From positions 1 through 64,000 of IMG/VR virus record IMGVR_UViG_3300037249_001405: a stretch of DNA of 64,000 bases, one strand, 5' to 3'. Origin of the DNA: a virus. Its lineage: Duplodnaviria; Caudoviricetes. The stretch's first letter is position 1. The number at the start of each line of letters is the position of its first letter. This document shows positions 1 to 64,000 of this stretch, one piece after another. The notes under the pieces were generated by a model. That model was not told the DNA's origin. It worked only from the letters and a program-made list of their open reading frames with translations, and made no database searches. The position numbers and the translations under genes are program-made.

Positions 1-1424
1 GTTATTCTTATCAAAATATTACCGCCCTTGAGATTACTAAACGTGAATTTATTTTGATTACTTGACAAATACACACTCCAGGTTTGGTTATTTAACTCGA
101 CCATAGTCCAATTATCTCCACCATCTTCACTATACTCAACCTTACTAATCCATCTTACATCGGAAATATAAATAGTATAATCTCTACCTCTCAATTTGAA
201 AGTAATAGTTCTTTCCTTAAGTAGTTTCTGTCTCCAACCATCACTATCAGTATCGTCTTTACTTGTTGAGAATACTACTTCACTTGTATGTTCGTTTCCT
301 TGTGAAGTAGATTGATCAGAGATATTAGTATTTCCTATAAAAGCTAGATTGTCATAATCAATTATATAACCGGGATTACAGGTGAGTTGGAATTTACATT
401 CTGTAGCATCTTTAGCTAGACTAAAGAATCCATTTGGCTCTATATTAGCTGCTCCTTCTGGATCTACGTTAATATTAACCTTTGTAGTTAAGTAATCATT
501 AAATTTATTACTTAAAATCCATTTACTAGAAAAGCATGGAGTATTTCCGACATTATTGTTTCTAAGCGATATATACTCGTATGGTTTATTTTCCTCATCT
601 CTTCCAAATTCAACAACATCACCTAATTTATAAACGGTTTTTGGGTTGTATTTTTTATTATTTTTCCACCTATTTATTTTTTTGTTTAAAATAGGAGTAT
701 TTTCAACTACCTCTTCATAGCTTAGTATTGATCCTGATGATTTGTCAAAAAGAATTCTATTATCTTTTTCCTCAATTAAATTTATATTATTTAATGTACT
801 AAAAAATTCATCATTTCTTAGTGAATATTTGGGTTTATTTTGATTTGCATTATTGTCATCTCTCCAAATATTATATGTTAAATTTAATTTAGGTGTATTA
901 TAAGTCTCTAGGGTTAGTGTAATAAAAATAACTTTATTAAATGGAATTTCATCAGGTGTTAATTCCAACTGAATTGTGTAGTTATCTTTATCTCCTGTAT
1001 TATCTAATTTCAAACCAATCTCACTCCTCAAACAAACAAAATCTATATTTTCTGGAACTTTAACAACAATTAAAACATTTTTTTGAATTGTTTTAGAACC
1101 GAAATATCCGTAAATAGGATCAGTAGAAGATGCTGAATTTGAGTTAGTTGGTAAGAAATAATTATCTTCTATTTTAGATAAATCATCTGGATTATTTCCA
1201 ATAATTTCTTTACTTTCTTCATCCAGATAATTAATTAATTCGTCACTATTGAATTTAGATTTTTTTATTAATTCTGTAATTCCATATTCAATAAAATCAG
1301 AATCAATTATTTTATTATCACTATATTTATGTAAAATTTTTTTAACGGAATTATCCTCATAAAAAACAATTGAATTAATTCCGTTAAAATTTTCTACATC
1401 ACTATTATTTATTCTTGTAATCAT
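1..1424 (-). CDS. Baseplate/tail-associated protein, partial (runs off window start)
   Basis: Not in the ORF track. ATG at 1424 (MITRINNSDVENF...); the stretches I translated (start, middle, last 60 nt) are open in this frame. Contains YNPKTVYKLGDVVEF...YEYISLRNNNVGNTP...W, resembling small carbohydrate-binding-like modules. Follows baseplate wedge genes. Confidence 0.6.
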   Translation of the reverse strand, partial: MITRINNSDVENFNGINSIVFYEDNSVKKILHKYSDNKIIDSDFIEYGITELIKKSKFNSDELINYLDEESKEIIGNNPDDLSKIEDNYFLPTNSNSASSTDPIYGYFGSKTIQKNVLIVVKVPENIDFVCLRSEIGLKLDNTGDKDNYTIQLELTPDEIPFNKVIFITLTLETYNTPKLNLTYNIWRDDNNANQNKPKYSLRNDEFFSTLNNINLIEEKDNRILFDKSSGSILSYEEVVENTPILNKKINRWKNNKKYNPKTVYKLGDVVEFGRDEENKPYEYISLRNNNVGNTPCFSSKWILSNKFNDYLTTKVNINVDPEGAANIEPNGFFSLAKDATECKFQLTCNPGYIIDYDNLAFIGNTNISDQSTSQGNEHTSEVVFSTSKDDTDSDGWRQKLLKERTITFKLRGRDYTIYISDVRWISKVEYSEDGGDNWTMVELNNQTWSVYLSSNQNKFTFSNLKGGNILIRI

Positions 1425-1430
1425 TCTCTG

Positions 1431-1991
1431 TCATTGTTTAATTTCAGTTGCTGTAATTTCAATTACTTTATATGTAATTATTTTATTTCCAACTACATTT
1501 TTTATATTTTCCCCTAAATAAAAATCACCAGTAGCTGTATTTACAATAGCTGCATTAAAATAAAGTAAAGCATTTAAGAAATTTCTTAGTAAGTCATAAA
1601 ATAGGGTATCGTTCAAAGTATTTAATTCCTTGAACGATAGTCTAATTTTTTTAGGAGAGTAAAAGAAATCGTCATTTAATTTTAAATTTAAATAACTTTT
1701 CATATACTCTATAACTTTTACTGTTCCTTTTACAGAATAAAATAAGTGAGTTATATAGTTTATTATAGTATTGTAATCTCCTACTTTAATACTCTCTTCC
1801 GGTAAACAAAATTTTACAAATGTTTTTACCGGATCATTTGCGAGATAACTGTTATAACTCTCGAAGCTATCATTAATTTCTACTTCATTGTATGCCGGAT
1901 TATTCTGATATTCGTAAAGTAATTTATATAGCTGATTGAATATTCTTATATTATTACGTAAATGAACCGGTATATAAACATTCAAACTCAT
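1431..1991 (-). CDS. Baseplate wedge protein (gp7/P2 gpI-like)
   Basis: LFYSVKGT motif resembles the Y-x-x-KGT motif of gpI/gp7-type wedge proteins; directly downstream of the gp6-like gene. Confidence 0.5.
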   Translation of the reverse strand: MSLNVYIPVHLRNNIRIFNQLYKLLYEYQNNPAYNEVEINDSFESYNSYLANDPVKTFVKFCLPEESIKVGDYNTIINYITHLFYSVKGTVKVIEYMKSYLNLKLNDDFFYSPKKIRLSFKELNTLNDTLFYDLLRNFLNALLYFNAAIVNTATGDFYLGENIKNVVGNKIITYKVIEITATEIKQ

Positions 1992-1996
1992 TTGTT

Positions 1997-3424
1997 TTAA
2001 GAAGATTTAATAATTGAATTTATTTTTGCGGAAATATTAAAATAAACATTAGAAGAATCATTATAAATATCTTCTATGTTTGTTATTAATTCTCCATTTC
2101 TTATGTAATCTTTTGAGATACTTCTAACAATTTTTACATTAGATATTTTAGATATAAGTGATGAAATTTCAGATGCTTTTTCCTCTAAATTTACATCGAA
2201 TTTTTTACTATAATTATCTAGTATTGATTTAATTTCATCATTGACAGAAGAATTTTCAAATAACTCAACATCTATGTTGTATGTTACATCGTAGCAAATT
2301 CCTGGATTAATATATAATTCGTCTGTTACGAAGTAAGCATAACGATCTTTTAAGAATTGATCCTTTTCGTCTAAAGTTATTCTATCTTCTCCTTTTGGTA
2401 TGTAATAAATAGTTAGTAAAGATTCACCATTTTCATTACTTGTAAATTTATACGTAGTTCCTCCAGTTAGAACGATGTCCGGGAAATACTCTTCAAGCAA
2501 TGTTCCTATATCTGAGTTACTCCTTAAGATAGAATTTACGTATCTATCTCTATTTGCTTTATAGTGAATAGTTGGGACTTCATCGGGAGCTTCTGAATTA
2601 AGAGCTATTAAACCGGTAGTTAATTCTTCATAACCCATTTTATCCAACCACTTTTCATCAAAAGGTACTAATTCAGCTCCTTTTATAATAGCTCTCTTTA
2701 ATTCTGATGTATTAACAGAGCCTAAAGATACATACTTATAATAAACTGCATTAATACTCTTATTAGCCTCGTAAGGTGGGTTTGGAAGATACAATCTAGA
2801 GCCAAATGAGGGAAGTGTTAGATCAAATACTAAATCTTTTAAGATATGATCTGAGAAATTCCTTGTAAATTCTACACCTTCGCCATCTATTTTAACATAC
2901 ATGTCATTACTTAGATTGTCCTCAGTGCATTCTACGTAGTATTGTCCTTCCTCTGTAACCCAATTCTTTTCTACTTTCTGTTCTGCTAAGAAACCAATAA
3001 TAGTATAGTACTTAGGTTCACTATCAGTAGAAGGAGGTATGGTTATTGGAGCATTTACAGTATTGACATTACCATCTTTATCCTCTTCCAAGTAACCTAA
3101 ATAATAAATACTGAAATTGTTACTAGTTACAATCTCATCAAACAAGCTGAATGAGAAGTATTTATTAGGCTTGAATCTCAGTATAATTCTTGGACATTGA
3201 CCCCTATAAACACTATACATATCATTCATACAGTGTTGGATCTTGGAATTCATTAATACGGCTTTTTCTAACGATGCTTCTTGAACATAAGCAACATTTT
3301 CAACCTCAGAAATATAAGAAGCATTAGCCAACATTTGAACTAATACTTCTACGCTATCGCCTTGGAGATTTAGATTATTTGCTATACTTCTATATAAATT
3401 CCTATAATCTTGTAACGATTTCAT
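1997..3424 (-). CDS. Baseplate wedge subunit (T4 gp6/P2 gpJ-like)
   Basis: N-terminus GDSVEVLVQMLANASY...QEASLEKAVLMNS parallels the T4 gp6 N-terminal pattern; lies next to a gp25-like gene. Confidence 0.7.
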   Translation of the reverse strand: MKSLQDYRNLYRSIANNLNLQGDSVEVLVQMLANASYISEVENVAYVQEASLEKAVLMNSKIQHCMNDMYSVYRGQCPRIILRFKPNKYFSFSLFDEIVTSNNFSIYYLGYLEEDKDGNVNTVNAPITIPPSTDSEPKYYTIIGFLAEQKVEKNWVTEEGQYYVECTEDNLSNDMYVKIDGEGVEFTRNFSDHILKDLVFDLTLPSFGSRLYLPNPPYEANKSINAVYYKYVSLGSVNTSELKRAIIKGAELVPFDEKWLDKMGYEELTTGLIALNSEAPDEVPTIHYKANRDRYVNSILRSNSDIGTLLEEYFPDIVLTGGTTYKFTSNENGESLLTIYYIPKGEDRITLDEKDQFLKDRYAYFVTDELYINPGICYDVTYNIDVELFENSSVNDEIKSILDNYSKKFDVNLEEKASEISSLISKISNVKIVRSISKDYIRNGELITNIEDIYNDSSNVYFNISAKINSIIKSS

Positions 3425-3436
3425 TATTCTTTGTCT

Positions 3437-3769
3437 TTATGAATATTTTATAACTAACTCCTCTGAGGTAGTTTTATTGACAGATAAAACTAATTTTATT
3501 TTTTCATCGCTGATAATATCTAACGAAGATACACTAATCTGAACAGCATTCTCATCAAACATCTTTTGAATTTTATTGACGAGAATACCAACCCGATTAC
3601 GTATTTCGGTTACTAATTCAGATTTTAGTGTATCCGTTAGAATAAAATTAAATCCTATATCAGTTCCGGGAATATCTCCAGGTGCAATATTCAGATATAA
3701 TTTGAATAAATCAATGACATAAACTTCTATTCTATCTGTACTTTTTCCTGTAGATAATAAAAATTTCAT
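3437..3769 (-). CDS. Baseplate wedge / sheath initiator (gp25-like)
   Basis: 110 aa; PGDIPGTDIG resembles the gp25 GER-x-x-x-P-x-FG motif; upstream of the gp6-like gene. Confidence 0.55.
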   Translation of the reverse strand: MKFLLSTGKSTDRIEVYVIDLFKLYLNIAPGDIPGTDIGFNFILTDTLKSELVTEIRNRVGILVNKIQKMFDENAVQISVSSLDIISDEKIKLVLSVNKTTSEELVIKYS

Positions 3770-3771
3770 TA

Positions 3772-4653
3772 TTATTCACCTTTTCCTTCTAATCTTTCTT
3801 TTCTTGCTTTATATGCTTGGTATAAACCTGTAGCACTACCAGCAGCTGCAGCTAATCCGACAGGGGTAAGTACACCATTAACATTAGATCTTCTTCTTAA
3901 TTTTTTAACCAAGTCACTACTGATGTTCTTTCCACCCTTTTTAAGTTCATTATCAACCGCCTTTTCAGTCTTTCCTAGAAGAATATTACTAGTAATTGCA
4001 GAGCCAAGACCAGCTATTCCTGTGCTTAGTCCAATAGCTTTTGCTGTTCTCCAGTTTTTGTCTCTTCTTTCTTCATCAGCTTTTTCCTCCGCCTTATTAA
4101 ATTCCTTTTGGGCGTAAAAATAGCCATCAATGAAGTTAAATGTATAAGCTTTCTGAACTTCTGGATCTTCTGACTTAGATTTATGTTTCTTAAGTAAACT
4201 ATACAAGCCTGCAGCTGTTAAAGCTGTTGCTGTAGTAATACCGGCTGCTTTAATGGCGGTTTTCTCTCCCTTTGTAAGTTTATTCCACCAACCTTTTATG
4301 CCACCGCCAGAAGTACTTGATGTAGTCGATCCACTTCCACTAGAACTACCTTTAGAGCCAGCAGGCTCGGGAGTTTCTCCGTTAGTGGCTTTTCTTACAT
4401 TTTTCTTTGTAGTATCAGATACATTGGTATCATCAAAACCAGGAATATCATCGCCCTTAGCTGGGCCTTTATCTGCATACTCCCTCTGAGCTAGCATATA
4501 ACCATCTAAAAATGCAGATTCACAGAATTGTTTAACAGATTCATAGGACTCAGACATAGATTGATATCCTTTACCAGACTTACTGGTTACCCTTCCAGCC
4601 TCATATCCATGTTTATCTGCTATTATTTTTCTTTTAGTTCTTACTGTAGCCAT
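3772..4653 (-). CDS. Putative capsid-cargo protein with two Gly/Ala-rich membrane modules
   Basis: Two linkers (AFLDGYMLAQREYA, FIDGYFYAQKEFN), each followed by a module with hydrophobic Gly/Ala helices and a basic tail. Confidence 0.55.
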   Translation of the reverse strand: MATVRTKRKIIADKHGYEAGRVTSKSGKGYQSMSESYESVKQFCESAFLDGYMLAQREYADKGPAKGDDIPGFDDTNVSDTTKKNVRKATNGETPEPAGSKGSSSGSGSTTSSTSGGGIKGWWNKLTKGEKTAIKAAGITTATALTAAGLYSLLKKHKSKSEDPEVQKAYTFNFIDGYFYAQKEFNKAEEKADEERRDKNWRTAKAIGLSTGIAGLGSAITSNILLGKTEKAVDNELKKGGKNISSDLVKKLRRRSNVNGVLTPVGLAAAAGSATGLYQAYKARKERLEGKGE

Positions 4654-4662
4654 TTTTTATTA

Positions 4663-5448
4663 TTATCCATTCATAGGAACAACAGGAGGTAAGTTGTTTA
4701 GGTTTGGTTTAATTATATTATTTCCAGCCTGACTTATCCTTCTTTGCTCCAATTCTTTTGTTCTAATGAAATTCGTATTCTGTATATCAGAGGATTTTTG
4801 CGCAGCAATACCTTTTCTGGTAGCTTGACTTGCATTTGAGGCTTGTATTTTCGCTGCTTGTCTTTGAGCCCTCATTCCTTCATTTTTCTGAACGAACTGG
4901 GCCTTTTGAACCTCTCTTTGAGTTACCGCTTGTGTAGTAGCTGCTCTTCCATTTTGATTCATAGGGTTTTTATTATTATGTGTTTTCCAACCCATTCTAC
5001 GAGCAGTAGCAGCTTTTGTGATTGGTGGTGTAATAGCAAAAGATTTCTCTTTCTCTTTTTTCTTCTCATCAAGCAACTTCTTTTTTAATAGTTGTGATGC
5101 AACTACTCCAGCTAAGCCTGTGCTAGTTAAAAGAATCCCAGCCCCTCTTAATGCGGAACCATTATGCATAGGAACTGCTCCTGGTATTATACGCTTACCA
5201 TTTTTTACTCTATCCTCTATAAACTCCTTCGTGTGGTCTTTTTTAAGCTTCTTCATCTTTCTGCCTGCTAAGTAGGCATAAATACCAGTACCAGCCGTAA
5301 GACCACCTAATGTGGAAGCTAGATTTAAATTAGCTACACGATCTTTCTCCTCTTCAGTTAATTCAGGGTGATTTCCACCAAATATATCTTGTTTTAGAGA
5401 AAAGTGTTTAGCTTTATAATATTCTGTATTTCTAAGATCTATCAGCAT
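4663..5448 (-). CDS. Putative capsid-cargo glycine-zipper protein (likely start ATG 5448)
   Basis: MLIDLRNTEYYKAKHFS leader, internal EKSFA, two hydrophobic Gly-rich helices, Gln-rich C-terminus. Confidence 0.55.
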   Translation of the reverse strand: MLIDLRNTEYYKAKHFSLKQDIFGGNHPELTEEEKDRVANLNLASTLGGLTAGTGIYAYLAGRKMKKLKKDHTKEFIEDRVKNGKRIIPGAVPMHNGSALRGAGILLTSTGLAGVVASQLLKKKLLDEKKKEKEKSFAITPPITKAATARRMGWKTHNNKNPMNQNGRAATTQAVTQREVQKAQFVQKNEGMRAQRQAAKIQASNASQATRKGIAAQKSSDIQNTNFIRTKELEQRRISQAGNNIIKPNLNNLPPVVPMNG

Positions 5449-5917
5449 AATTTTTCCTCCTATCAAGTCTATCTTTAACTGAACTTCTTGTACCTATTCC
5501 ACCACCTAAAGCACCTAATGCAGCACCTATAGTGGCCATTCTGCCCATATCACCCCTAACGCTACCTAAAGCTGCACCAGAAAGAGCACCAGTAATAGCA
5601 CCAACGCTGCTTCCATGAAGTACAGATCGTCTGAGTATTTCCTTATCACTCTTCCCTTTCTTATCTAATTCTTCAGCTTTTTTATTACCAGCATGTCTAC
5701 CTAACGGACCTGATGCTACTATACCTAAACCAAGTAAGTTATTTGTATAAAGATCTTTCATCTTACTAGCACCCATTAATCCTGGTAAACCAGGGATAAC
5801 AGATCCTACTATACCTTTCTTAGTTTTATATTTAGATAGATCATCATCGTCATTTATATATGCTGGTTTTTTCTCTTCTTTTTTAGAAGAGTATAGCCTT
5901 GTTAATATAAATTTCAT
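5432..5917 (-). CDS. Putative capsid-cargo glycine-zipper protein
   Basis: MKFILTRLYS leader; GAITGALSGAALG and GAALGALGGGIG zippers. Confidence 0.6.
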   Translation of the reverse strand: MKFILTRLYSSKKEEKKPAYINDDDDLSKYKTKKGIVGSVIPGLPGLMGASKMKDLYTNNLLGLGIVASGPLGRHAGNKKAEELDKKGKSDKEILRRSVLHGSSVGAITGALSGAALGSVRGDMGRMATIGAALGALGGGIGTRSSVKDRLDRRKNYADRS

Positions 5918-5919
5918 TT

Positions 5920-6507
5920 TTAATATTCATTATCGTCATCATCCTCATCTTGTGACGTGAAATTATTATTTAGATGAGGTCTATCCTTATAAGCTTTTTC
6001 GTATTCTTTCTTCAAAATCTTCTTAAAAGAATCCGATTTCATAGCGTCTGAATCTTTCTGATAGAATTTACCCCAGCCATAAGCACCTAACGCACCTGTT
6101 CCTGCACCCACAGCAGCTCCTATTGGAGCCCATTTACTACCATGAAATAGGTAAGATTTAACTAGACCACCTAAAGCACCTGTTATACCACCAAAGATAG
6201 TTCCCTTTATTAACTGTCTTCTTCTATGTTTCTTTAATGCTCTTTTGTAAATCTCATCATCTAAGTCATCGTCGCTGATACCGTCATAGTCAGAATAATG
6301 TTTTTGAGCATGATAAGCACCTAGCGCTTTTTCCGCATCCTCTTTACTGTCGTAATGAGCATCCCAGAACTCAGGTGGATTCTGTTTATAGGAAATAATT
6401 CTCCAATCTCCATTTTGATCTTTTTGAATTACACCTTCTTTTTTACCTTTAATAGCTATATCACGTGGTACTCTTTCTCTGTAAAAACGTTCCCTTAATA
6501 TTATCAT
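5920..6507 (-). CDS. Putative capsid-cargo protein (small globular module + glycine zipper)
   Basis: MIILRERFY leader; GVIQKDQNGDWRIIS...HYDSKEDAEKAL module; QKHYS; GxxxG zippers. Confidence 0.55.
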   Translation of the reverse strand: MIILRERFYRERVPRDIAIKGKKEGVIQKDQNGDWRIISYKQNPPEFWDAHYDSKEDAEKALGAYHAQKHYSDYDGISDDDLDDEIYKRALKKHRRRQLIKGTIFGGITGALGGLVKSYLFHGSKWAPIGAAVGAGTGALGAYGWGKFYQKDSDAMKSDSFKKILKKEYEKAYKDRPHLNNNFTSQDEDDDDNEY

Positions 6508-6520
6508 TTTATTAATCGAA

Positions 6521-7018
6521 TTAATAATCCCTTCCCCTGAATCCGTTTATAGTACCGGTAATTCCGCCTAATGCACCTATACCTGCAGCACCCTTTAAAC
6601 CCCATTCAGGAATAGTATCCCAGTTACCTGTAATTGCTCCAGCAATAGCACCAGCACCGAGACCAAGAAGACCACCTTTCCATGCACCGTTGAATATTCC
6701 AGTAGCTGCTCCTTGAACAGCTCCTTTCACACCACCATCCGTGTCTCTAATATCACCAAAGACACCATTAGGATTATCTCCTCTTAGTGAAGCAGCAATA
6801 CCACGCAAATAACCACCAGAGAAGCGCTTGGTCTTCCTCTTTAAAGAGGATTTATTCTTTTTATCTTTATCATCATCTTTCTTATTTTTCCTTTTACCAA
6901 GTTTATCTGAAATATATTTGTAAGCATTTCTTGTTCTTCTCCTTTTACTTACTTCTTTAAACTCTCGCTTTAAACTGGATAAATCGGAAAAATTCTTATC
7001 TTTTATATATATAATCAT
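6521..7018 (-). CDS. Putative capsid-cargo glycine-zipper protein
   Basis: MIIYIKDKNFS leader, TKRFS, long GxxxG zipper. Confidence 0.6.
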   Translation of the reverse strand: MIIYIKDKNFSDLSSLKREFKEVSKRRRTRNAYKYISDKLGKRKNKKDDDKDKKNKSSLKRKTKRFSGGYLRGIAASLRGDNPNGVFGDIRDTDGGVKGAVQGAATGIFNGAWKGGLLGLGAGAIAGAITGNWDTIPEWGLKGAAGIGALGGITGTINGFRGRDY

Positions 7019-7086
7019 AGTGATTTTCAGATTAATTAGCTATAAATAAGGTATAAGTAGATAAAATAGAAAATTCAAACCATATT

Positions 7087-7185
7087 CCTTAAAAACCTTA
7101 TTCATGAAGAAAGTATAAATGTAATAATATACTTTCTTCTTTATTTTTCTAGATTTTTATTAACTTTTAAAAAACTACAAATATT
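7087..7185 (+). promoter_or_regulatory. Promoter-hairpin leader cassette, copy 1
   Basis: CCTTAAAAACCTTATTCATG; 12-bp hairpin 7106-7117/7128-7139; TTTATTTTTCTAGATT at 7140. Same architecture at 56531 and 58872. Confidence 0.6.
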
Positions 7186-7410
7186 ATGATGAATAATAAA
7201 TTTGACGACGTAGTACATCTCGTCGTCTACATCCTGAGCAAACTCTTCGGCATTGTGCTGATGGGTGGCTCTATATTAGTTATCAACAATTTATGGAGCA
7301 GTAACGTCGGAACACTGACTGGTCGAGTATTTACGACAATTGGGTTCGTAGCAATATTTCTCGGCGGAGCAGTTGTTTTTAACGCTATTAAAAAGAAATC
7401 AAACAATTAA
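7186..7410 (+). CDS. Small membrane protein (two predicted TM helices)
   Basis: 74 aa, two hydrophobic stretches, basic C-terminus. Confidence 0.6.
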   Translation: MMNNKFDDVVHLVVYILSKLFGIVLMGGSILVINNLWSSNVGTLTGRVFTTIGFVAIFLGGAVVFNAIKKKSNN

Positions 7411-7425
7411 TAATATTATTTTATT

Positions 7426-8517
7426 ATGGCAGCGAAAAAAACACCAGAACAGGAGCTGTATTACCAGCTCCATTCAAAATGGATGACAGCAGAGCAGCAG
7501 GAATTCATTGAAAAGACGTATTCCACTGTTGAAGAGCAGCTTGCTGCTGCTAGGGAGTGGAATGCTCAGGCAAAGGCTAACTCCGGATGCGGCAAAACCG
7601 GCGATAGTACTCAATTCTCTAAAGAATTCAATTGGAGAATTGATTATAAGAAGTACCATCATATAGAACCTGCACTCAAAAGGGGTTCTGTAAATGGTTT
7701 TGAGGATGGGGTTATACTCCCGTCTATTGAATTCAACCCTGAGGTTGATCCATTTCAAAATGAGAAGTGGTTTGCCTTTGAGAAGGTTGACGGCTCGAAT
7801 CACGGCGTGGTACTCGACCCAGTTTCGAAGAAAATTTACCCAAGAGGAAAAACATCTCGTGCGGTAAATAGCTTTGGATTTACTGAGTTTTTCAACCAAT
7901 TCACTTATGAGGTTGTTGAAAAAGCTATCAGTAAATACATCGAAATCACTGACAAACCTATCACATTGTTTCTTGAGTTCTTTGGGAAAGGAGTTCAAGA
8001 ACCTATAGGCTCAAAATACGATCCGATCAAGAAGCATTGCGCATTGATTGATATTCGTGTCGGTGATGACGAAAATCATAGAAACTATTGTTACTATGGT
8101 TTCCAAAAACCGGAGATCGTTGAAGGAATCTTCAATGAATTGATCGCTGGTGGAATAAAAGATATAGAACTTCCGAAAAGACTCCCTGATCTTACGCCAC
8201 AAACGGCTATTGATCTCGTTAGACTTGGGTTCTATTCTAATATCTTCTATAACAAAGAAGGTGAAAATATAGCTTCCAACCCTACAAAATGGGGTCCGGA
8301 CTATAAGCCTCAGTCTGCAGAAGGTATCGTAATCAAATACTTTGATGAAGATGACTATTGTCACTTTGCAAAAATCAAAGTAGTTGATTTCCGTAATTTT
8401 GACAGGGCTATTGAAAACGGTAAGATTACGCCTCCATCCCCTGACAAGTATTCTCCTATACCAGTATTGAAGGAGAAATACAAAAATAATAACTATAACG
8501 TTATTTTCATTAACTAA
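7426..8517 (+). CDS. RNA ligase-family (Rnl2-like) nucleotidyltransferase
   Basis: Motif I EKVDGSN, motif III LFLEFFG, motif IV AEGIVIK, motif V AKIK. Confidence 0.75.
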   Translation: MAAKKTPEQELYYQLHSKWMTAEQQEFIEKTYSTVEEQLAAAREWNAQAKANSGCGKTGDSTQFSKEFNWRIDYKKYHHIEPALKRGSVNGFEDGVILPSIEFNPEVDPFQNEKWFAFEKVDGSNHGVVLDPVSKKIYPRGKTSRAVNSFGFTEFFNQFTYEVVEKAISKYIEITDKPITLFLEFFGKGVQEPIGSKYDPIKKHCALIDIRVGDDENHRNYCYYGFQKPEIVEGIFNELIAGGIKDIELPKRLPDLTPQTAIDLVRLGFYSNIFYNKEGENIASNPTKWGPDYKPQSAEGIVIKYFDEDDYCHFAKIKVVDFRNFDRAIENGKITPPSPDKYSPIPVLKEKYKNNNYNVIFIN

Positions 8518-8828
8518 TGGAACCGGTTATAGTTAAAATCAATGGTCTCACAGACGACCAGATTTGGACGAAAGCTAAAAACTTTGCTTCTCAATTGAAG
8601 CAAGAGAAAGCTCAGTTCATCTCTGAAATCAAAGAGACCTATAACGATGTTGAACATTCAGCAGAAGTCTCAGGAAAGGCTTTCGGAATGTCAGCTAAAT
8701 TTGGTATTGCTGTTAAAAATGGCGTAATAGCTGTTGTAGCAACCGAAACCCCCTTTGGCTTTGGCCTTATTGAAAGCAAAGTCAAAGACAAAATTGAACA
8801 AACATTGCTTAAGTTGTTTAACAACTAA
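8517..8828 (+). CDS. Hypothetical protein resembling the polyhydroxyalkanoic acid system (PHA_gran_rgn) family
   Basis: ~100 aa with GKAFGMSAKFGIAV...PFGFGLIESKVKDKIEQTL, a pattern reminiscent of that family. Confidence 0.4.
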   Translation: MEPVIVKINGLTDDQIWTKAKNFASQLKQEKAQFISEIKETYNDVEHSAEVSGKAFGMSAKFGIAVKNGVIAVVATETPFGFGLIESKVKDKIEQTLLKLFNN

Positions 8829-8845
8829 GCAATTTCAAATATATA

Positions 8846-8890
8846 AAAACATACTTACTTTACAAACAGGTAAGTATGTTTTTTATTTTT
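8846..8890 (+). terminator. Rho-independent terminator
   Basis: AAAACATACTTAC...GTAAGTATGTTTT hairpin followed by a T-run. Confidence 0.7.
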
Positions 8891-8930
8891 ACACAAACCT
8901 TATTAAGAGAATTAAATATAATAAATTGAT

Positions 8931-9518
8931 ATGGCAAAAACGGTTTTAGGAAATTTATTAGTAAGTAACTTAACAGGTGGAGAAAATAAAACACCTGTTG
9001 AGAATATGATAGCATTTGTAGGTTGTATTGCTGATTTCATTACAGCTAATGTAACGTTAATAGGAACATTTACTGGAGCTACTACAACTACCCCTCCTGT
9101 TCCTATAACAGCAGTACCTACAATAGATGCTGTAGATGCTAGTGCATTGAAAGGACTGGCAGCTACGATAATTCCAGCTCCACCAGCACCAGGCAGTGAC
9201 GGAAGTGCTGAATGGATGGCTTGGATTATGCAACTTTATTCAGCAATAGCTACAGGAGTGTTAGTCATTGGAACTTCTATTACACCAACTCCTCCTATAC
9301 CTGCATTTCCAACAATGATTTCTCCAACATGGTCTAGGAATGATCTGAAAGCTGCGGTTGAGGGTGGTTCTAGTGATGTATTTGGAGATTGTATGGATGC
9401 TATGGCTAATGGGATAGTTAAAGATTTAAGTTTGAATTTTATAAAAACAGTACCTGGGATTTATCCAGGAAATTTTATTGGGGTTGCTACAATAACCTCA
9501 GCTAATATAATAAATTAA
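8931..9518 (+). CDS. Hypothetical virion (possibly baseplate/tip) protein
   Basis: Pro/Ala/Thr-rich, 195 aa, in a unit with the hub-like gene; function not recognised. Confidence 0.4.
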   Translation: MAKTVLGNLLVSNLTGGENKTPVENMIAFVGCIADFITANVTLIGTFTGATTTTPPVPITAVPTIDAVDASALKGLAATIIPAPPAPGSDGSAEWMAWIMQLYSAIATGVLVIGTSITPTPPIPAFPTMISPTWSRNDLKAAVEGGSSDVFGDCMDAMANGIVKDLSLNFIKTVPGIYPGNFIGVATITSANIIN

Positions 9519-9520
9519 TC

Positions 9521-9784
9521 ATGGAAATTAAATTTAATTGTGATTGTTGTGGCTTATGTTGCCTTAAAATAACAAAGATCCTTCCAGTTTTAGATAGAGG
9601 GGATGGTATTTGTAAATATCTGGATATAGATGAACATCTTTGTACTATATATGATACAAGACCAACTATCTGTAATATTGATAAATTTTATGATAAGCAC
9701 TTAAGCAATAAAATGAGCAGAGAGGAGTGGCACAATATAAACTACAAAGCATGTGATAAATTAAAGGAGGAAGCTTATGGCTAG
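9521..9784 (+). CDS. YkgJ-family cysteine-cluster (Zn/Fe-chelating) protein
   Basis: CDCCGLCC...CKYL....LCTIYDTRPTIC...AC cysteine pattern. Confidence 0.8.
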   Translation: MEIKFNCDCCGLCCLKITKILPVLDRGDGICKYLDIDEHLCTIYDTRPTICNIDKFYDKHLSNKMSREEWHNINYKACDKLKEEAYG

Positions 9785-10889
9785 TTTCATAACAAAAACA
9801 TCCTCTGGTATTTCAATTGAGTTTGCACCTTGGACGGATGACGGTAAGTTCTTAATTACTACGTTACATATGAAAGAGGAACTTGGAGGTGAAATTGCTA
9901 GAGGTAGTATTGATTTAAGGTTTGATGCAACGGATGAAACTGCATTGAAATATATAACAGAACAAAATACAGGGATACTGAGACTAAGAGATGAGAAGGA
10001 AAATGGTTTAAGCTATGAGATTCCTGTATGTATTTATTCAAGAAATCATATATTAGATTCTATTCACTTAGAGCTACTTTGCATTCCTTCGCTTGAATTT
10101 TCTACAAAGAAAAATACTGTAGTGTTCGATGATATAAATCAAGCTATCGAGAAGTTATACCCAGGTAAAAGAGATATTAGAGTAAGTCCAGACAGTGGAG
10201 TAGACGGTATTAAAGAGGTTCAACGTTGTAGAAGTGATTATGATTTCTGTAATTATTTATGCAAATCATTCAAGAAAGAATCAGTATTTAGTTTTGGTTG
10301 GGAAGGTTTAATGCTTAAGGATAGACTTGGGGTTAATTCCTTTGGTAATGAAGAACCTGACAAAAAAATGTTATTACTGAATGGTACTCAATTTACTGTA
10401 ATTAGTTCTCAAAAAATGACTTATAATAGTAATTTAACTGATGAAAGAAAACCATTTTTCCCGTTTGAGAATTCTGAGATATCATTAACTTCAGATGATT
10501 ATAGTGATCGTGAACCAAAAAATGTAACCTCATTAATGTTTGGCGAGGAGTACCACATAGTTGGCAGAGAATATGCTGCTCACTTGGAAAATTGGAAGCA
10601 GAATAGTAAATTACTTGACTCTAATTTATATTATACAGTAAAAATAAAAGGAGTAGATATGCCTTTTTATAAAATAGGTGATGTAATTAAATTAGATAGA
10701 ATGGCGATAACAGAGGGAGATAAAGAATCATCCAACCCGTTTAAAAACTATATAGTTAAATCAAACGAAGTATTCTATGCTGATGACAATACTAAATACG
10801 TAGATGAGAATGGATTTAAATTCTCTTGGACATCATTATTAATAGGTTTAGATAAGGGTGATTGGTGTGAAATAAAAAAGGAAAGCTAA
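9777..10889 (+). CDS. Putative baseplate hub protein (gp27/gpD-like)
   Basis: 370 aa beta-rich; Q-x-x-x-SDYDFCNYL and VKIKGVDMPFYKIGDVIKL...YIVKS patterns typical of hub/late-control D proteins. Confidence 0.5.
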   Translation: MASFITKTSSGISIEFAPWTDDGKFLITTLHMKEELGGEIARGSIDLRFDATDETALKYITEQNTGILRLRDEKENGLSYEIPVCIYSRNHILDSIHLELLCIPSLEFSTKKNTVVFDDINQAIEKLYPGKRDIRVSPDSGVDGIKEVQRCRSDYDFCNYLCKSFKKESVFSFGWEGLMLKDRLGVNSFGNEEPDKKMLLLNGTQFTVISSQKMTYNSNLTDERKPFFPFENSEISLTSDDYSDREPKNVTSLMFGEEYHIVGREYAAHLENWKQNSKLLDSNLYYTVKIKGVDMPFYKIGDVIKLDRMAITEGDKESSNPFKNYIVKSNEVFYADDNTKYVDENGFKFSWTSLLIGLDKGDWCEIKKES

Positions 10890-10917
10890 AAAGCTTTCCT
10901 TTTATTTTTTTTTTTTA
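10875..10917. terminator. Bidirectional terminator between convergent genes
   Basis: AAAAAAGGAAAGCT-AAA-AGCTTTCCTTTT with flanking A/T runs. Confidence 0.75.
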
Positions 10918-11304
10918 TGATGCAAGAACTATTGGTTTGAATCTTTCTGCTATACCTGCTCTAGTTAAAAGGGCTGAACAGTTGGAATAAACACATTTTT
11001 TGTTGTAATATTGCAACACTAAACCACCTTGATCCCAAAAGTCAATCCTTTTTAGCTCTGGTATAAAGATAAAATAACCGAATATAATCTTATTTACATC
11101 ATCACCATGAAACTTCACTCTATAAATTCTCTCTCCTTGTGCTACGTCGATAGTTATACGATCTTCTGGTAATGTTAAAAGAAGTTTAGCTTTATCAACC
11201 ATAGACTTGATCTTTTTTACTTCTTGAAACTTACCCTTATAAAAATCTACCTTATCAACTACAGAAGAGAATCTTGAATTATCATAAACACTTGTTGGTA
11301 ACAT
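10915..11304 (-). CDS. Hypothetical protein
   Basis: 129-aa ORF tightly coupled to the tail genes. Confidence 0.6.
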   Translation of the reverse strand: MLPTSVYDNSRFSSVVDKVDFYKGKFQEVKKIKSMVDKAKLLLTLPEDRITIDVAQGERIYRVKFHGDDVNKIIFGYFIFIPELKRIDFWDQGGLVLQYYNKKCVYSNCSALLTRAGIAERFKPIVLAS

Positions 11305-11306
11305 TT

Positions 11307-12758
11307 TTATGCTATTACACCTCCATTTCCATAATCTAACTGTCCTTCATTCTCAAAGCCGAATTTGAGGGAATCGATTTGAGTCCTTTCATCATTCTGA
11401 TTTCTAATACGATCCATCATTGATTGTAGTGGGTCGTAAGCATCCTTAGCTAGATCAGCCTCTATAGCATTAGTGGTTGTATTAGGTTCTGGAGAGTTAT
11501 CAACTATTAAATCATTTCTAATAAACATAGGATTGTAATTCCCCTTTGGATTATCATTAGGAGAATCAACTCCGGGTAATAGATAACCCTTTCCTTGTTC
11601 ATTTCCAACACTAGCGTATTCTTCCATTCCTTCTCTCAAATTCTCTAACAACTTATCTGATATCATCTTCCTTTCAGCATTCATACCAGCACCTTCAACA
11701 ATATTCATTAATGTTCTATCTGAATATCTGGTACATGGTCTGAGTGAAAGTGTTACCTCACAGCTTAAAGGTGTTAAATAATCAGAACCACTAACGTCTC
11801 CAGTAGGGTTCATTAGTTTCTCGTGGCTAACTCTAGGGTTTTTAACCATTTGTTTAGAAAATACTAGCTGAGCTGCTTCAACTACTACATTACAAATTGA
11901 ATAGTTTCCACCTATTTTTAATTTCAGTGAACCTTTTTGTGTAGCGTCTAATTGTGACATATCAGCTTGATAGCCCGCTGGTGGACGTTGCCATGTAATA
12001 CGACTTCTTAATTGAGTATCACTAACAACCTCTTTATCAATTGGAACAAATTCACCAAAGAAATAATGATAGAGATCCTTTAACTGATCTGTTACAGATA
12101 TAAAAATACCTGTTTCAGGATCCCATTTAGGAATAACTACAAATTTCATAGACATATTATTGAAGTTAATATTAGATCCTTGATACACAGAGAATCTACT
12201 ACCTTCAACTAATATAGCACTATTTAAATATTTAGCTAACCTTGCTTCACCTCCATCACCTACTACAGTCTTATTTAGCCAACTTATCATTGGTTGAAGA
12301 ATTTGACCAGCAATGGTTCCCTCTAATTCTTGTTTATCTTTTGCCGAAAGATTCTCATATTGGGTTTCCATTGTTTTCAAACCTTCTGTTATAGATCCGG
12401 CAAAAGGGGCTAAATTAACCCTAAGTGAATTAAGGAACCTACCAGCATTATCCTCACCCATATCTGTCCATTGGTTCTGTACAGTAATTTGGAAGTCCTC
12501 CTGTAAAACACAGGTACAGATTGGTTCTACGTAGTAGCCATCCTCATCATAATCCGGATTGCCACCATCATCACGGTTTGAATCTGTACCTGGTTCTCTC
12601 ATCTTTTCGTCTGTAGCTGCAGCTCCTGTTTTTGGAGAATAACCCCAATCATCTGCTTTTTTATAGTATGAATTTGCATGGAGGGATACTGTGGTAAGTC
12701 TATTTATTCCTTTCCAATCCTGGTGTAAATCATAATACCATCCACTTAAATTACTCAT
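11307..12758 (-). CDS. Baseplate tail-tube initiator (gp48/gp54-like)
   Basis: Tube-fold patterns: MSMKFVVIPK, CNVVVEAAQLVFS, PLSCEVTLSLRP; follows the tape measure gene. Confidence 0.5.
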   Translation of the reverse strand: MSNLSGWYYDLHQDWKGINRLTTVSLHANSYYKKADDWGYSPKTGAAATDEKMREPGTDSNRDDGGNPDYDEDGYYVEPICTCVLQEDFQITVQNQWTDMGEDNAGRFLNSLRVNLAPFAGSITEGLKTMETQYENLSAKDKQELEGTIAGQILQPMISWLNKTVVGDGGEARLAKYLNSAILVEGSRFSVYQGSNINFNNMSMKFVVIPKWDPETGIFISVTDQLKDLYHYFFGEFVPIDKEVVSDTQLRSRITWQRPPAGYQADMSQLDATQKGSLKLKIGGNYSICNVVVEAAQLVFSKQMVKNPRVSHEKLMNPTGDVSGSDYLTPLSCEVTLSLRPCTRYSDRTLMNIVEGAGMNAERKMISDKLLENLREGMEEYASVGNEQGKGYLLPGVDSPNDNPKGNYNPMFIRNDLIVDNSPEPNTTTNAIEADLAKDAYDPLQSMMDRIRNQNDERTQIDSLKFGFENEGQLDYGNGGVIA

Positions 12759-12763
12759 AATTT

Positions 12764-15700
12764 TTAAATTGTATTAGTACCTCCATTATCTGAAGTTAAT
12801 GTTTGAACTACTTGTACTTGATCTGGTGCTGCGCATTGACCATTTGCAGCTTGTTGAGTCAAAGCATTGTTTAAATCGAGTGATTTAACAGTAGTCTCAC
12901 CCACAAGAACAGCAGTCTTATTACCAACATCGAGTAAGTTCTTAATTTCATACAAACTATCCTCCATGTTTTGGGTACTATCGGCTGTCTGTTGTATTGG
13001 GTTCTTTCCTGATTTCTGGATATCCTTGTTTAAACTTACCCAATCCCAGAGTGGAGAGGTTGATTTGTTGTAAGTAACATTACTTTCACTGACAACATTA
13101 TTATTATTACCACCCTCATTGGTTACTTCTGAATTGGTAGTAGTGCTTGTACTATTCTTTGTAATAACCTGTTCTGCTTCACCACCAACTTCACTAGCTG
13201 TCTTTAAATTTTCGTCACCTGTTCCTCTAACAAATTCACCGATATGAATAGCAGAAGGATCAGCACCAACCATATCAAATACTTTATTCCTCCATTGAAG
13301 TTCCGTTAATGGCTGACCGTCTGGGCCCAAACCTATTTTTCCTGGATTATTTTTATAGTTTTGGTAATTAACAAACTCTTTTGTAATATTTCCGGTATAT
13401 GATCTAGAACTTTCTCGGAAAGAAACAGATTTATTACGGTATTTACCAAAAAAGTTATTCCAGATTTCACCAGCTTTTGTTTTAGCTTCACTTAATGTCT
13501 CTTTTACAGGATTAAATAAATCCTGGAAATTACCGGTCATTAAGTTCGTAGCCATTTCCTTCAGCTTATTCCAAATTCTAGTAACAATACCTTCTTCCTC
13601 TTCCGATTTATTCTCATCATCAGATGATTCACCTTCTCCAGAAGGTGCCATGTCGAGATCGCCGCCCTTATATCGATCTACTTTGGAAGGATCAGCGTCA
13701 TCCAAGTAAACAACTTTTTTGTCAGATGACATGTAAAGAGTTCTGTTCTTAATATTACTTGTATCTGAATCACAGAATACAAACAGAGGATCTACGGCTC
13801 CTTTTGTAGTAGATAGAGTAAATCCTTCATAACCAGAAACAATTCCAGGTAAATCACCGTCTAGCGGTCCATCGAACGGACCACCTCCTTCATGATCGAG
13901 GATATTAACGTGAAAGTGAGGTCCGTAACTATCTTCTTTAGTTCCAGAACCACCCATTCTACCTAACTCTTTACCCTTCTCAAACATTGTCCCGTTAGCG
14001 AAAGCATCTTTGGCATATTGAGAAACACTGCTCAAGTGACAAACGAATACACTGTACCTACCTCCTGTAGTTGATCCTTCTTTCTTTTGTCTAATCATTA
14101 CCTGACGTCCGGATCCGCTATCTCCGTTTGTAAAACCTTTCTTATAATCTTTTAAGTGAGTAATATATCCATTAAAAGGGGCATAGAAAGGTGTACCTAT
14201 ACCAGCTACTTGTTTATCATTTACATAGATACCACTGATATCTTGACCAGAGTGAACTCTATCGTATAATCCTGCTATACCTAGTCGTTGGTTCTCCTCA
14301 GAATCAGTGTGGGGATCCCAAACATTGATCTTAGCAGCTTTATCACTATCTGTTCTATGACTCAATCTACCAGCACCGAAACGACCATCTGCACCTTTGA
14401 CCATAAAATCTGTTCTAACAGAAGGGTTGTTATTTAGACAGTGCCATAATAGAAGTCCGTCTTTCTCCTTTACAATATAACCATACGGCCATCTAGCCAT
14501 AGATACTTTAGTATAATCCAGGTTTCTTAGAAAACCATTAACAACATCCTTTGCATTTTTGAATAAATTGCCGAACCAGGATTTAGCTTCTTCTGAATAT
14601 TCATCAAATGTGTCCATAACGCCCTGGAGTTTACCCTTTACTCCATCTATTATAGACATTGCTTTATTTGTAACTGCATTCTCTCTCAAATCCTGTTCAT
14701 ACTGTTGATCTTTGGCATCCCACTCAGACTTGAAATTTCCGTAATTATCTAGGATTTCATTTACTTCTCCACCACTTCTAGAGTAGCTCATACGAAGCAT
14801 TGGATCTTTAGCGGAAGCTACAGTTCTCTTATAGTCATCCGTAGCATACTCATTAGCTAAGTGTAAATCTTGAGCTTTTGTAGCTACAGCACTAGCTCGA
14901 CTATTCATTAACTTAGAAAATGCCTCTAATACTTTAGCTTTCCTTTTCTCACCAATCATTACATCAATGTTATCCAAGAATGTTCTAAAGTAAGAAACCA
15001 AATTATAAATGTGTTTAATAGCTTCCTGTTTATGAGCGGTTAGTAACTCATATCTTTCAACCGTATGTTTATAAGTATCATTATCAACTTTACCATAAAG
15101 ACTCTGTGGGTTCTTAGGCATAGTTTTTAGGATATTGTCTACTAATTTTTGACCATATCCTTCAGGATCTTTTAATAATTCTTCGAAATTGATTTCAGTT
15201 ATTCCGCCAATTCCACCATGTCTGTCATCACCCTCTAGTCCCCTACTATAGATGTTCGAGAATAGACTTACCCAATGTTTCTTTAGACCAGTGTTACTAG
15301 ATAATGTTGATAAGATATCATTACCAGCATTAAAGTTCATATTAAGTAGGGAGTTATATACTTCCCTAATTTTTTCCGGACTTTCATTCTTTAAGCTGGT
15401 GTATAATTGTTCTATATTATGTACATTACCCTCTGAATCAGTAGCCTGAAGTGTATTACTTATTGTTTTATTACCTCTCCAATTACTACTTAATCCTGTA
15501 ATCGCTGTAGAGAATTTTTCGCCTTTTCCGCTCTTTTCAGAAATAGAATAGAAATCTTCAAGTGACTTGTCCTTTTCAATCATACTGGTAAGATCAGTCA
15601 TTGATTCTTCATAGGCTTGATCCATAATACCACCGTAGTGATACGTATCACCGGTATAACTGTCATGAACTGCTTTTCCCATTACGGATTCCTCAAATTC

Positions 15701-18112
15701 TCTATTTCCAGCGTCTCTTTCATCTCTATACTTCTTCTCGTTTATGAATTGGGCGTAATCCTTATCAGCTCCAATATAGTATCCAGTATTTTTGAGTACG
15801 GATGCTTCTTCAGCACTTAAGTGAACTGTTCTTTTTGTTCCATCGGATGTAGTGTATGTTTTATCAGTTTCACTAGCAGATAATTCCTTATTGTTTTTTG
15901 CATATTTCATTGCTAGTGAGTTTTGTACTTGATCATAGTACTCTGTACTAGTCATGTCTATTCCACTAGTTATACCTCCCTTAGCATTAATAAAATCCAA
16001 AACATCTTGGGAAATCTCCGTTACATACTCTTTCTTTGCTAATAATACATCACTACTCTTTTGTTGTTCCTTGGATACTAATACCTTTCTCTTTTCGGTT
16101 CCTAAACCGGGTTTATCCGGATCTTTTTCAAATAAGTCTAGGATCCAGAGAAATACCGGTTTGTGGAGGTGCGTAGCTAAGAATTTTATGATCTTAAATG
16201 CCTTCGCTCCAAATTTCTTTAGAGGAATGTATATAGACTTAAGATCCATTTCGCTATCATATTTACCTGTACATAACCTGTAAATAAGATCAGCTAATTC
16301 GGCTAGTCCAGCAAACCCTGGACCTAAAATTCTGGTTAGAAAACTAACTACATTACTCTTTTCTCCAAAAAGGCCAGCATCAAGGTATTCCTTAAGTTCC
16401 TTTTCCTCTTCTCTACCTATGAAACCATAATAATCGTCATCATCCTGTACATCAACATCACGAACTGCGTAGTTGTACTCTACATTTCTCTTAAGCTTTC
16501 CTTGTTTTTCTAACTCCTGTATTTCAGATTCAGATAAGTAAGCTCTCAAGAAGTCGTTGGTTACGGCAGTCTTTCCACCATTAGCCGCTATGTCGTCAGA
16601 TAGTCTGGCCATACCTGCTGCATAGCGTTCAGTATCTATTCTCCTACCGCTAATAGCATCTTCATGTACCATAGTAAGGTCAGAGCTTTGTGATATTGAA
16701 CCCTCAGCATCCGTATGCCTCAAATTACCATCTTTATCAAGAGCACCAAGAGAAAGACCCCTTTGACTATCTTCACCCTGGAAATATGCACCAACACCCT
16801 GTTTTACGTCTGATATTTTCCTACCACCAATATCAACTTCATCAAACTTCTCACCAGTGCTATTATTATCTATATAACTCCAAGCTTTTTGTGCGGCCGA
16901 TATACTTATCTTAGACTTCATCATACTTCTAACGGCTTCATCAGGATCGCCTAGAAATATTCCTAATAATTGGCCTAGATAATCTCCAAGATTTCTAATA
17001 GAACCTTCAATATTACCAAGATTAAAGTCTGGCTTCTCTATCATTTTAGCAGCAGCCATTCTTTTTTTACCTTGATTAACAAAGAATTCCTTTATTAGTT
17101 CTATTAAACCTTTATCTTTACCACCTTCTTCTACGTTTCCAAGTAATACCTTTCTTAGGCCTCCAATCATTCCGTTCTCTCCGCCTAATACTCCTTCACT
17201 TGTAATTTTACCTCCTCTTGTTATTCCTGTTTTTCCCCATAGAGTAGAAGGTTCCCAGATACCTGTGAATAAACCTTTCAAGTCCATTGCTAACTGGCTC
17301 TTTCCTGGCTCAAAACAGAAATTACCACTACCGTCTTTGTTTCTTTTATATAATCCAAAATAGGTTAAACCGCTCTTAATTGAGTTCTCAATATTAGCTA
17401 CAGTCTTTAATATTTTAGTCCAGTTAGAGGCAAGATATTGAAAACCAAAGATAAAAAGTAAAGATTTTATTTGGCTTGTTGCTGTAGATCCGATTTTTCT
17501 TGGATCCATTTTTTCCATCATATCTTTACTAAATTCTCCTAGCTTTCTTAACATTTTGTTAGAATCTCTTTCTAACGCATTTTCTCTTTTATCATAGTCT
17601 TTCTCCCTTCTGGCGTATTCCTCCTGTTGTCTAGCTAATGTATTATTTAACCATATTTTAAATTTCTCATTACTATTATCCCTCTGAGGCCTAATTACCT
17701 GTTGTTGTGCTGGGGGAGTAGTAACTTGATTGTTGGTTGTATTTGTTGTGTTATTATTAATAGTTATATTTTGCTTAGTAACCTGTTGTGAATGTGTAGT
17801 TTTTGTGACAGTACCAGGTTTACTAGCTCCATACTTTTGTAATATTTGCTGAGTAGTAGGATTAACTGCTACCTGTTGTGTCTGAGGACTACCTGCTGCT
17901 TGACTTAAAGCTTCACCAGCAGCGGCTAAATTCTGATTATTCTGGAATTGAGCTAAGTTAGCTGTTTTAGCTGTTCTTAGATTTTGTTGTTGGGCTGCTT
18001 GAATTGCCAAGAGCTGTTTTTCAGCATCTTGGTAATTCTGCAACTCTTTTCCTTTTTCAGGATTTCTTCCATATATCTCCTCAGTTTTTACATTTAAGCT
18101 TTTTTCTGCCAT
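12764..18112 (-). CDS. Tape measure / tail-associated protein with M23 peptidase domain
   Basis: 1782 aa, helical/coiled-coil N-terminal half; M23 signature YAPFNGYI...GRQVMIRQ...CHLS...GKELGRMGGSG...GPHFH at about 13900-14200; lies downstream of the tube and chaperone genes. Confidence 0.7.
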   Translation of the reverse strand: MAEKSLNVKTEEIYGRNPEKGKELQNYQDAEKQLLAIQAAQQQNLRTAKTANLAQFQNNQNLAAAGEALSQAAGSPQTQQVAVNPTTQQILQKYGASKPGTVTKTTHSQQVTKQNITINNNTTNTTNNQVTTPPAQQQVIRPQRDNSNEKFKIWLNNTLARQQEEYARREKDYDKRENALERDSNKMLRKLGEFSKDMMEKMDPRKIGSTATSQIKSLLFIFGFQYLASNWTKILKTVANIENSIKSGLTYFGLYKRNKDGSGNFCFEPGKSQLAMDLKGLFTGIWEPSTLWGKTGITRGGKITSEGVLGGENGMIGGLRKVLLGNVEEGGKDKGLIELIKEFFVNQGKKRMAAAKMIEKPDFNLGNIEGSIRNLGDYLGQLLGIFLGDPDEAVRSMMKSKISISAAQKAWSYIDNNSTGEKFDEVDIGGRKISDVKQGVGAYFQGEDSQRGLSLGALDKDGNLRHTDAEGSISQSSDLTMVHEDAISGRRIDTERYAAGMARLSDDIAANGGKTAVTNDFLRAYLSESEIQELEKQGKLKRNVEYNYAVRDVDVQDDDDYYGFIGREEEKELKEYLDAGLFGEKSNVVSFLTRILGPGFAGLAELADLIYRLCTGKYDSEMDLKSIYIPLKKFGAKAFKIIKFLATHLHKPVFLWILDLFEKDPDKPGLGTEKRKVLVSKEQQKSSDVLLAKKEYVTEISQDVLDFINAKGGITSGIDMTSTEYYDQVQNSLAMKYAKNNKELSASETDKTYTTSDGTKRTVHLSAEEASVLKNTGYYIGADKDYAQFINEKKYRDERDAGNREFEESVMGKAVHDSYTGDTYHYGGIMDQAYEESMTDLTSMIEKDKSLEDFYSISEKSGKGEKFSTAITGLSSNWRGNKTISNTLQATDSEGNVHNIEQLYTSLKNESPEKIREVYNSLLNMNFNAGNDILSTLSSNTGLKKHWVSLFSNIYSRGLEGDDRHGGIGGITEINFEELLKDPEGYGQKLVDNILKTMPKNPQSLYGKVDNDTYKHTVERYELLTAHKQEAIKHIYNLVSYFRTFLDNIDVMIGEKRKAKVLEAFSKLMNSRASAVATKAQDLHLANEYATDDYKRTVASAKDPMLRMSYSRSGGEVNEILDNYGNFKSEWDAKDQQYEQDLRENAVTNKAMSIIDGVKGKLQGVMDTFDEYSEEAKSWFGNLFKNAKDVVNGFLRNLDYTKVSMARWPYGYIVKEKDGLLLWHCLNNNPSVRTDFMVKGADGRFGAGRLSHRTDSDKAAKINVWDPHTDSEENQRLGIAGLYDRVHSGQDISGIYVNDKQVAGIGTPFYAPFNGYITHLKDYKKGFTNGDSGSGRQVMIRQKKEGSTTGGRYSVFVCHLSSVSQYAKDAFANGTMFEKGKELGRMGGSGTKEDSYGPHFHVNILDHEGGGPFDGPLDGDLPGIVSGYEGFTLSTTKGAVDPLFVFCDSDTSNIKNRTLYMSSDKKVVYLDDADPSKVDRYKGGDLDMAPSGEGESSDDENKSEEEEGIVTRIWNKLKEMATNLMTGNFQDLFNPVKETLSEAKTKAGEIWNNFFGKYRNKSVSFRESSRSYTGNITKEFVNYQNYKNNPGKIGLGPDGQPLTELQWRNKVFDMVGADPSAIHIGEFVRGTGDENLKTASEVGGEAEQVITKNSTSTTTNSEVTNEGGNNNNVVSESNVTYNKSTSPLWDWVSLNKDIQKSGKNPIQQTADSTQNMEDSLYEIKNLLDVGNKTAVLVGETTVKSLDLNNALTQQAANGQCAAPDQVQVVQTLTSDNGGTNTI

Positions 18113-18123
18113 TTTAAATTAGA

Positions 18124-18480
18124 TTAACTAACTTCTCGTTTAACTTTTTCTAAATAATCTCTGTTCTCCTTCATCTCCTGCTTACTGATACTCTGCCCAA
18201 ACCTATCAGTAACAAGATCCGCAGAACCGTCATCATCATCCAGAATACTATGAATATTTTTACCTTTAATCTTTTTACCTTTAGTGTTAAAGCTAATCAG
18301 AGGGAAATCGGGGTCGCCTCCATCTGAATCTTCTATGAATTCTGAATATGCTTCTTTGAGTTTTAGTAACGTATCGAGAGTGTAGTTTTCTATTCCATCA
18401 GCCTTTAAAAATTTATTTAAATAAAATTTTAGACCCATCAATTGGGGAATTGTTACAAAGTTCTCGAAAGAAATCGACAA
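18124..18480 (-). CDS. Tail assembly chaperone second ORF (gp51/GT-like), probably a frameshift extension
   Basis: Overlaps the upstream ORF by 68 nt in the +1 frame; annotated start is TTG; lies between chaperone and tape measure. Confidence 0.55.
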   Translation of the reverse strand: MSISFENFVTIPQLMGLKFYLNKFLKADGIENYTLDTLLKLKEAYSEFIEDSDGGDPDFPLISFNTKGKKIKGKNIHSILDDDDGSADLVTDRFGQSISKQEMKENRDYLEKVKREVS

Positions 18481-19183
18481 TAAGAGAGTCTACTCTTACT
18501 GCCAGGTTCTTCCTCCTTTTTCCCCCATTACCATCATCCTCAAAACTATTACAATTTGGGCAGTATATTTCAATAGGCTCTACTCTATCATAATATAATT
18601 CTCTCAATGCTAAAAGAAGTGTAATATCATTATGAGTAGCACCTAATACATCATTTTCTATTTGATTACCATTAAGATTGAAATCACCAATCATAGCGAT
18701 TGTTTTAATCATCTTAAGGTCAGATATCTTTTTATACCTTAAATACAAATCAAACACTTTCTTAAAATTCCTCATTGTCGGAACAACTACGTCATATTTA
18801 TGTCCATTGAGCTCTATGACTGCTCCGTTCATGATCTCTTTATCTATCTGTTTGAAATGTATATCATTATTTAGTGTAATGGTTTTCTGAATTACTTTAC
18901 CACAATCAGGACAAGTGATTTTCAAACTATAAGACATGTCTGCACTTACTGTTATCAATTTTTTATAAAAGATCAAGAAATCCACATCCATTACATAACA
19001 ATCCATTATATTCTCATCCTCTCTAACTAAATTATTTACATCATAAAGATATTTATCCAGAGGATCAGAAGGTAAATTCTCTAAATATTGTGTAATCTGT
19101 AAGAAAGTCATTGGACTTACAGATACTGTGGGGAAATTATAACCGTAACCCCCACTTGGTAAACTTGCTGTTGAAATATCCAT
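18413..19183 (-). CDS. Baseplate hub assembly / tail chaperone (T4 gp26-like)
   Basis: N-terminal LPSGG, two CxxC motifs (CPDC, CPNC), DFF near the end; between tail tube and tape measure. Confidence 0.65.
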   Translation of the reverse strand: MDISTASLPSGGYGYNFPTVSVSPMTFLQITQYLENLPSDPLDKYLYDVNNLVREDENIMDCYVMDVDFLIFYKKLITVSADMSYSLKITCPDCGKVIQKTITLNNDIHFKQIDKEIMNGAVIELNGHKYDVVVPTMRNFKKVFDLYLRYKKISDLKMIKTIAMIGDFNLNGNQIENDVLGATHNDITLLLALRELYYDRVEPIEIYCPNCNSFEDDGNGGKRRKNLAVRVDSLIVDFFRELCNNSPIDGSKILFK

Positions 19184-19204
19184 AATATATTTAATTTTTT
19201 AAAT

Positions 19205-19242
19205 AAAAAAGGGAAAATCGGAGACAGCCCCGTTTTCCCTTA
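19205..19242 (-). terminator. Terminator after tail tube gene
   Basis: AAGGGAAAA...TTTTCCCTT hairpin preceded by an A-run (U-tail on the minus strand). Confidence 0.6.
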
Positions 19243-19251
19243 AATTTTCTC

Positions 19252-19842
19252 TTAGAGGTTATTCCACTCTCTTTCATAGTGCTCAAAGTTCATTGATAGC
19301 TGAACATCTGATCTATCGCTACCATCAGCATCTACACCACTTTCATCGAGCGGAGCATCCTGAATAATGCAGTTATAGAACTTAAGTGTTCTAACAGCTA
19401 TACGAGATGAGTTAGTAAGTACCATCTGAGCATCAGCCACTAAGTCATCCTTACGGAAAGAATACTTAGTATCCCTATCCGAGATCTTCTGTTTCCAGTC
19501 ATCTACGAAGTAGGAAATAGCCTGATCCTCCTTATCAACAAAGCTCAAAGTCAAAGAACCAGAAGTACTCTGACCAGTCTTTTGGAAGATAACGTAATTA
19601 CCTCTCATTCTCTTCTCAAAACCGTTTACACTAGAATCGGTTCCGACGTTAACCGTATTTAATCTTTTCTTAAAGATAGCATCACCCGGATAATAAACAA
19701 TTTTAGGTGGATTAATGAAGGAGAACTCCCACATATCACCCCTCAAGAATTCTTTATTATCGTCCTTATACGAATTCGTATAATCGATAAAATTCATATA
19801 TCCGCCGCTACCTCTAACTAAATCGGATACTTTTGTTGCCAT
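19252..19842 (-). CDS. Tail tube protein (gp19-like)
   Basis: 196 aa; WEFSF, GSLTLSFVD, W-x-x-x-I, LKFYNCII, VQLSMNFEHY tube-fold pattern. Confidence 0.75.
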   Translation of the reverse strand: MATKVSDLVRGSGGYMNFIDYTNSYKDDNKEFLRGDMWEFSFINPPKIVYYPGDAIFKKRLNTVNVGTDSSVNGFEKRMRGNYVIFQKTGQSTSGSLTLSFVDKEDQAISYFVDDWKQKISDRDTKYSFRKDDLVADAQMVLTNSSRIAVRTLKFYNCIIQDAPLDESGVDADGSDRSDVQLSMNFEHYEREWNNL

Positions 19843-19862
19843 TTATCTTAAAAAATTTATAA

Positions 19863-22460
19863 TTAATTTGCTAAATCACTATAATCTACTGTAATATCTA
19901 ACGTAATATCTTTCTCAACTAAATCATCTAATCTAACATCCATTTCTATATCTACTTTATTCTCTAATTCCGTTGGTAAGAACTTAGTTAAAACAATCGA
20001 TCTAACTATTTTATATGTATCTTGAATTTTACTTAAAATATTTTCGATCTCATTCTGTATTTTACTCATGTTCTTCTCTCCTAAAAATCTCCAACGATTC
20101 TTTTGTAATTCTCTTTGTATCTTTCCAGCTATGAATCTAAATAAAATTGTTGTTACTGCTTTAGGATTAACACCATTTTGAAATGATTTATAGAAATAAT
20201 TTATGTTATTATTAATTAAATAGTTTGATTTATAAGCTTCTAACAAGGTCTTTGTAACAGAATTTGAATAAACGTTTTCAAAATCAGCAATTGGATCCTC
20301 GTAAATAGCTTGGTTTGTTGAGATAGAGTACTTATCTGTTAATATCCCTCTAATAAAAACATAATAACCCGGTCTATATTTCCCATTTACTAATAGATCC
20401 CTGTAAAAATAAACCAACCTGTTCTCTGTATCTTTTGTATAATTGAAGATATAATCATTATCAGAGTAAGTTAATAAAGAAATTCTAATCGACTCAGAAT
20501 CATTCTCTAACTCGTTTTCAGTTATTTCTTTATTATTTATATAATACATTGCGGATTCATTATCATCAGATATAATCGTATAGAATACGTTATCATCCAT
20601 GTCTCGTCCCTCTTTGTATTTGTGAAAAGCTTCTAATAAAGTATCAGCTTTTATAACTCCTCTTGTGATATCTTCATCTGTTAACTCAGATTTATAATAC
20701 AAACAGCATCTATAACTATCAATATTACAATCATTATTTTGGATTAAAAACTGACAATTAAATTCAGTAGCATAACTTAATAATTTTTTGTAATAAGAAT
20801 AGTACTTTTCACTGATATCAACAGAAGTACTGTATTTAGTAATATTAGGTATTAAAAAGAAATCCGGGTATACAGGCTCTGCTTGATCATTAAAGAGAAT
20901 AGATATTGCTTTCCTCCAACATTCACTATTCCACTCTAATTCTTTTTTCTCATTTCTTCCGCCTCTTAAAACATAATTCCCTTCTTTTATCCTTCTACCT
21001 GGTTTTTGAATACTACAATAAACTAATCTAGATTTTCTAGAAATAACGTAATCCAATCTTTCTTCTGTTCTATCTTCAGTAGGTCTAGTAGGGGCTTCAA
21101 ATGTTTCAGTATAACCGTATTTAGAAATAGTCACCCTGTAGTAGGGATCTACGTCTATATCAGTTGTAGTATCATCTTCTATTTCAACCTTTTCTATATT
21201 AATACTTATTCGGTCTTCGTCGTGCTCCGTTCCACCTATTGTTTTACTCCAGAACTCTACTACGTTATTGTCGTTGTCTATAGCGCTTTTTGCTATGATA
21301 TTATAAGAAGTTTTTATATCTGGTTCATAATCTAATCCAGGCAAATTGTTAAAGTATGTAACTTTAACTGGTTTGCTTGAATATGCCTTAAACTCACCAT
21401 TCTCGATATTCTCTATGGTATACCCTAATGCTTCAAATTCATTAGCTAATTCATTTACAAAATCCAAAACAGTCATTTCATTCGGTGATAATTGCTTTCT
21501 TTCTGAACAGAAATCAATAATCTCTTGTGGAATTAGACTTAAACTTGCATTATAAATTAACTTACTTTCACCTGATACTGGATTTATTATAACAAAATAC
21601 ATTCCGTTATAACTATATTGAGTGTAAGTATTTCTTAAATGGAATACTAATGTATCCTTTCCTTCATTTATTCTACTTAAATCAATTTTGTCTGTATTTA
21701 AGTTAACTTTAGTATCGGAATATACACCAATTTTATCCAATTTTGTAAATTCCGGGTGTGTATATGGTATAAGTTCTAAATTTGTAATAGTTAGAGTATC
21801 TCTATTGTTAAGAGATTCTGAGAAATTTTCCAGATTTTGTGGAAGTTGGGACGTAACTACGAAGGTATCATCCAACCAAATCCAAAAATCACTGGGGTCA
21901 TTTATAGTCGGAATCTTAAACTGATCTCCGGATAATATTTTTCCAATATCATCTAGATCATTCTCATCAAAATAAATATCATCGCTAAAACTTTTGATAT
22001 CTTTTCCGAAATACATGATCCAACTGTTATTTTTCCAGATATAATAATCAAAATTTGTCTTATCTGAGTTTAATACTTTATATTTATATGTACCCCCTTT
22101 CTCTACTTTTTTCATAAGATAAAAAAAGGAGATTGTAGTTTCATCAACTAAACCACCATTGATACTTAAGGTATCCCAGTCGTTGTAATCAATGAATTCA
22201 ACATCTCCTTTCATATTTGTAGATTTTTCACTGATAGGTTTGTATAAATATAGAGTAACATCGCTACCTAATAGTTCCAAGAAATAATCTCTGTCTATAA
22301 AATCTTTAGAAAACCAGATATCTAATTCATCACTGGAATTCACTAAGACAGGATTTTCATAAGAAGTAGGAGAATTAATAATTTGACCCACTATCGTATA
22401 TTTATTTTGTATTTCCTGAACGTTGTAATTGATATGAGTTTTCCCTAATTTTATATACAT
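19863..22460 (-). CDS. Second, divergent tail sheath-like protein
   Basis: N-terminal PVLVNSSDELDIWF and C-terminal WRFLGEK...VDIEMDVRL...DITLDI parallel the sheath termini; LRGG and PDFFLIP are also sheath-like. Confidence 0.55.
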   Translation of the reverse strand: MYIKLGKTHINYNVQEIQNKYTIVGQIINSPTSYENPVLVNSSDELDIWFSKDFIDRDYFLELLGSDVTLYLYKPISEKSTNMKGDVEFIDYNDWDTLSINGGLVDETTISFFYLMKKVEKGGTYKYKVLNSDKTNFDYYIWKNNSWIMYFGKDIKSFSDDIYFDENDLDDIGKILSGDQFKIPTINDPSDFWIWLDDTFVVTSQLPQNLENFSESLNNRDTLTITNLELIPYTHPEFTKLDKIGVYSDTKVNLNTDKIDLSRINEGKDTLVFHLRNTYTQYSYNGMYFVIINPVSGESKLIYNASLSLIPQEIIDFCSERKQLSPNEMTVLDFVNELANEFEALGYTIENIENGEFKAYSSKPVKVTYFNNLPGLDYEPDIKTSYNIIAKSAIDNDNNVVEFWSKTIGGTEHDEDRISINIEKVEIEDDTTTDIDVDPYYRVTISKYGYTETFEAPTRPTEDRTEERLDYVISRKSRLVYCSIQKPGRRIKEGNYVLRGGRNEKKELEWNSECWRKAISILFNDQAEPVYPDFFLIPNITKYSTSVDISEKYYSYYKKLLSYATEFNCQFLIQNNDCNIDSYRCCLYYKSELTDEDITRGVIKADTLLEAFHKYKEGRDMDDNVFYTIISDDNESAMYYINNKEITENELENDSESIRISLLTYSDNDYIFNYTKDTENRLVYFYRDLLVNGKYRPGYYVFIRGILTDKYSISTNQAIYEDPIADFENVYSNSVTKTLLEAYKSNYLINNNINYFYKSFQNGVNPKAVTTILFRFIAGKIQRELQKNRWRFLGEKNMSKIQNEIENILSKIQDTYKIVRSIVLTKFLPTELENKVDIEMDVRLDDLVEKDITLDITVDYSDLAN

Positions 22461-22462
22461 GA

Positions 22463-25400
22463 TTAATAATGTGATTTATAATCTTTTTGGGGATATAGAG
22501 TCTCTCGCGTGTACCACTCATCTACACACAGAATATTACTTTGGTAGAGTTCTTCATCCCCAGGTGGACAATCCTCATACTTCATATTATAAGAACCCAA
22601 AATAGTTCTATCTTGAGCCATCTGTACGTAAAGTGGATCTCCACTGTTCATATCACCGCCATAATTCGGATCGGGATTAGGATTTCCGAACTTCTCACCT
22701 AAGGCTGTATTACCATAAATATCATACGCATTACTATTAGTCTTCATAGAGAATACCATGATATTTCCTGTATCTGGATCTTTAACTGTCTCGATATTTA
22801 CGGCATCTGGATCATCATTTGGATTAGCCATATCACCCTTAACTAGGTACGGTCTACCTGTTGTTCCGTAAACAACCTTGTAATAACCATTACCAGGATT
22901 TTTCTTAGCATTACCCGTCTTCGTCGTTGTGTTAGTTTTATCTGTTGGTTTTGATGGCGGATTAGGTGGAGTTTTATCTTCATCTACCGGAGCATCTTCA
23001 TCTATTTCACCACCATCGACCTGAACTGTCTTCAAATCCTCCTCCGCTTGCTTCTGAATTCTGAGGTATTCATCATACGTCTCTTTATCTCCAGTCTCAA
23101 GGTATTCCGCATAAGCATCTTTACCCTCTTTTCTAGCTTGTGCCGCTCTTTTCTTATTGTATTCCTCTCTCTTTTTGTCTTTAGCAGTTTCTGGATCTAT
23201 CAAATCTTCTTCATTCTCCTCTGGAGGATTCTCACCAACAATACTGAATCTTAATTGAACATCATTTCCTGGAGAATCAATTTCTCCAGCATAAGATTCT
23301 GTAAAATCTTTCAATACAACTAAAAGATCAAACTTTCTTATTGTACTATATTGAGGTGAAAGAATGAATATTTGACATCTCCAGGTAACGTTTTTATAGA
23401 GAGCAACAACAGGAGCTGACTGATCAATGACTGTAGGTATTGGGTAAGGGTCTTCATAGAATTCTTTTGTATGTGGTTCCGAATTATAGGTTGATACTTC
23501 CATAACTCTTCTCCAGAATCCTGACCAAGACTTTAGAGAATCATTAATCATTGTCATGCTAAGCTCATTTAAGAATTCGCAACCAACAGGATATACTATT
23601 TCACCTTCGAAAATTCCTAAAGATTTTGTAGCTAATTTAGACTTCTCTAATTCGAAATTTGTAATAGGAAGCCATTCATTGTATCCAGTAAAAATACCAT
23701 GATCATGTAGATTCCTAACATTTATTTCACGAATTGAAGGTAGATAGCTAAATCCTCCATTCATATTTTTGTGAACGAATGGTTCAAGCTTTATTTCCCA
23801 GAACGAGTTGCTTGATAATGTTTGTGATTTATAACCATTTATAGTAGATCCGAATTTACCGGGTGTAGTAATATTAGGTGAATTTATTAAGATCTTCTTA
23901 AAATCTTCTAGAGTATTTATGGGTTCAGTTATATCATAGTTACACAAATCTGATAGTGTTGTTAGAACACCTGGAACAGCGAATCTATTAGATACACTAA
24001 TTACTCCGTTTGTTTGAGTTCTACTAGCTTCTTTAAGTTTATACTCAATTTCTAAATTCTTATCACCCCAGGATTTATCTTTTCCTATATAACCTCTTCC
24101 ATTATCAACGAAAGTGGATGTAGTAATAGTTTTAGGCCTTGTAGTTCCACCAAGTAAGAATGTTTTAGCATTTTTCTTGATTGTATCCTTATTGCCTTTT
24201 AAACCTTCTCCCTTTTTCCAACTATCATACTCAGCGGCTGATACATCTGGTCTATTTCTAGCCCCGTCGGATAATGAATTACCCTTTAATGCAGCTTTAG
24301 CTTGTGCTACAAGTTTATCACCAATGCCCTTTGTTCCTTGATTAGCAAGAGCAATAGCGTATTGATTACTTAAACTACTTCCTGGAAGTCTATCTCGATT
24401 AGTATTAGTATTTCTCTCTATACTATCCCTAATATAAACTAGCATACCTAAAGTCTCTTCTAGCATTCTTCTTTTATTTAAAGGTATTCCAGTATATTGA
24501 GTTATAGCTGAAGAAACCATAGAAGAACCGCCTAGTTTGAATTTTCCAATTTTAATTTTACCATATTTATCAACAGTCTCTGATACTTTAGTATATAAGT
24601 TAAAAGCTGCATCCGTAATTTTTTCAGCTACTAATCTTAAATACTTGTTTAGGTTAATACTAGATCCAGGATTAGATAACAAGTTAGCAATTCCTAGAGG
24701 ATTTATATAACCATTATCCATTACTAATCCCTTTGCTATATTACCAAAATCAGCATTAGATGGTAAATGATACTTTTCTCTCTTTTTTAAAGCTTGATGA
24801 GAGTAGAATTCTGACTCTAGTACATTACCCTCTTCATCTTTTAATGGATCAGATAAAGAATTCACCCAATCACCATTAGCATCCCTAGTTTGGTGAAGTG
24901 GTCTGCTATAGTCAGCGTAAGGATGAGTTTTATCATAATCAGATCCTAAAAGAGATTGTCTAATCAACTGTGTTAAATAAGATGTATCATGAACGCTGCC
25001 TCTAGCGTATACTCTAGCTTCTACAGCAGCATTGATGATATTTCTCCTAACATCAGCTTCGTTTTCAGATATTCCAATTTTTGGATTTCTAACTCTCGGA
25101 TTTGGATCACTAGTGTTATGACTAGCTAAAATTTTCTTAAATTGATCTAGGTTTTGTGAATTAATCAATGCTCCTATATAGTCGAAACCTAACTTCCAAC
25201 GAACATTATTATTTTTATCAACTGTTTTGTATTTGTAAATATAATCGGTTTTATTTGTTTTATCAAAATTATTAGCATCATCTGGTCTGATAACGTTAGC
25301 ATTTCCCCCTCTTTCTTTTATTAAATCTTGTAAGAGTTGAATTGTAGCAGGTAATATTTTAGCTCTAACTACTTTACCGTCATCATCTAGGTCATAATCT

Positions 25401-27676
25401 TCTACATCCTCTTTAAATTTTCGATAAGAAGCTCCATTCTCATCGCTATTTTCTGGTACGTATAGATTAGGAACCTTAAATTTATACAATTTCAATAGTT
25501 GCGATAATTCATCTACCGTTTTAGCTTTTACTAAATAAGAAAAGAGGTTATCAATATCACTACTACCGTCTCCTGATGTTGCTATTATTTTAGTGTTGTA
25601 AGGATCAATTTGTCTAGAATCATTGGTTGGAATAGATTTTCTGTTCCTTTCATTTATTTGACTAGATACAGTAATAGAATCAATCCAGTTTTCTATAAAA
25701 TTATCCTTATTTTTATCATCGTCTCCAATAAAATACTTTGCACTAGAATTAAAATAAGATGTAACTAATGCTTCGGTCTTATTAATCCATTCAGTAGAGC
25801 CTACAGCTACAGAACCATCCTTTTTAATATCCTGTAACAGCTTCATAATTCTATTAAACAATCCGGTATTGTCCAGAGACTTTGACTTAACTATTTCATT
25901 AATAGCTGCGTCTATAGAGGATGCATTTAAAAAATTTTTTAAGCTGTTAGAGATAGGACTTTTATTTTCATCACTTTTTAAACTTAACCTATCTTTCTCA
26001 TCATGTAATTTTATAGGAGGTCTGTAATCATTATCTATTATAAACTTTCCGTCCTCAAGATGATCAACTTTCTCCTCTACTTGTAATTTTTCTTTATCAA
26101 ATTCAAGATGAATATTTGTATTGACATCAAGGTTCTCTACAAACTGAGAAAGATCTGTTATCTCAGGTATATTGTCCTGATTTATTTTATCAGAGGTAGT
26201 TGGTAGGTCGGAAACTAAATCTTCTACGTTTAGACCAACTAATTTACTATCTAAATCATCGGGTTCTCTGTTTTTCCCTTCGAGAATCTGAATCTTTTCT
26301 TCAGTTAAATCATCAATCTCTGGGATATCCCCGAGAATTTTCTTTTTTCTCGAATCTAACTCTGATTCTCTGTCATCGATTAAGTCAAGTCTATTCTTAG
26401 ATAGTTCTTCAGGTGATTTAGTTTCACTGTTTTTTAGAGGATCCTTATCAGTAGGTAATTTATTAACGCTTAGACCATAATTACTTAAGATATCTTCTTT
26501 TTCATTAGGAAGTTTCTTAATCTCGTTTTCATCCTCAATTTCCAATCTTTCCTTAGAAAGACTAATTTCTCTTTTATCTTCAAGATCCAATTTTTTATCC
26601 GAGAGAGAATCAATGTCGCTAACGTCAATTCTCTCTCGATAATCAGAAAGAGCTGCTTCCCTTTTATCTTCTATGGTTTCTTTGTGGTCTGATAACTCTG
26701 GGTTATCTTCTACAGATAATTTCTCTGAGCTATCAGGAAGAGTTTCTACTGGTTCATTTACTTGAAGCTTAATAGAATCTTCTGGAAGATTTCTTAACTT
26801 ATCTTCTACCTGAATAGTATCTTTGTCATTAGGTAATTCTAATTCTTGATTTACTTGAATATCTTCACGATAATTCTCTAGCTCTACCGTACTGTCATCA
26901 TTCAATCTTTCTTGATAAGTAGATAATTGAGTGTTATCTACAACATTCAATTTATCAACTACATCAGTTAGATTTATTTCTCTTTGATCTGTTAATATTT
27001 CTTTCTTTGTAGAAAGAGAAACAGTATTAAGATCTGTTAATCCCTCTAATTTCTGGTGAGGGGTTAAAGATTGAACTTTATCATCAACATCTAACTTGTC
27101 CTTTTCAGTTGAAAGAGGAATAGTTCTATCTGGAGTATCTAGATCAACTCTATCATTAGATAATTCAGTAATCTCTTTGTTCCCTTGGATTTTTATAATA
27201 TCTTTTACTAGTTTCTTAGTCCAATCCTCAGGAGCTTCATTAGGGTTAATCTCAACCGCTTTCGATGGTAGTTTATCAATATCTTGATCTACAACAGACA
27301 ACTTATCAACTCTATCATCTAATTTCTTTACTGGATCTTCAGATTCTACGAGTTTTATTTTTTCTTGTAATAAATCTACTACATCTTTTGATTCGTTCTT
27401 TAGCATTGGGTCTGCATCTGTTGCTAAAGAAAATTGAGAATCATCTGATATTTTATCTAAATACGCGTGATCTGATAAATTTTCTATTTCAACAAGTTTA
27501 CCAGTCTTCCTACCAAATAAAGCTAAACTCTCTTCACCTAAAGAAGTATGTTCATCCTGTGTTGAATGAATTTTCTTTAGGTATTTAGAGAGTGCTTTAA
27601 TTTCTTCAGGTCTTGTAAACTTCTCGCTTCCTGGTATTTTATTTGTTCCAAGAATATTGTTATCCAAGGTTTCCAT
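22463..27676 (-). CDS. Large virion protein: N-terminal acidic ~11-aa repeats, tube-like domain near the C-terminus
   Basis: LSxxKExLxDxRE-type repeats over the first ~550 aa; SFWEIKLEP...ELSMTMIND..W...CQIFIL...VQLRFSIVGE resembles a tube fold. Confidence 0.5.
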   Translation of the reverse strand: METLDNNILGTNKIPGSEKFTRPEEIKALSKYLKKIHSTQDEHTSLGEESLALFGRKTGKLVEIENLSDHAYLDKISDDSQFSLATDADPMLKNESKDVVDLLQEKIKLVESEDPVKKLDDRVDKLSVVDQDIDKLPSKAVEINPNEAPEDWTKKLVKDIIKIQGNKEITELSNDRVDLDTPDRTIPLSTEKDKLDVDDKVQSLTPHQKLEGLTDLNTVSLSTKKEILTDQREINLTDVVDKLNVVDNTQLSTYQERLNDDSTVELENYREDIQVNQELELPNDKDTIQVEDKLRNLPEDSIKLQVNEPVETLPDSSEKLSVEDNPELSDHKETIEDKREAALSDYRERIDVSDIDSLSDKKLDLEDKREISLSKERLEIEDENEIKKLPNEKEDILSNYGLSVNKLPTDKDPLKNSETKSPEELSKNRLDLIDDRESELDSRKKKILGDIPEIDDLTEEKIQILEGKNREPDDLDSKLVGLNVEDLVSDLPTTSDKINQDNIPEITDLSQFVENLDVNTNIHLEFDKEKLQVEEKVDHLEDGKFIIDNDYRPPIKLHDEKDRLSLKSDENKSPISNSLKNFLNASSIDAAINEIVKSKSLDNTGLFNRIMKLLQDIKKDGSVAVGSTEWINKTEALVTSYFNSSAKYFIGDDDKNKDNFIENWIDSITVSSQINERNRKSIPTNDSRQIDPYNTKIIATSGDGSSDIDNLFSYLVKAKTVDELSQLLKLYKFKVPNLYVPENSDENGASYRKFKEDVEDYDLDDDGKVVRAKILPATIQLLQDLIKERGGNANVIRPDDANNFDKTNKTDYIYKYKTVDKNNNVRWKLGFDYIGALINSQNLDQFKKILASHNTSDPNPRVRNPKIGISENEADVRRNIINAAVEARVYARGSVHDTSYLTQLIRQSLLGSDYDKTHPYADYSRPLHQTRDANGDWVNSLSDPLKDEEGNVLESEFYSHQALKKREKYHLPSNADFGNIAKGLVMDNGYINPLGIANLLSNPGSSINLNKYLRLVAEKITDAAFNLYTKVSETVDKYGKIKIGKFKLGGSSMVSSAITQYTGIPLNKRRMLEETLGMLVYIRDSIERNTNTNRDRLPGSSLSNQYAIALANQGTKGIGDKLVAQAKAALKGNSLSDGARNRPDVSAAEYDSWKKGEGLKGNKDTIKKNAKTFLLGGTTRPKTITTSTFVDNGRGYIGKDKSWGDKNLEIEYKLKEASRTQTNGVISVSNRFAVPGVLTTLSDLCNYDITEPINTLEDFKKILINSPNITTPGKFGSTINGYKSQTLSSNSFWEIKLEPFVHKNMNGGFSYLPSIREINVRNLHDHGIFTGYNEWLPITNFELEKSKLATKSLGIFEGEIVYPVGCEFLNELSMTMINDSLKSWSGFWRRVMEVSTYNSEPHTKEFYEDPYPIPTVIDQSAPVVALYKNVTWRCQIFILSPQYSTIRKFDLLVVLKDFTESYAGEIDSPGNDVQLRFSIVGENPPEENEEDLIDPETAKDKKREEYNKKRAAQARKEGKDAYAEYLETGDKETYDEYLRIQKQAEEDLKTVQVDGGEIDEDAPVDEDKTPPNPPSKPTDKTNTTTKTGNAKKNPGNGYYKVVYGTTGRPYLVKGDMANPNDDPDAVNIETVKDPDTGNIMVFSMKTNSNAYDIYGNTALGEKFGNPNPDPNYGGDMNSGDPLYVQMAQDRTILGSYNMKYEDCPPGDEELYQSNILCVDEWYTRETLYPQKDYKSHY

Positions 27677-27677
27677 A

Positions 27678-28112
27678 TTAATTTGTTAATGTTTCTACTA
27701 TGCTTGATAGAACGTATGTAAACCAAACGTCTGCTACCTCAGAGAAGGCTTGTTTACTCATAACTTTAAATCTATAAGTTCTTTTGTCACGGGTATATTG
27801 TAATTCATCGCCTACCTCTATAGTACCATCGTTCGTAAATGCTTGGAGTTGGGACTGATTTCGATTCCAAACATCTTTCATATCATTCATATTCACTATT
27901 AATTTAGTAGTGAATTGTTCATAGTCATTTTCGAGTGTATTATCTGAAGAATATGCTCCTCCAAAAACATTTTTCCATTTTGAATTATCCTTAGGTCTGA
28001 GGACTACAAAGTCAGTCCCTAACATATCCAATTGTAGTTTTATTCCTTTCAAACCTATTTTATACAATGAATTGGCCTTATCTAATAATTTGGAGGCCAT
28101 ATTTTCTGCCAT
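27678..28112 (-). CDS. Putative head closure/neck protein (gp14-like)
   Basis: 144 aa; IEVGDELQY...YRFKV beta-barrel pattern typical of head-closure proteins. Confidence 0.45.
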   Translation of the reverse strand: MAENMASKLLDKANSLYKIGLKGIKLQLDMLGTDFVVLRPKDNSKWKNVFGGAYSSDNTLENDYEQFTTKLIVNMNDMKDVWNRNQSQLQAFTNDGTIEVGDELQYTRDKRTYRFKVMSKQAFSEVADVWFTYVLSSIVETLTN

Positions 28113-28116
28113 AATA

Positions 28117-28476
28117 TTACTCCATTAATATTGTACAAAATCCATTGATATCTATAATGGTTTTTACTAGACCTATATAATTCTTCAATTTAATTGGTCT
28201 AGGGAATGTCATTATAATATAACCGGATTCATTTTCCATTCTAGCTCTGTTAGTCGGGTCAAACATTCTAACATATGTCTCAACTGTGTACTGATCATAA
28301 ACTCTTTTTGGCGGTACATACACTTTTAAATTATTTAAATCAGCTGTTAAAGTGATATTATCTTTAGATATTTTTGGACTAACTTCAAAATCTTCTACTC
28401 CTGCATCTTCTACCTTATCTACTACTTCTTCTAGTGGCATATTAGCAGAAAAGTACCTATTAGTATATACAATCAT
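28117..28476 (-). CDS. Putative head protein with cargo leader
   Basis: MIVYTNRYFS leader followed by a small alpha/beta domain. Confidence 0.5.
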   Translation of the reverse strand: MIVYTNRYFSANMPLEEVVDKVEDAGVEDFEVSPKISKDNITLTADLNNLKVYVPPKRVYDQYTVETYVRMFDPTNRARMENESGYIIMTFPRPIKLKNYIGLVKTIIDINGFCTILME

Positions 28477-28478
28477 AA

Positions 28479-29843
28479 TTATGGTATTACATTAAATTTC
28501 AACTTAGTAGAGAATAATTTTTTCAGTAAGAATTCAAAATCGGATCTACTAACAATAGCATAAGTGTACGAAACAACATTCTCTATTTCAGATCTTCTTA
28601 TTCTATCCTTAGCTTTTCCATAGAATTCTTCATCAATAAGATCAGATTTATCACCCTTCTCAGCTGATACTACTAATATACCACCTACCATAGATATATT
28701 ACAATCACTATTGTTTTTATCTACGGTATAATTGAATCCTTTTACATATCGTAATTTTGTTAATGTATCAGTTAAGAATTCTGTGTTAAGTTCTTCCCTC
28801 TTTACTGGCATGCCAATCTTAACTTTTCCCTTCTCAACAGCTCTACCAATAGCGTGCTGAACTAATCGAGTTAAGTGATTTGATGCTGTTATTCCTAATT
28901 TCTTTTTCTTTATAGATCTAGCAATATCAATTAAAGTTTCTCCTCCATCATTTTTCAAAAATTCCAGAGCAGAATACTTCTCATCACCAGATAAAGAAAA
29001 CGTTTTTACTGAATCATCATCCTCCTCATCTATAACGTTATCGTTTACATAAGTTGATTTTGACTCACTATTTATACCTGATCTTATATCGGGATCGTCT
29101 ATTTTATCTACGTTAAACTCATTTACTCTTCTTGATATTAAATAATCTCTATCTAATACATTAACTTTTGAAGAGACAATTTCAGCAGCTTTTAAAATAT
29201 ATTTAGCAGCAATGTTATATGTTGTAAAGGTTATAGCAACAGCGTAAGAATTCTGAGATTTGTTAATCAAAGAAGCATGATAACTCATGTTAGGTTGAGA
29301 TTGAACGAAATCATCTAATGCAACAGAAAGTGAATCTAATTCATCATTTGTAACTCCGAAGGTGTACATAACGATTTGATCCTTTCTAATTCCAAAATTT
29401 AACTTGAAATCTGTAAGATTTCTATCATTATATACAATTTTATCCTTTAGCTTCTTATTAGTATCACCGTCCAACCCAATTGTTTTACTAATAATAGGAA
29501 CTCTGAACGAACCAAATTCTGATCTTATGTTTCTATCTAGCTTCTGGAAATCAATATCTTTAAGCGGTTTGTTAATATACTCAGATAATCCCTTTATTGC
29601 AATACCAGAAAGAGCACCATAAAGATAACCTGTACCTGCGCCTTGAAGAACCTTTTGTATCGTGCTTTTATTGGCGTCTTCATCACTGTTTGATAGGTAA
29701 CTCCTCAATCCGCCTAAACCAGCACCTACAATACCAGTAGCATTGGCAGCATCTATCCACCCTTCTACTGTTTCTTGCTTCGGTCCTGTATAATGTCCTT
29801 CAGGAATCGTATAATTTTTACTTTTCTTATTAAATTTTTTCAT
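28479..29843 (-). CDS. Putative head/cargo protein, paralog of 33199-34968
   Basis: SKNYT leader, glycine zipper, VKTFS; domains align by eye with 33199-34968. Confidence 0.5.
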   Translation of the reverse strand: MKKFNKKSKNYTIPEGHYTGPKQETVEGWIDAANATGIVGAGLGGLRSYLSNSDEDANKSTIQKVLQGAGTGYLYGALSGIAIKGLSEYINKPLKDIDFQKLDRNIRSEFGSFRVPIISKTIGLDGDTNKKLKDKIVYNDRNLTDFKLNFGIRKDQIVMYTFGVTNDELDSLSVALDDFVQSQPNMSYHASLINKSQNSYAVAITFTTYNIAAKYILKAAEIVSSKVNVLDRDYLISRRVNEFNVDKIDDPDIRSGINSESKSTYVNDNVIDEEDDDSVKTFSLSGDEKYSALEFLKNDGGETLIDIARSIKKKKLGITASNHLTRLVQHAIGRAVEKGKVKIGMPVKREELNTEFLTDTLTKLRYVKGFNYTVDKNNSDCNISMVGGILVVSAEKGDKSDLIDEEFYGKAKDRIRRSEIENVVSYTYAIVSRSDFEFLLKKLFSTKLKFNVIP

Positions 29844-29856
29844 GATTAAAGAAATA

Positions 29857-30606
29857 TTAATATATCATTTCTCCATACCATCCTGATACTACCTTAAATT
29901 GATCGCATCTACTTCTAACTTCCTGATAAGCACTGTCAACGTTACTAAATATATCCACACCAATTCCAGGTATTTGAACAGAGGATTTTAATTGTCTTAT
30001 AAAATCTAGTACATTAGCTAGTACTAAATCCATAAAATAATCACCCCTAGCACCTTCTTCTACATTCATCCAATAAATCGCAGCTTTTTTTGAATCCGGG
30101 TTAAATGTTTTATCTGGTAAAAAATCTGGTACTATAGGCCTACTACATAACCCTTTAACAATAAACTGATCACTACAAGGCATATCTTCTAAGAATACGT
30201 ATGGTCTACGATATTCAGAAAATGCTGTATAGGCATTTGGAACTGGGTAAGAAGTAACATAAGACAGACCACCTAATCTCCATTCAGGAAGAGCATTTGG
30301 TACGAGAATTATTTGATCCTCACTAATTGAACCATCGAGATAACAAGTAAAATTAGATTTAAATTCCCCAAAACCAGGCATTGTTTTGTTACAAGTACAG
30401 AGTTGTTCCTTTGTAACTTTCATTTCCAGAATTAGAGGAAAATCTTGTTCAAAATCTCTCAATGATTTCTTAAATATTTCTAGCAATATTTCATCAGCAG
30501 ATAAATGATCATTTAAACCTAAAATTTCATCTAATGAACTTATGGCTAGTAATGTTGTTCTAATAAATACTTTCTTTTTTAAGTCTGTAAGTAATGTTAT
30601 TTCCAT
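29857..30606 (-). CDS. Putative neck/adaptor protein (gp13-like); likely start ATG 30606
   Basis: Follows the sheath terminator; helical N- and C-termini with ...SVQIPGIGVD...YQEV, resembling head-tail adaptors. Confidence 0.45.
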   Translation of the reverse strand: MEITLLTDLKKKVFIRTTLLAISSLDEILGLNDHLSADEILLEIFKKSLRDFEQDFPLILEMKVTKEQLCTCNKTMPGFGEFKSNFTCYLDGSISEDQIILVPNALPEWRLGGLSYVTSYPVPNAYTAFSEYRRPYVFLEDMPCSDQFIVKGLCSRPIVPDFLPDKTFNPDSKKAAIYWMNVEEGARGDYFMDLVLANVLDFIRQLKSSVQIPGIGVDIFSNVDSAYQEVRSRCDQFKVVSGWYGEMIY

Positions 30607-30625
30607 TTTATTAGAAAAATTAAAA

Positions 30626-30664
30626 AAGAAAGAGTAAAGGTCATAAAACCTCACTCTTTCTTTG
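30626..30664 (-). terminator. Terminator after sheath gene
   Basis: AAAGAAAGAGT...ACTCTTTCTTT hairpin. Confidence 0.65.
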
Positions 30665-30671
30665 TATTTAA

Positions 30672-33158
30672 TTAAAGATCTTCAGGACTGCTGATATCCA
30701 TACCAACATCGAAGAAGTTATCTACGACGTTAACATACTTGAGTGATCTCGAGAATCTAACGTTAATAACAACTTTAATCTTGTTTTGACGTGCAAGATC
30801 TTCGTCATAATCACAGAAAATCTGGTAAGCATCTACGGTATAACCCATTGGGAGTATTGTAAATTTGAAGAATCTATCAATAGAATCCCAAACATCTTTG
30901 CAAAGTCTATCAGTGATCTTTCTACCAATAAATTGGCGGAGAAGTGTAGGCATTGCTTTAGAAATACGAATACCAAGACGAGAGTTACCATCATCATTCA
31001 TTATGGTATTTTCTGTTTGCTTTGTGTAGTTATCATTCATATTCCATGATTGAGTTGCTACATTCCACAATACAGTATTAATCTTCTTGCTTAACAAGAG
31101 TTGACGTGTCTTCTTATTAAATTCAGTCATTGGGTTTTGGTACTGTACAATACCACCAACCTGTCCTAGAATACCTCTAAACTCTTCATTGTTTCTTCTA
31201 TTTCTTGCTACAGCTTCCCAGTAGAGAACTGCGTTTGAACAATAGAATTTCCAACCAAGTGTTCCAGTATCTATATCCCAAGGTGATGATAGATAGAGCT
31301 TGTAAGAATCCTGAGAAATCTTAGAAGCAGCATTACCAATTGTCATATAGTTAGTGCTCTTTGCTGTAGAGATTGGATAGAAGTAGTTAGAGTTAATAGC
31401 CATGTTAGCCATGTAACTTTGGAAGCTTGGTTCTGTGTTTCCAAGATCACAGAGTCCTTCCACTGTATAAACCTCATCCAACTCAATCAAGTCAAGCGCT
31501 CTCTTCAAAGCAGCATCATTAACACGGAGAATAGCTGATGTGTTAGGGTTAATTCTTACATCAGCCCAAGATTGAACCTTTCCATTGTAAGATAACATGT
31601 AATACTCATAAACCTTGATTTGTTCATATACGATATTACCATCGTTATCCAAAATAGTATTTCCTTGAGAATCTGTTGCTGGAATAGTAGAATCAATTGT
31701 AGAAATACCATCCCAAGTTCTAACAACGTCTCCAATAGTATGACCTGCAATCTCAGGAAGTCCTACTGCAGTAGATGGTTCTGGAACACCATCGAATCTA
31801 TCCTCTATCTCAGGAGTAACCTGATCAGCAATTAACTTTTTCCAATAAAGATCATCTTGTTCGTAACCAAAGTAGTTCAAACCGAGATCATGGAGATCTT
31901 CTGGGAGCTCTAACTGAATCATAGAGAGCATATTCATTAATTCTGTTGATGTAATATCGCCTCTACCTACAATATTTCCAACAGTGAAGAATGATGCTTC
32001 ATCTGAATTCATACTAGCATCCCAAATAGCTACCTCAAAGAAGTCCCTATTTAATACAGTCTGAGATGGAGTTCTTGTTCCATTCTTTGTATATGTATCT
32101 AGAACTTTTGTGAGAACAGTATATTGTGAAGGTCCATTTTCGTTTAACTGTGCTTTCTGAGCGTTTGATAACTCTCTTGAAACAACAGCATCATGGTTGA
32201 ATCTACGAATACGAACTTTAAGATCAGATGCAGAATTAAATACGTTAATAGCGTAATATGGTTCTGCTTCGAAATCTGTAAGTTTATTCAAATCAATGAT
32301 TTTCTGTTTCTCTACTGTGAAATTTGGCTCAGCAACAGTAATGTAAGCCAGACCCTCTGTAAGATTAGGGTCGGTTTTGTCTAGAAAGTCAGCAGCTAGG
32401 TAAACTTCCTTGAAATAAACGGTTCTAACAGAGTATTTGTCTGTAGTATTCGTGTCTATTCTAACAGAAACTTTACCATCGCCATCTGGTACCTCCGGGG
32501 TATCATCATCCATTGCTACAGCAACTCCACTCCAGAATGAGTAATCTGGACTAAAGAACTTGGAAGTTTCATTTAACTTGTCAACCAAATCAGGAATATT
32601 ATCTACGAAATAGTCATAGAGTGGTCCGTTATCATCAGTTAAGTTACCAAAAACACCTACTCCAGCTACGTTAATAGCCCAACCTTCTTGAACAGGGTCT
32701 GTAGAATCTACACCAGTTTGATCGATAACAATCTTGAATGGAGTATCCATTCTCTTTAATAGCTCACCATCTCTTAGTACGTAAGAAGCATTGGGATCAT
32801 CACCAACCAAAGGTTTAGCAAAATTAACTCCTTGTGCAGCTGAAGCACGACTAACGAGAAGTGTATTAGAACCAGCTAGCCTATAACCATTAGACCAGAT
32901 AGTTGAAGGAAGTGTAGAATCTCCACCTGTGTAGAACTTGTTTAAACCTTCCACATACTCTTTTGATAAATCACCGGATGCATAAGTCTTTATAAAATCC
33001 TTTTGACTTGTGATCAATGTCGGCGTTGTAGGACCTGTATCAGAGATCACTACGCAGCCGATAATTAGATCTTCCCCGGCAGTTGGATTGATTGTAACAC
33101 TTTTAACTCTCTCTTGAACTTTGATATATGGTTCAAGTGTTTCTTTCCATTGTGCCAT
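30672..33158 (-). CDS. Tail sheath protein
   Basis: EPYIKVQE, GPTTPTLITSQKDF, LLVSRA, KINTV, RLGIRI...RQFIG, NKIKVVINVRFSRSLKYV: typical contractile sheath termini. Confidence 0.85.
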   Translation of the reverse strand: MAQWKETLEPYIKVQERVKSVTINPTAGEDLIIGCVVISDTGPTTPTLITSQKDFIKTYASGDLSKEYVEGLNKFYTGGDSTLPSTIWSNGYRLAGSNTLLVSRASAAQGVNFAKPLVGDDPNASYVLRDGELLKRMDTPFKIVIDQTGVDSTDPVQEGWAINVAGVGVFGNLTDDNGPLYDYFVDNIPDLVDKLNETSKFFSPDYSFWSGVAVAMDDDTPEVPDGDGKVSVRIDTNTTDKYSVRTVYFKEVYLAADFLDKTDPNLTEGLAYITVAEPNFTVEKQKIIDLNKLTDFEAEPYYAINVFNSASDLKVRIRRFNHDAVVSRELSNAQKAQLNENGPSQYTVLTKVLDTYTKNGTRTPSQTVLNRDFFEVAIWDASMNSDEASFFTVGNIVGRGDITSTELMNMLSMIQLELPEDLHDLGLNYFGYEQDDLYWKKLIADQVTPEIEDRFDGVPEPSTAVGLPEIAGHTIGDVVRTWDGISTIDSTIPATDSQGNTILDNDGNIVYEQIKVYEYYMLSYNGKVQSWADVRINPNTSAILRVNDAALKRALDLIELDEVYTVEGLCDLGNTEPSFQSYMANMAINSNYFYPISTAKSTNYMTIGNAASKISQDSYKLYLSSPWDIDTGTLGWKFYCSNAVLYWEAVARNRRNNEEFRGILGQVGGIVQYQNPMTEFNKKTRQLLLSKKINTVLWNVATQSWNMNDNYTKQTENTIMNDDGNSRLGIRISKAMPTLLRQFIGRKITDRLCKDVWDSIDRFFKFTILPMGYTVDAYQIFCDYDEDLARQNKIKVVINVRFSRSLKYVNVVDNFFDVGMDISSPEDL

Positions 33159-33198
33159 AATTTATAATTAATTAGACTTTATTAATTAAATTTATATA

Positions 33199-34968
33199 CT
33201 AACCCACTTCAACTAAGTAAACTGGGTATTTACTTCTAATGAAATAATTACATATACCAGCTACTAAACCAGCATTAGCTGAATTATCCTCAATAGTTGT
33301 TATAGTTATTTCATTATACTTATCTTCCATTTTTGTCGTAACAGCGCTAGAGTTTGGTAGTCTAGTTATCATATCCTTTGTTAGATCTTTCAATCTATCA
33401 TCGGCAACCATGTTGATTATCAGATTCATCTCACCTGATGATCTAGAAATAACTATACTAACTCTGCTCTTTAATTCATCGGCTTTCTTTGGGTCTCTTG
33501 TGAAATGAACACCTTCTTTAAATCCGGATGCTTTCAAATCGTCTACGACAGATGTCATTAATCTAGCATCGACAGTAGCTTTTCTATTGGATATATCGGA
33601 TCCTTTCTTTATAGCATGATGTAATGCACCTAATGCAGCACCAACTATAGAACCCGCACCCATGAATATAAGTGCTCTACCTAAATTTCCTCTACCACCG
33701 TCAGCAGCTCTTGATACAATTCCGGATAGAGTACCAACACCACCGCCGATACCAGCACCACGAATCATATCATCACTAAGGCTAAAGTCTTTTCTTTTGA
33801 ATTTAGCTCCACCCTTTCTTTCAAATATCGTATTTCCAGTAATAAAGTTTACTCTAATACCACCCCATAACATAGGTGCTATTACTTTATCCACTAGTGA
33901 ATAAATGTATGAAATATCGTCACCACCAACTACTTGAAGTTCTACTTGATAGCCATTCTTACACAATGTCTTTGCTGTATAATCAGCATTTTGGAAGTAG
34001 TGACAATAACTATCAAGGGCATCATTAATTATCTGTAATTCCTGACGAATTGGGTTATTAACGTACATAACTAATACACCAAATCTGAGTGTCATGTTAA
34101 CAGTAAATGAATCAGGTTTACCATCAACACAGAAAGGAACTACATACCTATCCCTAGTGTGGGTAGTTACTTTTGACCTTGAAGTTACCTTTCCACTAGT
34201 TGTTGTAGTAGTGTTATTATAATCATGTCCATAGTTATTGCTGTGACCACTATTATAGCTGCTATAAGGACTTGTATAAGATGTGTAAGAACCTCCTCCG
34301 TAGTGATGAGAGCTAGATGTTGTTTCTGTTGTTGTAGGTGATTCATAACCGTACTCATCTTCAATATCCATAGCATCCTCATGATAATATGAATCGATCA
34401 CATCAAGAAGATGAATAGTAGAAAGATGAGAATTAGGTGCTTTGAATTCAGATTCATCAGCTACTTTGTACAAATATGAAGCTAATGCAGTTACACCAGC
34501 AGCTAATAGACCACCAATAGCAGCACCTTGAGCTGGGCCTGCATGATCACCCATACCAGCGAGTGCACCAACACCAGCACCAACAGCGCCCATACCTGCT
34601 ACTAAACCAGGTGAGAACTCATAGGTTTTTCTCTTTCCGTCCTTATAGCCTCCTGATTCAATAGAAAATAGTTTATTTCTAAATTTAACGAAAAAACCTT
34701 CTTTTTTTGGCTGAGACTGCATAACTACTTGTGGTTGTGAATTACTCATTAAATCTTTATTAGTATTCATAGTATGATCTACTTTTGTAAGAGCATTTGT
34801 TAATTTATTCATTGCTTTTAGCTGCTCAGCCTGATTTTTATTTGCATCAGATAATCTTCTTCTATTTGTAGCTAAATTAGCAATAGAAAGACCCAATCCG
34901 GTGATTCCGGTAGTGGCCGATATCGCCTTAATTGGGTCATCTTGTATTAATTTTTTTAGTTTTGACAT
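33199..34968 (-). CDS. Multi-module putative head/cargo polyprotein
   Basis: Modules separated by NKLFS and RKDFS; several glycine zippers; Ser/Thr/Tyr-rich insert. Confidence 0.55.
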   Translation of the reverse strand: MSKLKKLIQDDPIKAISATTGITGLGLSIANLATNRRRLSDANKNQAEQLKAMNKLTNALTKVDHTMNTNKDLMSNSQPQVVMQSQPKKEGFFVKFRNKLFSIESGGYKDGKRKTYEFSPGLVAGMGAVGAGVGALAGMGDHAGPAQGAAIGGLLAAGVTALASYLYKVADESEFKAPNSHLSTIHLLDVIDSYYHEDAMDIEDEYGYESPTTTETTSSSHHYGGGSYTSYTSPYSSYNSGHSNNYGHDYNNTTTTTSGKVTSRSKVTTHTRDRYVVPFCVDGKPDSFTVNMTLRFGVLVMYVNNPIRQELQIINDALDSYCHYFQNADYTAKTLCKNGYQVELQVVGGDDISYIYSLVDKVIAPMLWGGIRVNFITGNTIFERKGGAKFKRKDFSLSDDMIRGAGIGGGVGTLSGIVSRAADGGRGNLGRALIFMGAGSIVGAALGALHHAIKKGSDISNRKATVDARLMTSVVDDLKASGFKEGVHFTRDPKKADELKSRVSIVISRSSGEMNLIINMVADDRLKDLTKDMITRLPNSSAVTTKMEDKYNEITITTIEDNSANAGLVAGICNYFIRSKYPVYLVEVG

Positions 34969-35058
34969 TTAATTGTAACTATTATAACTATTATTTTATA
35001 ACTTGTACATAGTAGTAATAATAGTCTTTTCTAAAAATTACTAACGTATGCACTACTA

Positions 35059-35835
35059 TTAATAAGTATAATCCGTTCTACCACGTTGATTCTTATACCA
35101 ATCAACTCTCTCTCTTCTAGCAGCTAATCTCTGAGCATCGCCCAAACGTCTGTTATACTCACTAATCTCTTCCTTACCTTTATTACGTTTATGTATAGCA
35201 GCAAGGCCTGCACCAAGAGCACCAACAGCGCCGCCAAGTATAGCACCTCTACCGGCACCACGTCCGATATTTCCACCTTTTCTGAACATATTAACGCCAG
35301 TTCCTATTGTAGCACCTAAACCAGCACCTACAGCAGCACCAGCTAGCGTAGTTCCGACAGCCCTACCTGCTGAGTATGGGTTTTTCTTTTTTTCCTGAGC
35401 AAGAACATCCGCGTCATTCATGTCACGAAGTGTGTTATATCTGTCATAATTTGTCACGGTAGCAAACATCTTTTCGATAGCGTAATCTACCCCGTCTTCA
35501 AATCCCTCACTATAGGTTTTATCTTTCTTAGTAGCTTTGTGAATACCGTAACCAGCGGCAGCTAATACTGGTGCAGCGGCAGCTGCAATCATACCAGCTT
35601 TACCCCACTTACCAGCCTTCATGTATCTATCCTTTACATTCTTTGGTAGATCTTTAATTTTATCCCATAGAGACTTTTCGTAATTTCCCCTTAAACCAGG
35701 GTCTCCTGCTGGTCCAATTGCTAAAGGACTGCTAGCAGGTGGTAACTTATCAGCAAACATCTTCTCAATAGCATAATCTACTCCAGCCTCGAATGCTTCA
35801 CTATACAATCTTTCTTCTGTACTCATTTTTATCAT
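35059..35835 (-). CDS. Two-module cargo protein with YSEAFE linkers
   Basis: ERLYSEAFEAGVDYAIEKMFA and KTYSEGFEDGVDYAIEKMFA, each followed by a hydrophobic Ala/Gly-rich module. Confidence 0.6.
   Translation of the reverse strand: MIKMSTEERLYSEAFEAGVDYAIEKMFADKLPPASSPLAIGPAGDPGLRGNYEKSLWDKIKDLPKNVKDRYMKAGKWGKAGMIAAAAAPVLAAAGYGIHKATKKDKTYSEGFEDGVDYAIEKMFATVTNYDRYNTLRDMNDADVLAQEKKKNPYSAGRAVGTTLAGAAVGAGLGATIGTGVNMFRKGGNIGRGAGRGAILGGAVGALGAGLAAIHKRNKGKEEISEYNRRLGDAQRLAARRERVDWYKNQRGRTDYTY
35471..35805 (-). repeat. ~335-bp module duplicated at 50049-50383
   Basis: Near-identical DNA and protein (DKLPPAxSPLAIGPAGDPGLRGNYEKSLWDKIK...GYGIHKATKKDKTYSEGFE). Confidence 0.9.
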
Positions 35836-35861
35836 TTTTAATTTTTAATTTTTATTCTTGA

Positions 35862-37574
35862 TTATTGAATTGCTTGTTCTTTATAATCATCATATGCGTA
35901 TGCATTTGGATCTATAGCTTTTAATGGTTTATTTACCATTTTTTCACCTAAATCCATTGTTTTTCCCATTACATAAAATCCAGTACCTATTGATCCAGCC
36001 ATAGTTAGTTTCTTATGGTTACCGACCCATTTACCAACATTCTGTAATGCTTTACTGTCATATTTTTTACCAGCATCTGTAATACGGTTTGCAAAATTAT
36101 CAACTCCAGCTAACCCTCTTCCACCAGTGAAACTATCTATTTTTGCTAGTGTATTTCGTACAGGAGCTTTGAAGAAATTTCTAATACCCGATCCAAAACT
36201 GTATTGACGCTGTTGTTGTGGTTGCATCATCTGCTTTGTACCACTGTTATTAGTTAATTGTTGCTTAGTTGGTAGAGGTGATAACCCTTTTCTTGCTCTA
36301 GCCATGTCTGACAAGGCTTTTAGTTTATCCTTCTCCGTGGCATAACCGGCTACATTTGGTATTTCAAACATAGATGACATTACAAGTGCCATAGGACCTG
36401 CTACATTCTCTTTTACATAATGCCCTAGTTTTTGCCCCCTAGTGAGCGATTCGGTCCTGACTAGTCTAGGCGAGTTTGTTCTATTACCCTGGGGGTTTAT
36501 TTGTTTAGTCCAATACTCTTTTCCAGTTATATTACCGAATTGATCCCTACCAATCCTTTCCTCTAAACCGGGATTTGTATTAGAATACATCTGTTGCTGT
36601 TCCTTCTGCATATCTCGAATGGCTGCCATATCTATACCATTTTTCTTCATATTATGTTGTAATCCTTTATTTACACCATAATGTACAGCAGCCATTCCAG
36701 CACCACCAGCTACTCCAGCTATTACTTTATTTCTGTGATCCCAGATCATATCCCCGGCCACTTTTCCAGCACCATTAACAAATTTACCAACTCCAGAGTT
36801 ATACCACTTATTACCTAAACCTGAAATAAACTTATTAACATAAATCTTTTGTCTGAATTTTATATTAGTTTTTTGGGATCCTTGATTATTGTTATCAGAA
36901 TATGATTTCTGTACACCACTATTTGTAGCTGAGTTCAAAGTATTAACGAAACCGGTAGTTTGGGACTCTAAAGGAGATGTTAGATTTTTCATACTGTTTA
37001 GTTGATTTTTTAAATCTTTTAAATTACTACTTGCACCTTTTGCACCCTGCCAACTACCGTAAGCTCCCCAAGTTGTCATAGCACCTGTGATTGGACTGGA
37101 AGCAGTTTCCATTGTTATTTTTTTCAAGTCACCCCAATTCTTTGCTGCAGGCATCGCAGAAAAACCCATCAAAGATTTTGCTGTTCCCAAAAGCCCAAAA
37201 AGTTTTCTTTTCAGATTTGGTTCGCTGTATGCTTTAGTTGATAAATCATTACCTACGGACATCACTGCATTAGCCGTTGCTGGGTTAGATGAAGTAGTTT
37301 GGTTTTTGTTAATGGATTCTGCTAATTTGTTTGTAGCTTCTATCTTCTGCTTTTCGAGTGCTTGAGCTTTGTAATCATTAACTGCTTGTTGCTTAGCCAT
37401 CTGGCGCTGAATTTCATTTGCCTCTGAAGAATCCATAGCACCTTTGACACCAGTTACAGCACCGACAGCAGTACCGCCCGCTGTAATCCACGGCATTGCA
37501 GATGTCAACGCTGATCCAGCAGCAGCTAAAGCCGGTAATGCAAAAGTTTTACTTCTTCTTCTAAATTTTTTCAT
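35862..37574 (-). CDS. Putative cargo polyprotein (570 aa)
   Basis: SKTFA, TKAYS, RKLFG, QKSYS, QKIYV, QQMYS and RQYS punctuate about five amphipathic/hydrophobic modules. Confidence 0.55.
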   Translation of the reverse strand: MKKFRRRSKTFALPALAAAGSALTSAMPWITAGGTAVGAVTGVKGAMDSSEANEIQRQMAKQQAVNDYKAQALEKQKIEATNKLAESINKNQTTSSNPATANAVMSVGNDLSTKAYSEPNLKRKLFGLLGTAKSLMGFSAMPAAKNWGDLKKITMETASSPITGAMTTWGAYGSWQGAKGASSNLKDLKNQLNSMKNLTSPLESQTTGFVNTLNSATNSGVQKSYSDNNNQGSQKTNIKFRQKIYVNKFISGLGNKWYNSGVGKFVNGAGKVAGDMIWDHRNKVIAGVAGGAGMAAVHYGVNKGLQHNMKKNGIDMAAIRDMQKEQQQMYSNTNPGLEERIGRDQFGNITGKEYWTKQINPQGNRTNSPRLVRTESLTRGQKLGHYVKENVAGPMALVMSSMFEIPNVAGYATEKDKLKALSDMARARKGLSPLPTKQQLTNNSGTKQMMQPQQQRQYSFGSGIRNFFKAPVRNTLAKIDSFTGGRGLAGVDNFANRITDAGKKYDSKALQNVGKWVGNHKKLTMAGSIGTGFYVMGKTMDLGEKMVNKPLKAIDPNAYAYDDYKEQAIQ

Positions 37575-37590
37575 AATTATATATTAATTT

Positions 37591-37893
37591 TTACACACCA
37601 GCGGAAGATTGTGCTTGCAAATCTTTACCTGCATCACTCAATCCTTGACCTAAACTCTTAGTTGCTTCCTTACCTATCTTATATGCGGCTACCCTACCTA
37701 TCAAGCTTCCTCCAGGAATTACGCCACTAAGAGCATTACCAGCCATTTCACCTATAGGAGACATAGCAGCACCTATACCTACACCTGTACTAACAATACC
37801 GTTATTAAGTGTCTTTCCTGTAGCATCCATTGCACCACCAGCGGTTTCTCCAAAGATACCAAAGGTTTTTCTTTTTAATCTGTATCTTGCCAT
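37591..37893 (-). CDS. Putative cargo Gly-rich protein
   Basis: MARYRLKRKTFG leader, Gly/Ala-rich body. Confidence 0.6.
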   Translation of the reverse strand: MARYRLKRKTFGIFGETAGGAMDATGKTLNNGIVSTGVGIGAAMSPIGEMAGNALSGVIPGGSLIGRVAAYKIGKEATKSLGQGLSDAGKDLQAQSSAGV

Positions 37894-38102
37894 TTTCCTA
37901 ATCTTCCTTGATTTAATTCCTTATTCATCTCTCTAATCTCCTTACCTAGATTACCTACACCAGAACCAAGTTCTCTTTTGGTCTCGTATCTGCTTAATCT
38001 ATTCATATCCATATCATATTTTCGATCACGAATAAATCCAGCATTACCTGATGTACCTATAAGTTGATTAGCTGAATAATGTTTATTAATGTAGACTATC
38101 AT
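37875..38102 (-). CDS. Small putative head protein
   Basis: MIVYINKHYS leader. Confidence 0.55.
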   Translation of the reverse strand: MIVYINKHYSANQLIGTSGNAGFIRDRKYDMDMNRLSRYETKRELGSGVGNLGKEIREMNKELNQGRLGKWQDTD

Positions 38103-38743
38103 TATAGGTTAAGTAAGTATACCTTATAATTAATACCAAACGGTAATATCTTCAATGCTTTTACTGCATCCTGAATTGTTGGGAACTCTAATACAAGAGA
38201 TCTTTCTTTCTTATCGTACTTCAATGTTTCACCGGTCAACTCAGAAGTTTCATAGCTTAAATCAATGTTAGGAGTAAATGTTGCCCTGATATCTGGGTGG
38301 AACTTATCATCACTAAATAACTTTATTCTTTTATTTCCACTAGAAAAAGGAGCAGAGTTATTCTTCTGATATAATCTGTTTCTACTACCTAACTTTTGAT
38401 CATAATTTCCTTGATCTATATTTGGATCTGCCCACTCTGCATTCTCTAATGTCATACCAAGGTTTCCTATTTTATGCATTTTAGTATAACCGGGAAGCCT
38501 TACTTGGTCTGGCATTTTTGCTTTTGCTCCTATTTTTAAGTACATACGATAACGATCCTTATGTCCAAATGCTGTTGAGATTACAAATCTCTCAATAACA
38601 ACACTATTCTCTTTTAAAACAGGAAGCAAAGAGTGTTCATCTATGACACTGAACGGAATATCACGAGTATTTCTTTGCATTTCTACGTAAAGAGATCTCA
38701 TGGCATCGTATTCCGTAAATATCTTTTGTCTAAAAATTGCCAT
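38102..38743 (-). CDS. Putative head protein
   Basis: MAIFRQKIFT leader, internal IKLFS. Confidence 0.55.
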   Translation of the reverse strand: MAIFRQKIFTEYDAMRSLYVEMQRNTRDIPFSVIDEHSLLPVLKENSVVIERFVISTAFGHKDRYRMYLKIGAKAKMPDQVRLPGYTKMHKIGNLGMTLENAEWADPNIDQGNYDQKLGSRNRLYQKNNSAPFSSGNKRIKLFSDDKFHPDIRATFTPNIDLSYETSELTGETLKYDKKERSLVLEFPTIQDAVKALKILPFGINYKVYLLNL

Positions 38744-38759
38744 AATTTATTTTATGTTA

Positions 38760-39131
38760 TTAACATACTACTGAAAGATTGTATTTCCTACCTAAAATTT
38801 CTAGAATATCATAAATAATACCCTCATGTTCACATTCTGCGGTTATTATTCTTTTTGTAGTATCTATACTAATTATATTTAGACGAAATATATCTTTCAA
38901 TAATTTCTGTGTATATCTATATAATTCTTTATCCTGAACACTTATTTGATAATTCCCATGATCATTGAGAATAAATGAGACAAGAACCATTGATTTTGAA
39001 TTGACTTTTGACGCAGCATCAGCCTGTTCAGGAGATATTTTATTGACTTTAATACCACTAGCATCGAAAAATTCTAATGCTTTAGGCATCATGTCAGTTA
39101 TGATTGTTTTCTTTTGTCTAAATGAAATCAT
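38760..39131 (-). CDS. Hypothetical virion protein
   Basis: MISFRQKK leader-like start; in the head operon. Confidence 0.5.
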   Translation of the reverse strand: MISFRQKKTIITDMMPKALEFFDASGIKVNKISPEQADAASKVNSKSMVLVSFILNDHGNYQISVQDKELYRYTQKLLKDIFRLNIISIDTTKRIITAECEHEGIIYDILEILGRKYNLSVVC

Positions 39132-40225
39132 GATTCGTTGCTTTTTTGACTCATTAAGGTTGCTGAAATATCCTCTAAGAATTTATATCTTGTGTCGAAT
39201 ACTTCATAAAAATATAATTCACATCGGAATTGACATTGATAAGAGAAGTTTGAATTATCATCAGGTTGATACATATGATTAAACTCTTCCGTTATACCAC
39301 CTGTCCATTTTATAGCTGCTGTCCATCTATTGCCATATTTATCTGTTGTTTTGAACTCACAGAAATTACTTAATAGATTTACATTGTTAAATTTATTCTT
39401 AAAATCAAAGAATAAAACCATATCAGTTGTATGTAAGGTAAAATCAACTGGAATTCTTTGACTTATAATATTTTCATCAAAATCATCTATGTATGGGTGA
39501 TTAATCTTCATAGGAGTTTGCGAGAATTGATAAGTTATATAAGAAGTTTTTGTTAATGTAGCTTCTTTATTCATTCTAACCAATTCTACACCATAATCAT
39601 CTAGTATTCTTCTAATTTCCAGTATAAACTGATCCTGATAATCAATGGCTCTTATTACATAATCATCATATCTTCTCCTAAGATAGAATATTTCAGTTGA
39701 GTCAGAAGTTAAGTCAACGTTATTATCCTTTATAAGAATTTTCGGAAAATTTCTTATAGTCCAGTTCACCGGCTTCTTACCTATAGGGGCAATGTACTTT
39801 AAATTACCTGAAAAGAATACATAATCTACAAATTTTTCATCTAATGCATCATTCTTTGATACAACTATTGTGGTTTGGTAATAATCCTGAACAACTCTTG
39901 ATTCACTATCGTCGACAATAACAATATTTATTGTGTGTGAATCTGAAGTTAATTTTTTAAACTTAAGGGAGTTTAAAGAAAATGTTACGTCAGTGAATCT
40001 CTTAGGAAGATTAGTGGGTAACATTTTCAAGTCATTGTCAGTTTTTTCTAACCCTAGTAACTCGCTTATTGTACTAGAAGTTGAACCTGGTGTATAGTTT
40101 AGAATTAATGTAGATGTTTTTGTATCTTCTATCAACCCTATAGAATTAGTTTCAACAACTGAATAATATTTACAACCTTTTTTAGACTCAAGTTTCAATC
40201 CTCTGTAAATTATTTGGTTGCTCAT
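39128..40225 (-). CDS. Putative tail completion/terminator protein (gp15-like)
   Basis: C-terminal YITYQF...IPVDFTLH...YQCQFRCELYF pattern resembles the tail terminator fold. Confidence 0.4.
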   Translation of the reverse strand: MSNQIIYRGLKLESKKGCKYYSVVETNSIGLIEDTKTSTLILNYTPGSTSSTISELLGLEKTDNDLKMLPTNLPKRFTDVTFSLNSLKFKKLTSDSHTINIVIVDDSESRVVQDYYQTTIVVSKNDALDEKFVDYVFFSGNLKYIAPIGKKPVNWTIRNFPKILIKDNNVDLTSDSTEIFYLRRRYDDYVIRAIDYQDQFILEIRRILDDYGVELVRMNKEATLTKTSYITYQFSQTPMKINHPYIDDFDENIISQRIPVDFTLHTTDMVLFFDFKNKFNNVNLLSNFCEFKTTDKYGNRWTAAIKWTGGITEEFNHMYQPDDNSNFSYQCQFRCELYFYEVFDTRYKFLEDISATLMSQKSNES

Positions 40226-40231
40226 GTTAGA

Positions 40232-40960
40232 TTAATTAATCGGAACTACATCTTCCGTTACTAAATTAGAAAACTTTGGTTGAGTTTTTACTTTAACACC
40301 CTGGTCAATCTTAGTTATTTGTATATCATTAGCTGGATTATGAGCTGGAAGTGCTAATGGATTTGGAGCTGATCCTGGAGCCTGGCTACTATTAGCCGTT
40401 CTAGCTTGTGGTAATGCTAATGGACTTCCACCACCACTAACTGGTTTTACAGGATTAGGAGCTGATCCTGCATTACTTCTAGCTCCTGGATCATAAGGAG
40501 GTGGTGTAACCGGAGGTTTTGTTGTAGGTTGGGTTTTTTTACCAGCACTACTGGTTGATGCGCCACCGTTTGCAGTAATTCCAGCTTTCAGCTCTCTTAC
40601 TTTATTTGCAGCTGACATCTTTACAACATCATCACTCTTTAATGCATCTTTCATTGCCTGAGCTCTAGCTTGGTCACTCGCCCACTTTGCTTTATCTGTG
40701 ATACCAGCTTTCATCATGGCAGTAGCTTCAGCTGCAGCATTTTGGCCAGAACGAGCCATTTGATGCCAACCTAGTGCATTACCCATCCTAGTATGCATGT
40801 TACCAGCAAATTGTTGAGCATGTCTACCAAATAAACCAGCCTTAGCTCCGAAATGAGCACCAACTAATGCTCCCGTTGTTAACAAGCCATTCCTAATCCA
40901 ATGTGACTCATTACCTTGCTCTGGATTATCAAAATATTTTTGATCTAAATAAACTATCAT
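40232..40960 (-). CDS. Putative cargo protein with Pro-rich tail
   Basis: MIVYLDQKYFD leader, hydrophobic Gly/Ala helix, GSAPNP/PLALP repeats. Confidence 0.55.
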   Translation of the reverse strand: MIVYLDQKYFDNPEQGNESHWIRNGLLTTGALVGAHFGAKAGLFGRHAQQFAGNMHTRMGNALGWHQMARSGQNAAAEATAMMKAGITDKAKWASDQARAQAMKDALKSDDVVKMSAANKVRELKAGITANGGASTSSAGKKTQPTTKPPVTPPPYDPGARSNAGSAPNPVKPVSGGGSPLALPQARTANSSQAPGSAPNPLALPAHNPANDIQITKIDQGVKVKTQPKFSNLVTEDVVPIN

Positions 40961-40974
40961 ATTAAAAAATTAAA

Positions 40975-41012
40975 TAAAAAAAGGATTTCTAGACATTATA
41001 TCTAGAAATCCT
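40975..41012 (-). terminator. Terminator after major capsid gene
   Basis: AGGATTTCTAGA...TCTAGAAATCCT inverted repeat preceded by an A-run. Confidence 0.8.
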
Positions 41013-41033
41013 CAATGTTTATTCTATCATGAA

Positions 41034-42548
41034 CTAGATTCCGTAGTTGAAGGTAACCTTTTGTACGAGCTCAGGTGCTAGATATTTAATACCCTCTTGG
41101 TAGTAAATACCAGAAGCCATCTGAGTTGGGTTGTTGTAGTTACCAACAGTAGGAGTATCTGTCAAAGGCATGTAGATACCACGGGCCAAAGGAGCCATCT
41201 GACCATCCTGTGTCTTGATAATAGCATAGAATGTAGCTTCACTCTCATGTACATTCTCAGCAATATCAACAGAACGGAGTACAGGAATACCATTGTACCA
41301 ACCGAGCAAGTCGTTGATATAGGTCATCTTTGTGTTAGGTTCCCATTTTCCGATCATACCACCCTTCTGGAACTGGTTAGAAGCAGCATTACCTGCAACA
41401 TAAGCAGTTACAGTAACAGACTTAGTAGCCTTAACAGCTAGGTTAGCCTCTACGTGAATTAGATAAGAGTCAAATAGGTCTACTCTTGAACGATAGTCAT
41501 GGAACTGTTGACTCATCTCATTTACTGTGAGATTCAAATCAGTCATAACATCATCTCCAGTGTAATCCTTCTCGAGTGTGCTTACGAGCTTGTAGTTGAT
41601 ACACTTTGTGTAGAGCTCACGAAGCTTTGTGAATAGGAATGTAGCCATATCCGATCCAGTAGCTTTCTTCAAAGCACCAAGAGCAGCGATATTGTATTCA
41701 GCAACTAGCATATCCGGAACAGTGGATAGACCGATCTGTTGCATCTTAGCAATAAATCTCTTGTCGTTTGCGTGAACGTTAGAAGCACCATTTGTGTTAG
41801 AAGGAGTACCAGTTACATCCTCTTTACCGATTGCTACAAGAGTACTAGTAGCTGTAAGCTTATTAGCCAAAGCTGTAGTAAGCTGGAACTCAATAGTACC
41901 ATTGATGTAGTTGATGTTCTTTTTAACCTTTCCTGTAGTAGCGTCGATGATTGGCTCAACTACACCAGGAACTGCCATGAAGCTAGCCTGTCCATTATCG
42001 ATAAGCTCGAAAGTTTCAGTAACAGTTGTACCATTCTTAATCTCACCCTTGATTCTTACAGTACCAGGAACAATCTTCCTACCAGTTACAGTAGTAAAGC
42101 TTGCTGTTTTATCACCTGTTACAGTGAACTCTGTCTTGAAAGAACCAGTAGTGTTAATGTCCTGGTAGCTATCAGGTCCGAGGTTTGGAACAACCTGACG
42201 GAGATCAGTTACACCGAGAACGTCAAACCAGTAGAACAAACCGTTAGGTTGTTCAAAGTCACGTTCAATTGACATATAACCAGCGAAAGAAGATACATAA
42301 GATGCAACAGATGCATTGAAGTATTGGTTGCTCAATAGCGGAGTCTCAGCATAACCAGAGAAGGTTTTCTGAAGTAGGTTGCTATTTTGACCCATACCAA
42401 AAATGTTGTTCATCATATCTTCATTTCTACTGAACATCTTTGCGTATTCCTCAGAACGACGAATAGCATCGTCCATAGATACGGAACCACCTCTCAATGC
42501 TTCGAGCATCTGAGGAGTCTGCATAAAATCTAAATATTGATTAACCAT
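41034..42548 (-). CDS. Major capsid protein (T4 gp23-like)
   Basis: 504 aa; SIERDFEQPNGLFYW and APLARGIYMPL parallel gp23 motifs; protease-scaffold-capsid gene order; followed by a strong terminator. Confidence 0.8.
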   Translation of the reverse strand: MVNQYLDFMQTPQMLEALRGGSVSMDDAIRRSEEYAKMFSRNEDMMNNIFGMGQNSNLLQKTFSGYAETPLLSNQYFNASVASYVSSFAGYMSIERDFEQPNGLFYWFDVLGVTDLRQVVPNLGPDSYQDINTTGSFKTEFTVTGDKTASFTTVTGRKIVPGTVRIKGEIKNGTTVTETFELIDNGQASFMAVPGVVEPIIDATTGKVKKNINYINGTIEFQLTTALANKLTATSTLVAIGKEDVTGTPSNTNGASNVHANDKRFIAKMQQIGLSTVPDMLVAEYNIAALGALKKATGSDMATFLFTKLRELYTKCINYKLVSTLEKDYTGDDVMTDLNLTVNEMSQQFHDYRSRVDLFDSYLIHVEANLAVKATKSVTVTAYVAGNAASNQFQKGGMIGKWEPNTKMTYINDLLGWYNGIPVLRSVDIAENVHESEATFYAIIKTQDGQMAPLARGIYMPLTDTPTVGNYNNPTQMASGIYYQEGIKYLAPELVQKVTFNYGI

Positions 42549-42568
42549 TTTATATTAAATTCTTTTTA

Positions 42569-45010
42569 TTATCTGAAATTTTGAGTACTGTTATTGAGCC
42601 ATGATACTAGAGTGTCTTCAGGTTCGTTAACTTCATTGTAATCTACATCAGTGAAATAACGTTCCTCTTCGTCCTCATCGTAGTAATCATCGTCGTTGTA
42701 AGAGAATTGTGCCTCTTGTAGATCTGGTTCTGCTTGCTCTACTGGAGCAGCCTTAGCATTCATAATAGTAGCCTCAGCCTCTGCAGCAGCAGCTTGAATT
42801 GATTGAACAGCAGCTACAGCTTTGTCCTCAATAGTCTCGAGACTTGGACCTTGCTCTGCAGGTGCATTTATAGGATTACCGTTCTCGTCATACTCGATCG
42901 GATTTCCTTGCTCATCAAATTCTACAGGATTACCATTAGCATCTACTTGAATTTGACCACCATTAGGACCTGGTGCCCATTGTGTTCCTTGCTGAGGTGC
43001 TACTCCACCTTGCTGAGCCATCTGCATTTGAGCTTGAGGATCTTGCATCATACCAGGTTGGGTAACTTCTGCGAAGAATCTATCCATAATTATATCACCA
43101 GTTGAGTCATATCCATAACCTAACTCAGATCTGTAAGGATAAGATTTAATTTCTACTTCTTCATCAGAGTAGTATCTATCATCAGCATCCTCATCATCAG
43201 AATACATATTCACAGCTTCGATCAACTCCATATCGTCGTCATCAGCCTCGCCTGAATACATTCTTACAAGAGCATCCTCGTAAGCGTCATAGATAGAATA
43301 TTCTTTCTCTTCTACCTCGAGATCCCCTGTCAAATCCTCAGCTTCACTTTCTGAAATTGGAGTCAAATCTAATTTTTCACCATCAGATACAGCTTTTGTG
43401 AACTCACCAGATTCCTTGTCTTCGATTACAGCTGTTTCGTCATCAACAGGAGTGATTACCTCATCATCTGTCTCAACTTGCTCACCACTCTCAATAGCAT
43501 CCTGAATGTCATTTTCATCACCATCAGCATCTCCTGAGAATAGTCTAATCATGTAATCAGACATGATTTCATCTTCAGAGAAGAATTTCTCACCGTATTC
43601 ATCTGAATAGATCTCAGGTTCAGAATAATCTTTCTCCTTCAAATCATCCTCAGTAACAACATCTTCTTTCAAATCATCTGCCTCAGATTCTGAGATAGGA
43701 TTCAAATCAAGAGTGTCATCATCCATTACAGCTTTTGTAAATTCACCACTATTTTTATCTTCAATTACGGCAGTCTCACTATCAACAGGAGTGATTATCT
43801 CATCATCTGTCTCAATTTCCTCACCTTTTTCTATTGCACGTTCAACATCTTTCTGTGTATCAAGGTCACCCTCTGATGCATCAGAGAAGAGTTTTGTCAT
43901 AAAGTCTGTGTGATTTGAATAGAACTTAGTTAGATATACAGTATGATCTGAGAATTCAGCTTGTTCTGGTTCCTCAATATCATCTTCTGATTCTGCACCA
44001 AGATTTGCCATCAAATCCATAGCATAGTCACGAGCATCATCCTCGTTATCAAATACCTGAACACTAGCTACACCCCTTTCGGTTAGGTCATCTACAAGTT
44101 CTTGAGCTGATTCCTCATCATACTCAGGAGCATCTACAAGTACGTGATTCTCTGGGTCTACACCTACTACATGAAGTTGGTCATACATTTGGGAATCATC
44201 GATATCGTCGTCATTGAAGTTGTTTCCTTCATCATCATCATCACAACATTCGTCATCACAGCCTTCCTCATCTCCTTCACATAGCTCTGAATAATAGCGA
44301 TAGAGATCCTCGAGGTCTTCGTCGTAATTACTGAATTCCTTTGTGTCTAACTCTGTAACTTCCATCTCGTCGTCATCTAGAACAACCTTAGCTTGGTCTC
44401 CCGTAGACTCACTTGTAACAATCACTGCATTCTCATCATCTGGATCCTTTTCAACTTTTAGATCACCTACTTTAGCAGTGTCTTCAGATTCAATAACCTC
44501 TGCGAATATACGTTCACAGAATGCTTGATCAGAGAAAATCTTCTGTACTACAAAGTTATCTGTAGAAACACTAAACTCTCTCTCATTAGCTAGATCTTCT
44601 ACAAGTCTTTCGTGACCTGCTTCGAAGTTTAGTCCACCGTCCTCAAGATTTGGTGCTATAACGGATGTTCCATCCATATGAGCATCTACATCTTCATCTC
44701 TATTGCAATACACCTGACCCGGAGTTACACCATCCATTTCCGGATGGATATACCCCTCTAACTCAGCTGAACTTGCTGGATAGAGATCGTAGTTACCATC
44801 TTCACCTTGCTCGGCTAACGTAACTTCTCCATTTCCTTTATCTGTAATCGACACACGGCCATCGCCTTCGTCTTCATACCTTACTTCATCAGTGTCAACA
44901 ACGCCATTCTCCTTAGCATCTTCGATATCTTTTGCTACCTGACCTGTTAACTCCTCGTCGCCTTCGTCTGTAGCAGCAAAAAGGCGAGTCATAAATCTAG
45001 TATTATACAT
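42569..45010 (-). CDS. Acidic prohead scaffold/core protein
   Basis: Extremely Asp/Glu-rich, internal ~60-aa repeats, about 20 F/Y-S-type motifs; immediately upstream of the capsid gene. Confidence 0.7.
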   Translation of the reverse strand: MYNTRFMTRLFAATDEGDEELTGQVAKDIEDAKENGVVDTDEVRYEDEGDGRVSITDKGNGEVTLAEQGEDGNYDLYPASSAELEGYIHPEMDGVTPGQVYCNRDEDVDAHMDGTSVIAPNLEDGGLNFEAGHERLVEDLANEREFSVSTDNFVVQKIFSDQAFCERIFAEVIESEDTAKVGDLKVEKDPDDENAVIVTSESTGDQAKVVLDDDEMEVTELDTKEFSNYDEDLEDLYRYYSELCEGDEEGCDDECCDDDDEGNNFNDDDIDDSQMYDQLHVVGVDPENHVLVDAPEYDEESAQELVDDLTERGVASVQVFDNEDDARDYAMDLMANLGAESEDDIEEPEQAEFSDHTVYLTKFYSNHTDFMTKLFSDASEGDLDTQKDVERAIEKGEEIETDDEIITPVDSETAVIEDKNSGEFTKAVMDDDTLDLNPISESEADDLKEDVVTEDDLKEKDYSEPEIYSDEYGEKFFSEDEIMSDYMIRLFSGDADGDENDIQDAIESGEQVETDDEVITPVDDETAVIEDKESGEFTKAVSDGEKLDLTPISESEAEDLTGDLEVEEKEYSIYDAYEDALVRMYSGEADDDDMELIEAVNMYSDDEDADDRYYSDEEVEIKSYPYRSELGYGYDSTGDIIMDRFFAEVTQPGMMQDPQAQMQMAQQGGVAPQQGTQWAPGPNGGQIQVDANGNPVEFDEQGNPIEYDENGNPINAPAEQGPSLETIEDKAVAAVQSIQAAAAEAEATIMNAKAAPVEQAEPDLQEAQFSYNDDDYYDEDEEERYFTDVDYNEVNEPEDTLVSWLNNSTQNFR

Positions 45011-45030
45011 TCTAAATTCTGTTAATTATA

Positions 45031-45954
45031 TTATAGTATATTTACTTTGTTACTTCCAGTTAGTGAGATAATACCATGCTTCTTTAATAAATCTAATATA
45101 TTACCTGGAGCATCTGGATATCTCTCGTCGATTGTTTTCTTAAATACTGGTAAATCTTGTGAAGATCCTCCGAATTCTACTTTCAAATCGTTTAAAATTC
45201 CGGAATCTTTACACCAATCATCACAATCTCCTTTCATTATATCAGAATCTTGTTGCGAAATTGGCATAATTCCGTGAGCTTTCTTGATAATTATGATTCC
45301 TTTTGGTGAAATTGAGCCTTTATTTGCCAAAGCATCTATAATTCTCTCTTTATCTTCTAAAGATGGACCACCACATAACTCGGAGCCACAACAAGTAATC
45401 TTTGGATCTAGATCCATTATTTTTGTAACAGATACGATTAATTTAGAGAATAGACGAGATTGAAGATAAGCGTTAGGGGAAATTTCTAGTTCTTTTCCTT
45501 CTACTGTACCAAATCCTCTCTCTTCCATTTCATCTGCAGAAATACCGAATAATTTTTCTGAATAACTAGCATCTATTCTTTTTCCTGAATAAATACCTAA
45601 ATTTCTTTCATAATCATTATCAGGTTCCGAGAATGATCTTTGAAACTCATCCTCAGCCTCTTCTTCGCTCAAGAAAAGAGATCTTCTATTTTTATCTATT
45701 ACGTTTAATCTATCTTTTGCTAATGGATTTCTATTAGCTATAACCTCTCTCTTATATGGTTCATGCTCAGTTTCCCACTTTATATTGAAACGAGTACCAC
45801 CACACTTAGGACAGAGGATACTAGAAGCTGATTGTGCTGTTTGTAGTTCAAAACCACAATCTTCACAAACTACCGGTCTTAATACAGTACCTTCATCCTC
45901 GGAGAATAATTTACGACGTACTGGATTAGCTGAAAATAATTTTAATCTAGCCAT
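45031..45954 (-). CDS. Zn-ribbon-containing prohead core protein
   Basis: CEDC...CPKC; repeated KLFS/RSFS/RLFS; between protease and scaffold. Confidence 0.55.
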   Translation of the reverse strand: MARLKLFSANPVRRKLFSEDEGTVLRPVVCEDCGFELQTAQSASSILCPKCGGTRFNIKWETEHEPYKREVIANRNPLAKDRLNVIDKNRRSLFLSEEEAEDEFQRSFSEPDNDYERNLGIYSGKRIDASYSEKLFGISADEMEERGFGTVEGKELEISPNAYLQSRLFSKLIVSVTKIMDLDPKITCCGSELCGGPSLEDKERIIDALANKGSISPKGIIIIKKAHGIMPISQQDSDIMKGDCDDWCKDSGILNDLKVEFGGSSQDLPVFKKTIDERYPDAPGNILDLLKKHGIISLTGSNKVNIL

Positions 45955-47282
45955 TATTTACCCTCCTCTTCTTCTATTTCTTCATTATTAATTTCTGCTT
46001 CGCTATTTTCAGAACCAAATACGAAATTCTGTAATGATTTAATAAAGGTAGCATAAGCTGTCTGAATAGCCTGATATTTATTTTTGCTAACATAGCCTTG
46101 CTTCTCAGCTTCAGCTAATGCCTGCTTATATGGAATAAACATAGCTTGACTAGCCTTCCTTACTTCTACACCTAATGCACCAGCATTTAATAAAGTAACT
46201 AAGTTCTTTCCTTCTAGAACCATTGGTGTTACTACTTGCATAATGCTCAATACATCGGAAGCGAATAAAGATTTCATAACCTTCAAAGTAGGTTCATCAA
46301 TCTTAGAAATACCACCGCTTGCCTTTACTACTTGTTTATAATCAAGAATCAATCTTCTAAAACGCTCTCTTGGTGAAAGTTTAGCCTCTTTAACTCTCTC
46401 TTTAACAGATGTTACTGAGAAGGTTTTTTCTTTTACACCTGACGTAGGAGCTACTGATACTTCTACCTCATCTGGTAAAATTTCAATAACACCGACAGAA
46501 GAGAACTCTTTAACTTTCAATTTAGTAAATACCCCATCAACTTTCGATGTTTTAGCAGCATCACCTAAACCGAATGAATTAAGATCAGAGAATTCTTTTA
46601 CTTTTAATTCGCCATTTTTAGGTTGGGTTCTAACGAATTTATCATCCTTCTCTATTTCAGAGAATTCACGAACTAATTCATCATACACATCATCTGAATA
46701 ATTTGAAGTATCTGGTTTATCATCATATACTTCGGTAATTCTAGCTAGAGGTCCGAATGATGGATTTACAGTCCAGTCAAGAGATTTAATATTCTTGATT
46801 TGACGGCAAATATCAACACCGCTTGATTGTGAATCCCAGTAAGCTACAACTACTAGTGAACATGTTAATTTAATACCAGATCTAATAAGTGCCTTTAATC
46901 TCTTTATGTTTGCAGCGGCAATATCATCAAAACCATCTTCATCAAGAATATGAACAAGTGCACAAAGCCAGGGTCCTTCACCAGGCACATTCTCAATGTA
47001 AAACTCCTTTACATAATGAGTAAATGTTGGAACCCCGTCAGCTACACATAATCCAGCATCATCCCTACCAACTACTTTCTTCAAAGTAGCTGTATTTCCA
47101 ATAGTGCCAGGCATTGTTTCCATAGAACGTCCCCTATGAGTTAAGTAACCCATAGTTAATTTTCCATCAATGGAAAGTTTATATTCTTTGGATTCGAGAT
47201 AATTTTTGACAACTGTTTCGCCAATTAAACTACCATCAGCTGCATTTTTTGTTAAACTGCAGCATCTAACTCTAACATCCAT
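45954..47282 (-). CDS. Prohead maturation protease (T4 gp21-like)
   Basis: MGYLTH (His), GIKLTCS (Ser) and LDWTVNPSF (Asp) in gp21 order; C-terminal extension with REFS/KEFS/KEFS/KTFS. Confidence 0.7.
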   Translation of the reverse strand: MDVRVRCCSLTKNAADGSLIGETVVKNYLESKEYKLSIDGKLTMGYLTHRGRSMETMPGTIGNTATLKKVVGRDDAGLCVADGVPTFTHYVKEFYIENVPGEGPWLCALVHILDEDGFDDIAAANIKRLKALIRSGIKLTCSLVVVAYWDSQSSGVDICRQIKNIKSLDWTVNPSFGPLARITEVYDDKPDTSNYSDDVYDELVREFSEIEKDDKFVRTQPKNGELKVKEFSDLNSFGLGDAAKTSKVDGVFTKLKVKEFSSVGVIEILPDEVEVSVAPTSGVKEKTFSVTSVKERVKEAKLSPRERFRRLILDYKQVVKASGGISKIDEPTLKVMKSLFASDVLSIMQVVTPMVLEGKNLVTLLNAGALGVEVRKASQAMFIPYKQALAEAEKQGYVSKNKYQAIQTAYATFIKSLQNFVFGSENSEAEINNEEIEEEEGK

Positions 47283-47399
47283 TTTAATTATGTGATTTAT
47301 ATTAAATTATATACTTTATTTAAGAAAAATGTAGAAATATTAGTTATAGTTTAGTAAAAAATACAATTACCTAATTTAAAAGATTAAGGTTAGATAAAA

Positions 47400-48503
47400 A
47401 TGATAGTATATATAACAAAATATTTCAATAATTTCGAAGAGGAAATAAAGAGAGAACTTCTGTCCCGGTTAACTGATGAGTTAGAAACAGGGAGTAGCGG
47501 GGATTATGAAGACTGGAGAAAATATAATAAGCAATAAGAGATTGGACTAGCTTACGAACAAATGAAGGATGAGGCAGCAGAGGAGATGAACGAAAGGATA
47601 AAGAAACAGATTGGAAAACCTCACCGTTACCAGGATGCTATAGCAAAGATAGATAAGTTTGAGAAAAAGAATAGGGATTTTAAACAAGGAATTGCTAAAT
47701 TCATGAATTATCACCCAGAACTACGAACTAAAGTAGCTTTTTCTAATAAAAATGAGGATACTGATTGTTACAAACCAAACGAAGATAAAATTATATTAAA
47801 AAAAGATAATTTCGGAAATTATGCTACAGCGGCTCATGAAAACGGTCATAGAAATGATCACTTATCTGGAGAAGCTGAAAAAAGAGTAATCTCTCTTAAT
47901 AATGATATCTTGGATAGAATGAATCGGTCTGGATATAATAATGAGAACTTAATGTGGAATATAAGGGAGGAACATGATAGAGTAACAATTCCGGGAGAGT
48001 TAGCTGCTAGTACAGATGCTTATTGGGATATGTTCAAGAATCCCAATGTATCCAATAAGCAATTGCATAAAGGGAATAAACACTTAATGGATGCTCTTGA
48101 TACATATAAATCCTCTTATTATAAATTAAACCCAGAATCTTTTGAATTAAATAAATTCAATGTAACACCGCAATTATTTGATTTTGATAAATATAATCAC
48201 TTAGGACTTACAAAGCAAGCAGCACAAACAATAGAGGAAATGAAACGAGATGGTGGTACAAAGAAATCAGAAAGTTTAAATATGATGCTAGAAAATCAAC
48301 TACCTAGCATGAAATATAAATTAAGTAGTTTGTTAAAGGAAAAAGGAATTTCAAAAGAGGAACTAAATAAGAAAGGACTTAAATTAGATGATCTCCTCAA
48401 ACGAATCCTTGGTGATAAAAACTTTACAGAGGAGTTAAAAGAAAGAGCGGGATTTTTAGATAAGTTGAGAAATTTAAAATATACAATAAAAAAAGTCAAA
48501 TAA
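47400..48503 (+). pseudogene. HExxH zincin-like cargo protein interrupted by in-frame TAA at 47535-47537
   Basis: ATG 47400 (MIVYITKYFN leader) is in frame with ORF 47562-48503 apart from one TAA; AAHENGH...GELAA metallopeptidase motif. Confidence 0.6.
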
Positions 48504-48555
48504 AAAAAACGGAAATCTTATAAAAGATTAAAAATTAAAACTAACTTATTTAACT

Positions 48556-48948
48556 ATGATATTAATATTAAAAAGAGTGACATTTTCGGATAACGAAAAA
48601 GAAGATAAAGGAATGTCAACTGGGAAAAAACTTGCTATAGCAGCAGGAGCGCTTGGTATCGCTGGACTTAGTGGCTATTTATTACATAAAAGAGCAAAAT
48701 TGAATAATAGTAAAAAAGTAGACATTGAAAAATCTAATAGTAACACTTCCAATAAATCGCGACAGATCAGTACAGCACCTAAACATAATAATGATGGTGA
48801 TCCTAAACCAAAACCCAATAATAACAAGTCTAATTCTGGTGGTAAGGACGTGTATGTTAAAGGTGGTGAGTACGTAGACAAAAATGGGAATAAATTAACT
48901 AGGGATGAAGTATTTGGTAATAAAAATAATAGATTAATATTTGAATAA
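48556..48948 (+). CDS. Putative cargo single-TM protein
   Basis: MILILKRVTFS leader; KKLAIAAGALGIAGLSGYLL followed by a basic segment. Confidence 0.6.
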   Translation: MILILKRVTFSDNEKEDKGMSTGKKLAIAAGALGIAGLSGYLLHKRAKLNNSKKVDIEKSNSNTSNKSRQISTAPKHNNDGDPKPKPNNNKSNSGGKDVYVKGGEYVDKNGNKLTRDEVFGNKNNRLIFE

Positions 48949-48949
48949 A

Positions 48950-49381
48950 ATGAGTATAGAAGAAAGAATTTATAGTGAAGCATTTGAAGATGGTGTAAAT
49001 TACGCTATTCAGAGAATGTTTGGAGATGATGAAGAAAAGAAGCCTAAGAAGTGGCCTTATGTTGTTGGAGGCACTGCTGGTGGTATAGTAGGAGGCGCTA
49101 TTGGTACAGGAGCAGGTATGATTAGTGCTGGTAATAGTATAGTTAAAAAAGTCAAAGATACTAATAAAGCTCTCTATGATGAAGTGCAACGTGCCCCGAC
49201 TTGGGAAAAACTAAGTAAAAAGACCCAAGAAAAAATGAGTAAGTATGCAGAGGAAGCTGGTACTAGTATGCTGAAGAGAGGAGCTGTAGGTGGCTTAATT
49301 GGAGCTGGCATACCAGCTGCAACAGCAATAGCTTTATATCATCGCAAGAAAAAAGAATTAAATAAAAAAGATAGGGATTAA
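48950..49381 (+). CDS. Cargo glycine-zipper protein (start ATG 48950)
   Basis: MSIEERIYSEAFEDGVNYAIQRMFG leader, identical to that of 62885-63403. Confidence 0.65.
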   Translation: MSIEERIYSEAFEDGVNYAIQRMFGDDEEKKPKKWPYVVGGTAGGIVGGAIGTGAGMISAGNSIVKKVKDTNKALYDEVQRAPTWEKLSKKTQEKMSKYAEEAGTSMLKRGAVGGLIGAGIPAATAIALYHRKKKELNKKDRD

Positions 49382-49396
49382 TCCCTATCTTTTTTA
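49363..49396. terminator. Bidirectional terminator
   Basis: AAAAAAGATAGGGATTAATCCCTATCTTTTTT palindrome between convergent genes. Confidence 0.8.
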
Positions 49397-49408
49397 TTTT
49401 TATTTAGT

Positions 49409-50479
49409 TTAGTCACGATCGCGACGTCTTCCTCTTAAGAAACCTGCTGTTCCGATACCAGCACCAGCTACGCCAGCACCAATAGCACCGTACTTCCATC
49501 TCTTAGCGAGTTTCTCAGCAGCTTCCTTAGCCTTCCTGGTGTTATCATGAAGCATTTGTTCTGTATTAAATGCTGTCTTGAATCCTTCAACCTTATCTTC
49601 TGCTGCCTTCAATCCCTGCGCTAATACACTATTTTTCTTATTAGCTTCTCTCAATCCTTGCTGTAATACGCCATTTTTACCCCTAGCTGTTTCTAAAGCA
49701 GACTCTAATTCTTTCCTAGAAATCTCTCCTTTTCTGTAAAGATCTTCGTAATATTTAGCATCTACTGCACCTGACACCGGATTATCCTTACCTTTACCCA
49801 CTACTGCAGAAAGGTTAGAAGAACCTTTACCCACTACTGCAGGAAGGTTAGAAGATCCCTTTTGTTTTTGTTGGTGCTGTTCGTACATATTTACGAATGC
49901 TTGCTCCACTTTCTTTTTATTCTCTTTTGCAACTTTTTCAGCTTCTTTGGCTGCTTTTTCTTTGGCTGCTTTTTTAGCTGCTTCTTTAGTCCTATTAATG
50001 AGATCGTTATATTCTGAATTAGACATATTTTCTGGGTCGAAGAACAATTTTTCGATAGCATAATCTATTCCAGCCTCGAATCCCTCACTATAGGTTTTAT
50101 CCTTCTTAGTAGCTTTGTGAATACCGTAACCAGCAGCAGCTAATACTGGTGCAGCGGCAGCTGCAATCATACCAGCTTTACCCCACTTACCAGCTTTCAT
50201 GTATCTATCCTTTACACTCTTAGGCAGACCTTTAATTTTGTCCCAAAGAGACTTTTCATAGTTTCCTCTCAAGCCTGGATCACCAGCAGGACCAATTGCT
50301 AGAGGACTATTAGCAGGCGGTAACTTATCAGCAAACATTTTTTCGATAGCATAATCTATTCCATCTTCAAATGCTTCTGAGTATAGTTTTTGTGAGAAAT
50401 AATCATCGAATTCGTCATAGCTATTGTCAAAGTCATCGTAATCATTGGCAATAGAAAACACTTTACGTCTTACGTACAT
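49409..50479 (-). CDS. Two-module cargo protein
   Basis: MYVRRKVFS leader, two YSExFExG linkers, module shared with 35059-35835, coiled coil, C-terminal Gly zipper. Confidence 0.65.
   Translation of the reverse strand: MYVRRKVFSIANDYDDFDNSYDEFDDYFSQKLYSEAFEDGIDYAIEKMFADKLPPANSPLAIGPAGDPGLRGNYEKSLWDKIKGLPKSVKDRYMKAGKWGKAGMIAAAAAPVLAAAGYGIHKATKKDKTYSEGFEAGIDYAIEKLFFDPENMSNSEYNDLINRTKEAAKKAAKEKAAKEAEKVAKENKKKVEQAFVNMYEQHQQKQKGSSNLPAVVGKGSSNLSAVVGKGKDNPVSGAVDAKYYEDLYRKGEISRKELESALETARGKNGVLQQGLREANKKNSVLAQGLKAAEDKVEGFKTAFNTEQMLHDNTRKAKEAAEKLAKRWKYGAIGAGVAGAGIGTAGFLRGRRRDRD
50049..50383 (-). repeat. Second copy of the module at 35471-35805
   Basis: Near-identical DNA and protein. Confidence 0.9.
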
Positions 50480-50588
50480 TTTTATTATCTATTTTAATTA
50501 TTAATTCTTATACAAAATAATTTCTATTTTCAACTTATTAGATTTTTGTTGATTTTTTCAAAAAAGTTTAGTTTATATAAAATACTAT

Positions 50589-51134
50589 TTATTTATTATC
50601 TTTATTCTTCAATATATTATATAAACCAGCACTCGTTAACCCTATTCCTAAACCAACTCCAGTACTAATTCCCTTACTCTTCAGAACGCTGTCTCTTATC
50701 GGCTTAATTTTCTTTTCTAATTGTTCAATCTCTGATTTTTTCTTAGAAATCATGTCTTTTAGCCTAGAAACCTCAGATCTATTTTGTTCAATATCTTCGC
50801 TTAATTCTTTTGCATTTGGTTTACCGGCGAAAACATCTAATACATCTTTAAAACCTGCTTTTAAACTCTTTAGTCTATCTACTTTAGATAAATCATTTTT
50901 TAACGTAGATAAAGTTTCCTTACTTCTCTCAAGTTCTTCTGCAAGTTTTTTATGTTCTTTTATTTCGTCCCTCGATCTAAATCCTCCGTAAATATTTCCT
51001 CCAAGTGCACCTACTCCTCCACCAATTACAAGCGGTGTTAGATTATCGTGACTATCATCACTATTATGAGAGTAATATTTTTCTTCTATATAATGAATTC
51101 CATCATTGAATCCCTCTAAGTAACTATTATTCAT
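50589..51134 (-). CDS. Cargo protein: zipper - coiled coil - zipper
   Basis: YLEGFNDGIHYIEEKYYS, a degenerate linker. Confidence 0.6.
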   Translation of the reverse strand: MNNSYLEGFNDGIHYIEEKYYSHNSDDSHDNLTPLVIGGGVGALGGNIYGGFRSRDEIKEHKKLAEELERSKETLSTLKNDLSKVDRLKSLKAGFKDVLDVFAGKPNAKELSEDIEQNRSEVSRLKDMISKKKSEIEQLEKKIKPIRDSVLKSKGISTGVGLGIGLTSAGLYNILKNKDNK

Positions 51135-51205
51135 CTTTTAATATTTTTTATTAGTGTTACAAATATAAGATTACTGTTTATAGTTGAGGTAATTTTGTGA
51201 GAGTT

Positions 51206-51781
51206 TTAATAAGATGTCTGAGAATTATTGTTTTTGTTATTCCGAGTAAGTCCATAAGTAATTCCACCAATAGCAGCTAATCCACCTGCAACACCCAAAC
51301 CTATTTTAGCATTTCTCGAGAGAAAAGGCTTATTTCCGGTATTTACGTGTGGTTGTGGTTTATTTCCTGTATTTACTGGAGGTTTATTTCCTGTATTTAC
51401 TGGAGGTTTATTTCCTGTATTTACTGGAGGTTTATTTCCTGTATTTACTGGAGGTTTATTTCCTGTATTTGTTGTTGTCGTAGAGGTTACGCCAGGTTGT
51501 TGCTGTATGGGTTGCTGTATAGGTTTTTGTATTGGCTTAGCACTAGTAAAGTAATCATCCCCAACTAAACCTTTTCTTTTTGCATAATTCAGTCTTTGTT
51601 GTACTTCTGGGTCAGCCATAATTTGTTCAACAGTGGCTTCGCCTCTTTCTATTTTACCCCTATGGTATTCTAGTTCTTTCTTTATTTTCTCGTTTCTGGA
51701 TTCTGCTGAAAATAGTCTAATTACATAATCAATACCATCTTCAAACCCGGAACAATAAACTTTTTGTTTATAAAAAATCAT
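51206..51781 (-). CDS. Cargo protein with NTGNKPPV repeats and C-terminal TM
   Basis: MIFYKQKVYCSGFEDGIDYVIRLFS leader/linker. Confidence 0.6.
   Translation of the reverse strand: MIFYKQKVYCSGFEDGIDYVIRLFSAESRNEKIKKELEYHRGKIERGEATVEQIMADPEVQQRLNYAKRKGLVGDDYFTSAKPIQKPIQQPIQQQPGVTSTTTTNTGNKPPVNTGNKPPVNTGNKPPVNTGNKPPVNTGNKPQPHVNTGNKPFLSRNAKIGLGVAGGLAAIGGITYGLTRNNKNNNSQTSY
51357..51470. repeat. 24-bp tandem repeat (4 full copies + 1 partial)
   Basis: GGTTTATTTCCTGTATTTACTGGA at 51357, 51381, 51405, 51429, partial at 51453; degenerate copy near 51327. Confidence 0.95.
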
Positions 51782-51784
51782 CTT

Positions 51785-52624
51785 TTACTTATTTTTCTTG
51801 ATTAAATTTACGATTCTTCTCGTATATTTATCCTCCATGTTTATTTTATCTGGATGTTTTTCAAGTAACTCTTTGTAATAATCTATATTATTCTTTTTAA
51901 CTGCCCCGAAAGGAAATTCCAGCTTAAGGTATTCTGAAGGTATATCTTTAAAAACTCTGATTTCATCCAAAGAATCCATTGTTTTATTAGTATTGTACCG
52001 TCTAACGTATTCATCATTAGGTAAATCTATTTTCCACCTAACGACACTACTACTTCTTTTCCCCGGATTATTAAAACTTGAGTTAACCCCGGTATCACCA
52101 TCAATATACTTAAACTGTTGTCTGGCACGATCCATTTGCTCATGTGGCTTAGATATATTAAGTAATTCGTTTTTAATATCATCCTTACTACCTAAGTAAG
52201 TACTTACGCTACCCCCAACACGATCTTTGCGGTCGGTATTTCCTTTTAAGATACCTTTTTCAAGGATACTATCTACAGTAGTTATTGGTTCGTATCTATG
52301 TAGAGTAACTACGTCAGGAAGTCCTTCTGGAGATTTAAAATTCAGATGATTTTTATGAAGTCCGTATTTAGGTCTAATACCACCATTAACTCCATACATC
52401 TCTGGGTGCCTCCTTCTATACTCCTCTCCATTTTTATAGTTTTTTAAGAATCTACTATTAGGATCTAGTTTTTCAGCTAAATCTAAGACCCTTTTAGGAG
52501 TCTCAACCCCCTCTATGTCTGATATTATCTTATAGATATTATTTTTTTCCCCTAATTTATCTAGGATGGCACTTCTTACTCTTCTTGAATGTATTCCAAA
52601 TAACTTTGTTCTTAACAGTTTCAT
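51785..52624 (-). CDS. Putative ADP-ribosyltransferase-fold cargo protein
   Basis: MKLLRTKLFG leader; LHRYEPITTVDSILEKGI...VSTYL...EIRVFKDIPSEYL resembles the Tpt1/DarT-like ART pattern. Confidence 0.45.
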   Translation of the reverse strand: MKLLRTKLFGIHSRRVRSAILDKLGEKNNIYKIISDIEGVETPKRVLDLAEKLDPNSRFLKNYKNGEEYRRRHPEMYGVNGGIRPKYGLHKNHLNFKSPEGLPDVVTLHRYEPITTVDSILEKGILKGNTDRKDRVGGSVSTYLGSKDDIKNELLNISKPHEQMDRARQQFKYIDGDTGVNSSFNNPGKRSSSVVRWKIDLPNDEYVRRYNTNKTMDSLDEIRVFKDIPSEYLKLEFPFGAVKKNNIDYYKELLEKHPDKINMEDKYTRRIVNLIKKNK

Positions 52625-52936
52625 TTAATTAACTACATTTCTTAATAATTCATCTAATCTATTTTTAGGTATAAGTTGAAGAATCGTACCCTCTTGAAAT
52701 CCATCTAAAGATTTTCTACTCTGAACTATAACTAAACCCATATAACTTTCATCACCATAGAACCTTTTAGCAATAAGATCAGGACGACATTCACTTGTCT
52801 GGATTAAATATGGGATTTTTTCAAGCTTCGGATCTAAAATCATTGAAAGGAATTTAGAGTTATATATATCAAACCCCTCAACATAATTACCTAAATTTTC
52901 TATTTTTGAGATAAGTCTCTGTGGTTTTGTATACAT
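52625..52936 (-). CDS. Baseplate wedge LysM-like protein (gp53-like)
   Basis: RPDLIAKRFYGDESY...GTILQLIP signature. Confidence 0.7.
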   Translation of the reverse strand: MYTKPQRLISKIENLGNYVEGFDIYNSKFLSMILDPKLEKIPYLIQTSECRPDLIAKRFYGDESYMGLVIVQSRKSLDGFQEGTILQLIPKNRLDELLRNVVN

Positions 52937-52938
52937 GA

Positions 52939-54834
52939 TTAAAATATATTTTCAACCATTGATTGGAATCTCTTTTGTGTATCCTCAAATGCACTGTGAG
53001 TAACTTTATCTAAGGCTTGTTTAGCCTTTTCAAAATTACCTCCAACACCACCTTCTAAGTACTCAGAATATTTTTGTAAGCAAGAAAATACGGCGCCACA
53101 AACAGCATCAAATAAATCTTTTGTACCAGGTTGTTCACCAGTAACATTTTTATAATCAAATTCAGTACAACTAGAAATCAACGGGTGATCTAATTTAACA
53201 TGTGAATTCGTCTTACCGTTTGTAACTATACGTATTTCAGAACATTCCCTCATTAATATATTACAATAAGGAAGTTCTATTCTCTCTGTATTGACAATAT
53301 TTTTAAATGCTACACCAGCATCCATTGTTTTATCAATAGAAATCGATTTATATTCTATACCATCTCTTTCACAAGATTGAAATATACCAGAAGATGCAAA
53401 AGAGTCTGCGCTGAAAGTTACATAATAACCTTCATTGATGAGATCTTTTAAAAACTGATATAAATGATCCAGTGATGTAGATTGTCCTTTCTTTCTTGAT
53501 ACTACAAATAATAGAGGTACTTTAAAAGTTGGATACTGAGCTGTTCCAGTTGGATCTGAAACTTCTCCTGAGTAATAACACAAGCAGACTCCTGTTTTAT
53601 CTTTCTGTAAACCAATATCGTAATGAACAAACAGATTAGTTCTTTTTGGAACTTTATACAACATTGTTCTTACGTGATCTATAATTCTATCTGACTTGTC
53701 ATAGAAGTCCACAATGACTTCTTCTGGTGCATAATTACGAATCTTAGAACAATTCATTAGATGACTAAGATCACCATTGAAGAATAAAGATGCACCAGTA
53801 TATGGGATACCTGCTAAATCCTGTAAACTTCTAACTGGATTTGCTAGAAAGTGGTGTTTAGCTGAAATAGGAACCTTAACTATTCTATCTAAATCTATAC
53901 CGGACTTTATAGGATCCTCACCAGGATTCATACATCTTGGGACTTGTTTTGAATCCCCTATGAAAAAATCAAATGTTTTTCCCTCACTCTCAGCATAAAG
54001 TTCTGGTCTAACTTCCCACTGACTTGGGTGTATACAAAATAATTCTTTTTGTGGTACAATTTCTTCAAATCTTTGGCTTGCACCGTGATCCGCATCCTTT
54101 GCACTGGAGTCTGCAACAACCCCACCAAAATTAAATCGTTTGTTCTTGAAACGAGATTCATAACGAGTTAGAACCTCATCCATTTTCTCCTTAGCATCTT
54201 GAACCTTCCAGAAACCAATCTCAGAAAGCACACAATAAATCAATTGAGTACCGATAACTGATCCTGTTGATTTAGGTCCAGATGCAATCATTCTTATAGG
54301 AGGTTTATTATACTGTTGCCTGAAATAAGGACTTGTATCAAATACAAATTTATAAAACTGAACAAAATCCCTATAGGCTGTTTCAGAACTAGCATGGAAG
54401 AAACCAAAAGCTAATTTAGTACCACCAGCTAATCCAACACTATGAAACACATTTTGACAACAATCCAACCTATGAAAATGATATAACCCAATCATTTTTG
54501 ATTGATAAGATTTACCAGTACCAATAGCACCTGAAAAAGAAATAAATGGAGTACGAGTTATAACAGGATTTGGAAAAATAACTTTAAATTTATCTAACCA
54601 ATAAGCAAATATTTGCTTACCATGATTTGTTATTGTATCACACCCTAAATAATACTCATCAAATAAAAACTGCTCCATTGTTACAGGTATATGATTCATA
54701 CCTAATAACTTACAAGCTATTTGTAATTTTTCTTTTTCAGATAATTTTTTGTATTGGGCTTCTAGAGATACTGCATTGGGGTCAAAAGGAGTTGTAGGAT
54801 CTGATTGGTTTATAAAATTTGTATTCTCTGCCAT
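52939..54834 (-). CDS. terL: Terminase large subunit
   Basis: Walker A GAIGTGKS, Walker B-like YCVLSE, nuclease motifs VHYDIG, SADSF, KLDHP, KDLFDAVCG. Confidence 0.85.
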   Translation of the reverse strand: MAENTNFINQSDPTTPFDPNAVSLEAQYKKLSEKEKLQIACKLLGMNHIPVTMEQFLFDEYYLGCDTITNHGKQIFAYWLDKFKVIFPNPVITRTPFISFSGAIGTGKSYQSKMIGLYHFHRLDCCQNVFHSVGLAGGTKLAFGFFHASSETAYRDFVQFYKFVFDTSPYFRQQYNKPPIRMIASGPKSTGSVIGTQLIYCVLSEIGFWKVQDAKEKMDEVLTRYESRFKNKRFNFGGVVADSSAKDADHGASQRFEEIVPQKELFCIHPSQWEVRPELYAESEGKTFDFFIGDSKQVPRCMNPGEDPIKSGIDLDRIVKVPISAKHHFLANPVRSLQDLAGIPYTGASLFFNGDLSHLMNCSKIRNYAPEEVIVDFYDKSDRIIDHVRTMLYKVPKRTNLFVHYDIGLQKDKTGVCLCYYSGEVSDPTGTAQYPTFKVPLLFVVSRKKGQSTSLDHLYQFLKDLINEGYYVTFSADSFASSGIFQSCERDGIEYKSISIDKTMDAGVAFKNIVNTERIELPYCNILMRECSEIRIVTNGKTNSHVKLDHPLISSCTEFDYKNVTGEQPGTKDLFDAVCGAVFSCLQKYSEYLEGGVGGNFEKAKQALDKVTHSAFEDTQKRFQSMVENIF

Positions 54835-54848
54835 ATTACGTTAATTTT

Positions 54849-55307
54849 TTAATACAAATATCCTTTACCTATAAATGATGCAGCTCTTTGTTGTAGAGCT
54901 GGGGCTGATGGGTTATTTCCTCCTCTAGAGGGAAATTCACTTTTGACGGTTGTATTAGTCATTTGTCCCCCACCATTCTTAAATGATTTATAGAATTTGT
55001 CTAACTCCCCTGGGGAAGTTCTATTTACTTCATTCCTAGCGTATTGAAAACTCTCTTCCATATCCTTTGGAAGTTTACCACCCTTTTTCATGTATCGTCT
55101 AAATATTTCTTCTTTATCACCAGATCCTGCCCAAGAATAAGCAGATCTATGCTTAGAAGCTATTCTCAACATTTTTTCTATAGTAGGGTGTGTATACATT
55201 TTTTCAACAGCATAATTCATACCGTCGCTAAATCCGGTTGCAGCAATATCATTTCGGTAGTCAAATTCAGTATATGTCTTTCTTTTTAATGTGAATGTAC
55301 TTGCCAT
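54849..55307 (-). CDS. Putative cargo protein
   Basis: LKRKTYT leader and GFSDGMNYAVEKMYT linker. Confidence 0.55.
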   Translation of the reverse strand: MASTFTLKRKTYTEFDYRNDIAATGFSDGMNYAVEKMYTHPTIEKMLRIASKHRSAYSWAGSGDKEEIFRRYMKKGGKLPKDMEESFQYARNEVNRTSPGELDKFYKSFKNGGGQMTNTTVKSEFPSRGGNNPSAPALQQRAASFIGKGYLY

Positions 55308-55308
55308 T

Positions 55309-55509
55309 TTACTCGTTACTTCTTAGCGGGTTAAATTCTGTATAATTCCTTTGGGTTGTATCATTACTACCATCCTCTACGCCAGTTGTGAATGTTTTCT
55401 GACGTTCGCCGCTTACCTTAGGCGCAGTTGGTATTTTATTTCCATTTGGATTAACAATGTTTGATTGACCACCCATCATTAGATCCATTATATTAAATCT
55501 TGTTCCCAT
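55309..55509 (-). CDS. Small hypothetical protein
   Basis: 66 aa, tightly coupled to neighbours, internal QKTFT. Confidence 0.5.
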   Translation of the reverse strand: MGTRFNIMDLMMGGQSNIVNPNGNKIPTAPKVSGERQKTFTTGVEDGSNDTTQRNYTEFNPLRSNE

Positions 55510-55533
55510 AATTTTATTACTTAAAATAATTTA

Positions 55534-55917
55534 TTATTTCTTTTCTATTTTAACTAAATATATAAATCTGTTTATTGTGGATAGGAAATCATCAATTATA
55601 TTAATTGATCCAGACCACATTAAACTATCACCTATTTCTCTTTTATAAGATATAACTAATCCTCTGATCCCCTCTAATACATCCGAGAATGTTGATTCTT
55701 CCGGTAGAGTTGGATTAAGGGTTCCTATTTCAAAAAAGCCAACAAAAGGAACTGCATTCTCTACAACAGCATCCTCAAATTCACCTAACTCATCTTGAAA
55801 TTCATCAATGAGCTTGTGAATAGAAATAGGACCTGTATTCCAGTGTAATTCCTTTAATCTTGTTTGAAAACCCTCTATTTTATTTATTAATTCTATAACT
55901 TTTCCTAAATTAACCAT
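55534..55917 (-). CDS. Dps/ferritin-like protein
   Basis: LKELHWN....IHKLIDEF...FEDAVVE four-helix ferroxidase-like pattern. Confidence 0.65.
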   Translation of the reverse strand: MVNLGKVIELINKIEGFQTRLKELHWNTGPISIHKLIDEFQDELGEFEDAVVENAVPFVGFFEIGTLNPTLPEESTFSDVLEGIRGLVISYKREIGDSLMWSGSINIIDDFLSTINRFIYLVKIEKK

Positions 55918-56014
55918 AGTTTTTGCTATTTTAATTAATTAACTATTCTGAAATTAGAGTATTGTCGTTAAATTGCCTCTATTTCTAGCTTTTATGTTTT
56001 CTACGGGCGTAATT

Positions 56015-56034
56015 GCTTGAAACTCTTATATATG
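56015..56034 (+). promoter_or_regulatory. Putative promoter for the large ncRNA candidate
   Basis: GCTTGAAACTCTTATATATG matches the motif at 7087, 56531, 58043 and 58872. Confidence 0.5.
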
Positions 56035-56071
56035 AACACAATAAAAAATAAAAAATAAAAAATCATAAAAA

Positions 56072-56526
56072 AAGAGGAACAGGATTTCCTTTAAGGTAGT
56101 AGTAGCCTACCTGTTCTTCTTAATTACTACAAAATTACCCACGGCTTGCGCAGTAGAGGAGTGATGCCCTCTTGCAAAAGAGTTAATGTCAGTGGAAAGA
56201 CGGAAAGTGGTTAAGGGAACTTAGTGTTAAGAGTTCGCCTTGTAAAATGAAAAAAGCGGTTACATGAAATGATATATGGTAGTCGCAAATTAACACTTCG
56301 GATATGACGTAAAGTCAACGGCTTTGTGATTCTTTCAAAGGGATACTGTAATTACCTTTGTGGAAGAGCTTAGCCCTGAATCCGAAATGGCTGGCAGCTT
56401 TCTATGGAAGTGCATCAGCGCTACGAAACGACCTCCCTTGAGCAAGGACTTACAGGATCGTTTCTTGAAGGGCGTATACTTCCCCACCAATGTTGAATTC
56501 ACCTCAACATTGGTGGTTTTTTTTTT
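56072..56526 (+). ncRNA. Large structured ncRNA candidate (multi-pseudoknot), family unknown
   Basis: No long ORF, visibly more GC-rich than flanks, bounded by a putative promoter and a strong terminator; many helices and loop-distal complementarities. Confidence 0.6.
56484..56526 (+). terminator. Rho-independent terminator
   Basis: 13-bp stem CCACCAATGTTGA/TCAACATTGGTGG + T10. Confidence 0.85.
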
Positions 56527-56530
56527 GCTC

Positions 56531-56623
56531 CCTTAAAAATCTAAATATGGAAGAGAATATAATAATAACTTATATTTTCTTCATTTTATTTTTCTAGATT
56601 TATTAACTAATTAAATATTTATT
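56531..56623 (+). promoter_or_regulatory. Promoter-hairpin leader cassette, copy 2
   Basis: CCTTAAAAATCTAAATATGG, GAAGAGAATATAA hairpin, TTTATTTTTCTAGATT at 56585. Confidence 0.6.
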
Positions 56624-57253
56624 ATGGGCATATTAAAGGTTTCAATCCCATATGAAGAAAAGTTGGAGTGGTACAACACTTTGACTTTTCAGGATTTAAT
56701 AGACCTTGTTTTAAAGGACACTATTGTATCCATTAAATGGGCTACTCTTAGCCCTGACTGGGGAATTGATTCTCGTGGTGTTAGTAGTAGCAGAAAAGAG
56801 GAGAATCAATATTGGAAGTTTTCCGAAAAGACTTACAGGAATATTCGTCTCAAGAATATGACTGAAGTCAAGCCAGAAACTTTACTTAAAGATGTAAAGA
56901 TGACTGGAAATTATTACTCATCCTGTGATTATTGGGTACACAATTTTCCAAAGTTGAGTATTAATAAAATTAAACAATGTGAAAGCAAGAGAGATCTTTG
57001 CAAAGCGTTTTTTAGAATATTAAGGCCATTTCTCTATTTTCGGATCTCTGATTATGATTATTGGAACATAATCAAAGTAATTAGTAGAGATCCAAATGCC
57101 TATAGCAAGGATAAAAGTTCCGAAATCGATTCAATAGAATCAGAACTTTGGGAACTTAAAAAAGAATACGAATCCAAACGTAAAAAATTAGAAAAAAGAT
57201 TGGATTCTGCTAAGATTTATAATAATATTTATGAATATATAAAAAACGATTAA
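56624..57253 (+). CDS. Hypothetical protein
   Basis: 209-aa ORF behind the leader cassette. Confidence 0.65.
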   Translation: MGILKVSIPYEEKLEWYNTLTFQDLIDLVLKDTIVSIKWATLSPDWGIDSRGVSSSRKEENQYWKFSEKTYRNIRLKNMTEVKPETLLKDVKMTGNYYSSCDYWVHNFPKLSINKIKQCESKRDLCKAFFRILRPFLYFRISDYDYWNIIKVISRDPNAYSKDKSSEIDSIESELWELKKEYESKRKKLEKRLDSAKIYNNIYEYIKND

Positions 57254-57255
57254 GA

Positions 57256-57975
57256 ATGACATATTTTATTATCGGTGTTATTGAGTGTAATACTAGGTAT
57301 ACATTCAATAAGTACAGTATGATGATGGTTGGAATGGCTAATAGCGAAGATGAATTGCTGGATTCCATTAAGACCATGATTAATGAAGACTTAGCGAATA
57401 CGAGCAAAAACATCCTCGTTAACTATATACATTACGAAGAAAATGGGAAAAAATTTCTTCGTATTGAGGATGCTAGTAGACCTAGATATGACTATATTAT
57501 TATTGAATACGGTCACACAGACGGTGAACCAGAAATAGAAACCAGAACTTATCCAGAAGGAAAGGTTTCTATTAAAAAGTATATACTTGAAGGAAAAACC
57601 ATCGGCTTTACAGCCACGAAAGATGATAATACTATATATACTAATATGACTATGCCTAGTGGTAGCTCATATTCTTCGGATCCTTACGATAGAAGAAAAT
57701 TAGACGGAATAAGTGATGAAAAAATTGATTACTTATTACGAAATAAATTACTTTGGGATGAAGGGAACTATAAGGGTCTTCTTCTCCTGGAGTTTGAATA
57801 TAAAGATAAACCAACTAATCAAGGACGCAATCGAATGGGTTGTCTTGAGAGTTGGTACGACCCAACTTTCTCTATTACTCAAACGTTTACGAAAGAGGAA
57901 ATAGAGAAAATGACTGAAAAAGAGGTAAATGATCTGTGGAAGTTAGCTGGAGCTATTGCCGAAGGACTTTATTAG
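57256..57975 (+). CDS. Hypothetical protein
   Basis: 239-aa ORF coupled to the previous gene, followed by a terminator. Confidence 0.65.
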   Translation: MTYFIIGVIECNTRYTFNKYSMMMVGMANSEDELLDSIKTMINEDLANTSKNILVNYIHYEENGKKFLRIEDASRPRYDYIIIEYGHTDGEPEIETRTYPEGKVSIKKYILEGKTIGFTATKDDNTIYTNMTMPSGSSYSSDPYDRRKLDGISDEKIDYLLRNKLLWDEGNYKGLLLLEFEYKDKPTNQGRNRMGCLESWYDPTFSITQTFTKEEIEKMTEKEVNDLWKLAGAIAEGLY

Positions 57976-57995
57976 GTCATTTACAAAAAATATAT

Positions 57996-58030
57996 AAAAA
58001 TAACCGGATTAAATATCCGGTTATTTTTCT
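57996..58030 (+). terminator. Terminator
   Basis: AAAAATAACCGGAT-TAAAT-ATCCGGTTATTTTT. Confidence 0.75.
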
Positions 58031-58065
58031 TTCTTATTATCTCCTAAAAGCCTTATATATGGATA

Positions 58066-58290
58066 AATGGAGTTACTGTGTTTCGGTAACTATATCTAAT
58101 CGACATACGGAAGGTCCACAAGCGGAGTTGGTTAGACGAAATCTAGTTCCATTCTAGCATCGTTTGGGCGATGTAAAAATACTTGTGACTTATAGCCGTG
58201 AATAGCGTGTACTAACAGCTATTCATTGTCAGGGGTTGTTGTTAGCCCCGTAGGAATACATAACTAGCTGTAAGGATAAGCCCAAAGCGG
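58066..58290 (+). ncRNA. Structured RNA / 5' leader with pseudoknots (candidate)
   Basis: Putative promoter at 58043-58061; about six helices and two loop-distal pairings. Confidence 0.55.
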
Positions 58291-58363
58291 AAAGATAAAG
58301 GAAAAGAAAGAAGAGTAATAATATACTCTTTCAAGTTAACAAACAATTAAATTAATACATAAT

Positions 58364-58522
58364 ATGGCAGAGAAAATAATTGTTGCCATCAGTGGTGCTA
58401 TTGCTAGCACCGCGGTTGGCAAATTGCTGAAAACCGCACTCGTGGAGTATATGGAACTTCGCAAGTGCGAAAAGATTGCTGATGCCGCTCGAGCAATCGA
58501 GAGAGGCAGCAATCAGCAATAA
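58364..58522 (+). CDS. 52-aa small protein (not in ORF track)
   Basis: MAEKIIVAISGAIASTAVGKLLKTALVEYMELRKCEKIADAARAIERGSNQQ; AT-rich leader; hairpin at about 58530-58561 after the stop. Confidence 0.6.
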   Translation: MAEKIIVAISGAIASTAVGKLLKTALVEYMELRKCEKIADAARAIERGSNQQ

Positions 58523-58597
58523 AAAACTTGAAAGAGGTGCATGTAAAAACCTACCTCTTTCTTTTGAGACACACTTATACTGAAACGTCGTAAGTGT

Positions 58598-58707
58598 GAG
58601 CTACACTATTTATTTTGACTAAAACTGTAGTCTAGTCAGCTAAATACTTATACTAGGCCTGAAGAGACCTAACAAGGTTGAAACAGTTTAAAATAAATAG
58701 TGTACTC
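58598..58707 (+). ncRNA. Hammerhead ribozyme, type III
   Basis: Stem III AAACUG/CAGUUU; cleavage triplet GUA 58627-58629; stem I GUCUAGU/ACUAGGC; core CUGAAGA 58659-58665; stem II GACC/GGUU; GAAA 58680-58683; outer 15-bp helix 58602-58616/58690-58704. Confidence 0.85.
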
Positions 58708-58825
58708 AAGATACACGCGACGTTTATATTTTCAAGATTAACAAATAACAACATACATATTTTTTAGTTTTAGTTGAGATAGTAAGATTTCAACTAAAGT
58801 TTGGGATTTAACTATCCAACTTACA

Positions 58826-58862
58826 TCAGTGAACAGCGGGATTCACTGAGCTATTTTTTTTT
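58826..58862 (+). terminator. Terminator
   Basis: TCAGTGAA...TTCACTGA stem followed by a T-run. Confidence 0.6.
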
Positions 58863-58871
58863 GCTCCTATT

Positions 58872-58966
58872 CCTTTAAACTCTTAATATTGAAGAGAATA
58901 TAGACAGTTAAGTTTCTATTCCCTTCTTTATTTTTCTAGATTATTAACTTTTAATTAAATATTATT
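58872..58966 (+). promoter_or_regulatory. Promoter-hairpin leader cassette, copy 3
   Basis: CCTTTAAACTCTTAATATTG, GAAGAGAATA hairpin, TTTATTTTTCTAGATT at 58927. Confidence 0.6.
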
Positions 58967-59596
58967 ATGGCATATCAACAACCCGAACGTGACCGTTGCC
59001 TTGAACCCCGCAGGCGTATCATGGCTATGGCTGGAGCTGGTGTGGCGGCTGAAGAGACCGATATCGAGCTCTTTGGATTTGATGGTTCTATCATAGGAAC
59101 TGTCAAACCGTATGAAACTAATGATCCTAGGAAAAAGATCATTAATGATTACTTAATTGAGTATTCAAGTAAATTGCTGAATAAGTTCGGCGATGAATTG
59201 AATAATCAAAGCCCAGCTGATAGCACTGCTACTGCAATGGTTGATGCAATGCTCGCAGCTAGAATACCGATTATGGCAGAAAAATTTTGCGAATCGGTTA
59301 ATACTGATTATGAACATATACCCACAGAGGAGTATATTCGTAGACCAGATATTGAAGTATTATTTGAGGAGTATGTAAAATTGACAGAAGCATTATCATC
59401 AGATAATACACCAGAAAAAGAAAAAATTGGGTTGAGAAAATTCAAAACCCAATTAATGTATAAGCTTGATAAAGAAATCCATGAATTTCTTAAAATTGCT
59501 TATTCTAAAGACGTTTTCCAAGAAGCCAAGCGGCTTCTTGGACAAGCGATTAAGCAATCTATTGAGGTTGCTACCGAAAAAGCTGATAATAATTAA
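58967..59596 (+). CDS. Hypothetical protein
   Basis: 209-aa helical ORF behind the leader cassette; terminator-like hairpin at about 59608-59655. Confidence 0.65.
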   Translation: MAYQQPERDRCLEPRRRIMAMAGAGVAAEETDIELFGFDGSIIGTVKPYETNDPRKKIINDYLIEYSSKLLNKFGDELNNQSPADSTATAMVDAMLAARIPIMAEKFCESVNTDYEHIPTEEYIRRPDIEVLFEEYVKLTEALSSDNTPEKEKIGLRKFKTQLMYKLDKEIHEFLKIAYSKDVFQEAKRLLGQAIKQSIEVATEKADNN

Positions 59597-59718
59597 TTAT
59601 TAGCTTGAAAAACACATATCGATATTTTTTATAATTCGATATGTGTTTTTTTTTTATTCAATTTTCAACATTTAAAAATCTCATAATTGATTGAATATTA
59701 ACTAATAAATTATAATAT

Positions 59719-59961
59719 ATGACAGAGAATGAAATTATAAAAGTAATAGAGTGTCTCCTTGGTGGTGAAATTGACACATCCTCTTGTAATTTTGAGCAGG
59801 GAGTGAAGCGATTGGAGAAATTTATTTCTATTATGAAAAGGTTCTACACAAAAATAGATAATTTGGCGTGGAACCTTAAGGATGCTCAAACAGGCCTTAA
59901 AGCGGAAGCTAAAAATCTTTGTGAAGAGTACCTTAATTGGGCTGCCGGGAAAGAAAAATAA
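59719..59961 (+). CDS. Small hypothetical protein
   Basis: 80 aa, AT-rich leader. Confidence 0.55.
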   Translation: MTENEIIKVIECLLGGEIDTSSCNFEQGVKRLEKFISIMKRFYTKIDNLAWNLKDAQTGLKAEAKNLCEEYLNWAAGKEK

Positions 59962-59977
59962 GAGATAGTTAGTGGAG

Positions 59978-60012
59978 AAAAAAGAAGAGGATTAATCCTC
60001 TTCTTTTTTTTT
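59978..60012. terminator. Bidirectional terminator
   Basis: AAAAAAGAAGAGGATTAATCCTCTTCTTTTTT palindrome. Confidence 0.8.
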
Positions 60013-61215
60013 TTATTTGCGTTTCTTTTTTCTATTTTTATATAAATAATAACTTCCTAAACCTAACCCAGCAATTCCTGCTGTAACCAAACCAGCTTTT
60101 GCTAAGTTATTTAGTTTTAGTCTAGAATTAATTACAGGTTCCTTGACATTATTACCTTTTTGTGGTGTTATATCAATAGTGTCTTTAATTACTCTTTTAT
60201 TGTTACTATTAATTTTATCATTACTACCGTGAGACTCTACTTTTTCTTTTTCTGCTTTGGTTTTGGATATTTTCTCTTCTACTATTTTTTGTTCATTAGC
60301 AGCTTCTTTAACAAAATCTTCTTTCGTTGTAGGCTGTGTAGATTGTACTGTGGGTTTCTTTAAATCAATTCCCATTAACTTTGCTATTCTTCTAGTATAA
60401 GCATCACTAGCATCTAATTTTTCTTTTGGTATTTTCTTGATTGTATTCAAATATGTATTGAAATTATCTTTAGTAACAGCAGCAAAAGGTATTTGAACTT
60501 TTATTTTCTCAGGAGGTACTGTTATCACATTATTCCAATCAGTGATTCTCCACTCTAAATTATTATACAACATCTCTGGTTGTCTACCCTCTTCAGAAAC
60601 ATCACACACAAGTCTAATTAAACACTTATGTGGATCTTGTGCAAATCCACCCTCTCCATCTATTAAAGATAGCTGTTGATAATGTAGCGGATACCTACTA
60701 TCTTTGTACAAGCCAACTATATTAGGTTGTCTATAATCTTTTAGTTTTTTATACTTTATAGTATTATCCCCCTTGATCTTTATTCTTTCTATATCATTTA
60801 CTAGTCCATCTGGGCTGTGATAAAACCCTTCCTTTACGCGTTCAGTTTCTATAGGAGTCTTTCCGAATAAAATATCTATATCATCTACATTTTTTCCACA
60901 TTTATCCTTTATGAGCTTTATAACTTCATCCTCTACTTTTTCATTGTACTTATGAGCAGCTTCGTTATAAGACTCAATTAGTGGATTAATTCGTTTATTC
61001 CTTTCTATATGTTTATTTATTTTATTTACGGCATCTTTCCACGATATCTGATCTTTTTTCATAAAATCAGTATCTGGTAAGAAAAAAGACAGTGACAAAG
61101 CTCTTCCGCCGTTTCTTGATTTGTTGTTTAATCCTTCTTTAAGAATATTTGGTAAATTTTCTAAAGGAGTATAATGATGGACTATTGTAAATAATTTAGT
61201 TCTATATAATTTCAT
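60013..61215 (-). CDS. Putative ADP-ribosyltransferase-fold cargo protein with C-terminal TM
   Basis: MKLYRTKLFT leader immediately followed by VHHYTPLENLPNILKEGL (DarT/Tpt1-like); LSLSFF; EWRI...VPPEKI; C-terminal AGLVTAGIAGLGLGSYYL plus basic tail. Confidence 0.55.
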   Translation of the reverse strand: MKLYRTKLFTIVHHYTPLENLPNILKEGLNNKSRNGGRALSLSFFLPDTDFMKKDQISWKDAVNKINKHIERNKRINPLIESYNEAAHKYNEKVEDEVIKLIKDKCGKNVDDIDILFGKTPIETERVKEGFYHSPDGLVNDIERIKIKGDNTIKYKKLKDYRQPNIVGLYKDSRYPLHYQQLSLIDGEGGFAQDPHKCLIRLVCDVSEEGRQPEMLYNNLEWRITDWNNVITVPPEKIKVQIPFAAVTKDNFNTYLNTIKKIPKEKLDASDAYTRRIAKLMGIDLKKPTVQSTQPTTKEDFVKEAANEQKIVEEKISKTKAEKEKVESHGSNDKINSNNKRVIKDTIDITPQKGNNVKEPVINSRLKLNNLAKAGLVTAGIAGLGLGSYYLYKNRKKKRK

Positions 61216-61333
61216 TTTTATATTATCTTATTATGTAATCTGAAATGAAAAAAAAAAACAGTTTCCTTATTATTTGATTATAAGGGTAATGTTTATTTAT
61301 AACTATGATATAAAATATTAAAATAGAACAAAA

Positions 61334-62329
61334 ATGATTATACTAAGAACAAAGCACTTTGGATTTTACGACCAAAGCGGTAAATTACTTGAGAAATATA
61401 CTAAAGGTAATGGACTTAAAAGATTTCAAAACTGGAAAGAAGGAATTTTAAGACAGTATAAAACGAGACTTAAAGAAGGAGGTTTGAGTACAGACCTCTC
61501 TGAAAAAGAAATAGAAAATATATTAAAAGAGCAGAGTAGGTCGAGAGATGCTGCAGTAAATACATGGGCCAATGAAAGAAAAAATTTAACTTCTCAAATT
61601 GATAAGAACTCTAAACGGTTAAATGCGATTGCAAAAAAGTTAACAGAGTCAGAAAAAGCTGGTAAAATTAGCCATGCAGAAGCAGAAGCTGGTAAAGATT
61701 TCTATGGAAACGAATTAGGTGGAGCTATTAATATTCTTGAGAATAATAGAAAAAATATAGGTTTAGGACAACTAGGACTAAAAAGGGAACCTAAAGGTAG
61801 ATTTGCAAAATACTCTAAACCAGGAGCTCACGAGGCTTATGATGAATCTAAGATAAATGATTTTCTCAGTGAAAGACAGCAAAAGGCTGCTGCTCAGAAG
61901 AAGCAACAGCAAGCAATAATTGATGCACAAAATGCTAATCAAAATTTACAAGAAAATTTAAATAACGCTAATAAACAAATTAGTGATTTAACTAATCAAA
62001 ATCAATTCTTACATCAGCAGCAGGGTATTCATGCTAAAAACTTCAATAATGAAGTTAATAAAAATAAAGATCTAACAAATAAGTATAAAGATCTAGATAG
62101 CAGATATAATGAATCTGTAGAAGAAATTAAGAGATTGCATGAGAAATACAACAAAGATGTTGAAGGGTTAATTAATTCGCACAAGAATAGTATGTCTGTT
62201 GTTGAAAAAGAAAAGAAAGAGTTAGAGGATTCTAGAAATAAGTGGAAATACGGTGCTTTTGCGGCCGGTGGTTTAGGTTTAGCTGGAACAACGGCTGCAG
62301 CTATAGCTGCTAGAAGTAAAGATGAATAA
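61334..62329 (+). CDS. Cargo coiled-coil protein with C-terminal TM
   Basis: MIILRTKHFG leader; WKYGA-zipper end shared with 49409-50479. Confidence 0.6.
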   Translation: MIILRTKHFGFYDQSGKLLEKYTKGNGLKRFQNWKEGILRQYKTRLKEGGLSTDLSEKEIENILKEQSRSRDAAVNTWANERKNLTSQIDKNSKRLNAIAKKLTESEKAGKISHAEAEAGKDFYGNELGGAINILENNRKNIGLGQLGLKREPKGRFAKYSKPGAHEAYDESKINDFLSERQQKAAAQKKQQQAIIDAQNANQNLQENLNNANKQISDLTNQNQFLHQQQGIHAKNFNNEVNKNKDLTNKYKDLDSRYNESVEEIKRLHEKYNKDVEGLINSHKNSMSVVEKEKKELEDSRNKWKYGAFAAGGLGLAGTTAAAIAARSKDE

Positions 62330-62367
62330 AAAAAAAATAATAGGCATTTAAGCCTATTATTTTTTTT
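62330..62367. terminator. Bidirectional terminator
   Basis: AAAATAATAGGC-ATTTAA-GCCTATTATTTT. Confidence 0.75.
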
Positions 62368-62883
62368 ATCTTCCTTCTTTTTTCCTCATTTCTTTCCTTC
62401 TTCTTATAGCCTCCTCAGCATTTTCATTTATTCCTGGTTTAGCCTTTTTATTAACGAATTTAGAAGCGTAATAGTCTAAGGCCGCTCCAGACAGAGAACC
62501 TGCTGCAACAGCTCCTGCCTTCCTTAGGTTACCAGGTTTACCGTAAAGTTCATGTAAACCATGACCCATTAATCCACCACCTAAAGCACCAAATCCAGTA
62601 GCAATTTTCTGATGGACATCAGAAGCTTTGTCGTATGAATCATTAGCAATCTTTCTAATCTGTTCATCAGATTTTCCTTCTCTGATTCCCTGATTTATCT
62701 TATTTTTAGCGTGACCATAAGGGTAGGCCATCCAGGGGAAAAACCCTTTAAAGTTACTTGCATATTTGGCTTCTCTTTCTAGATCCTCATCAGTTGTATT
62801 TTTTTTTTCCCGAACATCTTCTGAATAGCATAATTTACACCATCCTCAAATGCTTCACTATAAATTCTTTCCTCTATACTCAT
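62366..62883 (-). pseudogene. Cargo glycine-zipper gene split by a frameshift in an A10 tract
   Basis: ATG 62883 gives MSIEERIYSEAFEDGVNYAIQKMFGKKK; one extra A in the tract at 62799-62808 would join it to ORF 62366-62731. Confidence 0.7.
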
Positions 62884-62884
62884 T

Positions 62885-63403
62885 TTATTTTTTATCTTTA
62901 TTATCTTTTTTCTTAGATAAATAATGTGAGAGAGCTCCTATACCAGCACCAGCTGCTACTGGTATACCGATAGAACGCGAAGTTACCTTTTTTGCTAGTT
63001 TTTCATAGGTTGGCTTAAGTCTCTTTATTTCACTCTCGTTTAATCTATTAAGTCCTCTAGCCACTTTAGCTTCCTCCGCTAATTCAGCTGCTTTTTTACT
63101 ATTTCCAACCATTCTGTGGTGCATAGAGTATTCATCAGCATACTTAGCTCGTCTTTCCATCTTATTTCTATCAGAGATAGCTTCTTGATACTTCTTATTA
63201 ATACTGTCAAATTCTTTTAAAGTATCTTTACCTACTAGATTACGCCCAAGGAAAGCCCCAGCACCAAAGCCTAAACCAGCACCAGTAAGTGAACTTCTTA
63301 GATAACTGCCCTCATTTTTTTCATCATCACCAAACATTCTCTGGATAGCGTAATTTACGCCATCTTCAAATGCTTCACTATAAATTCTTTCTTCTATACT
63401 CAT
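62885..63403 (-). CDS. Cargo glycine-zipper protein
   Basis: MSIEERIYSEAFEDGVNYAIQRMFG leader; two zippers; KKKDNKDKK tail. Confidence 0.65.
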   Translation of the reverse strand: MSIEERIYSEAFEDGVNYAIQRMFGDDEKNEGSYLRSSLTGAGLGFGAGAFLGRNLVGKDTLKEFDSINKKYQEAISDRNKMERRAKYADEYSMHHRMVGNSKKAAELAEEAKVARGLNRLNESEIKRLKPTYEKLAKKVTSRSIGIPVAAGAGIGALSHYLSKKKDNKDKK

Positions 63404-63405
63404 TT

Positions 63406-64000
63406 TTATTTTTTATCTTTATTCTTAAAATATTTTTTATATAAATCATTAGTTAGAAGAGCTGTTCCAACACCTACAGTGGCGCCTAGAGCTGCTCTAG
63501 GATAGATAGATTTACGTAGATCACTCCTGAAAATTCTTTTTGCTTCTGGATTTTGGTCACAGACATCTTTTATCTTTTTATATAATTTCCAAGAAGGTTT
63601 TGGTGACTCTGTAGGCTTTTTAGTATCAGCATCGATAAATTTAATGTTTTTCAGATGTTGATCTCTACCATTAACCGCTCCAAAATAACCACCCATTAAT
63701 CCTGTACTAATTGGCACTACTAAATCATCTCCACTACTCTCTTTAGTAGATTCAGGTTTACTATAAAATTTATTTTTCCATCTATCAAATTTATCCTTAT
63801 TTCTTTCCTCTCTTCTTTCCTCTTTTTTCTTCAAAGATTGGTGTACAGCAAAACCTATACTCAAAGCACCTAATCCTATTAAGCCGGATTTCCAAGGATT
63901 TTCTTTAACCCATTTAACTGCACTTTTCCAGAGACTAGGCTTTACTTCACCTGTTGTAGCGTCTTTAACAACATTAGCTGGTGCAGCATTATTAGCTGGA
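63406..64000 (-). CDS. Multi-module cargo protein, partial (start beyond window)
   Basis: Frame is open upstream of the TTG at 63864 to the window end (PANNAAPANVVKD...WKSGLIGLGAL); internal NKFYS. Confidence 0.6.
   Translation of the reverse strand, partial: PANNAAPANVVKDATTGEVKPSLWKSAVKWVKENPWKSGLIGLGALSIGFAVHQSLKKKEERREERNKDKFDRWKNKFYSKPESTKESSGDDLVVPISTGLMGGYFGAVNGRDQHLKNIKFIDADTKKPTESPKPSWKLYKKIKDVCDQNPEAKRIFRSDLRKSIYPRAALGATVGVGTALLTNDLYKKYFKNKDKK

What the first reader, a model, noticed from the sequence alone, without database searches (positions are those of the whole stretch)
3772..64000. Window-wide [K/R]-x-[F/Y]-[S/A/G/T] signal: probable prohead-protease processing/packaging code for ~25-30 capsid cargo proteins
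Seen: many unrelated ORFs begin with a 9-13 aa hydrophobic/basic leader ending in the motif. Examples: MKFILTRLYS, MIIYIKDKNFS, MIVYTNRYFS, MKKFRRRSKTFA, MARYRLKRKTFG, MIVYINKHYS, MAIFRQKIFT, MILILKRVTFS, MYVRRKVFS, MKLLRTKLFG, MKLYRTKLFT, MIILRTKHFG. The motif and close variants also recur about 20 times in the scaffold, 4 times in the protease C-terminal tail (REFS, KEFS, KEFS, KTFS), in the Zn-ribbon core protein, and twice near the capsid N-terminus (KMFS, KTFS). It is absent from the N-termini of sheath, tube, tape measure and baseplate proteins. Known: T4 gp21 and phiKZ gp175 cleave scaffold, capsid, themselves and internal proteins after Glu, and T4 internal proteins use a short N-terminal capsid-targeting sequence. 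Inference: this phage uses a maturation protease with aromatic P1 specificity plus a leader that loads an unusually large, diverse cargo set for ejection into the host.
Basis: partly seen in the sequence, partly recalled or inferred. Interest (0 to 1): 0.88.

Follow-up and report, generated by a model that had tools for sequence, protein, structure and literature searches.

The report
Aromatic-site capsid protease code in jumbo phage
An uncultured gut-type jumbo phage carries a T4-like capsid-maturation protease, and a short conserved tag (basic, any, Phe/Tyr, then Ser or another small residue) marks about 20-25 of its proteins, so the probable processed head proteins can be read from sequence alone; cleavage itself has not been shown.

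Summary
In the 210-kb phage contig, 26 of 226 ORFs have [KR]-x-[FY]-[SAGT] with the aromatic residue at position 6-13 (5.8 +/- 2.4 in shuffles). Twenty of them lie in the first 66 kb. An acidic 813-aa protein next to the capsid gene has 17 copies (0.83 expected). The Zn-ribbon protein has 6, the protease linker 4, and the capsid N-terminus 2.

ORF 45954-47282 has the T4 gp21 / herpesvirus assemblin fold (Z 12.7) and invariant His/Ser/Asp candidates. Its four linker sites are conserved in 48 homologues.

Orthologues in related phages, about 40-50% identical, keep 11-19 scaffold sites. The invariant capsid core starts directly after the second site. Genes that are fused here are separate, leader-bearing genes in relatives, split exactly at internal sites.

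The T4/phiKZ-type x-Glu motifs are not enriched.

Best reading (0.7): this is the recognition code of a gp21-fold prohead protease with changed specificity, plus a 9-residue hydrophobic-basic propeptide. Cleavage, the scissile bond, capsid loading and ejection remain inferred.

I found no cultured relative, no proteomics and no report of the motif in the papers searched. It is a new variant of a known kind. Other first-reader notes on this same genome touch the same motif.

The parts
45954..47282 (-). Prohead protease candidate (442 aa). It has an N-terminal catalytic domain of about 1-190, a variable linker of about 195-290 and a helical C-terminal domain of about 290-425.
   Evidence: The AF2 model (pLDDT 76) matches T4 gp21 (5jbl) with Z 12.7, rmsd 2.6 A over 134 residues, and matches HCMV, HSV-2 and EBV assemblins with Z 7.7-9.3. 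H49, H89, S142, D169 and S175 are invariant in 48 homologues. A weak hhalign match puts H49 on T4 gp21 H85. There is no Pfam or PHROG hit.
46416..46670 (-). Protease linker (residues about 205-289) with four motif copies, aromatic residues at 207, 231, 260 and 288.
   Evidence: All four are conserved in homologues down to 48% identity, while the flanking sequence and length vary. In 37 full-length representatives of 50%-identity clusters there are 128 sites in the 120 residues after the catalytic domain, against 11.5 expected.
45031..45954 (-). Four-Cys Zn-ribbon protein (307 aa) with 6 motif copies, two of them at residues 7 and 17.
   Evidence: 6 against 0.6 expected. Cys pairs are at residues 30/33 and 48/51. 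Orthologues keep 5-9 copies. Each window site is shared in position by 12-16 of 16 orthologues. Identity is 0.73 at site columns and 0.38 elsewhere.
42569..45010 (-). Acidic 813-aa scaffold-like protein with 17 motif copies.
   Evidence: 17 against 0.83 expected, p about 5e-17. Sixteen orthologues at 39-81% identity keep 11-19 copies (expected about 1.2 or less). Twelve of the 17 sites are shared in position by at least 13 of 16 orthologues. It lies between the protease and the capsid gene, as gene 22 does in T4.
41034..42548 (-). Major capsid protein candidate (504 aa), gp23-like.
   Evidence: The nearest ESM Atlas clusters carry PF07068 Gp23 (score 0.97-0.98). It is 59-79% identical to the capsid gene of 80 related viral contigs. 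The AF2 model was poor (pLDDT 53), so the fold is not confirmed here.
42357..42440 (-). Capsid N-terminal region holding the two motif copies (residues 37-40 and 61-64).
   Evidence: Both are conserved in all 16 orthologues, while residues 43-60 between them vary. The invariant block of the protein begins directly after the second site. The same arrangement is seen in the distant locus L090.
38102..38743 (-). 213-aa protein with a 9-residue leader and an internal conserved site (K141-x-F143) in a hypervariable linker.
   Evidence: It has the highest leader PSSM score (19.2 bits). The leader is conserved in 9 orthologues. F143 is invariant and K141 nearly invariant, inside a low-complexity linker that varies in length.
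37875..38102 (-). 75-aa protein with an N-terminal leader.
   Evidence: Orthologues in 15 loci all start with a leader ending in basic-x-aromatic-Ser.
37591..37893 (-). 100-aa protein with an 11-residue leader.
   Evidence: 18.0 bits. The leader is nearly identical in 11 orthologues at 28-65% overall identity.
35862..37574 (-). 570-aa protein with a leader and four internal motif copies (residues 116, 126, 225, 458).
   Evidence: Orthologues keep the hydrophobic-basic leader, but the residue after the aromatic is often large (F, W, V, L).
35059..35835 (-). 258-aa protein with two copies of a 16-residue module, each bracketed by two motif copies (aromatics at 11, 27, 108, 124).
   Evidence: The N-terminal leader junction of 16 of 17 orthologues maps onto internal site 124 or 108.
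33199..34968 (-). 589-aa fusion protein with no N-terminal leader but two internal leader-like elements ending at residues 101 and 395.
   Evidence: In loci L066 and L071 the matching parts are separate genes. Their N-terminal leaders align to residues 93-101 and 389-395.
28117..29843 (-). Two leader-bearing ORFs (119 aa and 454 aa) inside the tail gene block.
   Evidence: Their position argues against a simple 'head genes only' rule.
5432..7018 (-). Leader-bearing small proteins next to the presumed baseplate genes: 5432-5917 and 6521-7018, plus a variant at 5920-6507.
   Evidence: ORF 5432-5917 has a glycine-zipper domain (PF13436, E 4e-7) and a weak match to P22 ejection protein gp7 (E 0.014).
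48556..55509 (.). Cluster of leader- or module-bearing ORFs on both strands: 48556-48948, 48950-49381, 49409-50479, 50589-51134, 51206-51781, 51785-52624, 54849-55307, and 55309-55509 (internal sites only).
60013..64000 (.). Leader-bearing larger proteins: 60013-61215(-), 61334-62329(+), 62885-63403(-), and 63406-65265(-). The leader of the last one lies just outside the window.
   Evidence: C-terminal Gly-rich hydrophobic segments are visible in the translations.
30672..33158 (-). Tail sheath candidate (828 aa), used as a leaderless comparison protein.
   Evidence: The Atlas nearest clusters are named 'tail sheath'; one of them carries PF17482 in 98% of members (score 0.96-0.97). There is no leader here or in 15 orthologues. 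Motif count is at expectation.

Best explanation
The tetrapeptide basic-x-Phe/Tyr-Ser (Ser sometimes Gly, Thr or Ala) is the recognition site of the phage's own prohead maturation protease (45954-47282). This is a gp21/assemblin-fold serine protease whose specificity differs from the Glu-specific T4 and phiKZ-type enzymes.

Proposed sequence of events inside the prohead:
- The enzyme frees itself by cutting its linker at four sites.
- It chops the acidic 813-aa scaffold-like protein and the Zn-ribbon protein into small pieces.
- It removes about 63 residues from the capsid protein.
- It trims a 9-12-residue propeptide from some 20 other proteins, and separates the modules of fused ('polyprotein') genes.

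The N-terminal propeptide has a second part that internal sites lack: Met, then Ile, then a hydrophobic and two basic residues at fixed spacing. This part probably acts like the T4 capsid-targeting sequence and brings the protein into the assembling core.

Shown here: the motif, its enrichment, its conservation, its position at module boundaries, and the protease fold.

Inferred: that cleavage happens, that the scissile bond is between the aromatic and the small residue, the targeting role, and ejection into the host.
For: 1. Enrichment. 26 N-termini against 5.8 +/- 2.4. 17 against 0.83 in the scaffold-like protein and 6 against 0.6 in the Zn-ribbon protein. It is the top pattern in an unbiased scan.

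2. Peptide-level signal. The 45 sites use 44 distinct codon 12-mers.

3. Protease identity. 5jbl (T4 gp21) gives Z 12.7, rmsd 2.6 A over 134 residues, and herpesvirus assemblins give Z 7.7-9.3. His, Ser and Asp candidates are invariant, and a weak hhalign match puts H49 on T4 H85. Gene order is protease, scaffold-like protein, capsid, as in T4 genes 21-22-23.

4. Conserved islands.
- The four linker sites are conserved in 48 homologues and in 35 of 37 distant cluster representatives (128 sites against 11.5 expected).
- Scaffold orthologues keep 11-19 sites, mostly at the same alignment columns.
- Both capsid sites are conserved, and the invariant core starts right after the second.
- K141-x-F143 is conserved inside a hypervariable linker.

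5. Natural fusion and fission. The leader junctions of orthologues coincide with internal sites of the window proteins in 20 of 31 mapped cases against 6.6 expected. Most misses come from alignments that start far inside the orthologue.

6. Leader profile from 296 distinct N-termini of relatives. Met at P9 in 59%, basic at P5 in 79%, Lys at P3 in 88%, Phe/Tyr at P1, and S/G/T/A at P1' in 81%. Internal sites share only P3, P1 and P1'.

7. The same system is present in a distant locus, L090.

8. Published precedent. T4 and SPN3US proteases cut at P3-x-P1 motifs, SPN3US prefers Ser at P1', and T4 uses 10-20-residue targeting propeptides (PMC10052503; PMC5694885).
Against: - There is no protein-level data: the clade has no cultured member in the GenBank phage set.
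- There is no sequence-level match to S77 or any protease family. The catalytic triad assignment rests on a weak alignment and on invariance.
- In the protease model, residues 227-261, which include two of the four linker sites, form beta strands of moderate confidence. They may be structural rather than exposed.
- Orthologues of 35862-37574 often have a large residue after the aromatic, and 38760-39131 keeps a leader-like start without the aromatic core. The leader is therefore not always a canonical site.
- Several leader-bearing genes lie among tail genes.
Confidence: 0.7

Rival explanations
1. The motif is an uncleaved docking peptide. As a short linear motif, it would bind a pocket on the capsid shell, portal or scaffold, like the cargo-loading peptides of encapsulins. 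It would load cargo and tether the scaffold multivalently without proteolysis.
For: Many copies in the scaffold-like protein would suit multivalent binding. The N-terminal leaders carry extra conserved hydrophobic-basic positions that internal sites lack. One conserved leader-like N-terminus lacks the aromatic core (38760-39131). No cleavage has been observed.
Against: A docking motif does not explain four conserved copies in the protease's own linker. It does not explain two copies bracketing a variable segment just before the invariant capsid core. It also does not explain why fused genes keep the motif exactly at module junctions that are gene starts in relatives. The distribution copies the known substrate classes of T4-type proteases.
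Confidence: 0.12
2. The sites are cut, but by a different enzyme. One candidate is a host protease of the Prp type, which cuts Phe|Ala after a short N-terminal leader in ribosomal protein L27 and in staphylococcal phage 80alpha head proteins. The other candidates are the phage's own leader-bearing HExxH metallopeptidase-like proteins.
For: Prp removes 13-14 N-terminal residues from the capsid and scaffold proteins of 80alpha by cutting between F and A (PMC5744158). That is the closest known leader in shape. Three leader-bearing ORFs outside the window have HExxH motifs and weak metallopeptidase matches.
Against: No Prp homologue is found in the contig, although only about 56% of the genome is held. 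The related Jug phages are predicted to infect Bacteroides or Phocaeicola (PMC12880540). From my own knowledge, not tested here, L27 in that phylum has no leader. The conserved basic residue at P3 is not part of the L27 motif as I recall it. The gp21-fold enzyme carries conserved copies in its own linker, the signature of self-processing. The HExxH proteins carry the leader themselves, so they look like substrates.
Confidence: 0.08
3. The N-terminal pattern is a by-product of selection at the RNA level: A/U-rich, unstructured first codons for translation start in a host without Shine-Dalgarno use. It would not be a peptide signal.
For: The consensus leader residues (Ile, Lys, Phe, Arg as AGA, Gln, Glu) are all encoded by A/U-rich codons, and the genome is 28-40% G+C.
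Against: The same tetrapeptide is enriched and positionally conserved far from any start codon. Codons at the sites are diverse, with TTC commoner than TTT and CGT/CGC also used. The presumably highly expressed capsid and sheath genes lack the leader. Spacing from Met is fixed and position-specific.
Confidence: 0.03

Closest known systems
T4 gp21 prohead protease system (gp21, gp22 scaffold, gp23 capsid, internal proteins and Alt with a capsid-targeting sequence)
   Same: The protease fold is the same (Z 12.7 to 5jbl). Gene order is protease, scaffold, capsid. The substrate classes match: self, scaffold cut at many sites, about 60-65 residues at the capsid N-terminus, and short N-terminal propeptides on many other proteins. 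The site has a P3-x-P1 architecture.
   Different: There is no detectable sequence similarity. The enriched motif has a basic P3 and an aromatic P1, whereas T4 has an aliphatic P3 and Glu at P1; the x-Glu motifs are at expectation here. The protease has a long linker and a helical C-terminal domain of about 135 residues.
phiKZ gp175 / SPN3US gp245 proteases of giant phages
   Same: A giant-phage head with many processed proteins, a gp21-type His/Ser/Asp enzyme, a Ser preference at P1' and multiple sites within propeptides (PMC10052503; PMC5694885).
   Different: Those enzymes cut after A-x-E, and their propeptides are often longer than 100 residues. Here the leaders are mostly 9-12 residues with a fixed hydrophobic-basic pattern, and the key residue is aromatic.
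Herpesvirus assemblin (maturational protease)
   Same: The fold is shared (Z 7.7-9.3). From my own knowledge, not tested here, assemblin also has Ser at P1' (Ala|Ser) and cuts itself and the scaffold.
   Different: The assemblin triad is His/Ser/His and P1 is Ala. There is no set of N-terminal leaders on many cargo proteins.
Prp (phage-related ribosomal protease) cleavage of L27 and of 80alpha capsid and scaffold proteins
   Same: A short N-terminal leader ends in Phe and is followed by a small residue, and it is shared by non-homologous head proteins (PMC5744158).
   Different: Prp is a host cysteine protease of Firmicutes and has no match in this contig. It has only a few substrates, no multi-site scaffold degradation, and no basic P3 requirement as far as I recall.

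Membership tests
T4 gp21-type prohead protease (MEROPS S77 / Pfam PF03420; herpesvirus assemblin fold) | Assemblin/gp21 fold of the catalytic domain | tested here: met
   Foldseek top hits are 5jbl chains A-C (probability 1.00, TM 0.59-0.62). VIA-align gives Z 12.7, rmsd 2.6 A over 134 residues, followed by HCMV, HSV-2 and EBV proteases at Z 7.7-9.3.
T4 gp21-type prohead protease (MEROPS S77 / Pfam PF03420; herpesvirus assemblin fold) | Sequence match to the family profile | tested here: not met
   PF03420 finds nothing in the contig at E up to 1. Pfam and PHROGs scans of the protein give 0 families. The profile search against PDB sequences finds no protease.
T4 gp21-type prohead protease (MEROPS S77 / Pfam PF03420; herpesvirus assemblin fold) | His/Ser/Asp catalytic triad in the order His...Ser...Asp | tested here: inconclusive
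   H49, S142 and D169 (and also H89 and S175) are invariant in 48 homologues. hhalign against T4 gp21 is weak (E 0.038, probability 1.4%), but it places H49 on T4 residue H85 within a shared G-x-L-x-H-x-x-R stretch. Model coordinates could not be inspected.
T4 gp21-type prohead protease (MEROPS S77 / Pfam PF03420; herpesvirus assemblin fold) | Gene lies beside the scaffold and major capsid genes | tested here: met
   The order is 45954-47282, 45031-45954, 42569-45010, 41034-42548 on one strand. T4 has the order 21-22-23.
T4 gp21-type prohead protease (MEROPS S77 / Pfam PF03420; herpesvirus assemblin fold) | Cleavage after Glu in an aliphatic/small-x-Glu motif | tested here: not met
   In the scaffold-like protein, aliphatic-x-acidic (45 against 45.8), [AG]-x-acidic (27 against 32.9) and [ST]-x-acidic (26 against 26.1) are all at expectation. 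Basic-x-aromatic-[ST] is 13 against 0.38. This tests enrichment of motifs, not cleavage.
T4-type capsid-targeting sequence (short cleaved N-terminal propeptide) | 10-20-residue N-terminal peptide ending at a protease site and shared by unrelated head proteins | tested here: met
   Leaders of 9-12 residues end in the motif on about 20 unrelated ORFs. The profile comes from 296 distinct N-termini in relatives.
T4-type capsid-targeting sequence (short cleaved N-terminal propeptide) | The peptide is sufficient to load a protein into the prohead and is then removed | not testable with these tools
   This needs a leader-reporter packaging assay or virion proteomics.
Prp / L27-type leader processing | A Prp (PF04327) cysteine protease is available in the phage or host | tested here: inconclusive
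   There is no PF04327 match in the 210-kb contig. The contig is about 56% of the genome, and the host genome was not examined.
gp23-type major capsid protein (PF07068) | Similarity to the gp23 family | tested here: inconclusive
   Atlas feature search puts it nearest to clusters with PF07068 (0.97-0.98). Pfam scan gives 0 families. hhalign against T4 gp23 gives E 0.02 over 46 columns. The AF2 model is too poor to search (pLDDT 53).

The most novel reading that the evidence does not exclude
A large, uncultured family of jumbo-phage prohead proteases has switched from Glu to a basic-P3 / aromatic-P1 / Ser-P1' specificity. The family has 238 clusters at 50% identity and includes the abundant human-gut Jug phages. 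It would use a transferable 9-residue tag that both targets proteins to the prohead and is then removed. On that reading the complete packaged and ejected proteome can be read from sequence in any member. That proteome would include glycine-zipper membrane proteins, three Zn-metallopeptidase-like proteins and two possible ADP-ribosyltransferase-like proteins. Genes would also be free to fuse into, and split out of, polyproteins at these sites.
Probability: 0.45. Interest if true: 0.72.

Novelty: new variant of a known kind. Interest (0 to 1): 0.62.

Why it matters
Jug-type phages are reported to make up about 1% of human gut metagenome reads, and none is cultured (PMC12880540). Almost none of their structural proteins match Pfam or PHROGs.

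If the motif is the protease code, it gives a sequence-only way to do three things:
- list which of the hundreds of unknown genes encode head-internal or ejected proteins;
- define their mature N-termini;
- find module boundaries in fused genes.

It would also show that the gp21/assemblin fold can move from an acidic to an aromatic P1 pocket. And it would supply a short tag that could be tried for loading foreign proteins into such capsids.

The prediction can be tested directly with existing gut metaproteomes, or with a recombinant domain of about 190 residues and synthetic peptides.

Tried and rejected
- megablast and tblastn of the head genes and the protease against 50,697 GenBank phage records: no match. 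There is therefore no cultured relative and no proteomics to consult.
- Pfam and PHROGs scans of 30 window proteins: almost nothing. One slot was wasted on a 20-residue fragment.
- Searches of the contig with PF04327 (Prp) and PF03420 (S77): no match.
- Profile search of the protease family against PDB sequences: only a chance hit.
- hhalign of the capsid alignment against T4 gp23: a short weak match only.
- AF2 model of the capsid protein from 16 sequences: pLDDT 53, too poor for a fold search, so the start of the HK97-type fold relative to site 2 could not be placed.
- Complex prediction of the catalytic domain (1-195) with the first 40 residues of 38102-38743: no verdict (score 0.01, mark 0.32). 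This is not evidence either way.
- BLASTP of the protease C-terminal domain against the Zn-ribbon protein: no similarity.
- Literature searches for an aromatic-P1 prohead protease, or for a Jug-phage virion proteome: nothing found.
- A DNA-repeat explanation is rejected on codon diversity.
- A Glu-type site explanation is rejected on lack of enrichment.

Full report
CONTEXT. The window is the first 64 kb of a 210,316-bp IMG/VR viral contig that CheckV rates about 56% complete. Its capsid gene is 59-79% identical to genes on 80 viral contigs, many of them 350-400 kb long. These correspond in size and source to the 'Jug' jumbo gut phages, which are predicted to infect Bacteroides or Phocaeicola (PMC12880540). 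That paper reports no virion proteomics and no cleavage motif. GenBank phage records hold no relative at DNA or protein level.

All quoted leaders are present. I called 226 non-overlapping ORFs over the whole contig.
- [KR]-x-[FY]-[SAGT] with the aromatic at residue 6-13 occurs in 26 ORFs. Shuffles of residues 2-20 give 5.8 +/- 2.4 (maximum 15 in 2000). Equal windows placed deeper in the proteins give 3-7.
- Twenty of 63 ORFs in the first 66 kb carry it, against 6 of 163 elsewhere.
- The acidic 813-aa protein has 17 copies against 0.83 expected, and the Zn-ribbon protein 6 against 0.6. The protease linker has 4 and the capsid N-terminus 2.
- In an unbiased scan of all reduced-alphabet a.bc patterns, basic-x-aromatic-[ST] ranks first in the 813-aa protein, in the Zn-ribbon protein and at N-termini. 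The T4- and phiKZ-type x-Glu patterns sit at expectation.
- Site codons are diverse, with 44 distinct 12-mers in 45 sites.
- Outside the first 66 kb the motif is neither enriched nor depleted.

THE PROTEASE. ORF 45954-47282 matches no Pfam, PHROG or PDB sequence. An AF2 model built from 48 homologues has pLDDT 76, with the N-terminal domain mostly above 85.
- The model matches T4 gp21 (5jbl) as the top Foldseek hit. VIA-align gives Z 12.7, rmsd 2.6 A over 134 residues.
- HCMV, HSV-2 and EBV assemblins follow at Z 7.7-9.3.
- H49, H89, S142, D169 and S175 are invariant.
- A weak hhalign match aligns H49 with T4 H85. T4 gp21 and SPN3US gp245 use a His/Ser/Asp triad (PMC5694885). The likely triad here is therefore H49/S142/D169. 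This is an inference.
- A disordered linker and a helical C-terminal domain follow the catalytic domain.

CONSERVATION.
- The four linker sites are conserved in homologues down to 48% identity, while the linker around them varies in sequence and length.
- A profile search of 1.84 billion representatives found 238 clusters. In 37 full-length representatives, the 120 residues after the catalytic domain hold 128 sites against 11.5 expected, and 35 of 37 have at least two. Some first sites have Met in place of Phe/Tyr.
- Scaffold orthologues at 39-51% identity keep 11-19 sites, and Zn-ribbon orthologues keep 5-9. The sheath and a 365-aa neighbour are at expectation.
- Twelve of the 17 scaffold sites and all six Zn-ribbon sites are shared in position by most orthologues.
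- In the capsid protein both sites are conserved in all 16 orthologues, the segment between them varies, and the invariant core starts directly after site 2.
- In 38102-38743 a K-x-F island is conserved inside a hypervariable, low-complexity linker.
- A distant contig, L090, shows the whole system again.

THE LEADER HAS TWO PARTS. I took 296 distinct leader-bearing N-termini within 10 kb of the capsid gene in relatives. That is more than half of the 540 distinct N-termini there, though they are not independent.
- Met is at P9 in 59%.
- P6 is hydrophobic (L, F or I in 75%).
- P5 is basic in 79%.
- P4 is Arg or Gln.
- P3 is Lys in 88%.
- P1 is Phe (78%) or Tyr (22%).
- P1' is S/G/T/A in 81%.
Internal sites share only P3, P1 and P1' (Ser 82%) and sit in acidic surroundings. 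A PSSM built from the relatives finds 15 N-termini in this contig at 8 bits or more, against 1.2 expected.

FUSION AND FISSION.
- The 258-aa protein 35059-35835 has internal sites at residues 108 and 124. The N-terminal leader junctions of 16 of 17 orthologues map onto them.
- The 589-aa protein 33199-34968 has no N-terminal leader. It contains two internal leader-like elements, ending at residues 101 and 395. In L066 and L071 the matching parts are separate genes that begin with leaders.
- Overall, 20 of 31 mapped junctions coincide with a window site, against 6.6 expected.
- This is the strongest indirect evidence that the motif marks ends of mature polypeptides.

WHO CARRIES IT.
- In the window, 18 ORFs have the strict N-terminal motif. 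Four or five more have close variants: 48556, 5920, 40232, 51206 and 38760.
- The protease, capsid protein, 33199-34968 and 55309-55509 have internal sites only.
- That gives roughly 22-27 candidate substrates.
- Many have Gly-rich hydrophobic segments. ORF 5432-5917 has a glycine-zipper domain and a weak match to P22 ejection protein gp7.
- Beyond the window, leaders occur on 63406-65265, 65376-65939, 90684-91595, 121080-122105 and 155347-156174. The last three have HExxH motifs.
- The sheath candidate lacks a leader in every relative.
- Four leader-bearing ORFs lie among tail and baseplate genes. The head-only assignment is therefore not secure for all.

MECHANISM. The distribution reproduces each substrate class of T4-type proteases: the enzyme itself, the scaffold at many sites, about 60 residues of the capsid N-terminus, and short propeptides on internal proteins. 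The most economical reading is a gp21-fold enzyme with a changed pocket. It would cut between the aromatic residue and the small residue. This follows the analogy with P3-x-P1 sites and with the Ser preference at P1' in SPN3US (PMC10052503). The hydrophobic-basic half of the leader would serve as a targeting element. Cleavage, the scissile bond, targeting and ejection are all inferred.

RIVALS. The rivals are an uncleaved docking motif, a different protease (host Prp-type, which cuts F|A in 80alpha head proteins according to PMC5744158, or the HExxH proteins), and an RNA-level start-codon context effect. Each explains part of the data. None explains the conserved sites in the protease linker, the capsid boundary and the fusion junctions together.

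NOVELTY. The kind of system is known. The specificity, the fixed 9-residue leader, the breadth of the uncultured protease family and the gene fusion and fission at sites are not described in the papers I could search. I rate it a new variant of a known kind. Other first-reader notes on this same genome (polyprotein, reused module, leader-bearing enzyme pairs) touch the same motif. Nothing from other genomes was retrieved.

Noticed in passing
window 35059-35835, 48950-49381, 49409-50479, 50589-51134, 51206-51781, 54849-55307, 62885-63403: A 16-residue module (aromatic-x-[DE]-G-[VI]-x-Y-A core) recurs 10 times in 8 proteins. It is usually bracketed by two copies of the motif, so it would be released as a free peptide. 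In relatives the same mature domain is preceded by an ordinary 9-residue leader instead.
   Followed up: partly
contig 90684-91595 (L084), 121080-122105 (L085), 155347-156174 (L086), outside the window: Three leader-bearing proteins far from the structural genes each contain an HExxH motif. Two of them have weak metallopeptidase Pfam matches (E about 0.01). They may be packaged Zn-peptidases.
   Followed up: partly
window 51785-52624 and 60013-61215: Two paralogous leader-bearing proteins share conserved blocks. No Pfam match was found.
   Followed up: no
L003:5868-6266 and L052:6205-6633: In some Jug-type relatives the protease homologue appears only as a short ORF covering part of the protein. 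This fits the published remark that the portal and protease genes are fragmented in Jug phages.
   Followed up: no
window 38760-39131: This 123-aa protein has a conserved leader-like start (Met-Ile-x-Phe-Arg-Gln-Lys-Lys) in this phage and in 15 relatives. It often lacks the aromatic/small-residue core, so it may be a targeting peptide that is not removed.
   Followed up: no
proteins P0196-P0269: The helical C-terminal domain of the protease also occurs alone, at residues of about 90-250 of many 250-350-aa proteins. Separately, the catalytic domain occurs alone as 160-180-aa proteins. The two domains are therefore split in some lineages.
   Followed up: no
contig 192596-194545, outside the window: The phage appears to encode a GroES/GroEL-like chaperonin pair. 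This is judged from the N-terminal translations only.
   Followed up: no

Follow-up and report, generated by a model that had tools for sequence, protein, structure and literature searches.

The ORF-free gap of 706 nt between the divergent genes 55534-55917 (minus strand) and 56624-57253 (plus strand) raises the question of whether it holds a structured RNA and, if so, to which family this RNA belongs. The gap lies in the window, i.e., the whole 64,000-nt stretch of phage DNA that was analyzed. Within the gap, the stretch 56072-56526 (named RNA1 here) has a GC content of 40-45%, as compared to 25-33% in the flanks, and its plus strand is predicted to fold with unusual stability (MFE z = -3.9; 0 of 100 shuffled sequences were equally stable). 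An earlier note on this DNA had described a large RNA candidate with several pseudoknots, and every sequence element that it listed for 56072-56526 is present where it was placed. The note had also claimed a promoter and a terminator for the candidate, and both were recovered (Table 1). The promoter pattern TTATATATG[AG]A occurs eight times in the 210-kb phage genome, with a common upstream consensus, and precedes RNA1, a second RNA unit (RNA2) and several genes; the motif of RNA1 is kept in contigs L030 and L049 and in more distant relatives. RNA1 is, by its motifs, a unit with its own putative phage-type promoter and a predicted intrinsic terminator.

Table 1. Features of the RNA1 locus; positions refer to the window, and L049 denotes the divergent homologue.
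Feature	Position	Strand	Remark
Whole cassette (promoter, RNA and terminator)	56001..56531	+	missing from the empty allele (comparison with L044-L047)
Promoter motif GCTTGAAACTCTTATATATGAA	56015..56036	+	phage-type by motif; start site putative
5' leader, A-rich, poorly conserved	56037..56071	+	alleles 75% identical with indels vs 98% in the core
P1 (56072-83/56110-21), capped by hairpin P1a (56094-97/56105-08)	56072..56121	+	L049: AAGAGAUUUUAGA/UCUGAGAUCUCUU and AGGC/GCCU in the same place
Candidate pseudoknot PK1: P1a loop GUAGUA (56099-104) with UACUAC (56125-30)	56099..56130	+	6 Watson-Crick pairs in RNA1
Long-range closing helices P2 (56153-56/56421-24) and P3 (56162-67/56412-17) around the core	56153..56424	+	counterparts in L049
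P4 hairpin UGUC/GACG	56187..56202	+	L049: GCUAUG/CAUAGC
P5 hairpin (56212-22/56231-42), loop AGUGUUAA	56212..56242	+	3 compensatory pairs (CM alignment)
Pseudoknot PK2: P5 loop AGUGUUAA (56223-30) with UUAACACU (56290-97)	56223..56297	+	8 Watson-Crick pairs
Conserved junction UAAAAUGAA(A/G)AAG	56243..56255	+	near-identical in RNA1 and L049 despite differing flanking helices
P6 hairpin GCGGUUAC/GUAGUCGC, conserved 15-nt loop AUGAAAUGAUAUAUG	56256..56286	+	4 compensatory pairs, loop retained
Three-way-junction domain: P7 (56297-303/56380-86), P8 (56305-08/56314-17), P9 (56320-23/56372-75), P10 (56336-41/56355-60)	56297..56386	+	
Candidate tertiary pairing PK3: P10 loop GAUACUGUAA (56342-51) with UUACAGGAUC (56450-59)	56342..56459	+	6+3 pairs in RNA1
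P11 hairpin GCUUUC/GGAAGU	56397..56411	+	L049: AUGC/GCAU
3' hairpin GAAACGA/UCGUUUC, uncertain	56425..56464	+	predicted for RNA1 only
Intrinsic terminator: 13-bp stem, 7-nt loop, T10	56484..56526 (hairpin 56484-56516)	+	same in all alleles
Spacer after the terminator, with downstream-gene promoter-like motif TTTATTTTTCTAGA	56532..56623	+	flanks the cassette, outside the RNA

Close alleles of RNA1 are present in six other metagenome contigs and are ~98% identical. Samples that contain this phage include SRR12150676, SRR13433992, SRR35054308, ERZ920187 and JGI 3300041865. L049 carries a homologue of only 59% identity, bordered by the same promoter on one side and by the same post-terminator flank on the other, its flanks being 88-90% identical. 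The L049 form is 670 nt long, and its variable 3' part contains a tRNA-like element, a contiguous cloverleaf with anticodon arm, within the terminator stem. Each of the 14 helices tested has complementary strands in L049 as well as in RNA1, mostly of different sequence. In the core (185 nt), compensatory changes were found at 16 of 46 pairs, and 97.8% of the cells were paired; these figures cover two lineages, one represented by the RNA1 alleles and the other by a single sequence of the L049 type, and the CM-fitted alignment from which they derive leans towards the model. The number of compensatory pairs was 0-2 in slid alignments, and none of 500 shuffles reached the observed value; thus, the analysis of covariation that the earlier note had suggested came out in favour of the fold. 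A covariance model built from the RNA1 alleles alone (R1) found L049 over its full length in 305 kb of sequence (33 bits, E=4e-5), and with model R2 L049 scored 103 bits. Among the RNA1 alleles, 11 substitutions at paired sites preserve the pair and 2 break it. When only the close alleles and a single-sequence MFE fold were used, 10 substitutions preserved the structure and 5 broke it, which is not significant (p about 0.07-0.12). The structural case therefore rests on L049. Compensatory change in this homologue maintains the predicted RNA1 fold. As modelled, the fold has a hairpin at its 5' end, a core that two long-range helices close off, a domain with a three-way junction, and one true pseudoknot at the least, in which the P5 loop pairs with the strand between P6 and P7.

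The core shared by RNA1 and L049 comprises P5-PK2-P6 with the loop UGAAAUGAUAUAUG and P7-P10 with the loop GA(A)UACUGUAA, with P2 and P3 enclosing both. PK2 has its counterpart in the homologous place of L049, where the loop AGGGAGAG pairs with UUCUCUCU and three positions are altered on both sides; the pairing at 56223/56290, which the earlier note had read as a pseudoknot, is a true one. The stem of P6 varies, being GCAAUUAC/GUAAUUGC in L012 and L052 and UAACCUAUC/GGUAGGUUA in L049. All four helices of the three-way-junction domain recur in L049 with other sequences (UGAGGAUCC/GGAUUCUCA, GCUAG/CUAGC, GGUGA/UUACC and GUAGAG/CUCUAC, respectively), and the loop GAUACUGUAAUUA of P10 is conserved. 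A further pairing that had been taken for a pseudoknot, UCGGAU 56298 with AUCCGA 56380, is supported as a helix by L049, but it is nested and forms no pseudoknot. For the candidate PK3, an equivalent of perfect 10 bp (GAAUACUGUA/UACAGUAUUC) was read directly from the sequences at the homologous places in L049, and the sequence of both strands is conserved. In P4, the change G56202A turns a U.G pair into U-A.

The helix 56072-56083/56110-56121, proposed from the start, was corroborated by complementary sequences at this place in L049, and in P1a the change U56097C converts a G.U pair into G-C. The pseudoknot proposed between GUAGUA and UACUAC is plausible, since L049 offers ACGUAG/UUACGU as an equivalent, but it is statistically weak (by estimate not significant alone) and is kept as a candidate. 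The long-range pairings GUAG 56153/CUAC 56421 and UGAUGC 56162/GCAUCA 56412 were likewise foreseen and hold, L049 having GUGAUCC/GGAUCAU (P2) and UGAUGCC/GGCAUCG (P3) at the homologous sites; an independent MFE fold of L049 predicts both. An alternative long-range helix from RNAalifold (56159-71/56470-83) was rejected in favour of P2/P3 because L049 has a counterpart for these only. The GNRA hairpin CUCUU-GCAA-AAGAG of the earlier note had to be dropped, since G56180A in L012 and L052 breaks its stem and L049 has no in-register equivalent. P11 retains its pair as U.G upon the change C56402U, and an outer stem GCUGG/UCAGC around it was rejected on account of its overlap with P3 and because G56393A in L052 would disrupt it. 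The hairpin GAAACGA 56425/UCGUUUC 56458, also listed earlier, is predicted in RNA1, but it is broken by G56430A in L007, competes with the better-supported PK3, has no clear equivalent in L049 and is thus unconfirmed.

The core of RNA1 is 98.2% identical to those of L007 and L008, whereas the flanking genes reach 79-88% at their third codon positions and the post-terminator spacer 82%. Judged by these identities, RNA1 evolves far more slowly than its neighbours and is under purifying selection. The site itself is polymorphic. In an empty allele (L044-L047), 55918-56000 is joined via 15 nt to 56532-56623, leaving a gap of 195 nt that retains the post-terminator spacer, and the junction shows T-run microhomology. 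At the same site, L030 carries an unrelated-looking structured RNA ahead of a different first gene; with R2 and filters off, this RNA scored 11.5 bits (E=0.46), i.e., noise, and local alignment gave z=-0.2. The same flank types surround RNA2, the second unit in the window, with a promoter at 58052 and, behind the unit at 58855-58981, a copy of the RNA1 post-terminator spacer that is 77% identical. On the basis of alignments, the L030 RNA, RNA2 (58062-58363) and the ORF-free stretch L003:2900-3285 were rejected as homologues of RNA1. From these comparisons of contigs, the predicted promoter-to-terminator unit of RNA1 is a discrete accessory cassette whose site is empty, or holds a divergent homologue or another RNA, in relatives.

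The region ~56037-56526 (plus strand) quite probably constitutes a gene of its own, which encodes a structured non-coding RNA (RNA1, ~450-490 nt) from a previously undescribed family. The possibility of a new large ncRNA class, raised in the earlier note, is supported by the lack of a match to any known family together with the covarying fold. The best reading by analogy is that RNA1 may stand for a class of ornate phage RNAs that is new and acts in trans; it would be a counterpart of ROOL and GOLLD and a member of neither. ROOL RNAs are encoded by phages and prophages, are several hundred nt long with many helices and pseudoknots, and form stand-alone units with no known protein partner or function (PMC12286853). 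RNA1 is likewise phage-borne and large, with many helices, pseudoknots and, as deduced from its sequence, a stand-alone transcription unit. Unlike ROOL, the RNA1 family is shorter (about 450 nt for RNA1, 670 nt for L049), has a different helix layout and did not match the Rfam ROOL model (E<=10 for RNA1, E<=5 for L049). ROOL and GOLLD loci typically lie near tRNA islands. Unlike these, RNA1 lies ~30 kb from the tRNA cluster of the phage (87-97 kb in the 210-kb genome); the tRNA-island setting of ROOL is echoed by the tRNA-like element that is covalently linked in the L049 allele. GOLLD is a phage-borne ornate RNA with one conserved and one variable region and sometimes with tRNAs in the linker (PMC12286853). 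The new family has a similar organization, with a conserved core and a variable 3' part that includes the tRNA-like element in L049. Unlike GOLLD, it has no Rfam model match, the new RNA is half the size of GOLLD or less, and the conserved part is the 5'/central core, whereas it is the 3' half in GOLLD.

In the manner of ROOL and GOLLD, RNA1 would be a compact, folded particle that acts in trans. Binding to a partner or to each other may fall to those of its loops and junctions that are invariant (AUGAAAUGAUAUAUG, GAUACUGUAAUUA, UAAAAUGAA, AAGUGGUU and GCAAAA), and the role of RNA1 during infection would be a dispensable, strain-variable interaction with the host. The tRNA-like element in the L049 terminator stem is probably a covalently linked tRNA mimic or a processing handle. 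ROOL and GOLLD build RNA-only cages. It is a tentative idea that RNA1 and L049 could be RNA-only machines, either self-assembling particles or mimics that capture a host factor, and that their site might be an 'RNA accessory locus' exchanging large structured RNAs of the mutually unrelated RNA1, L030 and RNA2 types as units from promoter to terminator. PeSLs (promoter-early stem-loops) are mobile regulatory cassettes in the hyperplastic regions of T4-type phages. Like PeSL cassettes, the RNA1 cassette is an accessory unit between a conserved promoter and a terminator/spacer that is present, absent or swapped at one site; its cargo is a structured RNA, whereas that of PeSL cassettes is a protein gene. 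Such swapping of RNA genes between conserved promoter and terminator flanks points to structured RNAs being accessory cargo for jumbo phages. As far as could be found, the exchange of whole RNA genes as phage accessory cargo is not a documented pattern. If true, RNA cassettes would be exchanged at this locus much like anti-defence protein genes in phage hot spots.

Reports of large ornate bacterial or phage RNAs without known function are few (e.g., OLE, GOLLD, ROOL and raiA), and each of these RNAs has been rewarding to study. With ~14 covariation-supported helices, at least one pseudoknot and a core of ~400 nt, RNA1 is suited to cryo-EM and chemical probing. Three natural comparisons exist, i.e., phages with an empty site, the 59%-identical homologue with its tRNA-like appendage, and the other RNA at the same site.

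A specific form of the reading in trans, in which the RNA is an anti-defence agent or decoy, appears unlikely. RNA1, or the tRNA-like element of L049, would then mimic or sequester a component of the host, e.g., the ribosome, a nuclease of a defence system or an enzyme that targets tRNAs. This would account for the accessory and exchangeable nature of the cassette in a region that is hypervariable. The polymorphism of the site, with the cassette present, absent or replaced in phages that share >90% identity in the neighbouring 127-aa protein, fits this view, as do the tRNA-like element in one allele and the fact that the promoter class of RNA1 also drives several other units. However, scans of Rfam and of genome contigs revealed no similarity to a host RNA or CRISPR repeat, and no defence or counter-defence protein is linked, the neighbours being almost blank in Pfam and PHROGs; the support is purely circumstantial. 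Near-exact matches of the conserved loops as antisense sequences in the phage genome were found only at 208136-208148 and about 208995-209008 and are probably due to chance; since they have the same sense as the local mRNAs, they are therefore no targets.

Less probable still is a ribozyme, in which the conserved junctions and pseudoknots would form a catalytic core for self-processing or for acting on another RNA. The complexity of RNA1 (14 helices or more, 1-3 pseudoknots, and unpaired blocks that stay invariant while the helices around them covary) would suit a ribozyme, and a group I intron and 19 tRNAs are among the other RNA machinery of the phage. However, ROOL and GOLLD are equally complex without a need for catalysis (PMC12286853). 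Moreover, flanking exons and an obvious substrate are lacking, and no Rfam ribozyme model matched (E<=10); small self-cleaving ribozymes (hammerhead, twister, HDV-like and others) were among those discarded for want of an Rfam match.

That RNA1 is a cis-acting leader is very improbable. As a long 5' UTR, it would control the downstream 209-aa and 239-aa genes through conditional read-through of the terminator, and it is elaborately structured and has the same orientation as these genes, with its terminator 107 nt upstream of the ATG. However, the empty allele has the same downstream genes and the promoter-like spacer in the absence of RNA1, and L030 differs both in the RNA at the site and in the first gene behind it. 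The spacer itself contains the recurrent motif TTTATTTTTCTAGA, the terminator with its 13 bp and T10 is very strong, and a conserved alternative anti-terminator pairing is lacking. A riboswitch or cis-regulatory leader was rejected for the retention of the downstream genes and for the lack of a riboswitch match.

The preferred reading, a new family, can be set against the notion that RNA1 is a highly diverged ROOL, GOLLD, tmRNA, RNase P RNA or group I/II intron that escaped the Rfam models. The phage setting, the size, the pseudoknots and the tRNA-like element in one allele would agree with this notion, which is nevertheless hardly credible. With Rfam 15, no match anywhere in the window reached the gathering score, and 55900-56650 gave nothing of note at E<=10; with relaxed filters, neither RNA1 (E<=10) nor the 670-nt L049 form (E<=5) had a match, and the L030 RNA and the relatives had none either. 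As a positive control, the same library detected a group I intron (62.5 bits) and 19 tRNAs elsewhere in the 210-kb genome. ARAGORN found no tRNA or tmRNA in the window and no tmRNA in the 210-kb genome. These searches agree with the earlier note, which had seen no match to tRNA, tmRNA, RNase P, introns or riboswitches. In particular, tmRNA was rejected since neither Rfam nor ARAGORN gave a match and the contiguous cloverleaf with anticodon arm in L049 is unlike tmRNA, and RNase P RNA since the bacterial and archaeal models had no match at E<=10. Against a group I/II intron stand the lack of a model match, the predicted promoter and terminator of RNA1, and an empty site without exon junction.

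The RNA1 family itself was not found elsewhere in the viral, metagenome or genome contig collections scanned with exact words and gapped patterns; the whole records of five IMG/VR relatives held no copy, and the 210-kb genome no second one. Matches of exact words were attributed to chance: GTGGAAAGACGGAAAGTGG occurs in one high-GC phage, ACGGCTTGCGCAGTAGAGGA in four high-GC coding regions, GGAAGTGCATCAGCGCTACG in a conserved protein-coding gene (motif MEVHQRY) of diverse bacteria and in no viral contig, and TGAAATGATATATGGTAG in a coding region common to 17 other phage contigs. Two gapped patterns made from blocks conserved in RNA1 and L049 returned nothing, or only matches rejected by the CM. 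On present sequences, the family appears confined to a single lineage of jumbo phages that have a low GC content and are known from metagenomes, and it may therefore be a young, narrow lineage.

The RNA1 stretch is non-coding: that it serves small proteins, e.g., from a 58-aa GTG ORF at 56360-56536, with the structure being incidental, has next to no probability, since, despite ORFs of 30-58 aa on both strands, the longest crosses the terminator hairpin and T-run, allele substitutions in the 58-aa ORF are as frequent at codon positions 1 and 2 as at position 3, gene callers are silent at the site in every contig, L049 retains the helices but no reading frame, and decoding with recoded stops (TAG=Q, TGA=W, TAA=Q) yields no convincing ORF across the stretch. 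With regard to its short motifs, GGA was counted 12 times in the RNA1 stretch as compared to about 8 expected, an observation that touches on the idea of a CsrA-type sponge.

The candidate RNA gene RNA1 (about 56037-56526, plus strand) lies in a 706-nt ORF-free gap flanked by divergently transcribed genes (see the table). Its GC content is 40-45% vs 25-33% in both flanks. No credible ORF of at least 50 aa was found in the stretch with table 11 or with TAG, TGA or TAA recoded; the longest ORF, of 58 aa with a GTG start, reads through the terminator. Of all terminator-like sites in the region, this one, with its 13-bp hairpin and trailing T10, is the strongest. On the plus strand, 0 of 100 dinucleotide shuffles folded as well (z = -3.9), and the minus strand gave z = -3.0.

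Features of the RNA1 locus, helices compared with the divergent homologue L049, and further promoter-motif copies in the whole 210-kb record (G000)
Feature	Position	Strand	Description or RNA1 sequence	L049 sequence
Left neighbour gene	55534-55917	-	127 aa, DUF5856 / ferritin-like	
Right neighbour gene	56624-57253	+	209 aa, no assigned function	
RNA1 terminator	56484-56526	+	13-bp hairpin, then T10	
P2	56153-56156/56421-56424	+	GUAG/CUAC	GUGAUCC/GGAUCAU
P6	within 56256-56286	+	GCGGUUAC/GUAGUCGC	UAACCUAUC/GGUAGGUUA
P7	within 56297-56386	+	UUCGGAU/AUCCGAA	UGAGGAUCC/GGAUUCUCA
P8	within 56297-56386	+	UGAC/GUCA	GCUAG/CUAGC
P10	within 56297-56386	+	CAAAGG/CCUUUG	GUAGAG/CUCUAC
TTATATATG[AG]A in G000	132599, 132700, 153146, 170163	-	motif match	
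TTATATATG[AG]A in G000	149717, 149828	+	motif match	

Alleles of RNA1 were located using the flanking proteins as anchors and were recovered in the related contigs L007/L048, L008/L050, L012, L052, L053, L054 and L055. The core (56072-56516) of the window is 98.2% identical to that of L007; identity at third codon positions of three neighbouring genes is 79-88%, and that of the post-terminator spacer between alleles is 82%. Among 24 variable sites, 11 are paired with the pair kept (e.g., P6, where GCGGUUAC/GUAGUCGC is replaced by GCAAUUAC/GUAAUUGC), 2 break a pair (the P8 end pair and P12a) and 11 are unpaired. When only the close alleles and an MFE fold of a single sequence were considered, pair-keeping was no more than suggestive (p of about 0.1).

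Deeper comparison was provided by L049, a contig of Logan SRR13433992 that occupies the same site with a divergent RNA1 homologue. Its promoter region is 90% identical to 55918-56052 and its post-terminator spacer 88% identical to 56518-56623; for the 670 nt between them, blastn returned no match. The aligned RNAs have in common the blocks CCCAC, UGAUGCC, GCAAAA, AAGUGGUU, GUAAAAUGAA, UGAAAUGAUAUAUGGUAG, AUACUGUAA and UACAG.AU, the stretches between them differ, and identity over aligned core positions is 59%. Each of the 14 RNA1 helices tested has complementary segments at the homologous place in L049, usually of different sequence, and an independent MFE fold of L049 predicted P1, P1a, P6-P10 and the long-range closure. 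For the 185-nt core (56204-56388), a covariance model derived from RNA1 alleles only, with a helix model supplied by the analyst, recovered L049 full-length (33.2 bits, E = 4e-5) and matched nothing else in the 305 kb searched. In the resulting alignment of the two divergent lineages, 16 of 46 pairs were changed on both sides with the pair kept, and 97.8% of cells were paired, a percentage inflated by fitting the alignment to the model; such fitting cannot generate 16 double-changed pairs. When partners were slid by 1-3 columns, 0-2 double-change pairs and 35-49% pairing were obtained, and 0 of 500 shuffles equalled the observed covariation values.

The complementary segments listed in the earlier note are all present where it had placed them. 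P1 and the long-range closing helices (GUAG/CUAC and UGAUGC/GCAUCA) are supported by complementary counterparts in L049; an alternative closing helix from RNAalifold, lacking one, was rejected. The loop pairing AGUGUUAA/UUAACACU (56223-56230 with 56290-56297) proved to be a genuine pseudoknot; in L049, both strands differ at three positions, giving AGGGAGAG/UUCUCUCU. UCGGAU/AUCCGA, also proposed as a pseudoknot, is likewise supported by an L049 counterpart, but as a nested stem (P7) within a three-way-junction domain. For GUAGUA/UACUAC, the 6-bp counterpart ACGUAG/UUACGU is, by a rough estimate, not significant given the search space. The suggested hairpin CUCUU-GCAA-AAGAG was not upheld: in two alleles G56180A disrupts it, and L049 lacks an in-register counterpart, only GCAAAA being conserved there, as sequence. 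The hairpin GAAACGA/UCGUUUC is confined to RNA1 and is disrupted by G56430A in L007. A further candidate pseudoknot, PK3, joins the conserved P10 loop GAUACUGUAA (56342-56351) to the conserved UUACAGGAUC (56450-56459) by 6+3 bp; its equivalent in L049 is a perfect 10 bp.

Same-sense matches to two loops lie near 208-209 kb of G000: an exact 13-mer of the P10 loop (GATACTGTAATTA; 208136-208148 (+), in ORF 207622-208602; about 0.006 expected) and a 13/14 match to the P6 loop (about 208995-209008 (+), in ORF 208602-209591; about 0.07 expected). Both are probably due to chance.

The Rfam comparison proposed in the earlier note matched no known family: Rfam 15 gave no match in the window at gathering score and only noise in 55900-56650 at E<=10. 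This negative result is meaningful, since elsewhere in the genome this library does detect the tRNAs and a group I intron. ARAGORN found neither tRNA nor tmRNA. Since no RNA1 homologue was found in IMG/VR, the JGI metagenome set searched or the GTDB representative genomes, the RNA1/L049 family may be narrow and young. The firm conclusions are that RNA1 is the gene of a structured RNA, that purifying selection acts on it, that its architecture is conserved and that it falls outside all described families.

Perfect matches to CTTATATATG in the window occur at 56025 and 58052 only. The motif TTATATATG[AG]A has 8 occurrences in the whole genome, with a common upstream consensus of roughly GCYTGAAACYC; it precedes several protein genes as well as the two RNA units, and is present in distant relatives too. 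Since the RNA1 promoter motif did not fit the sigma-70 scan, it probably represents a phage-specific promoter class. Two tandem copies lie upstream of a 136-aa ORF (GC 52-55%). At 149828, the copy has a T-run only 73 nt downstream and may mark a small RNA. Exact copies of TTTATTTTTCTAGA at 7140, 56585 and 58927 of the window, about 25-40 nt 5' of gene starts, are probably a second promoter class of the phage.

The content of the site varies among phages whose 127-aa protein is >90% identical to that of the window. Four contigs (L044-L047) carry an empty allele, a 195-nt gap in which 55918-56000 is joined via 15 nt to 56532-56623; exactly promoter, RNA and terminator are missing, and the junction lies within T-runs. 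Several more contigs have an empty site, judged by gene spacing. In L030, the site (830-1265 (-), the position of 56001-56531) keeps the RNA1 promoter motif; downstream of it lies another RNA, ORF-free and about 430 nt long, which has a terminator of its own and folds very stably (z = -6.3). It gave no Rfam match and showed no detectable relation to RNA1. The more distant relatives L003, L027 and L029 have other genes at the site. In L003 (2900-3285 (-)), a 194-aa homologue is followed by about 380 nt that are free of ORFs and richer in GC, with a sequence unrelated to RNA1 and to the second unit, RNA2, and no Rfam match. This second RNA-rich unit (58052-58981) has the RNA1 promoter motif on one side and, on the other, a spacer 77% identical to the post-terminator spacer of RNA1. 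Its part 58052-58862 comprises the CTTATATATG promoter, a structured-looking leader of about 300 nt (95.7% conserved vs L007), a 52-aa ORF (58364-58522) and a terminator similar to that of RNA1. Hammerhead models of Rfam gave no match in 58000-58900 at E<=1. Mobile regulatory cassettes have been described in T4-type phages, and the RNA1 site, with conserved regulatory flanks and exchangeable RNA cargo, resembles them.

The L049 RNA has about 250 additional nt at its 3' end, ending in a cloverleaf (1203-1274 (-)) called tRNA-Ile(AAU) by ARAGORN; an AAU anticodon is unusual for bacterial tRNA-Ile. Its Rfam tRNA score is 35.9 bits; the phage's own tRNA genes score 35-74 bits, most of them 55-74. 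The D and T arms are good, the acceptor stem is poor, and the cloverleaf is nested within the terminator stem. RNA1 lacks such an element.

The closest analogues of RNA1 are ROOL and GOLLD, which are encoded by phages or prophages. Both are several hundred nt long, contain many pseudoknots, have no known function and often lie near tRNA islands (PMC12286853). They assemble into RNA-only cages, and the linker of GOLLD sometimes contains tRNAs (PMC12286853). Given this analogy, and with the invariance residing in loops and junctions, not helices, RNA1 would most likely act in trans as a compactly folded RNA binding a partner or itself. A ribozyme is possible. A cis-regulatory leader is unlikely, since the empty allele retains the downstream genes and their spacer. 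For RNA1, a role in host interaction or counter-defence is proposed with low confidence, because RNA1 is dispensable and exchanged at a variable site.

The window covers the first 64 kb of the source record in IMG/VR (210 kb, 34% GC, CheckV completeness 56%). The record is that of a divergent jumbo phage, since most of its proteins have no match in Pfam or PHROGs and it carries, outside the window, a group I intron and 19 tRNAs (87-97 kb and 120 kb). Going by their record names alone, some related contigs (STEW19, several JGI and ENA sets) would stem from rumen-type metagenomes. The L049 homologue of the right neighbour gene was cut to 133 aa by the gene caller; it has an in-frame TAG about 70 nt past the ATG, CAG in the window (ACTTTGACTTTTTAGGAT vs ...TTTCAGGAT), which could reflect a pseudogene, an error or amber read-through. 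In G000, 17 tRNA genes are clustered at 83.8-103.8 kb (locus L032), with 2 more at about 120.8 kb; the intron lies at about 87735-87976 (62.5 bits), and one ARAGORN tRNA call (94672-94745) has a four-base anticodon (ttta).
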